Both the position numbers and the translations under genes were made by a program. The notes under the pieces are model-generated. The model had not been told where the DNA came from, did no database searches, and saw only the letters and a program-made list of their open reading frames with translations. From assembly GCF_003918875.1 (NCBI RefSeq), contig NW_025766181.1, forward strand, positions 434,001 to 498,000: a DNA stretch of 64,000 nt. Direction: 5' to 3'. Below, piece after piece: positions 1 through 64,000 of this stretch (positions are counted from its first letter, which is position 1; the number at the start of each line of letters is the position of its first letter). This DNA comes from Haliotis rubra. Taxonomy: Eukaryota.

Positions 1-25002: not shown

Positions 25003-28000
25003 CTAGTTGTTGCAAACGGTTCGCTTGCCACACTGGAAAAAGGGTCGGCTTGATACATCCTCTGTGCGAGACTATGCGTATTTTCTTATTGAATTTCATA
25101 CGAAGAAAACCTGAATTTAAATGTTGTCTAACAGGTGCATTTGTGCCGATCATGGATGGTAATTAAATCATGAAGTTTCTACTGAGCGGAAGTGTGACCT
25201 CGAAACAAAACGAACTACTCCTTTTAGTGCCACTAAACGTGTCCATGCCACGAGCACGTAATTTGTAAAGCGTGGCTGCGACATGTTTTGGCACGTCATT
25301 CCAGTACCAGGTTTACGCCTCGCTGTCTGTTAACGTGGTACGAGTGACAGTGGCGCTGTAGAGATTGAAGGCAACAGGTCCGTGTAAACTCCTCACATCT
25401 CGTTGCCTCTGCAAGCTCAGCGACTGAACTGTGAGAGTTCGGAGTAATTTCTAAAATGTTCAAGAGAATTTGATTGTGTCGCACAGTAATTGACAACCAC
25501 CAGTTGAATATATGCACAAATGGTTTGTTAGAGTTTTGGCGTTTACTGTGTATTAAATATGTGTGAATAATATTCACGGGGAAGTTGGAAATATAGCTGC
25601 TTCCAATACATATCTACATGTTCTCAATTTTTTATTTGTTTTTTATGTCGTTGAGTTTTGTGGAAAATCTAACATTTATCTCGCTTCCGTTTAAGGCACT
25701 TTATACCAAAAATCTTTATTGATGTAAAATCAGGTATTGCCAAATAGTCACTACGGATGTTTCATATTGTCTGTGGCGATTTCTTCATCTAACAGGATAA
25801 GGCATATTAATTATTTGTCAAAACAAAGTTAGTCTTGCATGATCTGCACTGTCATATTGGGTCTATCTTAATTTAATCATACTCTGCAACCAACTCGGTG
25901 TTTTGGGGGCTTCGAATACTTGAATTACGTCACTGAAGCTCTTGCCAGAACATACACACCTCAACTGCTGAATTGGCCCAATGGTTCGCACAATAATAGT
26001 TACAATCTGTTTTCTATTGCCATGAAATTTTGCTTTATTTAAGTAGTTTTTGTACACAATGTATGCAGATGTTCACCTTTGATATGCAACACATGTAGTA
26101 CTAGAAGAACACGAAACACAAACAAAAATATGTTTTCACTTTTTATGTTTCAAACACACATGGTAATGTCGTCGGCGTTTTCATGTTACTGTTATTAGTT
26201 TTTCTGTGCAGATTGTTTGAGTCGCGTTTCCAGACAGTAGGACGGTACATGTTTCACCTTTTCCGTGAACACCCGATGTCAGGCCTGCCTTTCAGTGATC
26301 CACACAGATACTCTTCGTCTATGTTTTGCCGTTTGCGCCAAGGGGTTCTAAGTCTGAGTCTTGTATCGTCGGGACTTGCTCTCTTGACGTGGTATACATG
26401 TATATTGTTTATATGTGTTTGTATTTATGCCTGGAACTGACTCAGTGACTCATGGGGACGTCCTCTAACTATCTTCCCTTTCCGGCTGGGTAGTTCGAAT
26501 AAAACACCCATAGTTTAACAAAATACCCCTTTCAGAAAACGCCTCTTGCAGATGCAAAAATGATCATTTTACATCATGTTTTAAAAGTACGACCAACAAC
26601 ACCTGTCTGTCAACATGTCCGCTTCCTGTGATTAATAATGCTAAAAATAGCTTGCACTGCTTCACTAATTCTTCACGATCTTACAGATTACTAAAACAGA
26701 CATCTATCCCTACAGCTGTTCGTTGGAACTTGAAGCCTAGAAGCAGTTGTTAACTTTTTCAGCTATTGTTCTTCCCTTAGATTGCTCATGGCAGATGTAT
26801 AGGGATTATTCTTTTTGCATTTGCAGCATGTTTTTGTTCTGTTCTGATTGATAAGGGGTGTCCAAATATCCTTTCGTCATGGTTACTTTACTTTGCTGTC
26901 ACAAAGCTTACGGAAAGCAGACATTTGCTGCTAGATTTACAATGAACCAAGACAAAAACCTGTTATATGGTTATCAGAAATTCGATGATTGATAGGTATG
27001 TCTTTGTTCCGTTTTGCAAAGCATTGTGTGCACGTTGTCCTGGCTGTCTGATTAATTCATGTGTTTAGACTTTTCGTGTTCCACAAAGTCAACACATTAA
27101 GAGTGGATAGAGGGGGGGGGGGGGGATGAATATCGGTTTTGTACGCCGCGTTTAGCAATATTCATCAACGTCACGGCGAGGAACACCAAAATGGGCTTAT
27201 TCCGAACCCGAACCCTCGTCTTCAGCGTGCCGAGTGAACAGTGTATGCGCCAGGCTATCCCTATAGACACCAAGAAAAGCATGTACACACGATGTAATGG
27301 TTTGATGAAATTCAGGGATTTACCCCTTTTCTAAAAGCCTTACAGTTAATCAAATTGCAGCATACATTCAGCCAACTATCAAATACCAGAATTGTACCCC
27401 GAGCTGGGAGGTTGTTGTTGCGCCTTTGACAGCTTTCAGTCATTTCTAAAACCGCAAAGAAAGCTACGTACGTCGGTATATATAAAACCATTGTTTGAAC
27501 TAAGCTGTCAGACCAAAGAAGATGGTACAACGAATGAGACAGGGAGTTACCAATCACTATTTTACTTCAGGCAACATACTATCTTGACATAAATCGGGTG
27601 AAATGCGATGTGTCAGCGGCGAAACAAAGTGGCAACAGGGATGAAACAGATAAGGAAGGGCACCCACACCTTTACTGGACAGCTACCCTGAAACAAAGTA
27701 CAGTGGCGTTAACAATATGGAAGTTCATTTTTCCATCTCCAGTAAACGTGTACAATCTATCTGTTTGTTGTCAATATACCTATAATTTTGTTGCCAATAT
27801 TTCTAAATAATATAACACGTTCCAGAAAATACTGGAAAATAATTAGCAATGTTTTGTATACCTAAATGGGCGGGTTCGATGTTGTGATAAAAACTGTATA
27901 GAGAAATAGAATATTGTTTAGCTTTTCCTTTCAGAAAAAAATTCATGTAATTTGCCTCCTAAATAGTTCTTGTGTTGGTGATCCGCCACATGAGCATGTC

Positions 28001-28300
28001 CTGAGATATGCTGGTTATTAGTTAAGGATTAGATTGAGTTCTTTCATTTTCAGCACTCATTCGGGTGCCATCTGTTTATGTCAGGTTAAACTTGCTCAGA
28101 GGAAAGCAACATGTGATATTTCGAAACAAATTTAATATTTATATAAAAGCGACAAAAACATAATTATCTATTATCTGAAGAACCTTTACCACAAGTCATG
28201 ATTATACTATTAAAATATTAGTATAAAACATTCCAATAGTTAATGAAACAGTCACTTCCATAAATGCTCCAAATATTTATCAAAGTCCTTTATTCTCATT

Positions 28301-28469
28301 GAGTGAGTGAGTGAGTATGGTTTTACGCCGCTTGTAGCAACATCAAAGCATTATCACGGTGGGGGACACCAGGAATGGGCTTCATACATTGTACTCATGT
28401 GGGGAATCGAACCCGGGTCTTTGGCGTGGTGAGCGGCCGCGTTAAACAGCAGGCTACCTCACCCCCACT
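28301..28469 (-). mobile_element. SINE family A with TSD
   Basis: TSD TATTCTCATTG; (GAGT)n tail. Confidence 0.9.
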
Positions 28470-28561
28470 ATTCTCATTGCAGTACCATCTGGTCATTGTA
28501 ATATCAAATCGTTTTATTTGACTCACCTTTCTTTCTTCACATAAAAGACATGGAAGGTCCT

Positions 28562-30012
28562 TCATCTCGATGAAAGTGAGGTCGATGGGAAATATTCCGC
28601 ATAACCAGATGAATGTTCGGAATGTGACAGAAATTGCTGGCCGTCGTGTGGAGACATCTGTCTGTCTTTTGAAACACCGAAATTGAATTCCATGTGGTCT
28701 GTATTAACCATATTTTGTGACGTTTCCGGTCCGTCCCCAGAATCACCTTGGTCACTGTCCACGTAACGAGGAACCGGTTCATAGAATTCAGGTGCCTCCG
28801 TGATCTTTTGATGTGCATCTGTGGAGTCTGTTTGCCCGCTCAAACTGTCACTGTCCAAGCCTCTATTAAAACCAGGAGCACCTGTATTGCTTCCCGCAGA
28901 TGTTGCCACTGCTGCCACCCCTTCACCTGCTCTATTGCTTGACTGGACTTCAGAAAAAGCTGAATGCAGACCGTTGAGGGTTGTGAATGATGGTATTTCA
29001 TTAGCAACTGACGTCAACAAGGAAGTCGATTTAGGGTCAACTTCGGTGCTTGTTAGAGGCCTACCCAAAAGCGTGTCTCCTACATGCGTGTCCGTAAGTT
29101 GCTGGGAAGTGTATGCATCAGTTGGACTAGAGATAGGTGGCAGTGAATTGGTTGTTCCACTTGACGGTTGATTCTGATTCCACTGAGCTCCACCAACGCC
29201 GTGTTGGGAGTTGAAAGACGTGGTAGTTGTTCCTGCTGAGCTACTCTGATGAGATGTTCCAGAAGGAGATCCACCTGTATTGACAGTCATCTGTATCCCT
29301 GATGTTTTGGTAGCGTCGCCATGACCTGTTTGTGTCCCCGCTTGGTGGTCACTCGTCCCTTGCGGCAACATCTGTATCCCAGGAAGTGTCATAGTTTGCC
29401 TTTGGTGAGAATGCCCTTGAAGGGACAGTTGTGACTTAGTATGGCCAGTACCGCTCATACTTATAAAACCAGCCTCACCAGGAGACAAATGCGAGGCAGT
29501 GATCTGTACTAAATTTACGAGTGGATCTGCAATACTTTCCGAAATCACTGCTTTTGTTGAGCGTCCTGTACGTAGCGTTCCCTCTTGGTTCTTCAAAGAA
29601 TGTTGTTGTTTGTTTTGGCCCTGTACTCCCATTGCAACATCAAACAGCACGTTGTTTGAGCTATGAAGAGGTTCTGTAGCCATATTCGGCATTATAATAT
29701 CATTGACAGAACCCACAGAGGCCCTGTATGCTTGTGCGTTTTCTTGACTTGACAGCTTAGATTCTGCTGTAGGTGGGTTCTGCATGTCGATGTTAACTGC
29801 AGATAACGATTGTCCGTATGGCACAGATCCAGATGATGCTACAGTGTCAGGAGGAAGCTGATTGGACTGGGATTGGGTCACGGTTTTCATGACATTAACC
29901 GTTGTGGTTGCAGTGCCTGAGGTTGAACCTTGGGATGAGGCACTACTAGAGGGAGATGTATATGGAACAGGACTGTCCAAAGCTTGCGACATCTCATTCT
30001 GCAAATATGTAT
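28562..30012 (-). CDS. Giant secreted repetitive protein, last coding exon (~482 aa, S/T/Q/G-rich, no Cys, no TM segment)
   Basis: Acceptor ttaatttatttcag, phase 1, in frame with ORF 28562..30004; TGA at 28564-28562. Confidence 0.8.
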
Positions 30013-30238
30013 CTGAAATAAATTAAAATAATCATATTACGGCTAACGTTTAATATGATCTCTGCATATATATCGTAATGCTTCTTTAAAATGAGACAGT
30101 CATTTCTAGCCTTTTTCCATTAGGTTGAATGGTGATGAAAGGCAATGACCTTGGGGTGTCAGCATGATGTTGGGTAAAAGTGTAAAGATATTTAGACTGA
30201 AGATGGTTAAACTCTCAGTGACCTACGTGTATATCACA

Positions 30239-30378
30239 GTGAGTGAGTGAGTTGGTTTTTGCGCCGTTATTAAGCAATATTCCAGCAACATCACGGCGGG
30301 GGACACCAGAAATGGGTTTCACACATTGTACCCAGGTGGGGAATCGAACTCGGGCCTTCGGAGTGACAAGCGAACGTA
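30239..30378 (-). mobile_element. SINE family A, 5'-truncated
   Basis: Family A body and tail. Confidence 0.85.
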
Positions 30379-31348
30379 TCAGAGACGTATGTAGACATGT
30401 ATGGAACTATCCCAGAACTGCTGAGTTTTCTCCTCTTTTCTTGCAATGCAACCAACCGTGCCAAATGTGGTCCACTGCAATCGGAGATGCACGTTTGTGT
30501 TACGAAGCCAATCATCTCTACAGATTTTCTGAATGTGTCAAGCCTATTGTGAATGCGTATAAAGATCCTCTCATTGACGGTAGCATGCAAAATACGTGTT
30601 TCTATCCCAGAAGTATTCTTTAAAATATTTTAGTCAGATTAGTCCTTTTAGTATGCATATGAAATTTGGAAGATCTGAGAGTATGGCAAAAATCTATTTA
30701 CTGGCTTCTGCAAACACTGACGATCTCGTTTAAGGCGAATATGGCTCATAACCATCGTAAATAAACTAACAATAGTAAAATAGATTTGGGTACGGTTGTG
30801 AAGTAATATTAATGTAGGGTATAAGAACGGGGCTTCACAAATATGATACCTACGATGTTCTTACGGTGTTGGTGTTGTTCGGCATTCGCAGACGGATGGT
30901 AATGAGATATGGTTTATTAAGTATGCTGTATCAACATTTAATACCTACAATTTACAATTAACAATAGTTCAAGGTATAACGTTCCCAGAGCATACCACAT
31001 GTATTTTGATAACCAGAAAAGTGTTGTCGTTTTCGCAAATAGTGAATTGGAGTATCAAATTAGTCTTCTTAAGGCTTGAGAACTGCTTTGTCGGTGGATA
31101 AATAATTTAAACGTAGGTGGCAAAATATATTTACATATACGGGGCATAGAAACTAAGAACCATTTTTTCTTGTATATGCAACTTTTGATGCTATAAGAAT
31201 GAAATAGCTACCAAAGACATGTATCACTCACTAATGAATGCTATCATGCATACAGTTTATAAAACAACAAAATTGAACCAAACTATCAAACAACGATGTA
31301 CAAATATAATCATTATGCTTGTACAAATACCATGGTTGTATGAAGAAA

Positions 31349-31472
31349 GGTGAGTGAGCGAGTGTAGTTTTACACCGTTTTTAGCAATATTCCAGAACTA
31401 TCACACCAGAAATGCTTCACACATTATATCCATGTTGGGAATCGAACCCGGGTCAAGGCGTGACAAGCGAAA
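31349..31472 (-). mobile_element. SINE family A, degenerate
   Basis: Family A tail and B box. Confidence 0.7.
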
Positions 31473-31740
31473 CAAAAATCAATAAAGTATTGATTGTGTA
31501 GGACCATGAAGCAGCAGTAAGATATCGATCCTTCGTGATTAGTTAATCAAATACACGCATCCTTTGCAAATGTATACGCAATTCACTTCCAAAAAACATT
31601 GCCTGCATTCCTATTATAAAGATAATGATCTTATGAAAACATTGTACGCGATCTAAGGTGATACTAACCTAAGTTGTTAAAACCTTGTGTAGATAAGAAC
31701 TGCATCACATCATTTGAAATGGGTCCATATTCCGTCGTAC

Positions 31741-31755
31741 CTGAGTAACCTCCGC
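31741..31755 (-). CDS. Candidate 15-nt micro-exon of the giant gene (GGGYS)
   Basis: atgcatttcag|GCGGAGGTTACTCAG|gtacga; symmetric phase 1-1. Confidence 0.4.
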
Positions 31756-31920
31756 CTGAAATGCATTTATGAATATTACAATTATACCGAGTGGCCAATG
31801 GTCAAATGAGGGACAATATGATGATGAAATGTCAACCTAGATCGGTCTCACTGAATACACGTTGGCATATTCAGACAGTCATTAGTCATGCTTTACTAAA
31901 TATGTTTTTCATTAAGCACA

Positions 31921-32085
31921 GTCAGTGAGTGGGTTTAGTTTTTCGCCGCTTTTGGCAATATTTCAGCAATATCGCGGCGGGGGACACCAGAAATTGGCTT
32001 CCCAGATTGTACATATGTGGGAATCGAACCCGATTGTTCAGCGTGACGAGCAAACGCTTTAACCACTAGGCTACCCCACTGCCCC
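31921..32085 (-). mobile_element. SINE family A
   Basis: Head, B box and tail. Confidence 0.88.
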
Positions 32086-32612
32086 GATGTTACTCTGGGT
32101 ACATAGGGGGTTAAAACAAGAAACACCCACTGTATATATGTGTGCATTTAGACCAGTAAAAAGAGCACCAGCTGTATGTATATTGCATTAACAAGGATCT
32201 TATGTCACCAAACGTAGGAGCATGTGTATCTGCACAGGTTGTGACCATACTGAACGACACAACATCCAATTCGTCATTTCTCGACTTGTGAGAATAACTA
32301 CACAGCTTGAATAGTACTCCATTCGTGGCCACACTGGTACCACTGTGTAAAACCCAACCATAGGGTTTATATTTTGAATGTGTTTTTCAAATCAAAATGT
32401 TCACTAAAGCCTGGTATACTGTCCTATGAAACTAGTCCACTTGGCGAGATCATGTCAGGGCTAATCCGACACAAAACGATTCGCAGTGCTTTATACTTCC
32501 AGATAAACATGTATAATTGTTCCAAGGAGCCGTCTTGGGTATTGTCAACACAACTATTTGTATTTTCAGTTTGGTTACTGTGTATCTAATTCCGATTGCA
32601 GGTTGCCAATAC

Positions 32613-32645
32613 CTTGTCCGTTCACAGCCGTATAGTCGAACAGAC
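32613..32645 (-). CDS. Candidate 33-nt micro-exon of the giant gene (GLFDYTAVNGQ)
   Basis: ctttgttcctatttccag acceptor, AAG|GTATTG donor, symmetric phase 1-1, open frame. Confidence 0.6.
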
Positions 32646-32996
32646 CTGGAAATAGGAACAAAGAATGCTAAGTTACACTCAAGCATCAGAACGTATATGT
32701 AAATAGTCTGAGGGTGACATGTGTTACACGTTCAGTGAAACATATGCGTGATATATAACATGGGCTCTCTATGACTTTTTAATAACATCAAATCTCCCAC
32801 GTCGTCCTTGCGGTCGGCATGTTTAATATCTTGCCTTCACAAATATTTCAATATTTCACTGGGAAAACATCGTAATAATTCTAAACGTTTGAAAGAGACA
32901 AGGAATCTTTTGATGGTATTTGTCGCACTGAAAACAAAATATATGTTTACATACCTTAAGGATGATGCCAGCACCATACTTTATGAAGGTACAAAC

Positions 32997-35900
32997 CTGG
33001 TAAGGTTGGGGTGTGACCCCCTCTACTAGGAGTGGGAGGGATAATCGAGGGATGGGAAGGAGGAGATGCAGGGGAAGAGGCATCAGTGCTTGTAGAAAAT
33101 TGTCGGTCTGTTCCTGTGTGTGCTCCGCCTTGTTTGCTCTTTTCACCACCCCCATTTAACCTCCAATTTTGTTTTTGACTTCCCCCCATACCCTTCATGA
33201 TCCCAGACAACGGTTGCATTTCATGCAATGTCTTATGACCTGTGAATCCTTGATGTTTTGAACTTGAAATACCATTTTCTGAATGTGCTCCCATCTCAGT
33301 ACTAACTGCTGCGCGATGCAGTTCAGGTGTGCCTACCTCAGCATTGTGACCAGCTCTATTGTTAGATGATACTCTATTGGCAGGGATTCTTCTCTGGTTC
33401 CCAAATTCGTTTGCATATGTCTTGAAAGGGTCTGTAGGACTCAACCCAGACGCACGTGTCCTCCTATTATTTGAAAAAATAGCTTTCACCTCAACCTCAC
33501 TCTCATTCAGTTCTTTAGATGTCTCGCTAGGTTCTTGTGGTACAGGGTTTACAGAATTGTAACCGGAATCTCGTGTGCTGAAAATGTACATGTGAGGAGC
33601 ACGTTGTGTATCAGAACTTCCATCAGACTCTGTACGTAAAGCAATTGTGTCAAGAGACATTTGTCCGATTGGAGTAGGCGCTACTTTCCTTGCTAAATAC
33701 GCTTTAAGCAGCGAATGACTTATATGCATATCAATACAAGTTTCCGTTTTGTTGCATTTTGAATCCGAACTGGTACCAAACCCGTTGTTTTCCTGTTGGA
33801 AGCTGCTTTGGCTTTTTGTCTGTGGTTTGGACTGTTTTTCACCATGGAGGACAGATGCTTCACCACGAGAAGCTCCAGTAGTGGATATTTCTATTTCAAC
33901 CTTGGGTGCTCCATACCTTTGTACGTAGTGCTGTATTTTGTTGTCTTGCACTATGGCATCTCCATTCGTACTCAAGGGCTTGTTCACTGTATTCACATGA
34001 TGTCTATGGGACTTGGACTCTTGACTGGAAGCTTCTTTATTGGGTGAGTGTTGGAGGATATTGATGGAATCAGCTACGGTGTGAGGGACAACGGGGTGGT
34101 TAATGTTATTCTCTGATAATGGAACTGACTGTCCCTCTACAGGTTTGGGAGTGTACTTGTAGGATTCTGTGGGAGTGAAAGCATATCCTTTCTGAGATGA
34201 TTGTTCTTGTAACATGTGCGCTGAGTGGTGTCTTGTATGAAATAATGTTTCCAGTTTAGAATGTATTTTATCTGTGCCTGTTGGTGTTTCCTTATTAGTC
34301 ATATTTGTTTTCAAGGTTGCATTTATTTTCTGTTTATCGATACAGTTTGGAGTGTGACATTTAGATAAAGATGGAGAAATCTTGCTGAATATCTGTGTAG
34401 ATACTTTATTCTTTCCCTGATTGATTCTACTGCTATTGCTAGTTGACTGTGAATATATATTGGTTATACTCTCTGCTGGAGTAACGGTACGTCCATATGA
34501 AGAAAGTACACTTTTTGAAACGGTTTCAGAATTGCTATTTGTAGGTAATGGCTGTCCGTCTAAGTGTAGAGCGGCGCTGGGCGATGTATTATGTGTCGAA
34601 AGGGAATTTCGTGTTGTGGCACTGATCATTTTAGCTGTGCATGTTTTCGTGGTGCAGTTTGCTGAAGTAACTGACTGTGTTGGAACACTGACATTGCGTT
34701 CAGCATCAAGCTGATATACTGCAGTATTTGGTTTGTTAAGGGTCTGTGTATGATGTGATTGTTTTCCGCTTTGCACCTTTCTGTGATTGTGAATGTCTTG
34801 CATTGTTGTATTAGCATCTTTACCTTCAGAAACAGTGTTTGACTGATCCAACCCTGACGTTTGTTGAACAGTGTTACTTGCTGACGCAACTGTTTGGATG
34901 AAAACAGTGTTAACATGGGGATGTGTTTCACCATAGGATGTAGCTGTTCCCGTCGATTTTAGCTTCCCTGTGGCCTTCGGTGAAGCATTGCTGTCTAAAT
35001 ATGCCTGAACCTTGGCATCACTTATATGCTTATCTATGCAGGTTACTGGAGAGCATTTAGTGTTAGGAAGTTGACCTGATCGTGTTAGATGTTTCTCAAG
35101 AGTTACACCGCCTAATGCACCACCATCACCATCTAAAGACTTGACGTTCAAGGGAACAGGAGTAGCACTGGGCCCATTTTGACCTGCTATAGTGCTGTAA
35201 AAAGATGAAGCAAAACCTGGCAGAATACGATTTGGGGTATTGCTTGTACCCTCGAGATGGCTCAAAGGCTCTTTCACAGAGGTTGTTGTCTTGTCTTGCT
35301 TTCCAATTGCAGAATGTTGTGCAGATAGACTGTGAGCATCAGTAGATTCAAATGTTAGTCTTTCAGGGATGATTGGGTTGTCTCTAGTTTGTGCGTTAAC
35401 AATTTCGGGTAAGGAGGGACTGGCTGTTTCAGTGTGTGGGGTTGGATTTCCTGGCTTATTAGAGACACGTTGAATGTTTGTTGCCGTGTATGTATGATGT
35501 GCTAGAAAACTGGACGACTTTGTGGTCGAATGCGAATTGGCAGATACAGTGTTTTGTGACTCGAATGTTGTCTGAGAGCCACTGTTTCTATGTGTACCGG
35601 TAGTTCCTGTGTTTGTGGATGCGTATGTAGAGTCAGCTGGGATATTTGCAAAACTTATGTGTGAATGTGTTCTCGTATTTCCAGTGTTTCCCAGTGCATG
35701 CCTGTGTTGGATGGTATACCAGTAGTTCCAGTGTTTCCCAGTGCACGTGTGGAATGTTCTAGGATAGTAGACGAGCCTGAGTTGGATGGTATACCAGTAG
35801 TTCCAGTGTTTCCCAGTGCATGTGTGGAATGTTCTAGGATAGTAGACGAGCCTGAGTTGGATGGTATACCAGTAGTTCCAGTGTTTCCATGTGTGGAATG

Positions 35901-38900
35901 TTCAGTGCACGTTGTGGAATGTTCCAGTGTTTCCCAGTGCACGTGTGGAATGTTCTAGGATAGTAGACGAGCCTGAGTTTGATGGTATACCAACAGTTCC
36001 AGTGTTTCTCAGTGCATGTGTGGAATGTTCTAGGGTAGTAGACGAGCCTGATTTGGAAGGGATACCAGCAGTTCCATTGTTTGCCCGTGCATGTGTGGAA
36101 TGTTCTAGGGTAGTAGACGAGCCTGATTTGGAAGGGATACCAGCAGTTCCAGTGTTTCCCAGTGCAAGTGTGGAATGTTCTAGAGTAGTAGACGAGCCTG
36201 AGTTGGAAGGGATACCAGCAGTTCCATTGTTTGCCCGTCCATGTGTGGAATGTTCTAGGGTAGTAGACGAGCCTGAGTTGGAAGGTATACCAGCAGTTCC
36301 AGTGTTTCGTGGCACTGATAGAGAATTAGTTGGGATATTCGAGGAGCGTGTGCTACTAGTTGCAGTGTTTGTGGATGGATGTGGAGAATTTGTTGGAACG
36401 TTACTGCCTGTGTTTAAATCTTTATATCCATTGTTTGTTAAGGGGTGTATAGGATGTGAAGGAATATTAGGTCCGGTAATTGATGAAACCGTAGTTCCAG
36501 CGTTTGTAGACGGATCTGCAGGATTTGTTGTAATGTTTGTAGGCCCTGTGTTTAAATGTTTGCTAGCAGTTTCTTCGGTTTTCAGTGGATCGGTAGAGTG
36601 GGTTAGTATATTAGTAGACACTGTGCCGAAATGTCCACCCGCAGTGTTATTGTCTATTGGTGGGAATGTAGGATGTTTAGGAGCATTAGAAGAACCAGTG
36701 TTTGAATATGTGCTAGCTGTTACAACCTTTATAGACGGATCCCCTGTATATGTTTTTGATTGTTCAATACCATTTTCAGTGTTTGGTGGTGGGTTTGTAG
36801 AATGAGATTGAATGTAAGAAACAGTATTTGAATGTATACCAGAAGTTCCAATGTGTCTTGAAGGGAATGTAAGATGTGTTGGAACATTCGAAGAACCAGT
36901 GTTTGAATATGTGCTAGCTGTTACAACCTTTATAGACGGATCCCCTGTATGTGTTTTTGATTGTTCAATACCATTTTCAGTGTTTGGTGGTGGGTTTGTA
37001 GAATGAGATTGAATGTAAGAAACAGTATTTGAATGTATACCAGAAGTTCCAATGTGTCTTGAAGGGAATGTAAGATGTGTTGGAACATTCGAAGAACCAG
37101 TGTTTGAATATGTGCTAGCTGTTACAACCTTTATAGACGGATCCCCTGTATGTGTTTTTGATTGTTCAATACCATTTTCAGTGTTTGGTGGTGGGTTTGT
37201 AGAATGAGATTGAATGTAAGAAACAGTATTTGAATGTATACCAGAAGTTCCAATGTGTCTTGAAGGGAATGTAAGATGTGTTGGAACATTCGAAGATCTC
37301 TTGTTTGAATTTGCAACTTTGCTGTTTGTTGGCGGGTTTGTTGAGCTTATAAGAATGTTCGAAGATACTGTATTAGAATGTGCACTGGCACTTTCAGTAT
37401 ATGTATCAAAAGTATGTGTTGGAAAATCAAACAAAATAGTGTTCGATCGTGTGGTAGCCGTTCTAGCGTTTGTGGGCGGATTTGTAGAATGTGTTTGAGA
37501 ACTGGAAAATACTGTGTTTGAATGTATACTGGCAGTTGCAATATTCCCGGATGTGTCTGACGGATATGTTGGAATGTTAGAAGAACCTGTGTTGGTTGAC
37601 TGATATAAAGTATGTGTTGAAACACTGGAAGAGCGACCGCTTGAATGCGTGCTAGTGTCTGTTGTCCCGAGCGTTTCAATTACTTGACTATTTGTCGAAC
37701 TTTGGCTGGAATGTATACTAGAAGTGGAAGAATCCATGTTTGAAAGTGTACTATCAGTTCCAGTGTTTATGGACGGGTCTGTAAGTGCTACAGTTTTTGT
37801 CGAAACAAAGTTCGAATGAGGGTTATCTGGACCACTGTTTGTTGGTGGATATGTTGGAAAATTAGGAGCATCTTTGTTGAAATGTTCTCTATCAACCTGA
37901 GGATTAGTTGGGTGACTAGGATTGTGCGGACTGTTAGCAGAACTTTCAATTGAATGTACACTAGCACTACCAGTGTTTGTAGTCCGGTGTGTAGTGTGAA
38001 TATTAGGAGGACCAGATTTACTTGATAACGAATTGATTGTATGCAAGGATTTTGTGTCGCTGTTCACTGAACTCATTGATGAAGAGACCTCATTTACATT
38101 TAAAGTGGATATTTCATTCGTAATAAAGTCGGTTTTGTTGTTTGTAGGTAAGGATGGTACTGCGTCTAGTTGCATATTCCCTATTGTCTTAGGCGAAGCA
38201 TTGCTTGTCAGATATGCATATAGTTTTCCTTGATTAATTGTTTTGTCGATGCAGATTTCTGTCACACATTTCGAAGCTTTAAGTGTTTGATTAGAATTTT
38301 GTTTTGTTTGATTGGAATGGTGTTCCTGCAGGACATTGTTTGAGGTATTACCGCTTGTGTCTTCCGGTGATTGAGAATAATTGGTGTCCTGGATAAGTCC
38401 AGATTGTGTCTGATTATGGAATATTTTGTGGCTGGAACTGTCTGATGCAACTGATAGCCCATGTGTTCGGTTTTGTGGTTCACTTTTTGTCAAGTTTGCC
38501 TTGAATTTGTCTCCAGTGATATGGTTGTCTGTTGTGGGATTTGTAGTATCAGGTCCGGATTTTGGTGGAGCGGAAGTATGTTGTGCAAATATTTGTAAAG
38601 TAACTGTAGAAGTATGTCTACCAGACAGCTGTGTGTTCAGTGGCGTGTCAGTGTCGTGTGTCCAAGATTGAGAAGAATCCTGGTGGGTGCTTGCTGGTTG
38701 ACTATTCATTGGTTTGAATACTGGCGTTGTTGGAATATGTTCAGAGGAAAGATCATAAGTGCTTGTTTCTAATGGCTCATATGCTGGATTTGTTGGCATG
38801 ATGGAAGAAACAGTGTTTGGATCTGAAATGGCAGTTTCAGTGTTTGTTGGTGCAAATGTAGGATGTGGGGACATATTATAAGAAGTTGCTTTGGAATGTG

Positions 38901-41900
38901 TGCCATCAATCCCAGTGTTTTTTGTTGCCTCTGTAGAATGTGTTGGAATATCAGATACGCCGAAATGTGTATGCATACCTGCAGTTGCAGAGTTTATTGT
39001 TGCAAATATGGGATGTGATGGGATATTAGACGAACCTGATTTTGAATTTGTACTTGCAGTTTCAATATTTGTTGCGTATGTGAGGTGTGATGAAGTTGGA
39101 GAAGAATCAGTGCTCGAATGTGTTCGATTAAAATCAGTGTTTGTTGGCGGGTGAGTGGGATGATTTGGAATATTAGCAGACCCTGGATTTGAATGTGCAC
39201 TAGTAATACCAGTGTTTGCAGTCAGATGTGCAGTGTGAATATTAGGAGGACCAGATGTACTTGATGCCTCCATTGGTTGCAAGGGATTTGTTTCGTATTG
39301 CACTGGACGCAGTGATGAAGTGGATTCGCTTACATTTGAAGTGGATATTTCTTTCGTAATAGAGTCGGTTTTGTTGTTTGTAGATATGGATGGTACTGCA
39401 TCTAGTTGCATATTCCCTACTGCCTTAGGCGAAGCATTGCTTGTCAGATATGCATATAGTTTTCCTTGATTAATTGTTTTGTCGATGCAGATTTCTGTCA
39501 CACATTTCGAAGCTTTAAGTGTTTGATTAGAATTTTGTTTTGTTTGATTGGAATGGTGTTCCTGCAGGACGTGGTTGGAGGTATTACCGGTTGTGTCTTC
39601 CGGTGACTGAGAATAATTAGTGTCCTGGATAAGTCCAGACTGTGGTTGTTGGTGGAATGTATTGTGGATGGAACTGTCTGGTGCTAGTGGTATTCCATGT
39701 CTTGGGTTTAGTGATTCGTTGTTTGTCAAATTTGAATGTGTTGGGATACCAGAAGCCCCGGAATTTGTATGTATACCTGCAGTTGCAGGGTTTGTGGCTG
39801 CGTATGTGGGATGTGATGAGATATCTAACGAACTTGTTTTGGAATTTGTACTAACTGTTCCAATATCTGTTGTAACAACAGAAGACCATGTATTTGAATT
39901 TGTGCTTTCAGGTGCAGGATTTGTTGGCCCGCTTGGAGGTTGAGTTGGCAGAATATAAAACCCTGATGTTGAAAGTATGCCATTATTGCCAATATTAGTC
40001 GGGGGGTATGTAGGATGTATTGGAAGATTAGAAGCCTCTGAGTTTAAATGTGTACTACCTCGTAAAGGGTCTGCTGTTGTGTATGTTGGATGAGTCAGAA
40101 GAACAGACGAACCTGTGTTTGAATAAATACTATCAGTTGCAGGATGTGTTAGAGGAATAGACGAATGTGTACTAGCTGTTCCAGTGTTGGTTGGTGTGTG
40201 CATTGGATGAGACAGAAAAAAAGAAGAATCTGTGTTTGGATAAATACTATTCGTTGCCTGATTTGTTGGCGGGTATGTTGGATGAATAGGAGACCCTGTG
40301 TTTGAACGTGTACTACCTTTGTCAACGCTCGTTGGCGAGTACTTAGGTTGTGTTTGAATATTAGAAAACACTGTGCTTGATTGTTTACTAGCAGTGGTTG
40401 TGATTGCTGGTGCGTATGTAGAAAGTGATGGAATATCGGACGAACCTGTTTTTGAATTTTCACTATTTCCAGGAAATGTAAGAATCGAAGACCTTGTGTT
40501 TGAATAAATAGTATCAGTTCCAATGTTTGCTGCCGTGTTTGTGGGATGTATTGGATCAATAGGAGAACCCAATCTGGAATGCGTACTAACGCTTTCAGTC
40601 TGTGTTGTCAGGTATGGATAATGTGCTGGATTATCAGAGGGACTCGTGTTGGAATGAGTTCTTTCAGATTGTGTTGTTAGGTTTATATGAGGCACTGGAG
40701 TATTGAATAAGCGAGTGTTCGATTGTGTACTGACACTCTGTGTTGAAATATCAGAAGAATGTGCATTGTCAGTTCCAGTGTTCGTTGGCACGTGTGGAGC
40801 ATGTGCCAGATCATTATTAGAACCGGTGTTTAATTGTTTTGGCGTTTGAATATTACGTCCAGTGTTTAAAAGTGGATATGTTTCAGACGAATCAGTGTTA
40901 GATGTTAATATATCTATCAGATGCATATTTTTAGTGTTGTGTGTAACGGATTTCAATGATGATGTGAGGGAAGTGGCTACATCGTTCGTAATAGCGGCGG
41001 TACTGGATTTTGTTCCTATGGATGTTAGTGCATCTACTTGCCTATTCCCTATAGCCTTAGGTGAAGCATTGCTTGTCATATATGTCCTGAGTTTAGTTTC
41101 ACTTATATTCTTTTCTATGCAGGTTTGTGTCACACATTTCAGTGTTTGATGTGAAGTACTACCTTTTGTGTCTGATGATGCTGGAGGTGTATTTGTGTTC
41201 TGGGCACGTCCAGAGTGTGTTTGAGTATAGGGTTCTAAATTATCAGGTGATGCTGATATGCCATGAGTTCTCGGGGTAATGTCCAACCAAGGATGCCCAG
41301 GTGCAGCTCTGTCTACAGATGCAGGGGTTATACCAGTGGGTATTTCTTTGAGTGTATCCTGGCTACGAGATGATTTACGACTTTGATTGGCGCCAACACC
41401 ATGTACTACACTGTGTGAGGAAGAGGACTGACGTATGCCATCTCCTTGGGCTAATGGGATCACAAAAGGAAGTACCTGGAGGTCAGTCTGAAGTGCCTCT
41501 CGGGATGAACTAATGCTGTTACCAGCTGCTTTGTACGAAACGGCATTAATGTTGGTATTTGTACTTGACGATGGTGGCGCTTCTAATTGTAAACTCCCTA
41601 TAGCCTTTGGGGAAGGATTTTTTGTCAAATATTCTTTGATCTTCTTTGAACTGATGTGCTTGTCTATGCAGATTACAGTAGCGCACTTGGGAGTTGGGAT
41701 TGTTCCAGTTGGGATTTCTTTTGCTGATTTGGAATTGTTTTCCAAACTGAATTTGCTCGATTTTCTAGCCGCAGGGCCTAAATGCACTTGAATGTTATTT
41801 ATACTTTGGGATAAAAAGTTGGATGAAGTGTCAACTCCTTCTCTGATGACAGTGCTACCCTCAGAAACAGACTGCTTATTATCAAAACTAGAATGAATTT

Positions 41901-44900
41901 CCCCTGAGTTCTGAGTGTCCTCTGACTGACTGACGGCAGGCCACTGTGAAGGACACTACCCCTTGTTACAGCATCTTGTGACGAGTAAAATGCACTGCTT
42001 TTGGTGAACTGAGGAACATCATGTGGTGTTGGTTCAAGAGTATTATGGTATACAGGTAAATGGATATCGATTGTATTTGCTTGTGACACTGATTGACTTT
42101 GTAACGTTGCTGCTAAGGCTTTAGTGTTGCTATTTAAAGCTGATTGTTTTGAATTAGACTGTATTTTAGGTAGTGATACTGGGGATGTTGTGGCAGTGTG
42201 CGTGGCGGTGTCGTTTTGTAAGTTTTGAATTTCGGAATTGATAGTGTTTGAAATGTTGGAAGTGAACGTATTGATAAAGGATTTGTTGTTCGATACTGCT
42301 TGAGGAAAGGTGGAATTTGTGTTGCGTCCTATAGTGTGTGTGGTGGACAGGGACGATGTAGGGAGTACATGCGTAATTTTGGGTGATTTACCTTGAGGAA
42401 AGCTGATAAACTCTTGATGTCCAGTTGCAAAGGCAGGAACGGTAGTCTCTGAGATAACACTTGGAAGACTTGAGTCATACATTTGATTTGACTTCTGCTG
42501 TTGTCCTGCTCCAAACTCTATGGGTTGAAACACATTGAAACTGTTCAGGGGTGTTCGTGTCCTGCTTTGAATGGAGGGTGTCTTCTGAAATGACAAGGAC
42601 GTATCTGATCTGACGGCCATCCTGGCTCGCTCTGTTGCAGATGCATTTTGGTCTTCGGTGATTCTATTACTTATCCCCTTGGGAAAAGTGTCCTTTGTTT
42701 TCGATCCTGGAACTGCGGCTATTCTTATATCGATTGGATCGTTTCCAACAGATGTATCGGCTTTCTGTGCACTAGAAATAGAGCTTGGTTTGTGATTAGT
42801 ACCAGTTTCAGTTTTAGTGACGGGGTTGATCTCAAAAGTAGTTTGGACTGAGGCTCCACGGGCCCGGGTAGAGGAGGGTAATACTGGATACGCATCTACT
42901 TCATTCAATACAGGAAGGCGGGGATTTGGGCGGTTAGAAGGAGTGGATACAGTGTTTGCATTTGTTTTGTTAATATAAAATCCACTACGGGTATTTTCTA
43001 TGATTGTCATTTTGGAACTTTGCTTAGTAGCATTAAAAGTGTTAGTATTTTCCAGGACATGGTTTCTCTGCGGTACTTGGGTGGGGTTAACGTTACCTTG
43101 GCCGGCCAAAGGATCATAATGTGTGTTTGTTGATTGTGAATCCTGGCTTCTACTGTGCAATAACAAACTCAGAAATTCCTTCTCGAGACTTGTGCCCTCA
43201 CTACCCCTTTGTAGTATGTTACGCGTTCCATCAGAGCCTTGTTCCGTGACCGCTTCTTTTTCCAAATGATTATTGCTGGCAAGTCCGGAGTCCTGTGCAA
43301 GGAACACAGGCGGTATTGTGTAGGTTGACTCGCCTATTGCCACTGTTGCAATATTTGGTCTCGTCGACTCAATATCTGCGTGCTGACTACTTGTAACTGA
43401 TAGTCCTTGACCTCCCAACAAATCAAGGTTACCATACAGGTTACCATTTGATGACATATCTTGTATTATAGATTGTCCAGCTGGTGATACCAGTCCTTGG
43501 TTTGACACAATGTCCGAAGCGCCCTGCTGGGTGCGAATTTCTTGTACGCCTAGATGCCCATTAAAGCTATCGTGTCCTTGTCCTGTTAAACCAGACAGCA
43601 CAGTGTTATGAAAAGAGTCTCGTGTTTCACCAGTTGCACCGTTCATTCCAAATCCGCCAGCGACAATTGGCATTAGGCCTTGCAAATCTACCTTTTTTGA
43701 AGATTGTCTTTCTACTGTGCCCAACTGATCAGCACCACCTGCAGCCACAGGACTGACTCCTAAATATTGATTCAGGTTAGTTTGGTCATTAATAAATTGA
43801 GGGATTCCCACTAACATGGAACTGGCTTCTGATGTATGCCCGACAGACTTTTCAGCTAATTCTTCTTTGATCTTATTTCTGCTGTTTGCAGTATCTTGTT
43901 GCACTGATCTATATGTAGATATTCCGTTGTTTGTTGTGGTCTGTGTCAGGTCATGTAAAACTTGTGTTCCAGGAGAGGTAGTCATATCCTTAGCCCGATA
44001 TTGAGTATTGGATGATGTGACTCCTTGATGTAATGTCTCCTCCCGTGTTAATTGCAGTCCATGAGATGTTGGAACGTCTACAGTTCTGTACTCTCCGCTT
44101 GCTAATGTGACTACTTGACTAGGTGTTAGTTGCTGCCCAGCAGATCCTGACAAGTCTACAGCTCCGTATTGTCCACTTGTTGTTGCCACATGATTAGAGG
44201 TAGATTTTTTTCCACCAGATTTTCGAATGTCGACAATCCTGTACTGTTCACTTGTAGTGCCAGCTTCACCAGGTGCCAATTGCTGCCCAGCAGATGTTGC
44301 CAAGTCTACAGTTCCATGCTGACCACTTGTTGATGTGGGGCCTTGAGTAGATGAAGGTTGGTGTCCAGCTGGAGCTGGAAAGTCCAGAGGTCCGTACTGG
44401 CCATTGATTGAAGCAGCTTGGTTAGATATAGAATGCTGTCCTCCAGATGCGGAAAAGTCTCGAGTTGTGTACTGTCCGCTTGTTGAGGCAGCTTCATTAG
44501 ATGCTGATAGTTGTCCACCAGATGTCAACAAGACTCCATTTGTGTACTGTCCACTTGTTGAGGCAGCTTGATTAGACATAGATTGTTGTCCACCAGATGT
44601 TGACAAGTCTACAGCTCCGTACTGTCCACTATTTGAGGCAACTTGGTTAGATGCCGATTGTTGTCCTTCAGATGTAAACCAGTCTCCATTTGTGTACTGT
44701 CCACTTGTTGAAGCAGCTTGATTAGACATAGATTGTTGTCCACCAAATGTTGACAAGTCTCCTGTTGTGTACTGTCCGCTTGTTGAGGCATCTTGATTAG
44801 ATATAGATTGTTGTCCACCAGATACGGACAAATCTCCAGTTGTGTACTGTCCGATTGTTGAGGCAACTTGATTAGACATAGATTGTTGTCCACCAGGTGT

Positions 44901-47900
44901 TGACAAGCCTCCAGTTGTGTACTGTCCGCTTGTTGAGGCAGCTTGATTAGACATAGATTGTTGTCCACCAGGTGTTGACAAGCCTCCAGTTGTGTACTGT
45001 CCACTTGTTGAGGCAGCTTGATAAGACATAGATTCCAGTCCACCAGGTGTTGACAAGCCTCCAGTTGTGTACTGTCCGCTTGTTGAAGCATCTTGATTAG
45101 ATATAGATTGTTGTCCACCAGATACGGACAAATCCCCAGATGTGTACTGTCCGCTTGTTGAGGCAGCTTGATTAGACATAGATAGTTGTCCACCAAATGT
45201 CGACAAGTCTCCTGTTGTGTACTGTCCACTTGTTGTGGCAGCTTGATTAGACATAGATGGTTGTCCACCAAATGTTGACAAGTCTCCAGTTGTGTACTGT
45301 CCAATTGTTGAGGCAGCTTGATTAGACATAGATTGTTGTCCACCAGGTGTTGACAAGCCTCCAGTTGCGTACTGTCCGCTTGTTGAGGCAACTTGATTAG
45401 ATGTAGATGGTTGTCCACCAAATGTCGACAAGTCTCCAGTTGTGTACTGTCCGCTTGTTGAGGCAGCTTGATTAGACATAGATTGTTGTCCACCAGGTGT
45501 TGACAAGCCTCCAGTTGTGTACTGTCCACTTGTTGAGGCAGCTTGATAAGACATAGATTCCAGTCCACCAGGTGTTGACAAGCCTCCAGTTGTGTACTGT
45601 CCGCTTGTTGAGGCAGCTTGATTAGATATAGATGGTTGTCCACCAAATGTTGACAAGTCTCCAGTTGTGTACTGTCCACTTGTTGAGGCAGCTTGATTAG
45701 ACATAGATTGTTGTCCACCAGGTGTTGACAAGCCTCCAGTTGTGTACTGTCCACTTGTTGAGGCAGCTTGATTAGACATAGATTGTTGTCCACCAGGTGT
45801 TGACAAGCCTCCAGTTGTGTACTGTCTGCTTGTTGAGGCAGCTTGATTAGACATAGATTGTTGTCCACCAGGTGTTGACAAGCCTCCAGTTGTGTACTGT
45901 CCACTTGTTGAGGCAGCTTGATTAGATGTAGATTGTTGTCCACCAAATGTTGAGAAGTCTCCAGTTGTGTACTGTCCGCTTGTTGAGGCAGCTTGATTAG
46001 ATATAGATTGTTGTCCACCAGATGCGGACAAGTCCCCAGATGTGTACTGTCCGCTTGTTGAGGCAGCTTGATTAGATATAGATTGTTGTCCACCAAATGT
46101 TGACAAGTCCCCAGTTGTGTACTGTCCGCTTGTTGAGGCAGCTTGATTAGATATAGATTGTTGTCCACCAGATGTTGACAAGCCTCCAGTTGTGTACTGT
46201 CCACTTGTTGAGGCAGCTTGATTAGACATAGATTGTTGTCCACCAGGTGTTGACAAGCCTCCGGTTGTGTACTGTCCACTTGTTGAGGCAGCTTGATTAG
46301 ACATATTAGATTGTTGTCCACCAGATGTCGACAAATCTCCAGTTGTGTACTGTCCACTTGTTGAAGCAACTTGATTAGACATAGGTTGTTGTCCACCAAA
46401 TATCGACAAGTCTCCAGTTGTGTACTGTCCGCTTGTTGAAGCAACTTTATTAGACATAGATTGTTGTCCACCAGATGTTGACAAGTCTCCAGTTGTGTAC
46501 TGTCCGCTTGTTGAGGCAACTTGATTAGACATAGATTGTTGTCCACCAAATGTCGACAAGTCTCCAGTTGTGTACTGTCCACTTGTTGAAGCAACTTGAT
46601 TAGATGATTGTTGTCCGATTGTTGTGTACTTCAGATGTATAACCAGTCTCCAAGTTTGTGTACTGTCCACTTGTTGAGGCAGCTTGATTAGATAGATTGT
46701 TGTCCACCAGATTGTTGACAAGCCTCCACTGTCAGATTGATTAGACGATTGACAAATCTCCAGTTGTGTACTGTCCACTTGTTGAGGCAGCTTGATTAGA
46801 TATAGATTGTTGTCCACCAGATGCGGACAAGTCCCCAGATGTGTACTGTCCGCTTGTTGAGGCAGCTTGATTAGATATAGATTGTTGTCCACCAAATGTT
46901 GACAAGTCCTCCAGTTGTGTACTGTCCGCTTGTTGAGGCAGCTTGATTAGACATAGATTGTTGTCCACCAGGTGTTGACAAGCCTCCGGTTGTGTACTGT
47001 CCGCTTGTTGAGGCAGCTTGATTAGACATAGATTGTCGTCGACCAGATACGGACAAATCTCCGGTTGTGTACTGTCCAATTGTTGAGGCAGCTTGGTTAG
47101 ACATAGATTGTTGTCCACCAAATGTTGAGAAGTCTCCAGTTGTGTACTGTCCGCTTGTTGAGGCAACTTGATTAGACATAGGTTGTTGTTGTCCACCAGA
47201 TACGGATAAATCTCCTGTTGTGTACTGTCCGCTTGTTGAGGCAGCTTGATTAGATATAGATTGTTGTCCACCAGATGCGGACAAGTCCCCAGATGTGTAC
47301 TGTCCGCTTGTTGAGGCAACTTGATTAGACATAGGTTGTTGTCCACCAAATGTCGACAAGTCTCCAGTTGTGTACTGTCCGCTTGTTGAGGCAACTTGAT
47401 TAGACATAGGTTGTTGTCCACCAAATGTCGACAAGTCTCCAGTTGTGTACTGTCCGCTTGTTGAGGCAACTTGATTAGACATAGGTTGTTGTCCACCAAA
47501 TGTCGACAAGTCTCCAGTTGTGTACTGTCCGCTTGTTGAGACAACTTGATTAGACATAGGTTGTTGTCCACCAAATGTCGACAAGTCTCCAGTTGTGTAC
47601 TGTCCGCTTGTTGAGACAACTTGATTAGACATAGGTTGTTGTCCACCAAATATCGACAAATCTCCAGTTGTGTACTGTCCACTTGTTGAGGAAACTTTAT
47701 TAGATATAGATTGTTGTCCACCAGATGTTGACAAGTCTACAGCTCCGTACTGTCCACTTGTTGAGGCAACTTGGTTAGATGCCGATTGCTGTCCTTCAGA
47801 TGTAAACCAGTCTCCATTTGTGTACTGTCCACTTGTTGAGGCAGCTTGATTAGACATAGATTGTTGTCCACCAGATACGGACAAATCTCCAGTTGTGTAC

Positions 47901-50900
47901 TGTCCGCTTGTTGAGGCAGCTTGATTAGATATAGATTGTTGTCCACCAGATGCGGACAAGTCCCCAGATGTGTACTGTCCGCTTGTTGAGGCAGCTTCAT
48001 TAGACATAGATTGTTGTCCACCAAATGTCGACAAGTCTCCAGTTGTGTACTGTCCGCTTGTTGAGGCAGCTTGATTAGATATAGATTGTTGTCCACCAGA
48101 TGTCGACAAGTCTCCAGTTGTGTACTGTCCGCTTGTTGAGGCAGCTTGATTAGACATAGATTGTTGTCCACCAGATGTTGACAAGCCTCCGGTTGTGTAC
48201 TGTCCACTTGTTGAGGCAGCTTGATTAGACATAGATTGTCGTCGACCAGATACGGACAAATCTCCGGTTGTGTACTGTCCACTTGTTGAGGCAACTTGGT
48301 TAGACATAGGTTGTTGTCCACCAAATATCGACAAATCTCCAGTTGTGTACTGTCCGCTTGTTGAGGCAACTTTATTAGATATAGATTGTTGTCCACCAGA
48401 TGTTGACAAGTCTACAGCTCCGTACTGTCCACTATTTGAGGCAACTTGGTTAGATGCCGATTGTTGTCCTTCAGATGTAAACCAGTCTCCATTTGTGTAC
48501 TGTCCACTTGTTGAGGCAGCTTGATTAGACATAGATTGTTGTCCACCAGATACGGACAAATCTCCAGATGTGTACTGTCCGCTTGTTGAGGCAGCTTGAT
48601 TAGATATAGATTGTTGTCCACCAGATGCGGACAAGTCTCCAGATGTGTACTGTCCGCTTGTTGAGGCAGCTTGATTAGACATAGATCGTTGTCCACCAAA
48701 TGTCGACAAGTCTCCAGTTGTGTACTGTCCGCTTGTTGAGGCAACTTGATTAGACATAGGTTGTTGTCCACCAAATGTCGACAAGTCTCCAGTTGTGTAC
48801 TGTCCGCTTGTTGAGGCAACTTGATTAGACATAGGTTGTTGTCCACCAAATGTCGACAAGTCTCCAGTTGTGTACTGTCCGCTTGTTGAGACAACTTGAT
48901 TAGACATAGATTGTTGTCCACCAAATGTCGACAAGTCACCAGTTGTGTACTGTCCACTTGTTGGGGCAATTTGATTAGACATAGGTTGTTGTCCACCAAA
49001 TGTCGACAAATCTCCAGTTGTGTACTGTCCGCTTGTTGAGGCAACTTTATTAGATATAGATTGTTGTCCACCAGATGTTGACAAGTCTACAGCTCCGTAC
49101 TGTCCACTATTTGAGGCAACTTGGTTAGATGCCGATTGTTGTCCTTCAGATGTAAACCAGTCTCCATTTGTGTACTGTCCACTTGTTGAGGCAGCTTGAT
49201 TAGACATAGATTGTTGTCCACCAGATACGGACAAATCTCCAGTTGTGTACTGTCCGCTTGTTGAGGCAGCTTGATTAGATATAGATTGTTGTCCACCAGA
49301 TGCGGACAAGTCCCCAGATGTGTACTGTCCGCTTGTTGAGGCAGCTTGATTAGCATTGATTAGACATAGATGTGTACTGTCCGCTTGTTGAGGCAGCTTG
49401 ATTAGATATAGATTGTTGTTCACCAGATGTTGACAAGTCTCAGATGTGTACTGTTTGAGGCAACTTGGTTAGATGCCGATTGTTGATGCCAGCTCCATTT
49501 GATTGTTGAAGCAGATTAGACATAGATTGTTGTCCACCAGGTGTTGACAAGCCCCCAGATGTGTACTGTCCGCTTGCTGAGGCAGCTTGATTAGACATAG
49601 ATTGTTGTCCACCCGATGTTGACAAGCCTCCAGCCTGTGATTGTTCTACACCAAGTCCCATGTTCTGATATCTACTAGCAGATACATCAACTTGATTCCC
49701 ACTCGCTGCCCTGTCTTGCATTGTATTCTTCACATCACTGGATGTTGCTCCCTGAACTGATGGCACATCTTTGGATGTGCCCAGTGTGTTAATGCCTTGC
49801 ATATCCTTTGAACTAGTTTTGATAATATTTTTGCCAACAACAGCTCCAACAGGCTGTGCATCCAGTCTTCCGTTGAAGTTAACATCTTGTAAGACATTTC
49901 CTTGGTAGGATGATGTGGTCTGTGCTTCAGTGTTCGCTGCTGCTACTGGCTGTGCATCTCTATTAGGTGTTGTAACTGGTTTCATGACATTGACTGAGTC
50001 AACTATGCCAGAAGTATACTGATGGTCAGTTCCTGGTCCTTGACGAGAATATATTTTTTGTGTAGGTTGATACGTTTGTTGGTCGTATACTGAGCCACTT
50101 ACTTCCTTTGGGGTAGAATCAAAGACAACGTTTTGCGTAGATTCGTAGAGATTTGGTTCGGAAGATATTAGATTAGGTTCGTTGTGGGTTTGTCCGACCT
50201 GTGAAGCCATGGAGTGAACAACTCCTTGCATATCCTTTGGCTGAGTAATGCTGTGTTGTGTTGAGCCTTGTAGAACGGCTTTGGTTCCTGAACGTCCGTA
50301 GTGTTCAGAGTTATATTGTGGTTTGGATGATATATGGTCTGGTCGTGTTGATGACGTTCCTCGTTGAGATTGAACGTTTGACTGGACCAGTAGCCCTTGT
50401 TCCGATCCGTGATTTGCCATCTGCTGCTTTTGATAACTAGTTCCACGAGGGTTATTCATTGGTAAACCAAGTGTCAGTGAGCCCGGTTCTCTTGCGTTGG
50501 CAGTGGTGCGCCTTTGCGAGCCTATATTTGTTTGTGTGTTACCTCTGATGTCTTGATATTGATAAGATGAACCAGAATTCATTACGTCTGGATGTCTAGT
50601 ACCTTGTGTTTTGTCGTATGAGCTCACAACGCCTTCGACTTGCATATTCACTGGGATTCCATCAACTAAAGCAACTCTGGGAGAGTTCACTCCAACATCA
50701 ACTGGGTTTATTATAAAACCGACTGGCATGTCCAGACTGCCTGTGACATGTCTCCTGGGAATACGAATCTGTGTGTCGAATGAAAATTTGGGTGTCGACA
50801 GAAGTGGTGTCGCTACTTGCACCTGAACTCTGTTATAATTAGCTGGCCGAGTTGAACCCGTGTTGGATGCTACACCGAAGCTCCCTCTTGGGTAATCGAA

Positions 50901-50932
50901 ACCCCCTTTGGCTGTTGTTCTCACTGGACCAA
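32997..50932 (-). CDS. Giant secreted repetitive (mucin-like or structural) protein, ~17.9-kb exon (~5,980 aa) with apparent frameshifts
   Basis: Acceptor tgttctttttcag (phase 1); overlapping or abutting ORFs 49440-51002, 46871-49423, 41799-46895, 35902-41787, 35655-35942, 32956-35277 with continuous composition; donor CAG|GTTTGT (phase 1); frame breaks near 49340-49500, 46600-46910, 41915-41957, 35890-35925 and ~35700. Confidence 0.85.
35680..36310 (-). repeat. Coding tandem repeat, 75-bp/25-aa unit (NTGTAGIPSNSGSSTTLEHSTHALG), ~8 copies
   Basis: Period 75 (35943 vs 36018). Confidence 0.9.
36689..37295 (-). repeat. Coding tandem repeat, 201-bp/67-aa unit x3, near-perfect
   Basis: GAAGAACCAGTGTTTGAATATG at 36689, 36890, 37091. 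Confidence 0.92.
37990..39705 (-). repeat. Intra-exonic duplication (~37990-38470 vs ~39225-39705, offset 1236)
   Basis: QSGLIQDTNYSQSPEDT...KASKCVTEICIDKTINQGKLYAYLTSNASPK occurs twice. Confidence 0.9.
44080..49640 (-). repeat. Coding tandem repeat, 75-bp/25-aa unit (STSGQYTTGDLSTFGGQQSMSNQAA), ~70 copies
   Basis: Read directly; degenerate towards 44080; 675-bp higher-order period. Confidence 0.97.
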
Positions 50933-51108
50933 CTGAAAAAGAACACATACCAGTAAGGCACAGGAACAGATACATATATACGTAGGGGCACGGTCGCGTC
51001 ATTAGAACAGCCCTGAGCGAGGATTGTTAATTTAGGTCCGACACGGTCGCTTTTCTGTTTGTTTTCTGCCTTAAATTAATCGTCGGTAAGTATTAAATCT
51101 GGCATCTC

Positions 51109-51266
51109 AGAAAAGAAATACAGTTCGCTCTATCCCCATGCATAGTTTAATAACGTACAGTTTTGCCCTAAACGCAAACAACATCGTACTTTAACTATAA
51201 TAGTTCCGGTCAAAAGTGTACTTTATTACACAGTACATAGTGGTGGAGCGAACAGTATTTCTTTTC
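51109..51266. mobile_element. Short MITE-like imperfect palindrome
   Basis: AGAAAAGAAATACAGTTCGCTC ... GAGCGAACAGTATTTCTTTTCT. Confidence 0.7.
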
Positions 51267-51741
51267 TATTATACTTTTTATTCATGTTTTCTAATTGTTA
51301 CGCATGTGTGTTTTCGAATGGATTCACTCTGTCTTGGTTCTTTACAATTGTAGCTAAAATCGACGAATCCTTTATCGCAACATATATACATATAGTGGAA
51401 ATGCGACTACCGATCAACGGGTATAAGGAGCTAACACTGTGGTAAGTTCTTTATGACCATAGTGTACAGCACAGAAATTAGACGACAGCAATTAATCCGC
51501 CTGGTTTTTCAGCGAGACTAATTCCACTGCACTTGAAAGGCACAGATTATACGAACGGATCCCAGAATGAAGGCTATGACTTCAAGTGCTTGAGCACAGG
51601 GTAAAGTTACGAGCAAATCTCTGTTAAAATTATGTTTAGCTCATTACGACGCAAGAGTGAAGAAGTTATTGTCCACGAAATTGTTTCCTTTGGAGTTCAA
51701 CGGTGCTGTAGAACATCTGATTTCCAACTGATCAAGACCAA

Positions 51742-52015
51742 GTGAGTGAGTGAGTGAGTTATTGTTTAACGTCACATCGGCAATATTGAAGCCATATCGT
51801 GACGAGAACATATTTGATTTTGAAGTGGAATATATGTATATTATAAAAACCTGTCGACGAAGGACAGTAAAACAACTAGAATATCACAATTAGAATTAAA
51901 ACTAGCGTGGAAAGTTTAAAACTAATAGCACTATTGGGACAATACAATATAAAATCAGGCTACAGATCGCCAACAACAGAAGGCAGATCACCATACTAGG
52001 GACCATGGGGACTTA
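51742..52015 (-). mobile_element. 3' end of a retroposon (probable LINE 3' UTR), same family as 8693-9145
   Basis: (GAGT)n tail; flanked by duplicated ATCAAGACCAAGT. Confidence 0.75.
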
Positions 52016-52024
52016 TCAAGACCA

Positions 52025-52190
52025 AGTAAGTGAGTATATATTTACGCCGCTTTTAGCAATATTCCAGCAATATCACGACGGGGAACACCAGAAAGGGGCT
52101 TCACACGTTATACCCACATGGGGATTCGAACCCGGGTCTTTGTCGTGACGGATGAACACTTTAACATATACACGTAGGATACCCCTCCGA
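52025..52190 (-). mobile_element. SINE family A
   Basis: Family A tail, body and B box. Confidence 0.8.
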
Positions 52191-52561
52191 CCCTTCCATC
52201 GCCTGTATATATTTCAGTAGAGATAATCTGTATTATCAAACGACACGTGAAGGTCACTACAGTCTCATAAAGAAACATGCGTGATCGTGTCTTCATCTAA
52301 AGTTATCAACCACATACTTGCATGCAGGATTTATAAAGTAAAGTTACGCTAAAGGTAAGCCGTTATAGACGTCAGAGGAATACGTTTACAAAATATAGCT
52401 GTAACACACGGTACATTCCAAAGTGTTCCGGAGTACATGTCAACCCCTCAATGTCAGTGCTGATGTATTAGAATGTCTGTCCCTGACAAATGTCCCTAAC
52501 CTTCAAACACAAGCGATAGATATCCATGTCACAACCTGTCTCTGGACATATGTGCTACATT

Positions 52562-52914
52562 TATAGTCCGTTTGGCTCAAAAGCGGACCGATGAATTGCA
52601 ATCTAACTCGTAAACTAATAAAAATAACATACTCAATGAAACGCTGATCATAATCAAAACATCATACCCACTCTGTGAGGTTTTCGCAGAATTTTTGTAC
52701 TCAAAATAATAAAGTTGTTTAACAAACTATCATTAAAATATTGACACAGTTCACTGTTTGTTACGAGGGAGGAGTGCAGAGAAAGGGACAGCCAGGTGTT
52801 CGAGAAGCACGTTCACAGACAAAGTTATTTATTCATTAACCTGTGCTGTGCCGTCTCCATCCGTTCGAGTTAGATTGCAATTCATCGGTCCGCTTTTGAG
52901 CCAAACGGACTATA
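52562..52914. mobile_element. MITE with perfect 49-bp terminal inverted repeats
   Basis: TATAGTCCGTTTGGCTCAAAAGCGGACCGATGAATTGCAATCTAACTCG at 52562-52610 and its exact reverse complement at 52866-52914. Confidence 0.92.
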
Positions 52915-53123
52915 GAACATATGATATAAGCAGTTTTAACAATCGAACGTTGTGTTCTGCTATAAATAGGGGTGATATATTATTAGCCTATTCCTCAGCT
53001 GACATTAGGCAAAGGTTCCACAGTACTTTGCATGTTTAGCACGGATATTATCAGCTCTCTGCTCTCTGCTCCAGGGTAATACAGTCACTGAACCGTTAGT
53101 ACGAGGCAAGTGAAAATATACAC

Positions 53124-53269
53124 GGGCGGCAGGGTGGCCTAGTGCATAAAGCGTTCGAGTCCCCACATGGGTACAATGTGTGAAGCCCATTTCTGGTGTA
53201 CCCCCACCGCGATATTGCTGGAATATTGCTGAAAGCGACGTAAAACCAAACGCACTCGCACTCACTCAC
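53124..53269 (+). mobile_element. SINE family A with a deletion in the head
   Basis: CCCCACATGGGTACAATGTGTGAAGCCC body and (ACTC)n tail. Confidence 0.85.
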
Positions 53270-53420
53270 CTACAACCGCTCTTCAGAGAAGTAACTGTTT
53301 AATTCTTACAAAAGATAAAATAGGAAAATATACATATCGGTCTAACTTAAAATACACTGTTATGTTCTCCTCCGCAGTAAAGATAATCCTGTGATATGAC
53401 CGAATAATAATATAATCTAT

Positions 53421-54350
53421 ATTTGCACTGAGAAGGCCACAGGCCTATAGTACATAAAGTTATGTTACATTTGAGAGGAATTTAGATCGGGTAATCATAG
53501 CATAGTAAATGAACATTGAAATATTTTGTAGAAGAACTGGATTTTTACTACTTAACAGTGAGGAGAATTTTATCACATTTGGATGGACATAGTTATATCT
53601 TTTAATATATGTTGTTCGCAACCGGTCATAAAATGGACATATTAGGAGAAAATGTAATTCATCTTCTATTTCGTTAAAATTACAAAGTGTACATATTCTA
53701 TTTTCTCTTTTTACATTCATATATCTGCCTCTTTCAATCAACAAATCATGAGAAGAGCATCTGAATCTTGCCAGTGCTATTCTGAACTTTTTAACATTAA
53801 CACAGGATAGATATGACTCAAGGACTATGGCATTTTTAAACAATGAATAATACATGCATTTATTTGATAAGGATATCCTTTCACACCATGTTTGAATATA
53901 CATATCTTTTAGTCTTGTCGTTAAGGATTGTATGAATAACGTAGGTGATTCGACATATTGTGTATTCCATGTAATTCCAAAACCAATAGAATATAAAAAG
54001 TTTTTTACATTGGTTGCCCAGTTGTTTTGTTCACCTTTATCATATAACAACATCATATTATAACACTTCTTGGGTAAGGCATAATCAACAGTTTTAGCCA
54101 GTACTTAATAACTTCAATGCTTGTAAGAATGTGCATTGGGTACCTACCGCAGTCACCATAAATCACTGCGTTAATAGCGTTAATTTTAACTCCGAGGAAT
54201 TTTTTGCATGCGTATAAATGGATTTTTTCAATTTCGTCAAATTTTGTTATTCCCCAAATTTCGGCCCCATGTGATAAAATTGGAGTGACTTTGGCATCAA
54301 ATATTTTAAAGAATGAAGAGAAGTTAATATTACCAAGTACACTCAACTGT
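53421..54350 (-). mobile_element. 5'-truncated non-LTR retrotransposon (RTE-X-like), ORF2 C-terminus with a frameshift at ~54055
   Basis: FRCSSHDLLIERGRY...ICTLC..EIEDELHFLLICPFY zinc-knuckle region; 3' UTR GTACTATAGGCCTGTGGCCT. Confidence 0.85.
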
Positions 54351-55120
54351 TTCAAATCTCTTTATTCCATTACTGAAGAGGCCACAGGCCTATAGTACAA
54401 AAATATAAAACAATAATGGCATACAATAACAATGTTTGCAAACGTTATTTCTTTGTTCAAAAGCATGGTGGATATACATCCCAAGTTTACGAATATAAGT
54501 TGTATTATTAGAGTTCATTATCAAATTAAATTTAAACATGGTAGGATGTGAATAGTAATATTGTGGTAGATATTTTGTCCTTAAATCAGCAAAGTAAGGA
54601 CATACCAGCAAAAAGTGGAATTCATCTTCAATTACATTTAGTGCACAAAATTTGCACAATCTGTTATCTCTTGGAATATTATAATATCTGCCCTTCTCGA
54701 TCATAAGATCATGTGAAGAGCATCTAAATCTGGATAATGAAACGTGGAATTTTCTAAGATTGATATCGTGTAGGTATTGCTCTGTATGGAAAAAAGATTT
54801 AAAAGTACTGTAAAAAGTGGATTTGGGCGACTGTATTAAAGATGAGTTCCAGGTCTGAATGTACATATCTTTTAATCTTTGCGATAAAGCATTATAAAAT
54901 GATTTTGGGCAGGTAATCTTTTGTGACAAAAATACATCACTAAAACCACAATGATTTAGTAAATTTCTAACATTCGTTACCCAATTTGATTTTCCGTTGG
55001 TGTCAAACAAATACATCATGTTATAACATTTCTTAGGAAATCTTGATGCAGGCATATTCAAGAGCTTTACCCAGTATTTGATAACTTTTATCTGTGCTTC
55101 TAGATAAAGTGGGAAGCGAC
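54351..55120 (-). mobile_element. Second 5'-truncated RTE-X-like LINE, ORF2 C-terminus
   Basis: FRCSSHDLMIEKGRY...LCKFC...IEDEFHFLLVCPY; same 3' UTR motif plus AATAAAGAGATTTGA. Confidence 0.85.
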
Positions 55121-55913
55121 TGTTTCATAATTCCAATTAATGCTTTTGGCCCTGTAACGCTGCATATTTTACATATGACTAAATGTTGTTATGTATACAA
55201 ATTCTGTTAAACGTGGGTCAAGTATTTGTCAAGGAGTAGCTAATTCTTGGGTAATGATTTCGGTCCGAAATTGTAACTAGCAAACACTGACCATGTACCC
55301 ATAAGGTGTGTACCACAACGTTCATGACAAGACAGGTTAATTACTGTAGCATGGATGAAACATAGTTGAGGTCTATCATAGGACGCTGATGGTCAGTTTA
55401 CAATGTGGATTAACTTGATACAACCAATGGTGTCTACCTACATGTATACATACACCCGTACATGTCCTCAAAGAAGTAGTAACTATTTATTTCTTACTAA
55501 AGCTATAATATGTTTAGAAAATGCATTTGTAGCTGTTAAGGAGAATACAGTCTCCTGTCCTCTTGCAATATTGCTAACTCTGTGATATGACGAACTATTG
55601 CCATGCTTACGTTCTTTTTTAACTGCCCGTCCAGTGTTTGTTGAGGTGTAGCAATTCCATGGCTATCACTAATTATAAACTGTCAGTGTAATGTGTCAGT
55701 ACAATTATAGAATACATGTAATTAGTGAATAACACACATGTGCATGGTATAGTTGGAATCGTACAATGGACTTTGTTTTAGCTTTGTCTAAATTTAATGA
55801 ATACAACATTGATGTGTAAAGGGAGTATTATGGAATTGGAGAATCGTCCGTGGTCAAATCAGCTGCTGCCGAACCAACATTGGTGTGCACCAACAGCTGC
55901 TGGATGTCCTTAC

Positions 55914-56150
55914 CTGGCAGTGCTCTGTTCCAGGTACCTGGGGACCTGTGTGGTGGCTGTGACACAGGAACAATGGGTGTGAACATGGGCGGCGGAGAAG
56001 TCCATGGTGACTGTAGCGGTAGTACTGGGAAGCTGTACATTGGTATTCCCGGTCTTGGCATGATCAGAGGAATAGGGGGAAGGGTCCCCTGAAAGGGGCC
56101 TTTATAGAGCTGTGATATTTGACGAAAGGGTGATGGAGTGAAGGAGGGAG
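55914..56150 (-). CDS. Giant secreted protein, Pro-rich 237-nt exon (SPSFTPSPFRQISQLYKGPFQGTLPPIPLIMPRPGIPMYSFPV...RALP)
   Basis: Acceptor ctttttcgtttctgtttcag, donor CAG|GTAAGG, phase 1-1, frame-consistent with both neighbouring exons. Confidence 0.82.
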
Positions 56151-57293
56151 CTGAAACAGAAACGAAAAAGTTACTTTAGGATGTCTGGAACATGTTTCAT
56201 GTGAAGAGGTGTTAATGTTATTCGGGTATGGAATGTGGTGCATGTGAAGAGGGTTAATATCAGACGTGCTTGGGTAATGATTCATGTGAACGTTATAAGT
56301 GCTACGCATTTCTGTAACGTGATGAATGTAATCGTTGATCTGTGTTTGGCATGTCTGGACAATGATAAAAGAAAACGCTGATTTGTGTCAGTCGAATCTT
56401 GAATTTGATGAATGTAACCGTTGATGTGTGTCAGACGTGTACAGAGCATAATATATTGTCGAGACATGCTGGTCAATCTGTGAAATATTATCAAAGACCT
56501 CAAAACGAGAATTATTATTGTAAGACAACCACAAAAAATAATCAAACTTATCATGGTTTAACCTCATAATGACATTAACAAAATATTACATATTTTTGAT
56601 AAGACAAAATACCATCGTTTCTGGTTTTACTTTTTTTCCCAAGAAGCTATCAACTAATCCACATGGTTAAATATATATCCATTTCAAATTTTGTTGATGT
56701 GAGATGTTGTGAAAAGTGAAGTAACGTTGCTTTCAAGTTCAACACCTGTATATGGCAGGTGTGGCTGCACGAGCGTGTGTGACTACTTCAGCGTTTCTGA
56801 CTTCTGCTGACGAGGCACGTGTACACGTGTATCCCACTCAAACACAACATACTGACGCCCAGTTTACGTGCCCAATTGGTAGCACAAGTCAAGGCAATAA
56901 CAAGAACCACCATCTTTTAAGACCTAACGCCGATCTTTCGCTTCTGCGACAGACGCCTTATGCATTTGACCAGGCATGTGGTTCACCTCCAAAAGAAATT
57001 CACAGTTGAACTTTTGGTCTCTGTGCTCCGTATAGTTTCAACAGCCACTGCGTTCTAGTGCCAACAGTGCTCACAAGAGGCGACACAAGGAATTGTGTGG
57101 TATGGAGTATAGAATTAGAGTAGGGGTACACATAACCATGAACGACGCTGAGGTGCCGCTGTAGTGACAAATGTGCAACAAATACTTGCATCAAATCACT
57201 TTTCATACAAACTGTTACTTATTCATGAAGTATAAACCTAATCGAAAAAGACCGAAGTAGAAACAAAACTCCCACATAATGTCATATACTTAC

Positions 57294-57384
57294 ATGGGGA
57301 TGGTGAAAGCCGCATAGGAATGTACGTGCCATTTATTAAACATGTTAGACATGCTAACACGAATATATACACAAGCATATCCAT
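57294..57384 (-). CDS. Giant secreted protein, signal-peptide exon (MDMLVYIFVLACLTCLING|TYIPMRLSPSP)
   Basis: Acceptor ttttatttgcag (exon starts 57395), GCAATGG start context, hydrophobic signal, donor T|GTAAGT, phase 1. Confidence 0.82.
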
Positions 57385-59004
57385 TGCGTTCCTTCCTGCA
57401 AATAAAACAAAAATCGTTTTTAGGGTAAACAATATACACATAAATGTCACTAAATGAATACAACATAAACAAATTCTAAAGACATCAAGTACATAACAAA
57501 TTTCATAAATTGTTAAACCGAATTAGTGAAAAGCGAGCATCGCAATCCAATCCTCCCGTCACAATGCACGGTGCACCGATGACGATCCACGAAAACGTGA
57601 AAGTAATTATTTAACTTTTGTCATATGATTTATCTCACAAATGTCGATTGGTGCTCAAGGCAGATGGGAAACAACACCCCTGCACTGACAGTTACACAAT
57701 GCCGCCAATCATGTAACTTCAAACAAAAGTACTTGGTTCCTGCGTAACGGTATAGTTCGAATATAATGATGGTGTTGAACTCGCTTTTGTATTTGATTTG
57801 TCAAAATAATGGATTTGTTTCATTCCTCTGGCGACGTCTTCGATTGTAGGGATTATGGATAAAGCTATAAACTACTGCCTTAAATCATAGTTTATAGGTG
57901 TAAGTTTATGCATCAATGCCAACGAGAAACACATATTCTTGAAAATAAGATTAAACTGTATTCTGCCATATCATATATTATAACAAACTCGAGGAAAGCT
58001 CTATAGTGTCAGTGAGGTAATTGGTTATAATTTATGTGGAAATTAACAACTTTAAAACGAAACATCTGGTAAATTGTTTCGTCATAGATGGCCGACTGTG
58101 TTCTGCAATCACCGTTCATGACGTTCAAAGGTATTGTTTGATGACTGTTGATTGGGTTCAATGATGACAGCAGCGACTTAAATACATTACAAATTATCTT
58201 TCATTAGAATTCTATCTTTTGAATACGTTTTAACAGAGAAATAATAATAGCTTAAGTAAGGAACTTTGCCTGGATTAGTTTACTTTAAACATTTCCGTGT
58301 AAAGACATCTTTCATGTCTACTAATATACTTATTGAATCTCATCAGAATCTGTTTCAGTGGACAATGGACATTGGTCTTTCTCTGCGGCGGTGTTAAACA
58401 ATATCCAAATCCAAACAGTCATCATGAGGCGAGTGACGTGCACTGAAGAACTAACACTTACAAGATTTGATTGAGTGTCAAGAAAACGCGTTTAAAACAT
58501 TGGGCTCAACCCATTCCAGTCATTCAATATCATCCATCTAGCACGATTAAATACGTGTCCTCAAACCCAGCTCTTGATCGTAAACTCCCCAAACTAAAAG
58601 GTAAAAATCTTACGTGGAAGCTATGACGCTAAAAAATACTCAACTTAACACATTGAATGCCCGATTCATTTAAATTACCGCACTTCACCTGTCGTGCTGT
58701 GACACATTAACTATATTAATAACATGAAATCGGGAAACCTTTACCTTCTTTTGAGTAGAGTATTCCAAACACAAAGGTAATCAATTTCTATTTTACGACA
58801 CATCCCGCATTGCTTGCGGCAGTTCAATTTAATTAAATTTAGTGCTGTCAAACGAACAGGTTACAGAGATTTAATCAGTGTAGCCTCCAAATATACGGAC
58901 ACCGACATACATGTACAGAGATCGTAGCTGACATACAGGAGAGCATTTAATTGATTGACATCCTTTACTCCAGAAACCGTCTGGTGGTGATTACGACAAT
59001 AATC

Positions 59005-59370
59005 GAGTGAGGGAGTGAGTGAGTGAGTGAAAATAGTTCAAATGTAGCACAAATACCCCATAAGTCACCTTGATATTTGTGAGTGAGTGAATGGGTTTGT
59101 GACTGAATGGGTTTGTGAGTGAGTGAGTGAGTGAGCGGGCGGGCGAGCGAGTGAGTGAGTGAGTGAGAGTGAGTGAGTGAGTGAGTGAGTGAGTGAGTGG
59201 GTGTGGTGGGTGGGTGGGTGAGTGAGTGAGTGAGTGAGTGAGTGAGTGAGTGAGTTTTGTACCGTTTCAAGACCGTGTTTCGTGTAATATCCTGACGAAC
59301 TACTTCAGAACACACAAAATTAGTAATCGAACCCGTTCGCCGTGACGAGCAATCAATAACCACTAGGCTC
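59005..59370 (-). repeat. Expanded (GAGT)n microsatellite grown from the tail of a degenerate SINE A
   Basis: (GAGT)n to ~59254, followed by a decayed family A body. Confidence 0.8.
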
Positions 59371-60412
59371 CGCTTAACCAAGGCCCTTACTTTATCATGG
59401 TTGTCGTAAGAACCGCTCGAAAAGAGTATTGGATGGTCAGACACAGTGACGTGGCTGCGTGTTCTTTTACACAGATGGCTCTGAACGTTGACCAAAAGTT
59501 CACCGCGTGCAAAGATATTTCCGGATTGTTCCATTTAAAGGTCGCCATGATATCATTGTAATATTGCTAATGTTCAACCACATTTACATACATACAATTC
59601 CATACATCATTGTATCAAGAAGGTTTAAAAAATATAGACCCTGAATTTGAAATTAATTACAACATCCCCAAACTTACAATAGTTCTGTATGACACCATTT
59701 GCCACGCTGACTGTGACACGTTGCAATTCATTAGATCAAAATGTAATTTATGTTACCATTTAAATCAATTAAATTGCTAATAAAATACCAGAATAGGGAG
59801 CAGTTATTTTTAGCTATGAAAAAAACCGTACGAAATATTTTGCATCATGCTGATCTTGTGTCTATATCTCTGTTTACAATTACACCTCTGTATCCATTCC
59901 GTCACTTTTATGGCTCTTCATGTTATATCTTAAAAACTTCTGATATGTATGTGTATAATGGGCCGGTGCCCCCCTTACTTAATAAACACACACATTGGAC
60001 TGGGCTATCCCACTAAACCTACTCATACAACAACGTTCAGCAGAGCGTTAGACTGTTTGACACAGTACATAATTAATCACGCGGTTCTACTGAAAGCGAA
60101 ATTGTGGTCCTTATAATGATTGATGAGGATGAAAGTCGTGACAGAGCCTGATTTTATTCTTATTTCCTCATGCAGTTACTTTCAGTCATCTGTCTAAATA
60201 TAATGAGAACAGACTGTCATCTACACAAAAACATCCCTTGTTATAATCGCATTAGTGTTCATTACAATTATTAGCCAGACAGGTCTGAAGCAAGGTTTTG
60301 CAAGATCCTTAAATTCCATGGCATCAGCACATTACGGTTTGGATATTACGGCGGAGACAGTAGGCACTGGCTGTGCCTATAGTATTCCTGTGGGGAACCG
60401 CCCCGATGTAAA

Positions 60413-60844
60413 CCCAGTCACCGCATAACGTTTTCGCAACGTTATTTCAAACGTTACAGCAACGTTACATATGTATGTTGTCAAAACGTTGCATATCGAC
60501 TACTACACAATATGTTGGTGTCACGATAGAATTTTCTGTAAAACTTTTCCCGTTGAGATTCTTTCTTCACTATTCAGCTACAGCTTCAGAAAACACACGA
60601 CCAAAACATACAAATTGTCGAATAAACATTGAAGTGAATTTCTGATTTGTTTCTGATGGACTGTTCACTACTGGGGAAACTATTCAGATATTAACGTTAA
60701 ACAGAACGCTAAGACAGCATAAAGTACGTTAGCATCAAATAACTTTAACATTGCGAGGACGTGAAATGACGTATCACAACGTTCACAGAATAACGTTGCA
60801 ACACGGAAGCATACCGTTGTGACAACGTTAAATTGTTAGCTGGG
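60413..60844. mobile_element. Non-autonomous DNA transposon-like element with CCCAG termini and AACGTT subterminal repeats
   Basis: CCCAGTCACCGCATAACGTT... and ...AACGTTAAATTGTTAGCTGGG. Confidence 0.55.
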
Positions 60845-62944
60845 ACAGTACCACTGTTTATATTGTACTCCTGTAAAAAGTAATCTGCGTGTTTGTTACT
60901 ACTAAAGTGCTGGTTAAACACCTCAAAGCACTGGTGGAAGGTCTGTCTCCTGTCTTTCACACTGAAGACGAAACATTTTCTCAAAGACAGAGCGAGCTTC
61001 CAAATAACGAAAGCACCGAAGGCTAACGAATGAAGTCGACATGGATTCTATATGAAATTAACAATGGTGTACATTAAAATCTTAACTGATGATCTCATGA
61101 TCTCATGAGTTTTATTCAGTATGTTATTTTACACATTGAACATAGAATTTGACAACTTTCCATTTTTCGTTATTGTTAGAGACAGGTATTTGTCAATATT
61201 TTGAGAAAGCAACTAAGAAACAGTACACATATATATTCTTGGTCGGGTATCTATGTTTTCTGTAATATATGTCAGCATATTTTCAAACGTGCACGCACAA
61301 ACTATGTTGGAACTTTCTAGCATGTTATTGATAATGAAACGTAAAGCGCTTTGTTCTGTTCATTCTAGTCATCACATCAAGTAGTAACGGGTTAAATTGG
61401 TGCTAAACCATGACTAAGGCTGAGGCATAGAAAACATGTATTGGTCCAGAAACAAACACATAATATCTTTTTATTAAAAACGAGATTCAGATTCAGAACA
61501 TTTAAACTGAACTTTCGTATTACAGCAAGGCCTGGGAAGGTGATGGTTCTGGAACTGTAGGACGAACCAACACACGCTCAGCAGGGGGACAGCAGTCCAC
61601 ATTCATCACACGACGATAGTGCAGAAACTGACGCAAACAGTTGATGCCTATTTTTCAGATATATTCCCTGAACATGTTTTTGTTTTTAGAAATCTAGTCT
61701 GTTGTAAATTTATCTGATATTTTTGCACATGTGTACATTAAACATGCATGATCTTTTAGTTGTCATTGTTCATAAGAATTATCTGTTATATATGTAGAAA
61801 AATATATCAATATATAAACATATCTACATAGAATGAGTATGGGGTTAAATACAAGGGTATGTCATCATGACAATATTTGATTTTAAACACATTTTCTGTG
61901 GCATGTTAATTCCTAACCAAAAAGACATAATGCTACAGTTGTCTTTGAGTACCGCTAAATGAACACCAGAATATACCTATATAAAGCTACAGCGACATAG
62001 TAGATGGTCTCTCAGGGTCTTGTCAACAGAATGTTACCAAAACTAAAAACACCCACACATTTGTCATTTAATTCTATTTAAGTACCACACACATCCTCTG
62101 GGGCAGTCAGTATGATCAACTTGTTGAGACAAGTCTCTGTAATTTACTACTTATTTTAAGAGCTTTAAATGGAGGAATTGTAATGTATTTAAATAATCCA
62201 TGAAACAAAGTTCAGATTTGTACGTAAAAGAAGAGGATGCACGTTGTATATAGAATCGTTACTCAAGTGCATTTAAGAAATTTCGTTCATAATACAGAAT
62301 TCTATTTTTAGGGTGTTAATAAACGAAATCAAAAGGCAATAAATTTGCTTAGGATTTAAGCTTGAATAATCGTTGTCCTTTGAACGAGACTGGCTTTGAA
62401 TGAAATTTTTAAATCGCGAGTTACGTCCCTTTCTAAAGGTAAACGTTGGGAATTCTTAAGGTCGACAAACCTTTCTGAATCAACATTTACAAGCACCCTA
62501 AGCGTCTGCCACCGTGAGTTTAAAGCATGTCAATAACGTTAGAAACGTGACGACCTCAGGTCGGAACCTATTGTCAACTTCGGGGAGTTGCACGAAAACT
62601 GAGAACACTCGAAGAGCGCTTTAGGCTTTTGTGAGTTCTGTCAAAACATTTGGGTTTTCAACGTTGTACACCACTATTTCACGTGACAAACTTAAGGAAT
62701 AACGACATTCCTTGATATATGGGATATTTGGTAATTAACGTTGTGACGAAAGACATGCTGTCGAATCTATCTTCAGAGATTCAGGGCAATTTGTCAAAAA
62801 TGAAAACAAATGCAGTTTGAAGTTTACTGACACATAATATGTGAAATGCTAGAAACATATTTGATGTTGCTGAAACTGATGTTGGCCCAGCACTTGATAT
62901 TCTCATTGGAATCCTAGTGTAGTGAATGCAGACAGAACGACAAA

Positions 62945-63086
62945 TGTGCTTTTAGGAATGTTCCAGAATATCACGGCGGGGGACACCAGAAATGGGTTTC
63001 ACACATTGTGCCCATGTGGGGAATCAAACCCGCGTCTTGGGCGTCACGAACGAACGCTTTAAGAACAAGGCTACATAACCGCCCCT
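62945..63086 (-). mobile_element. SINE family A
   Basis: Family A body and head. Confidence 0.8.
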
Positions 63087-63379
63087 GTAATTTTGAAGTG
63101 AGAACTTGACAACTGAAGACCTTTGTCTTCTGAACATCTAAGGACCAATATGACAATAATGATGATCTACAAGCCAGATAAAGTGTATGTCACAGAGAAA
63201 ATAATAACATGAAGGCAAGATATATGTAGCTACTGATGTATGTAAACATCATGACTTTGTTAAAGACACATAAAGAAGGTTTGAAGCTTTGTTAGCTAAT
63301 TATCAGCCTTACCTAATATATCACTAATATTCAACAACCATTTGAGGAGGAGTTTGCAGAGGTTGTATCAGACTCATGG

Positions 63380-63710
63380 GATGAAACTAATGAACATGTT
63401 GATGAACTTAACGATGGTGATAATTGCACCAGAGATTGTAGTGGCGCTTCAAGAGTTTCCACATCAGAAGGCACTAGGGCCAGATGGCAATGTGACTGAA
63501 ATGATGAAATATTCCCTTTACTTTATCATGCCTTATCTATTGACAATATTCAACAAGTGTCTAGAACCTGGACATTTCCACAAGCTGTGTGATGGAAGCA
63601 TACATCCACTGCATAAAGGTGGTGAGACAGGAGAACCTCCGAATTAAGGAGGAATTTGGTTGTTAAATATAATCGTTTTCATTTTGCAAACATACATTGA
63701 ATGAAAGAAT
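63380..63710 (+). mobile_element. Degenerate LINE reverse transcriptase fragment
   Basis: KALGPDG...LLTIFNKCL...IHPLHKGGETGEPPN*GGI.LL matches the KAPGPDG / P..K.G....NYRGISLL motifs, with a stop. Confidence 0.8.
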
Positions 63711-64000
63711 CACTAATTGCACAGAAGTAAACACCAAGCTATATGAGGTCGGAGAGTAAACAGGTTACAGGTGAGGTTATTCGAATTCAATTACAGAGAA
63801 TATATTTATCTCAGAGTAAATCATTCAGAAGTACGTATCAAAGAGGAAAGACTTTGCTTATTGATGCTTAAGAGTGTTCGACCCGATGCAACACTTGCTT
63901 TCATTTATATATTTAAGAAATAGTGGAATATCGCTAGCACTTATACTGTTTTTACATCAGATCGACATTGAGATCTTGTGTTAACACATACAGTGGACTT

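What the first reader, a model, noticed from the sequence alone, without database searches (positions are those of the whole stretch)
28562..57395. Giant (~6,600 aa) secreted repetitive protein gene with a ~17.9-kb exon
Seen: canonical splice sites join a signal-peptide exon (57384-57294), a Pro-rich exon (56150-55914), a giant exon (50932-32997), candidate micro-exons and a last exon (30012-28562), every junction in phase 1. The product is S/T/Q/G/N/H-rich, with no transmembrane segment and no Cys-rich vWD or cystine-knot termini. Established: gel-forming mucins have vWD/CK termini and membrane mucins have a TM segment, so it fits neither class. Inference: a lineage-specific structural secretion (pedal adhesive mucus, shell or periostracum matrix, or egg coat) that automated annotation would split into several hypothetical genes.
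Basis: partly seen in the sequence, partly recalled or inferred. Interest (0 to 1): 0.9.

Follow-up and report, generated by a model that had tools for sequence, protein, structure and literature searches.

The report
Giant abalone mucin-like gene, frame-broken here
This is a real, very large gene for a secreted, sugar-coat-type repetitive protein whose counterpart is already annotated as one 5,472-residue protein in the abalone Haliotis asinina, but in this assembly its 17.9-kb exon is broken by several frame shifts and a stop, so the proposed 6,600-residue protein cannot be read from it.

Summary
The exon plan is right. The "one giant open exon" is not.

**Exon plan.** I fixed the micro-exons at 32645-32613 and 31755-31669. 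The Haliotis asinina RefSeq protein XP_067650662.1 (5,472 aa, "serine-rich adhesin for platelets-like") is collinear with every proposed exon, both micro-exons included. Identity runs from 59 to 88%.

**Broken frame.** 50932-32997 is five open frames in three phases.
- The frame changes five times inside the 75-nt tandem array.
- It changes once at a (GTCA)3 run in unique sequence, between ortholog residues 1972 and 1976.
- Truncated 46-nt and 47-nt units, with an in-frame TGA, break a second array.
- The CDS is 19,832 nt, not a multiple of 3.

**Cause of the breaks.** The three runs offered as RNA proved to be genomic DNA about 3% diverged, so there is no splice or expression evidence. One of their contigs lacks the 47-nt unit, which restores the frame there. 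I favour assembly errors or haplotype mixing (about 0.6) over real lesions.

**Protein.** It has a signal peptide and no transmembrane segment, Pfam domain, vWD or cystine knot.

**Annotation.** NCBI's pipeline did not split the H. asinina gene.

**Earlier scan notes.** Nothing on other DNA; three notes cover sub-features of this stretch.

Moderate to low interest.

The parts
57294..57384 (-). Coding part of exon 1: ATG at 57384 and a signal-peptide-like start (MDMLVYIFVLACLTCLING). Donor GTAAGT follows 57294. 91 nt, ends in phase 1. An acceptor-like TTTGCAG just upstream (about 57399) hints at a further 5' non-coding exon.
   Evidence: Read. Hydrophobicity. 83% identical to residues 1-30 of H. 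asinina P0003.
55914..56150 (-). Exon 2, Pro-rich, 237 nt, phase 1 to 1.
   Evidence: Splice sites read. 88% identical to P0003 32-105, the best-conserved part.
32997..50932 (-). Giant exon-like block of 17,936 nt. It is collinear with P0003 residues 107-4977, with no intron-like insertion. As assembled it is split into five open frames in three phases.
49602..50932 (-). Unique N-terminal region of the giant exon (about 443 aa, no Cys). The first 250 aa are 74% identical to H. asinina.
   Evidence: AlphaFold2 gave no confident fold (pLDDT 30).
44394..49600 (-). Tandem array of about 68 units of 75 nt (25 aa, consensus close to NQAASTSGQYTTGDLSTSGGQQSMS). One Tyr per unit; S+T 34%, G 16%, Q 15%, Pro only 1-2%. 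The matching stretch of H. asinina (P0003 about 555-1175) is about 620 aa, room for roughly 25 units.
   Evidence: P0003 coordinates.
49330..49571 (-). Break B1: three abnormal units (spacings 115, 74, 52 nt). The repeat's reading frame goes 2, 0, 2, 0. Frame 2 stops at 49442-49440.
46580..46926 (-). Break B2: a 76-nt unit with one extra base near 46912-46905 (frame 0 to 1). Garbled units follow, with spacings 108 and 88 nt and stops at 46743 and 46734 (frame 1 to 2).
42390..42392 (-). Conserved internal donor (CAAG|GTAAAT, exon would end at 42392, phase 1). In H. asinina, isoform X2 (2,331 aa) joins ...ISFPQG straight to micro-exon 1 and skips about 3,140 residues.
41922..41934 (-). Break B3, in unique sequence: a (GTCA)3 run. 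Upstream coding is in frame 2 and aligns up to P0003 residue 1972. Downstream coding is in frame 1 and aligns from residue 1976. A fourth GTCA would read through.
35932..41895 (-). S/T/N/P/His-rich region (S+T 33%, His 5%, 30 N-x-S/T sites). It holds four CX4C mini-modules, a 1.2-kb internal duplication and a 201-nt x 3.2 repeat.
35688..36308 (-). Second 75-nt array (NTGTAGIPSNSGSSTTLEHSTHA-type units, about 8 copies). H. asinina has a single unit here. Break B4: a 46-nt unit (35931-35885, with TGA at 35904-35902) and a 47-nt unit (35735-35688) bracket 2.5 units read out of frame.
   Evidence: The X1 contig lacks 35725-35679.
32998..35700 (-). Unique C-terminal part of the giant exon (901 aa) with four more CX4C modules. 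64% identical to P0003 4081-4974.
   Evidence: Indels against a genome about 3% diverged are 9 and 18 nt.
32613..32645 (-). Micro-exon 1, 33 nt (GLFDYTAVNGQ), phase 1 to 1.
   Evidence: The same peptide, LFDYTAVNGQ, stands in P0003 and P0002.
31669..31755 (-). Micro-exon 2, 87 nt (GGGYSGTTEYGPISNDVMQFLSTQGFNNL), phase 1 to 1.
   Evidence: 82% identical to P0003 4987-5014.
28562..30012 (-). Last coding exon, 482 codons plus TGA (28564-28562). Cys-free and S/T-rich.
   Evidence: 71-75% identical to the C-terminus of P0003. 50% identical to P0001, whose genomic contig has the same acceptor position.

Best explanation
The stretch is one gene of a Haliotis (abalone) genome. It is the ortholog of H. 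asinina XP_067650662.1. It encodes a secreted, largely disordered, mucin-like glycoprotein.

**Layout (shown).**
- A signal peptide.
- A conserved Pro-rich exon.
- A block of about 18 kb with no intron.
- Two phase-1 micro-exons.
- A conserved 482-residue tail.

The large block carries a Tyr-bearing 25-residue array of about 68 units. It also carries S/T/N/P/His-rich stretches interrupted by eight small CX4C modules.

**How it likely works (inferred).** It enters the secretory pathway and is densely O- and N-glycosylated. It then serves as an extended, hydrated structural polymer of a mucus or matrix. Repeat number changes quickly between species. An internal donor at 42392 can yield a short isoform without the His-rich half.

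**State in this assembly (shown).** The reading frame is interrupted at about eight points and by one TGA, so no 6,600-residue ORF exists here.

**Cause of the breaks (inferred, about 0.6).** They are errors of assembly, polishing or haplotype mixing in tandem repeats, not real lesions.
For: **Orthology and exon plan.**
- The C-terminal exon finds P0003 (5,472 aa) and P0002 (2,331 aa) at E of about 1e-185. Both are RefSeq H. asinina isoforms X1 and X2.
- P0003 is collinear with the window:

| Window part | Identity to P0003 |
|---|---|
| exon 1 | 83% |
| exon 2 | 88% |
| N-terminal region | 67% |
| region after the array | 70% |
| following regions | 63% and 59% |
| 35700-32998 | 64% |
| micro-exon 2 | 82% |
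| last exon | 71% |

- P0003 reads ...PPGLFDYTAVNGQGGGYTGTTDYGPITNDVMQFLSTQGFSTLDAYLQNE. That is exactly the proposed junction contents.

**Secretion and class.** There is one N-terminal hydrophobic segment. No Pfam domain is found in the window pieces or the ortholog.

**The breaks are recent or artefactual.**
- There is no nonsense codon within any of the five segments, about 6,100 codons in all.
- The two flanks of the (GTCA)3 break align to adjacent ortholog residues, 1972 and 1976.
- In a genome about 3% diverged, the X1 contig lacks the 47-nt partial unit. The repeat frame then runs straight into the downstream frame, as in H. asinina.
- The listed indels inside coding 32997-35700 are 9 and 18 nt. 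Those in the introns are 1, 1, 11, 6, 1, 1, 3, 6 and 3 nt.
- Unchecked notes on the same genome report frameshifts in conserved genes elsewhere. This is a lead only.
Against: - No RNA evidence exists for this species. Runs X1-X3 are genomic, and no RNA-Seq run was listed. Junctions rest on canonical sites, matching phases and a Gnomon model in another species.
- The H. asinina locus could not be fetched, so I did not verify its exon boundaries on DNA.
- The frame breaks may be real. The (GTCA)3 break lies in unique sequence, where polishing should work.
- The upper truncated unit, with its TGA, was not covered by any listed contig piece.
- Nucleotide divergence in the coding block (about 2.9%) equals that in the introns (2.5-2.9%). 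Constraint on the residues is therefore weak.
- The secretion site, glycosylation and function are inferred from composition only.
Confidence: 0.78

Rival explanations
1. The frame breaks are real. In this individual or species the gene is a young pseudogene or a null allele, or it yields only a truncated product of about 600 residues that ends at 49440. The rest would be an untranslated remnant.
For: - There are about eight frame changes and a TGA in the sequence as given.
- One of them lies in unique sequence at a short tetranucleotide run.
- Several deletions have microhomology at their edges, as replication slippage produces.
- Substitution divergence in the coding block equals that of the introns.
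Against: - There are no nonsense substitutions in about 6,100 codons outside the shifted stretches.
- The ortholog is intact at 5,472 aa.
- A genome about 3% diverged lacks the 47-nt unit and is in frame at that point. Its listed coding indels are multiples of 3.
- All but one of the breaks sit in tandem arrays, where assemblies most often fail.
Confidence: 0.25
2. The five open frames and the last exon belong to several independent genes rather than one.
For: The open frames are in different phases, and ORF finders list them separately.
Against: - A single H. asinina protein covers them all in order. Neighbouring segments abut within a few residues.
- The same 75-nt repeat continues across the first two breaks.
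- There are no start codons with signal peptides and no splice sites at the segment starts.
Confidence: 0.02

Closest known systems
Haliotis asinina XP_067650662.1 / XP_067650664.1 ('serine-rich adhesin for platelets-like', isoforms X1 and X2; RefSeq automated models)
   Same: Same order of parts: signal peptide, Pro-rich exon, N-terminal region, 25-aa array, CX4C modules (9 against 8), both micro-exons and the C-terminal tail. Identity is 59-88% by region. The internal donor used by isoform X2 is conserved.
   Different: 5,472 aa and intact, against about 6,610 nominal codons here with a broken frame. The 25-aa array stretch is about 620 aa (roughly 25 units) against about 68 units here. It has one His-type 25-aa unit against about 8 here. 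No function has been studied, and no paper mentions it.
Gel-forming mucins (MUC2/MUC5AC type) and the vWD-rich proteins of limpet pedal mucus (PMC7333891)
   Same: Very large, secreted, a long central exon of tandem S/T-rich repeats, and fast change in repeat number.
   Different: No vWD, C8 or TIL domains and no cystine knot. The main array is Pro-poor (1-2%) and G/Q/Y-rich, unlike a classical PTS domain.
Small secreted mucins with short Cys modules flanking mucin domains (for example Toxocara Tc-MUC with six-Cys SXC motifs, as cited in PMC7333891)
   Same: S/T-rich stretches are punctuated by small Cys-bearing modules, and there are no polymerising vWD ends.
   Different: The module here has only two Cys (CX4C plus a short helix, about 35 aa). 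It matches no Pfam family, and AlphaFold2 gives it low confidence (pLDDT 58). The protein is over ten times larger.
Bacterial serine-rich repeat adhesins (SraP/GspB), the source of the RefSeq name
   Same: Only the Ser-rich composition.
   Different: This is a spliced animal gene with a eukaryotic signal peptide and introns. It has no Pfam-recognisable binding domain. The name is a composition artefact.
Resilin-type elastomers (one Tyr per short G/S-rich repeat, cross-linked through dityrosine) - a resemblance in working only, from my own knowledge
   Same: About 68 evenly spaced Tyr in a flexible, Pro-poor, G/S/Q-rich array with almost no charge.
   Different: No sequence relationship was tested or expected, and no evidence of cross-linking exists.

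Membership tests
Ortholog group of H. asinina XP_067650662.1 | Collinear similarity over all exons, including the termini | tested here: met
   nine regions, 59-88% identity, all in the same order.
Ortholog group of H. asinina XP_067650662.1 | Same exon-junction contents (both micro-exons, phase-1 joins) | tested here: met
   P0003 and P0002 both carry GLFDYTAVNGQ-GGGY...-D.YLQNE.
Ortholog group of H. asinina XP_067650662.1 | Continuous open reading frame | tested here: not met
   about eight frame changes and one TGA. CDS length mod 3 = 2.
Gel-forming mucins | N-terminal vWD/C8/TIL assemblies and a C-terminal cystine knot | tested here: not met
   Pfam scans of the window pieces and of P0002/P0003 found none. 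Both termini are Cys-free.
Gel-forming mucins | Central tandem repeats rich in Pro, Thr and Ser | tested here: inconclusive
   S+T is 33-35%. Pro is 1-2% in the main array and 8% in the His-rich part.
Membrane-tethered mucins | SEA domain and a transmembrane segment | tested here: not met
   No SEA domain in Pfam. No hydrophobic window apart from the signal peptide; the one at 41906-41850 lies in the wrong frame after the break.
Bacterial serine-rich repeat adhesins | A Pfam-recognisable ligand-binding region between two Ser-rich repeat blocks, in an intron-less bacterial gene | tested here: not met
   The gene has introns and a eukaryotic signal peptide. No Pfam domain of any kind was found. 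The LPxTG anchor was not searched as a motif.
Abalone egg-coat VERL / ZP proteins | ZP-N or ZP module repeats | tested here: not met
   No zona pellucida family in the Pfam scans. The only Cys are the CX4C pairs.
Secreted proteins (classical pathway) | Cleavable N-terminal signal peptide | tested here: inconclusive
   There is a hydrophobic h-region at residues 4-17 followed by ING|T, conserved in H. asinina. No signal-peptide predictor was available.

The most novel reading that the evidence does not exclude
This may be a vetigastropod-restricted structural glycoprotein of a new build. It would have no polymerising Cys-rich ends. It would carry a charge-poor, Pro-poor array with one Tyr per 25 residues, which could gel or be cross-linked through tyrosine as resilin is. 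It would also carry a His-rich half studded with an undescribed CX4C module, which an internal splice donor can drop. Repeat number would have more than doubled between abalone species. If so, it could be a main load-bearing polymer of abalone pedal mucus or another matrix.
Probability: 0.25. Interest if true: 0.5.

Novelty: new member of a known kind. Interest (0 to 1): 0.3.

Why it matters
- The protein belongs to the class of large repetitive secreted proteins that short-read transcriptomes and proteomes of mollusc mucus tend to miss (a point made in PMC7333891).
- A verified gene model would give proteomics of abalone mucus, shell or egg coat something to match against.
- The locus is also a concrete test of assembly quality. 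If the frame breaks are artefacts, tandem-repeat genes in this assembly need re-polishing before annotation.
- If the breaks are real, an abalone has recently lost a 6,000-residue secreted protein that its relative keeps.
- The RefSeq name of the ortholog is misleading and should not be passed on.

Tried and rejected
1. **RNA evidence.**
   - The look-up of sequencing runs (kind rna) offered X1-X3, marked "?".
   - Laid on 29940-35939, they proved to be genomic. Depth is even, about 54, over introns and exons. Contigs run across all splice sites. Every listed joint links SINE copies.
   - A second search restricted to "RNA-Seq" libraries listed none.
2. **Word-indexed protein searches.**
   - The 901-aa block 35700-32998 found nothing.
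   - The P0003 C-terminus found only itself.
   - The length filter and sparse sampling limit what these blanks mean.
3. **H. asinina locus.** It could not be fetched. P0003 is over the 5,000-residue limit, and P0002 is not on record.
4. **Pfam DUF3660 on the array.** The hit (E 9.5e-17, with no single stretch passing) is rejected as a summed low-complexity artefact. The weak hits (E 0.1-0.3) are rejected too.
5. **AlphaFold2.**
   - The CX4C module gave pLDDT 58 and one helix.
   - The N-terminal 250 aa gave pLDDT 30.
   - No fold search was worth running.
6. **ESM Atlas on the last exon.** Best score 0.68, nothing related.
7. **Literature.** Searches by name, accession, peptides and run id found no paper on this gene.
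8. **ORFs in intron 2.** Those at 55124-54393 and 54104-53463 are retrotransposon tails, not extra exons.
9. **Short introns at the breaks.** Rejected. The ortholog reads straight through those places.

Full report
**1. What is in the sequence**

- ATG at 57384. Exon 1 ends at 57294, before GTAAGT.
- Exon 2 is 56150-55914.
- The acceptor is AG|50932 and the donor is 32997|GTTTGT.
- Two micro-exons are fixed at 32645-32613 (33 nt) and 31755-31669 (87 nt).
- The last acceptor is AG|30012, and the stop is TGA at 28564-28562.
- The spliced N-terminus begins MDMLVYIFVLACLTCLING. This is the only genuine hydrophobic window in the whole product.

The central claim does not hold. The stretch 50932-32997 is not one open exon.

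A stop-to-stop scan gives five open frames:

| Segment | Frame | Codons |
|---|---|---|
| 51026-49443 | 2 | 528 |
| 49468-46874 | 0 | 865 |
| 46946-41802 | 2 | 1,715 |
| 41955-35905 | 1 | 2,017 |
| TGA at 35904-35902 | – | – |
| 35901-32959 | 1 | 981 |

I followed a fixed anchor through the 75-nt array.
- The repeat's own frame goes 2, 0, 2, 0 between 49571 and 49330. The unit spacings there are 115, 74 and 52 nt.
- It goes 0 to 1 at a 76-nt unit with one extra base near 46912-46905.
- It goes 1 to 2 across garbled units at 46776-46580. The spacings there are 108 and 88 nt, with stops at 46743 and 46734.

In unique sequence the frame goes 2 to 1 at a (GTCA)3 run, 41934-41923.

In a second 75-nt array, a 46-nt unit (35931-35885, holding the TGA) and a 47-nt unit (35735-35688) bracket 2.5 units read out of frame.

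The shifts cancel within each array. Only the (GTCA)3 shift is left uncompensated.

The spliced CDS is 19,832 nt, which leaves a remainder of 2. The figure of about 6,600 aa is therefore a nominal length.

**2. What it is**

The last exon (482 aa) was scored against 1.84 billion representative proteins. It found three:
- P0003, 5,472 aa;
- P0002, 2,331 aa;
- P0001, 483 aa.

P0003 and P0002 match over their C-termini at 75% identity.

P0003 and P0002 are RefSeq XP_067650662.1 and XP_067650664.1. Both are named "serine-rich adhesin for platelets-like", isoforms X1 and X2, of Haliotis asinina. The window is therefore from another abalone.

P0003 is collinear with the window from end to end:

| Window part | Identity | P0003 residues |
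|---|---|---|
| exon 1 | 83% | 1-30 |
| exon 2 | 88% | 32-105 |
| unique N-terminal region | 67% | 109-571 |
| region after the array | 70% | 1175-1972 |
| next block | 63% | 1976-2602 |
| following block | 59% | 2697-3346 |
| 35700-32998 | 64% | 4081-4974 |
| micro-exon 2 | 82% | 4987-5014 |
| last exon | 71% | 5017-5472 |

The ortholog reads ...PPGLFDYTAVNGQGGGYTGTTDYGPITNDVMQFLSTQGFSTLDAYLQNE. Both micro-exons are joined exactly as proposed.

No non-homologous insertion separates neighbouring segments. The 17.9-kb block therefore behaves as one exon. Its breaks are frame shifts relative to an intact ortholog, not introns.

Isoform X2 joins ...ISFPQG directly to micro-exon 1. The same internal donor, CAAG|GTAAAT with the exon ending at 42392 in phase 1, is present in the window.

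P0001 comes from a 2-kb Logan contig of run DRR299178. It is 50% identical over the last exon. Intron-like sequence and the same acceptor position lie upstream. The source organism could not be identified.

**3. Are the breaks real?**

The runs offered as RNA turned out to be genomic DNA about 3% diverged from the window.
- Depth is even, about 54, in introns and exons.
- Contigs cross every splice site.
- All listed joints connect SINE copies.

So there is no splice or expression evidence, and no RNA-Seq run was listed.

The DNA is still informative.
- X1's 3,685-nt contig runs 35822-35726 and then directly 35678-32059. It lacks the 47-nt partial unit.
- With those 47 nt removed, the repeat reads ...LEHSTRALGNTG and runs straight into NTRTHSHISFANIPAD in the downstream frame.
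- H. asinina has the same arrangement, with a single such unit.
- Within coding 32997-35700 the listed indels are 9 and 18 nt. In the introns they are 1, 1, 11, 6, 1, 1, 3, 6 and 3 nt.
- Outside the shifted stretches, about 6,100 codons contain no nonsense codon.
- Other unchecked notes on this genome report frameshifts in conserved genes. This is a lead for general indel error, not support.

Against an artefact:
- the (GTCA)3 break lies in unique sequence;
- the upper truncated unit was not covered by any listed contig piece;
- substitution divergence in the coding block (about 2.9%) equals that of the introns.

I put assembly or haplotype-mixing error at about 0.6 and real recent lesions at about 0.25-0.3. 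The rest is undecided.

**4. The protein and how it probably works**

*Shown*
- One signal-peptide-like start and no transmembrane segment.
- No Pfam domain in the window pieces or the ortholog.
- A 25-residue array of about 68 units. The matching stretch of H. asinina, P0003 about 555-1175, is about 620 aa, room for roughly 25 units.
- Array composition: S+T 34%, G 16%, Q 15%, one Tyr per unit, almost no charge and only 1-2% Pro.
- A second half with S+T 26-33%, His 5% and 40 N-x-S/T sites.
- All mature-protein Cys lie in eight CX4C modules (consensus KC.T.TCIDK.IS..KL.AYL..N.SPKAIG). H. asinina has nine.
- AlphaFold2 gives the module one short helix at low confidence. It gives no fold for the N-terminal 250 residues.

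*Inferred*
- It is a secreted, heavily glycosylated, extended polymer of a mucus or matrix.
- The conserved ends and Pro-rich exon serve assembly or anchoring.
- The arrays serve as hydrated spacers, possibly Tyr-cross-linkable.

The tissue is unknown.

**5. Comparison with what is known, and novelty**

It is a member of the H. asinina ortholog group, except for the intact-ORF criterion.

It works like a mucin but fails the defining domain tests for:
- gel-forming mucins;
- membrane mucins;
- ZP egg-coat proteins.

It is also not a bacterial serine-rich adhesin. It is a spliced animal gene with no binding domain that Pfam recognises, so the RefSeq name reflects composition only.

Known limpet pedal-mucus proteins are rich in vWD, EGF and SRCR domains (PMC7333891). 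This protein is unlike them.

No paper mentions it.

**Verdict**

This is a new member of a known kind: a lineage-restricted secreted mucin-like protein. It is already modelled automatically in a sister species and is frame-broken in this assembly. Interest 0.3.

Noticed in passing
window 53463-55124 (minus strand): Two adjacent ORFs of 244 and 214 codons in intron 2 are related to each other. They look like C-terminal tails of a non-LTR retrotransposon ORF2 (shared ...RFRCSSHDL...GRY...C..C...EDE.HFLL.CP... motif). They are not exons of the giant gene.
   Followed up: partly
window about 30140-30540, 31340-31540, 31740-32140 (introns) and about 28310-28470 (3' UTR): Copies of a tRNA-like SINE ending in CACTCACTCA repeats. 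In the laid DNA contigs their summed word depth reaches 0.7-3.6 million, against about 54 for unique sequence. Every listed 'joint' links these copies.
   Followed up: partly
window 33613-41721 (minus strand); P0003 2024-4767: A CX4C mini-module of about 35 residues (KC.T.TCIDK.IS..KL.AYL..N.SPKAIG) occurs 8 times here and 9 times in H. asinina. It holds every Cys of the mature protein. It has no Pfam match, and AlphaFold2 gives pLDDT 58 with one helix.
   Followed up: partly
window 42390-42392 (minus strand): An internal phase-1 donor inside the giant exon is conserved with H. asinina, whose isoform X2 uses it to skip about 3,140 residues. An X2-like transcript here would bypass the breaks at 41934 and 35931-35688, but not those in the main array.
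   Followed up: partly
window 44394-49600 and 35688-36308: Frame shifts cancel within each tandem array (three +1 shifts in the first; 46 + 47 nt in the second). The unique flanks therefore stay in register. Only the (GTCA)3 shift at 41934-41923 changes the register of the gene's two halves. The chance of both cancelling at random is about 1 in 9, so this is only suggestive.
   Followed up: no
window 29940-35939 against X1-X3 contigs: Substitution divergence from a second genome is about 2.9% in the coding block 32997-35678 and 2.5-2.9% in the introns. The residues of this region seem to evolve almost freely, while the listed indels keep the frame.
   Followed up: no
window 13343-15837: A long CT/GA-rich low-complexity tract (reads as SLSLSL... 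or RERERE... in several frames) is interrupted by four N runs (13374-14666). It has an extreme AT skew (0.68). It produces spurious ORFs of up to 781 codons.
   Followed up: no
window about 57398-57400 (minus strand): An acceptor-like TTTGCAG lies 14 nt upstream of the ATG, so a further non-coding 5' exon may lie upstream of the reported start.
   Followed up: no

What the first reader, a model, noticed from the sequence alone, without database searches (positions are those of the whole stretch)
33650..41690. Eight copies of an unrecognised two-cysteine mini-domain holding every Cys of the mature protein
Seen: KCATVICIDKHISSKKIKEYLTKNPSPKAIG (~41580-41690), KCVTQTCIEKNISETKLRTYMTSNASPKAIG (~41030-41140), KCVTEICIDKTINQGKLYAYLTSNASPKAVG (~39395-39505), the same ending KTIG (~38160-38270), KCSPVTCIDKHISDAKVQAYLDSNASPKATG (~34960-35060), NCTTKTCTAKMIS (~34560-34660), KCHTPNCIDKQKIN (~34260-34365) and KCNKTETCIDMHISHSLLKAYLARKVAPTPIG (~33650-33760). 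Consensus: K-C-x4(5)-C-I-D-K-x-I-x4-L-x2-Y-L-x2-N-x-S-P-K-A-x-G. It stays conserved while the flanks diverge, and I see no other in-frame Cys after the signal peptide. Inference: a small disulfide-plus-amphipathic-helix sticker module spaced along a glycosylated tether, analogous in placement (not sequence) to mucin CysD domains.
Basis: partly seen in the sequence, partly recalled or inferred. Interest (0 to 1): 0.88.

Follow-up and report, generated by a model that had tools for sequence, protein, structure and literature searches.

The report
Two-cysteine motif in abalone giant mucin
A giant secreted, sugar-coatable (mucin-like) abalone protein carries eight copies of a conserved 31-residue motif with two cysteines. 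It matches no named domain and was seen in only one gene family, and what it does is untested.

Summary
Eight copies of K-C-x4(5)-C-I-D-K…Y-L…S-P-K-A-I-G lie in one minus-strand frame at the stated places. Off the motif, cysteines appear only in intron sequence or in stretches where the assembled tandem repeats are out of frame.

The gene is a six-exon abalone gene (57384 down to 28565) with a 17.9-kb giant exon. Its Haliotis asinina orthologue (XP_067650662.1, 5472 aa, auto-named "serine-rich adhesin for platelets-like") is intact. It has 20 Cys: 2 in the signal peptide and 18 in nine motifs.

The core is sharply bounded at 31 residues.
- **Paralogue flanks:** they keep no similarity.
- **Selection:** synonymous sites between copies are saturated while dN/dS is 0.13-0.49.
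- **Orthologue identity:** 0.78 in canonical copies against 0.60 outside (p = 3.5e-5). Two degenerate copies keep little more than the Cys pair.

No match was found in Pfam, PDB sequences or the ESM Atlas. A profile search of 1.84 billion representatives found only the orthologue.

AlphaFold2 gives one short low-confidence helix per canonical copy in an otherwise disordered chain. This reads as a constrained motif, not a proven autonomous domain. The "sticker" role is plausible but untested. An intra-motif six-residue disulfide ring is at least as likely as interchain bonds.

As assembled, the giant exon has several frame breaks. I rate interest as moderate.

The parts
57294..57384 (-). Exon 1: start codon and signal peptide (contains two Cys, C-x2-C), GT donor at 57293
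   Evidence: tblastn of the H. asinina orthologue residues 1-35; sequence read; strongest hydrophobic segment of the orthologue is residues 4-22
55914..56150 (-). Exon 2: Pro-rich N-terminal piece, no Cys
   Evidence: 87% identity to orthologue residues 31-105; AG acceptor and GTAAGG donor read directly
32997..50932 (-). Giant exon 3 (17.9 kb): about 70 x 25-aa S/T/G/Q repeats, non-repetitive Ser/Thr-rich stretches, His-rich Ser/Thr/Pro stretches with 75-bp and 201-bp repeats, and all eight motifs. As assembled it is broken by frame changes near 49443-49468, 46744-46946, 41802-41955, about 35925 and about 35700, and by an in-frame TGA at 35902-35904
   Evidence: Stop-free stretches of 2017, 1715, 981 and 865 codons; collinear BLASTP to orthologue residues 107-4977; tandem repeats; acceptor and donor read; frame changes read
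41596..41688 (-). Motif copy 1 (canonical)
   Evidence: 84% identical to orthologous copy
41047..41139 (-). Motif copy 2 (canonical)
   Evidence: 66% identical to orthologous copy; AlphaFold2 helix at motif positions 12-21
39415..39507 (-). Motif copy 3 (canonical; in a 590-bp segment duplicated with copy 4)
38179..38271 (-). Motif copy 4 (canonical; recent duplicate of copy 3, 98% nt identity in the core)
34966..35058 (-). Motif copy 5 (canonical)
   Evidence: 75% identical to orthologous copy; short helix predicted
34567..34659 (-). Motif copy 6 (degenerate: Cys pair and S-P kept, I-D-K and Y-L lost)
   Evidence: orthologue identity at the regional median
34270..34362 (-). Motif copy 7 (degenerate: K-C-x4-C-I-D-K kept, second half lost)
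   Evidence: orthologue identity below the regional median
33664..33759 (-). Motif copy 8 (canonical, with five residues between the Cys)
   Evidence: 88% identical to orthologous copy and the most conserved 31-residue window of the C-terminal 495 aa; helix predicted
32605..32649 (-). Small exon 4 (approximate bounds)
   Evidence: tblastn to orthologue residues 4974-4988
31661..31756 (-). Small exon 5 (approximate bounds)
   Evidence: tblastn to orthologue residues 4986-5017
28565..30013 (-). Last exon: Cys-free Ser/Thr/Gly-rich C-terminal region with an acidic tail, stop codon at 28562-28564
   Evidence: 71% identity to orthologue residues 5015-5472, ending at its last residue; 0 Cys

Best explanation
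The eight copies are a conserved 31-residue motif of one giant, secreted, mostly disordered Ser/Thr-rich (mucin-like) abalone protein. Numbered from the first Cys, the motif runs K(-1), C0, x4-5, C5, I6, D7, K8, x, I10, ... K14, L15, ... Y18, L19, ... N22, x, S24, P25, K, A, I28, G29.

Shown:
- The motif is real.
- It is sharply bounded.
- It is kept by purifying selection on the protein.
- It holds every Cys of the mature chain.
- It is present in the H. asinina orthologue.
- It matches no named domain.

Inferred:
- The two Cys, five residues apart, pair with each other in the secretory pathway. This would make a six-residue ring of the same ring size as oxytocin and vasopressin.
- The ring caps a short helix (about positions 6/12 to 21), which ends at N-x-S-P.
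- These small structured islands would be the only defined surfaces on the chain. They would serve as contact points for self-association or for a partner protein, spaced 100-1070 residues apart along a presumably O-glycosylated chain.
For: - **Gene and orthologue:** searches give a six-exon gene collinear with XP_067650662.1.
- **Secretion:** there is a signal peptide and no other hydrophobic segment; composition is S 15%, T 12%.
- **Cys restricted to motifs:**
- **Sharp core:** local-alignment z-score averages 11.6 in the core, against 0.5 and 0.2 in 63-residue flanks. K-1, C0, C5, I6, I10, Y18, P25 and G29 are invariant in the five independent canonical copies.
- **Protein-level selection, not DNA homogenisation:** between canonical copies pS is 0.35-1.0 and pN is 0.19-0.35. 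Where dS can be estimated, dN/dS is 0.13-0.49.
- **Orthologue identity:** 100/128 in canonical copies against 647/1074 outside, Fisher p = 3.5e-5.
- **Predicted structure:** in a 495-residue stretch the only predicted secondary structure falls inside canonical copies 5 and 8. A helix is predicted at motif positions 12-21 with the 16-sequence alignment.
- **Ring closure:** the ease of closing a C-x4-C ring is established peptide chemistry for oxytocin and vasopressin (own knowledge, not tested here).
Against: - AlphaFold2 confidence is low (57.8 and 30.1), so neither the helix nor any fold is established.
- The disulfide connectivity was not tested at all.
- Degenerate copies 6 and 7 keep the Cys pair but not the helix part. 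That fits a role for the thiols themselves better than a ring-plus-helix epitope.
- Conservation in the orthologue is only modestly above a background that has other equally conserved islands.
- Comparative data come from one other species.
- No expression, tissue or glycosylation data were obtainable.
- As assembled, the gene in this window has frame breaks and could be inactive in this individual.
Confidence: 0.5

Rival explanations
1. Covalent cross-linker. The two Cys of each motif bond with Cys of motifs on other chains, as paired hinge-type bonds or rings of bonds. The short helix brings the chains into register. This would polymerise a mucin-like protein that lacks VWD, C8, TIL and cystine-knot domains into a gel or adhesive network.
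For: - The protein has no other Cys and no Pfam domain that could polymerise it.
- The Cys pair is the only feature invariant in all 16 aligned copies, degenerate ones included.
- A basic residue precedes the first Cys in most copies, which could raise thiol reactivity (inference).
- Two closely spaced Cys beside a helix are how COMP, thrombospondin and matrilin oligomers are locked (own knowledge).
Against: - Without a pre-formed interface, a C-x4-C pair in a flexible peptide is expected to close on itself.
- The predicted helix is only 5-10 residues long and has no heptad pattern.
- No multimer model or experiment is available.
Confidence: 0.25
2. Reactive-thiol or metal site. The Cys pairs stay reduced. 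They would act in redox control or cross-linking with oxidised tyrosines of the 25-aa repeats, as Cys-rich mussel foot proteins do. Alternatively, pairs from two motifs would share a metal ion.
For: - The same protein carries one regularly placed Tyr per 25-aa repeat and His-rich stretches (earlier notes s1-344884 and s1-344982).
- The Cys pair alone persists in degenerate copies.
Against: - Free thiol pairs rarely survive the secretory pathway.
- His at motif position 9 is present in only 3 of 8 copies, and no other metal ligand is conserved.
- This reading does not explain conservation of I6, I10, Y18, P25 and G29.
Confidence: 0.07
3. Little or no present function. The motif is the slowest-decaying remnant of an old internal duplication unit. 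The Cys pairs persist because losing one Cys alone leaves a harmful unpaired thiol.
For: - Copies 6 and 7 have decayed apart from the Cys pair, and in the orthologue they are no better conserved than their surroundings.
- Copy number differs between species, 8 against 9.
- The gene is broken as assembled in this window.
Against: - Five independent canonical copies keep eight invariant positions, six of them not Cys, although synonymous sites are saturated and flanks are randomised.
- Canonical copies are better conserved than background in the orthologue, p = 3.5e-5.
Confidence: 0.1

Closest known systems
CysD domains of gel-forming mucins (MUC2, MUC5AC, MUC5B; Pfam Mucin2_WxxW)
   Same: Cys-containing islands that interrupt long Ser/Thr-rich regions of a secreted giant glycoprotein, and are thought to give extra contact points between chains.
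   Different: CysD domains have about 110 residues, ten Cys and a WxxW motif, and are a folded domain (own knowledge). This motif has 31 residues, two Cys and no Trp. Pfam gives no match. The protein also lacks the VWD, C8, TIL and cystine-knot domains that accompany CysD.
Interchain-disulfide-locked coiled-coil oligomerisation domains (COMP, thrombospondin-1, matrilins)
   Same: Two closely spaced Cys directly beside a helix in an extracellular protein.
   Different: Those helices run for several heptads and occur once per chain, at a terminus (own knowledge). Here the predicted helix is 5-10 residues, has no heptad pattern and recurs 8-9 times inside the chain. No sequence similarity was found.
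Oxytocin/vasopressin-type C-x4-C ring
   Same: Identical Cys spacing in 7 of 8 copies, which in those peptides closes into a stable six-residue disulfide ring.
   Different: Those are nine-residue amidated hormones cut from a neurophysin precursor (own knowledge). The only link is the chemistry of ring closure, with no homology.
Bacterial serine-rich repeat adhesins ('serine-rich adhesin for platelets', the automatic name of the orthologue)
   Same: Very long Ser-rich sequence.
   Different: This is an animal gene with introns and a classical signal peptide, with no LPxTG anchor or SRRP signal motif detected. The name reflects composition only.

Membership tests
Mucin CysD domain (Pfam Mucin2_WxxW) | About 100-110 residues with ten conserved Cys and a WxxW motif; match to the Pfam model | tested here: not met
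   The core is 31-32 residues with two Cys and no Trp. No Pfam match for the eight copies at E up to 10, nor for the long ORFs.
Gel-forming mucins | N-terminal VWD-C8-TIL assemblies and a C-terminal cystine knot | tested here: not met
   No Pfam family above threshold in any part of the window protein or of the orthologue's residues 1-520, 1900-2900 and 4050-5472. There are no Cys outside the motifs.
Mucin-like (PTS-type) secreted proteins, in the loose sense | Signal peptide, long Ser/Thr(/Pro)-rich tandem repeats, no membrane anchor needed | tested here: met
   Signal peptide in exon 1. Composition S 15%, T 12%, P 6%, with 75-bp, 150-bp, 201-bp and 225-bp tandem repeats. O-glycosylation itself was not tested.
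Bacterial serine-rich repeat adhesins | KxYKxGKxW-type signal peptide, two SRR regions around a binding region, LPxTG anchor | tested here: not met
   Spliced animal gene, no Pfam hit, and the C-terminus is acidic without a hydrophobic anchor.
Disulfide-locked coiled-coil oligomerisation domains (COMP/TSP/matrilin type) | Amphipathic helix of several heptads with a/d hydrophobic positions, next to the Cys pair | tested here: not met
   Predicted helices are 5-10 residues. Conserved hydrophobic positions 6, 10, 15, 18 and 19 do not follow a heptad pattern.
Any family with a solved structure | Sequence-profile match to a PDB chain | tested here: not met
   A profile of the eight copies against 177,635 PDB sequences gave a best E of 1.6. 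Fold comparison was not attempted because the model is of low confidence.

The most novel reading that the evidence does not exclude
The motif is a new minimal polymerisation or cross-link module. Eight or nine two-Cys sites along a 5,500-6,000-residue chain would form reversible interchain disulfides or helix contacts. These would turn a mucin-like protein without VWD or cystine-knot domains into the gel or adhesive network of abalone mucus. That would be an independent, lineage-specific solution to mucin network formation.
Probability: 0.2. Interest if true: 0.6.

Novelty: new variant of a known kind. Interest (0 to 1): 0.4.

Why it matters
Mucus and bio-adhesive networks are usually explained by large Cys-rich domains (VWD, cystine knot, CysD). 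A giant secreted Ser/Thr-rich protein whose only cysteines sit in 8-9 tiny conserved motifs would be a much simpler design.

If the motifs do link chains or dock partners, they offer a small, testable and possibly engineerable cross-linking unit. They would also give a handle on how abalone mucus or adhesive is built.

If they only form internal rings with no partner, this is an ordinary lineage-specific motif in a fast-evolving mucin-like gene. At present the finding rests on one gene in two abalone species, with no expression or biochemical data.

Tried and rejected
- **Pfam:** scans of the long ORFs, the eight copies and three parts of the orthologue gave only sub-threshold noise: Eapp_C, HAMP_N3, DUF6203, NAD_binding_4 and ADIP.
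- **PDB sequence profile:** best E was 1.6.
- **ESM Atlas:** feature search of copy 2 gave a best score of 0.66, which is noise.
- **Profile of the eight copies against 1.84 billion cluster representatives:** four hits. One is the orthologue. The other three are unrelated, each matching only part of the profile: a repeated plant (Festuca) protein that looks to me like a subtilase fragment, a small ENA metagenome protein repeating K-C-S-T-Q-I-C-I-D, and a Cys-rich ENA metagenome repeat protein.
- **Three word-index homology searches:** queries were 773 aa, the orthologue's residues 2000-4800, and 262 aa. They found only the orthologue itself. Proteins of about 1350-3010 aa were never candidates, so other abalone gene models may have been missed.
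- **Orthologue locus:** No codon-level orthologue comparison was therefore possible.
- **Literature:** no paper holds the motif strings or the accession. Abalone and mollusc mucin searches gave background only.
- **Earlier notes of this scan:** none mention the motif elsewhere in the genome.
- **Intron at the 35925-35700 frame breaks:** considered and rejected. The one donor/acceptor pair I tried does not restore the frame, and the orthologue reads straight through.
- **N-glycosylation sequon as the reason for conserving N22-x-S24:** considered unlikely, because Pro follows the Ser, a context known to disfavour glycosylation (own knowledge).
- **Rfam:** no RNA family in the window.
Full report
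**What is there**

The minus strand of the window between about 57400 and 28560 carries one very large gene. Stop-free stretches of 2017, 1715, 981 and 865 codons are far beyond chance in DNA of about 40% G+C. TRF finds long arrays of 75/150/225-bp units at 44394-49361. It also finds 75-bp and 201-bp units at 35700-37310.

The cores are:
- 41596-41688
- 41047-41139
- 39415-39507
- 38179-38271
- 34966-35058
- 34567-34659
- 34270-34362
- 33664-33759

**Whose gene it is**

A profile built from the eight copies was run against 1.84 billion cluster representatives. It returned one strong hit, a 5472-residue protein with nine matched stretches. This is XP_067650662.1/XP_067650663.1 of Haliotis asinina, named automatically "serine-rich adhesin for platelets-like isoform X1".

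BLASTP of the window's stop-free stretches against it is collinear over the whole length, with 63-88% identity outside the tandem repeats. Earlier notes of this scan call the genome blacklip abalone. I did not verify the species, but the orthologue makes an abalone origin safe.

**Gene model**

Using the orthologue and the splice sites read directly, the model is:

| Exon | Coordinates | Content |
|---|---|---|
| 1 | 57384-57294 | start codon, signal peptide |
| 2 | 56150-55914 | Pro-rich N-terminal piece |
| 3 (giant) | 50932-32997 | repeats and all eight motifs |
| 4 | about 32649-32605 | small exon |
| 5 | about 31756-31661 | small exon |
| 6 (last) | about 30013-28565 | Cys-free C-terminal region |

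The phases of exons 1-3 are consistent. The orthologue has no hydrophobic segment other than the signal peptide and is 15% Ser and 12% Thr. No part of either protein reaches a Pfam threshold.

It is therefore a secreted, Ser/Thr-rich, mucin-like giant. Glycosylation is an inference from composition.

**State of the gene in this window**

As assembled, the giant exon changes frame:
- near 49443-49468
- several times within 46744-46946
- near 41802-41955
- near 35925
- near 35700

It also has an in-frame TGA at 35902-35904. All but one of these lie inside tandem repeats, and the H. asinina protein reads straight through. I cannot tell assembly error from real inactivation, and I repaired nothing.

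**All cysteines are in the motif**

In the motif frame, every Cys from 41685 to 33738 belongs to a motif except those at 35820 and 35745. Those two lie where the 75-bp repeat is out of frame; in the frame that continues the repeat there is no Cys.

Cys at the head of the 51026-49443 stretch are intronic, upstream of the acceptor at 50933. Those at the heads of the next two stretches are out-of-frame repeat readings.

The intact orthologue gives the clean count: 20 Cys, 2 in the signal peptide and 18 in nine motifs. Random placement of 16 Cys never gave more than four such pairs in 200,000 trials.

**Is the motif constrained?**

Four tests bear on this.

1. *Boundaries.* Among the seven independent copies (dropping copy 4), local-alignment z-scores against shuffles average 11.6 for the core. 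They average 0.5 and 0.2 for 63-residue flanks. In the five canonical copies K-1, C0, C5, I6, I10, Y18, P25 and G29 are invariant, and identity falls to noise one residue before K-1 and within about ten residues after G29.
2. *Codons.* Between canonical copies the proportion of synonymous differences is 0.35-1.0, mostly saturated, while the nonsynonymous proportion is 0.19-0.35. Where dS can be estimated, dN/dS is 0.13-0.49. Conservation therefore acts on the protein and is not DNA homogenisation. The exception is copies 3 and 4, which sit in a 590-bp segment duplicated at 86% identity.
3. *Orthologue.* Identity is 141/192 inside motifs against 647/1074 outside (p = 2.7e-4). Canonical copies 1, 2, 5 and 8 give 100/128 (p = 3.5e-5). 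Degenerate copies 6 and 7 give 41/64, no better than background.
4. *Sliding windows.* In a 31-residue window over the C-terminal 495 residues, copies 5 and 8 rank at the 85th and 96th percentile, and copies 6 and 7 at the 50th and 36th. Other islands without Cys are about as well conserved.

The paralogue comparison carries most of the weight. Copy number differs between species (8 against 9), through duplication of the copy-3 type.

**Is it a known domain?**

No match was found in:
- Pfam, for the copies at E up to 10 and for the long pieces
- PDB sequences, best E 1.6
- the ESM Atlas, best 0.66

The three other profile hits are a repeated plant (Festuca) protein that looks to me like a subtilase fragment and two ENA metagenome proteins. 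Each matches only part of the profile and none is related.

Three word-index searches found only the orthologue. These are limited by length windows, which left proteins of about 1350-3010 aa untested. The profile search is limited by the low information of a 45-position model in so large a library, so single or diverged copies elsewhere would be missed. No paper holds the motif strings or the accession.

**Structure**

AlphaFold2 on copy 2 with a 16-sequence alignment of both species gives mean pLDDT 57.8. It predicts one helix at residues 20-29 of the query, which is motif positions 12-21.

A 495-residue stretch with copies 5-8 is predicted disordered throughout (pLDDT 30). It has only two short helices, both inside canonical copies 5 and 8 and none in the degenerate ones.

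This supports a short helix after the Cys pair but not an autonomous folded domain. The conserved I6-I10-K14-Y18 positions are spaced i+4, and L15/L19 sit beside them. This is compatible with a helix from about C5 to S21 ended by N-x-S-P, but the hydrophobic positions spread over a wide arc and show no heptad pattern (my reading).

**How it most likely works**

What is shown: a constrained two-Cys motif, recurring 100-1070 residues apart in a secreted, otherwise disordered chain.

What is inferred: two Cys five residues apart in a flexible peptide would be expected to pair with each other in the ER. That gives a six-residue ring of the same size as in oxytocin and vasopressin (own knowledge). 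The ring would cap the short helix. These islands would be the only defined surfaces of the molecule, usable for self-association or for docking a partner.

I give the three readings these confidences:
- Ring-plus-helix contact point: about 0.5.
It is favoured by the absence of any other polymerisation domain and by the survival of the bare Cys pair in degenerate copies. It is disfavoured by the lack of a substantial interface to hold chains in register.
- Redox or metal roles, or a near-functionless remnant whose Cys pairs are trapped because losing one leaves a free thiol: low but not excluded.

**Comparison with known systems**

The placement resembles the CysD domains of gel-forming mucins, but membership fails on size, Cys number, the WxxW motif and the Pfam test. 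The protein also lacks VWD and cystine-knot domains. It is not a bacterial SRRP despite the automatic name. Resemblance to disulfide-locked coiled-coil domains is limited to "two Cys beside a helix".

I file it as a new variant of a known kind: a mucin-like secreted protein with Cys-containing interruptions, built here from an undescribed minimal motif. So far it has been seen only in one orthologous gene of two abalone species.

**Verdict**

Interest is moderate (0.4): the motif is real, constrained and unnamed. But it is short, lineage-restricted and of low predicted structure, and no data on expression, disulfide connectivity or function could be obtained.

Noticed in passing
window 32997-50932 (minus strand): The giant exon is broken as assembled. 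Frame changes lie near 49443-49468, within 46744-46946, near 41802-41955, about 35925 and about 35700, and there is an in-frame TGA at 35902-35904. The H. asinina orthologue is intact through all of these. Either assembly errors in tandem repeats or a real inactivation could explain them.
   Followed up: partly
window 37910-38498 and 39149-39734: A 590-bp segment is duplicated at 86% identity and carries motif copies 4 and 3. The 93-nt motif core within it is 98% identical. H. asinina has three copies of this subtype, two of them identical over the 48 residues compared, so motif number varies between species (8 against 9).
   Followed up: partly
window 44394-49361 (minus strand): About 70 tandem 25-residue S/T/G/Q units, each with one Tyr. 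Their out-of-frame translation is Cys-containing and can mislead a frame-blind reader. The array appears longer here than in H. asinina.
   Followed up: no
window 53460-55124 (minus strand), inside intron 2: Stop-free stretches of 198-244 codons inside the 5-kb intron. They have no Pfam match and may be a decayed mobile element.
   Followed up: partly
window 13343-15837: A strongly skewed simple-sequence region (AT skew 0.68, GC skew 0.37) with four N runs at 13374-14666, which produces long spurious ORFs on both strands.
   Followed up: no
window 57294-57384: The signal peptide itself contains two Cys three residues apart (C-L-T-C), conserved in H. asinina. These are the only Cys of the precursor outside the motifs.
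   Followed up: no

What the first reader, a model, noticed from the sequence alone, without database searches (positions are those of the whole stretch)
44080..49640. ~70 x 25-aa S/T/G/Q repeat with one regularly placed Tyr per unit
Seen: STSGQYTTGDLSTFGGQQSMSNQAA, almost free of Lys/Arg and poor in Pro, with a near-invariant GQY and a variable aromatic position. This differs from Pro-rich mucin PTS repeats. Inference: it could form a beta-solenoid or cross-beta fibre (silk-, amyloid- or ice-nucleator-like register), or present Tyr for DOPA or dityrosine cross-linking as in marine adhesives.
Basis: partly seen in the sequence, partly recalled or inferred. Interest (0 to 1): 0.75.

Follow-up and report, generated by a model that had tools for sequence, protein, structure and literature searches.

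The report
Abalone giant secreted protein's Tyr repeat
This is a real array of about 74 copies of a 25-residue, proline-poor, uncharged Ser/Thr/Gly/Gln unit with one tyrosine, inside a giant abalone-only secreted protein; whether it folds into a beta-solenoid or is a sticky mucus-like polymer is still unsettled.

Summary
On the minus strand, 49640-44100 holds about 74 head-to-tail 75-nt units. Sixty-two of them lie in two clean blocks and encode STSGQYTTGDLST[S/F/P]GGQQS[M/I]SNQ[A/V]A. G4 and Q5 are invariant and Y6 nearly so (62 of 64 anchored units); K+R is 0.6% and Pro 2%.

The array lies in the giant third coding exon of a roughly 29-kb gene (ATG 57384, stop 28562). The gene has a signal peptide and no Pfam domain. 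Its only relatives among 1.8 billion cluster representatives are two isoforms of one Haliotis asinina gene, auto-named 'serine-rich adhesin for platelets-like'. That ortholog has only about 27 units, and roughly eight of them lack the STSGQY hexapeptide.

In this Nanopore-based H. rubra assembly the reading frame breaks in two indel-ridden zones of the array and once more downstream. I think these are probably assembly errors.

AlphaFold2 gives a beta-solenoid (pLDDT 78) for ten H. rubra units but only 58 for the irregular H. asinina array. This is a published false-positive class for AF2. A bacterial beta-helix adhesin shares the 25-residue period, but the match is weak (hhalign 13%).

Unit positions evolve at very unequal rates, yet pN/pS between units is about 0.7.

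My best reading, at about 40%, is a cohesive, probably glycosylated polymer block with regularly spaced aromatic and hydrophobic stickers. A folded solenoid gets about 25%. Tissue, expression and Tyr chemistry remain unknown. The same gene was noted earlier in this scan for other features.

The parts
57294..57384 (-). First coding exon: ATG at 57384 and signal peptide (hydrophobic core, small residues before the predicted cut). Donor GT follows 57294; an AG acceptor upstream of the ATG implies a further 5'UTR exon.
   Evidence: tblastn of the H. asinina ortholog; sequence and splice sites read. Signal peptide judged by eye; no predictor was run.
55914..56150 (-). Second coding exon, Pro-rich segment, with canonical AG/GT borders.
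   Evidence: 88% identity to ortholog residues 32-105; borders.
49641..50932 (-). Start of the giant third coding exon: about 430 codons of non-repeat, Cys-free sequence. The ATG at 51002 listed by the ORF finder is intronic.
   Evidence: Acceptor before 50932. 64% identity to the ortholog. Single copy in the genome. Held at about 99%, 96-97% and 93% DNA identity in contigs of three organisms.
49340..49640 (-). First units of the array, including frame-break zone 1: units of 71, 51, 67 and 52 nt. Net shift is +1.
46937..49339 (-). Clean block B: 32 units (31 of 75 nt, one of 78 nt) in one open frame, with a 9-unit higher-order repeat.
46590..46936 (-). Frame-break zone 2: units of 76, 75, 52, 56 and 88 nt. 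Net shift is +2. One unit is a 19-aa-type short unit carrying +1 and -2 indels.
   Evidence: Same-species contig depth is 8.7 here against 141 for single-copy sequence.
44337..46589 (-). Clean block C: 30 units in one open frame that continues into non-repeat coding sequence.
44100..44336 (-). Three to four degenerate terminal units (GQH, EQY and GQY variants).
   Evidence: The same degenerate tail is present in the ortholog.
41802..44099 (-). Non-repeat continuation of the same exon. A third frame break lies at about 41900-41945, at a (GTCA)3 run.
   Evidence: The H. asinina protein reads straight through this point.
28562..41787 (-). Rest of the gene: S/T/P/N/H-rich (PTS-like) sequence, paired-Cys motifs, further repeats and the C-terminal exon (30013-28565, stop 28562-28564).

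Best explanation
The array is a fast-expanding tandem-repeat block in a giant, abalone-specific, signal-peptide-bearing secreted protein that has no recognisable globular domain.

I propose that it works as a long, uncharged, strongly hydrated and probably O-glycosylated polymer segment. Regularly spaced 'stickers' sit between Gly-containing hinges (G4, G9, G15-G16): Tyr6, Leu11, Met/Ile20, Ala/Val24-25 and, in H. rubra, Phe14. Together with the many Gln/Asn/Ser side chains they would give many weak chain-to-chain or chain-to-surface contacts. This would make the secretion cohesive, as a gel or glue rather than a mere lubricating spacer. The block may become beta-rich when concentrated.

Shown: the array, its frame, the gene model, the ortholog, the copy-number difference and the position-specific conservation.

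Inferred: secretion into mucus or adhesive, glycosylation, the sticker role and any beta transition.
For: - Secreted, domain-less giant protein: signal-peptide exon; no Pfam family on any part of the H. rubra or H. asinina protein.
- Polymer-like composition: S+T 34%, G+Q+N 36%, net charge about -0.03. On the charge-hydropathy plot it sits on the disordered side of the boundary (0.421 against 0.425).
- VNTR-like evolution: about 74 units here against about 27 in H. asinina; 9-unit duplications; pN/pS 0.74 between units, no lower than the out-of-frame control at 0.66.
- Some positions are nevertheless held: D10 and Q23 invariant, S12/G15/Y6 at 90% or more, position 11 100% hydrophobic through L/V/M/F/W, position 20 80-96% hydrophobic.
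- The same unit subtype (GQYGAVDLS) is kept in both species.
- Roughly eight H. asinina units lack the Tyr hexapeptide, which a loose polymer tolerates easily.
Against: - There are no expression, tissue, glycosylation or rheology data. No RNA run was on record for the stretch.
- Low Pro and the strict 25-residue length in H. rubra are unusual for a disordered mucin block and fit a folded repeat at least as well.
- AF2 models a solenoid.
- The frame is broken three times in this assembly, so the H. rubra copy could be non-functional.
Confidence: 0.4

Rival explanations
1. The array folds constitutively into a long parallel beta-solenoid with one 25-residue rung per unit (about 70 rungs, roughly 35 nm). 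A stacked Tyr ladder and Gln/Asn/Ser ladders would form a rigid rod or fibre-forming module.
For: - AF2 on ten units gives an all-beta, 25-periodic model with pLDDT 77.8 and pTM 0.75.
- The model aligns to solved solenoids: CsgA 8c50 Z 20.9, SufD-type Z 17-18 at 2.5-3.0 A, MpAFP Z 14.3.
- 56 of 64 in-frame units are exactly 25 aa.
- Gly is conserved at three sites, charge is almost absent and Pro is low.
- The two best non-orthologous hits among 1.8 billion cluster representatives are bacterial proteins with a 25-residue period. One carries Pfam Beta_helix and aligns gap-free over 10 units with 8 of 25 consensus positions shared.
Against: - AF2 makes confident false solenoids for 41% of random perfect repeats and for mucin 22 (PMC11795689).
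- My alignment consisted mainly of the array's own shifted blocks.
- The H. asinina array scores only pLDDT 58 / pTM 0.51.
- Roughly eight of about 27 H. asinina units are 6 residues shorter.
- hhalign probability to the bacterial beta-helix is 12.7%.
- No Pfam Beta_helix, Curlin or Ice_nucleation match at E<=10 and no PDB sequence match.
- Positions that are apolar in the bacterial rung (10, 18, 25) are D, Q and A here.
- pN/pS between units is about 0.7.
Confidence: 0.25
2. It is an ordinary, densely O-glycosylated, disordered spacer. The conserved residues reflect only shared descent of the units and recent duplication, and Tyr has no special role.
For: - Mean unit identity between species (0.65) equals the identity of the non-repeat flanks (64%).
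- pN/pS between units is 0.74.
- Copy number differs nearly threefold between species.
- Tyr-less units are tolerated in H. asinina.
- The rest of the protein is PTS-like.
Against: - Unequal rates among positions (p 6e-6), with invariant D10/Q23 and class-conserved hydrophobic positions 11 and 20 that use several different residues.
- Pro 2% and S+T 34% are poor for a PTS domain (definition in PMC1552070).
Confidence: 0.2
3. The regularly spaced Tyr is the functional point. It is oxidised to DOPA or coupled to dityrosine, giving evenly spaced covalent cross-links as in resilin-like or cured adhesive networks. This could coexist with any of the readings above.
For: One Tyr per unit, present in 62 of 64 H. 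rubra in-frame units and 19 of 20 H. asinina full units, always in the G-Q-Y context.
Against: - No chemical data.
- Tyr is only 4 mol%, and Lys/Arg, which accompany DOPA in mussel foot proteins (my knowledge), are almost absent.
- About a quarter of H. asinina units lack the Tyr hexapeptide.
- No chitin-binding or other resilin-type domain.
Confidence: 0.1
4. In H. rubra the gene is a recently inactivated pseudogene, and the frame breaks are real. This concerns the state of this copy, not what the array does.
For: Three frame breaks, one of them in non-repeat sequence. No H. rubra protein for this locus was found in the protein collections.
Against: - Open frames of 850, 1698 and 1961 codons persist on either side of the breaks.
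- Indels cluster in two zones of about 350 nt whose bases otherwise match the consensus, while 62 other units have no frame-shifting indel.
- Same-species contig depth in zone 2 is 8.7 against 141.
- The assembly is a Nanopore/Illumina hybrid meta-assembly of a highly heterozygous genome (PMC6774278).
- The H. asinina gene is intact.
Confidence: 0.2

Closest known systems
Haliotis asinina XP_067650662.1 / XP_067650664.1 ('serine-rich adhesin for platelets-like' isoforms X1, X2)
   Same: Ortholog: same exon order, signal peptide, Pro-rich exon and N-terminal region (64% identity). It has the same 25-aa unit (consensus 24 of 25 identical), the same degenerate tail and the same paired-Cys motifs.
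   Different: It has only about 27 units, roughly eight of them 19-aa units lacking STSGQY. It has almost no Phe at position 14, and its units are more diverged (0.60 against 0.79 mean identity). The name is automatic and compositional; no function is published.
Mucin PTS tandem-repeat (VNTR) domains
   Same: A large single exon of tandem repeats in a secreted S/T-rich giant protein, with fast copy-number change and no sequence conservation outside a narrow clade. Mucins are a functional, convergently evolved class (PMC9417175).
   Different: Pro is 2% and G+Q 31%. There are conserved hydrophobic and Tyr positions. No VWD, SEA, C8, TIL or CK domains are present (definition in PMC1552070).
Bacterial 25-residue parallel beta-helix adhesin repeats (metagenomic inverse autotransporter P0003; Pfam Beta_helix PF13229)
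   Same: Identical 25-residue period. The alignment is gap-free over 10 units, with T2, S3, G4, G9, L11, S12, Q17 and N22 shared.
   Different: phmmer E is 4e-4 and hhalign probability 12.7%. The abalone unit is far more polar at the rung's apolar positions, and it gives no Pfam Beta_helix hit of its own. This is a resemblance, not membership.
Curli CsgA and ice-nucleation-protein type polar beta-solenoids
   Same: S/T/G/Q/N/A-rich, low-charge, low-Pro short repeats. Ice-nucleation units also carry one conserved Tyr (my knowledge). The AF2 model's best structural match is a long CsgA (Z 20.9).
   Different: No sequence-profile match. Foldseek TM is only 0.15. Those proteins are bacterial, and the fold here is unproven.
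Sericin-type silk glues and barnacle cp19k-type [S/T/G/A]-rich cement proteins (comparison from my own knowledge, not tested here)
   Same: Ser-rich, Gly/Thr/Asn/Tyr-containing, Pro-poor repeats of secreted glues that are soluble coils and turn beta-rich on drying or curing.
   Different: No homology. Those proteins carry charged residues, and their unit lengths and organisms differ.

Membership tests
Mucins (PTS-domain glycoproteins) | A domain rich in Pro, Thr and Ser (PMC1552070). | tested here: not met
   The array has S+T 34% and Pro 2.1%. Downstream parts of the same protein are PTS-like (S+T 30-38%, Pro 5-12% in the ortholog), so the protein may qualify but this block does not.
Mucins (PTS-domain glycoproteins) | VWD (gel-forming) or SEA (membrane) domains. 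| tested here: not met
   No Pfam family on any part of the H. rubra or H. asinina protein.
Mucins (PTS-domain glycoproteins) | Dense O-glycosylation of the repeat. | not testable with these tools
   Needs glycoproteomics of the native protein.
Beta-solenoid repeat proteins (parallel beta-helix, curli, ice-nucleation type) | Constant rung length along the array. | tested here: inconclusive
   In H. rubra 56 of 64 in-frame units are exactly 25 aa. H. asinina mixes 25-aa and 19-aa units.
Beta-solenoid repeat proteins (parallel beta-helix, curli, ice-nucleation type) | Match to a family profile (PF13229, PF07012, PF00818) or to a solved chain. | tested here: not met
   None at E<=10 in Pfam. No PDB sequence match. 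hhalign to a bacterial beta-helix gives 12.7%.
Beta-solenoid repeat proteins (parallel beta-helix, curli, ice-nucleation type) | A confident solenoid prediction that is robust to natural sequence variation and to controls. | tested here: inconclusive
   pLDDT 77.8 for H. rubra against 58.2 for H. asinina. This is a known AF2 false-positive class. Permuted-unit controls could not be submitted.
Mussel-type DOPA adhesive proteins | High Tyr/DOPA content with abundant Lys/Arg and a basic pI (my knowledge of mfp-1/3/5). | tested here: not met
   Tyr 4.1%, K+R 0.6%, net charge slightly negative. DOPA itself was not testable.
Resilin-like dityrosine elastomers | Gly/Pro-rich Tyr-bearing repeats plus a chitin-binding R&R domain (my knowledge). 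| tested here: not met
   Pro 2.1% and no chitin-binding domain. Dityrosine was not testable.
Bacterial serine-rich repeat adhesins (source of the NCBI name) | Short Ser-dipeptide repeats, a binding region and an LPXTG wall anchor in Gram-positive bacteria (my knowledge). | tested here: not met
   This is a spliced animal gene with GT-AG introns. The unit is 25 aa and the C-terminus has no anchor motif. The name reflects composition only.

The most novel reading that the evidence does not exclude
An animal makes a roughly 70-rung, almost uncharged polar beta-solenoid with a stacked Tyr ladder as part of a giant secreted glycoprotein. It would be a eukaryotic extracellular rod or fibre module convergent with bacterial 25-residue beta-helix adhesins, curli and ice-nucleation proteins, and its length would be tuned by repeat copy number between abalone species.
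Probability: 0.2. Interest if true: 0.8.

Novelty: new variant of a known kind. Interest (0 to 1): 0.42.

Why it matters
Abalone attachment, locomotion and surface mucus matter for aquaculture and biomaterials, but the large structural proteins of gastropod secretions are mostly unknown because their repeats break assemblies and resist trypsin.

This locus gives a complete gene model for one such protein and a well-defined unit that is easy to synthesise. It also offers a natural experiment: about 74 units against about 27, with and without the Tyr hexapeptide and with and without Phe14.

If the block is a sticker-and-spacer gel former, it is a simple template for uncharged underwater adhesives or hydrogels. 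If it is a true beta-solenoid, it would be a rare animal example of that architecture.

It is also a concrete case of how AlphaFold2 confidence on near-perfect repeats should be discounted.

Tried and rejected
1. Pfam on all long ORFs and on the ortholog found nothing.
   - At E<=10 the array gave DUF3660 (66.8 bits) for block B only.
   - I rejected it. It is one 19-residue stretch of a plant receptor-kinase family, with the score summed over repeats, and it is absent from block C and from H. asinina.
2. Word-index protein searches found nothing beyond the ortholog itself. Queries were the 850-aa repeat ORF, the N-terminal ORF and the ortholog's residues 107-1240.
3. The exhaustive search found only the two H. 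asinina isoforms plus two marginal bacterial hits.
4. ESM Atlas feature searches of the array and of the N-terminal 120 aa gave no usable lead.
5. The PDB sequence search with the repeat profile gave only a chance hit at E 0.097.
6. Shell-matrix role:
   - The H. laevigata nacre/prismatic proteome lists an A/Q/S/T-rich 'similar to mucin' entry, but its peptide is not from this protein.
   - None of five repeat motifs or six N-/C-terminal peptides occurs in the paper's 28 supplementary files.
7. No paper in the library holds the unit's motifs or links the NCBI name to abalone.
8. Expression:
   - The single sequencing-run search returned no RNA run, so the tissue is unknown.
   - Laying short-read contigs could not resolve the frame breaks, because repeat contigs are 70-140 nt and map to several units.
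9. DNA of the H. asinina locus could not be fetched, so there is no dN/dS for that array.
10. The ATG at 51002 as start codon is rejected. It lies in the intron before the acceptor at 50932.
11. The second open frame over the same repeat (ORF 44609-46594) is rejected as coding. The ortholog and both flanks use the STSGQY frame.
12. The permutation control for the bacterial match (z 4.1) is not counted as significance, because the target had been chosen as the best hit for the real sequence.

Full report
**What is there**

The repeat is real and lies on the minus strand.
- Tandem Repeats Finder reports 75-nt arrays at 44394-46616 and 46751-49361 with 88% matches and no indels within each.
- Anchoring on the codons for G-Q-Y/H gives 68 anchors, almost all exactly 75 nt apart, from 49571 down to 44174.
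- Across 64 in-frame units the consensus is STSGQYTTGDLSTSGGQQSMSNQAA.
- G4 and Q5 are invariant and Y6 is 97% conserved. Position 14 is S/F/P, position 20 M/I/A and position 24 A/V.
- Composition is S 20.6, G 16.4, Q 14.7, T 13.1, Y 4.1, P 2.1, K+R 0.6%.
- By length the array is about 74 unit-equivalents:
  - 32 units in block 46937-49339;
  - 30 units in block 44337-46589;
  - about ten damaged or short units in two zones;
  - three to four degenerate units at the end.
- The upstream block has a 9-unit higher-order repeat.
- The unit occurs nowhere else in the genome. Other hits are S/T-rich matches at 23-31% identity.

**The gene around it**

The only real relatives among 1.84 billion cluster representatives are two isoforms of one Haliotis asinina gene. 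They are XP_067650662.1 (5472 aa) and XP_067650664.1 (2331 aa), auto-named 'serine-rich adhesin for platelets-like'.

Mapping the long isoform onto the window and reading the splice sites gives this model:
- a first coding exon at 57384-57294 with a typical signal peptide;
- a Pro-rich exon at 56150-55914;
- a giant exon starting at 50932 that contains about 430 non-repeat codons, the whole array and the following sequence.

The H. asinina protein reads straight through the apparent ORF boundary near 41.9 kb. The exon therefore runs on to about 35.9 kb. The last exon ends with the stop at 28562.

The ATG at 51002 is intronic. No part of either protein matches a Pfam family. After the signal peptide the only cysteines are nine CxxxxC pairs far downstream. 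The protein is a secreted, domain-less, low-complexity giant of roughly 6,300-6,600 codons.

**Which genome**

G000 has 1,378,282,171 bases in 2,855 contigs. That is the published blacklip abalone (H. rubra) assembly of 1,378,265,264 bp in 2,854 scaffolds plus 16,907 bp (PMC6774278). This agrees with earlier notes of this scan. The assembly is a Nanopore/Illumina hybrid meta-assembly of a highly heterozygous animal, polished with Racon and Pilon.

**Frame breaks**

The frame shifts by +1 in 49330-49570 and by +2 in 46590-46936. It shifts once more at about 41900-41945, at a (GTCA)3 run in non-repeat sequence.

In the two array zones the units are 51-88 nt long. They carry deletions of 4-24 nt and one 16-nt insertion, while their remaining bases match the consensus closely. 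The other 62 units carry no frame-shifting indel. One damaged unit is recognisably a 19-aa-type short unit with +1 and -2 indels.

Same-species short-read contigs give depth 8.7 over 46561-46721 against 141 for the single-copy N-terminal exon. Holes also occur over clean units, so this is only suggestive. One contig lacks the extra base at 46908 but could come from a sister unit.

Open frames of 850, 1698 and 1961 codons persist around the breaks, and the ortholog is intact. I put about 70-75% on assembly error and about 20% on real, recent inactivation.

**Evolution**

The H. asinina array has about 27 units: 20 full units and roughly eight 19-aa units that lack exactly the STSGQY hexapeptide.

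The two consensus units are identical at 24 of 25 positions. Mean unit-to-unit identity between species (0.65) is the same as for the non-repeat flanks (64%), so the shared consensus by itself shows common descent, not strong selection.

Within H. rubra pN/pS between units is 0.74, no lower than an out-of-frame control at 0.66.

Position-specific constraint is nevertheless visible in the older H. asinina array:
- non-consensus counts over positions 7-25 range from 0 (D10, Q23) to 13;
- the spread gives chi2 57, df 18, p 6e-6, which is crude because the units are not independent;
- position 11 is hydrophobic in every unit of both species, using L/V/M/F/W;
- positions 20, 24 and 25 are 75-98% hydrophobic.

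A unit subtype (GQYGAVDLS) is shared by both species.

Contigs of two further organisms hold the N-terminal exon at about 96-97% and 93% identity, and also hold repeat-unit words.

**Structure**

AlphaFold2 on ten H. rubra units used an alignment of the array's own blocks plus four H. asinina blocks. It gave an all-beta model with strict 25-residue periodicity, pLDDT 77.8 and pTM 0.75.

The model is a parallel beta-solenoid:
- Foldseek's best match is a long curli CsgA (E 1.9e-4 but TM 0.15);
- the exhaustive aligner gives CsgA Z 20.9, SufD-type helices Z 17-18 at 2.5-3.0 A, and an antifreeze beta-helix Z 14.3.

This cannot be taken at face value. AF2 returns confident solenoids for 32 of 78 random perfect repeats and for human mucin 22 (PMC11795689). 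My alignment also reinforces the periodicity.

The natural test was the irregular H. asinina array, folded the same way. It gave pLDDT 58.2 and pTM 0.51.

The two marginal non-orthologous hits of the big search are both bacterial proteins with a 25-residue period. One is an inverse autotransporter with a Pfam Beta_helix region. It aligns gap-free over ten units and shares 8 of 25 consensus positions. However:
- hhalign gives only 12.7% probability;
- the abalone unit has D, Q and A where that rung is apolar;
- no beta-helix, curlin or ice-nucleation profile matches the array at E<=10.

The charge-hydropathy value is borderline (0.421 against a boundary of 0.425). The solenoid therefore remains possible but unproven.

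**Function**

Nothing here shows tissue or chemistry.
- No RNA run was on record.
- The protein is not in the H. laevigata shell proteome files.
- No paper holds its motifs.

On composition, architecture and evolutionary behaviour I favour a cohesive, hydrated, probably glycosylated polymer block with regularly spaced Tyr/Leu/Met(/Phe) stickers (0.40). After that come a constitutive beta-solenoid (0.25), a plain glycosylated spacer (0.20) and a mainly covalent Tyr cross-linking role (0.10). The last could combine with any of the others.

It is not a classical PTS mucin block, a mussel-type DOPA protein, a resilin or a bacterial serine-rich adhesin, by the features tested.

**Novelty and score**

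The gene is present but unstudied in public annotation of one sister species. The array is a lineage-restricted, Pro-poor, uncharged, Tyr-bearing variant of the secreted tandem-repeat theme. Interest is moderate. The unit is unusually regular and experimentally tractable, and the solenoid reading would be striking. The present support for that reading comes from a method known to over-call exactly this fold.

Noticed in passing
window 41900-41945 (minus strand): A frame break in non-repeat coding sequence at a (GTCA)3 run. H. asinina reads straight through here, and H. rubra has about 50 extra bases. So the two long ORFs (41799-46895 and 35902-41787) belong to one exon.
   Followed up: partly
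window 51038-51200: Contig depth jumps from about 141 to more than 10,000-189,000 in all four runs, with many loose ends. This is a very high-copy interspersed repeat inside the intron just upstream of the giant exon.
   Followed up: no
window 53460-54056 (minus strand): A 198-aa ORF with a Cys/His-rich tail that looks like the C-terminal part of a non-LTR retrotransposon protein, inside the intron between exons 2 and 3. It has no Pfam hit.
   Followed up: partly
window about 35905-36300 (minus strand): A second, unrelated 25-aa repeat (about five units with a T-L-E-H-S-T motif) lies at the end of ORF 35902-41787. Upstream of it is a triplicated unit of about 66 aa. Another first-stage note (s1-344982) already flagged this.
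   Followed up: no
window 44609-46594, 46741-47721, 47737-48396, 48412-49071 (minus strand): A second reading frame over the same repeat stays open for 219-661 codons and reads like a leucine-rich repeat. It is a by-product of the unit's codon make-up, interrupted once per 9-unit higher-order repeat, and is not the coding frame.
   Followed up: yes
window 13343-15837: Overlapping ORFs on both strands and extreme AT skew (0.68) surround four masked or gap N runs (13374-14666). This is a simple-sequence region.
   Followed up: no
window 50974 (minus strand, intron before exon 3): Organism C carries a 1-nt insertion here. This fits the reading that the stretch is intronic rather than the start of the protein.
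   Followed up: partly
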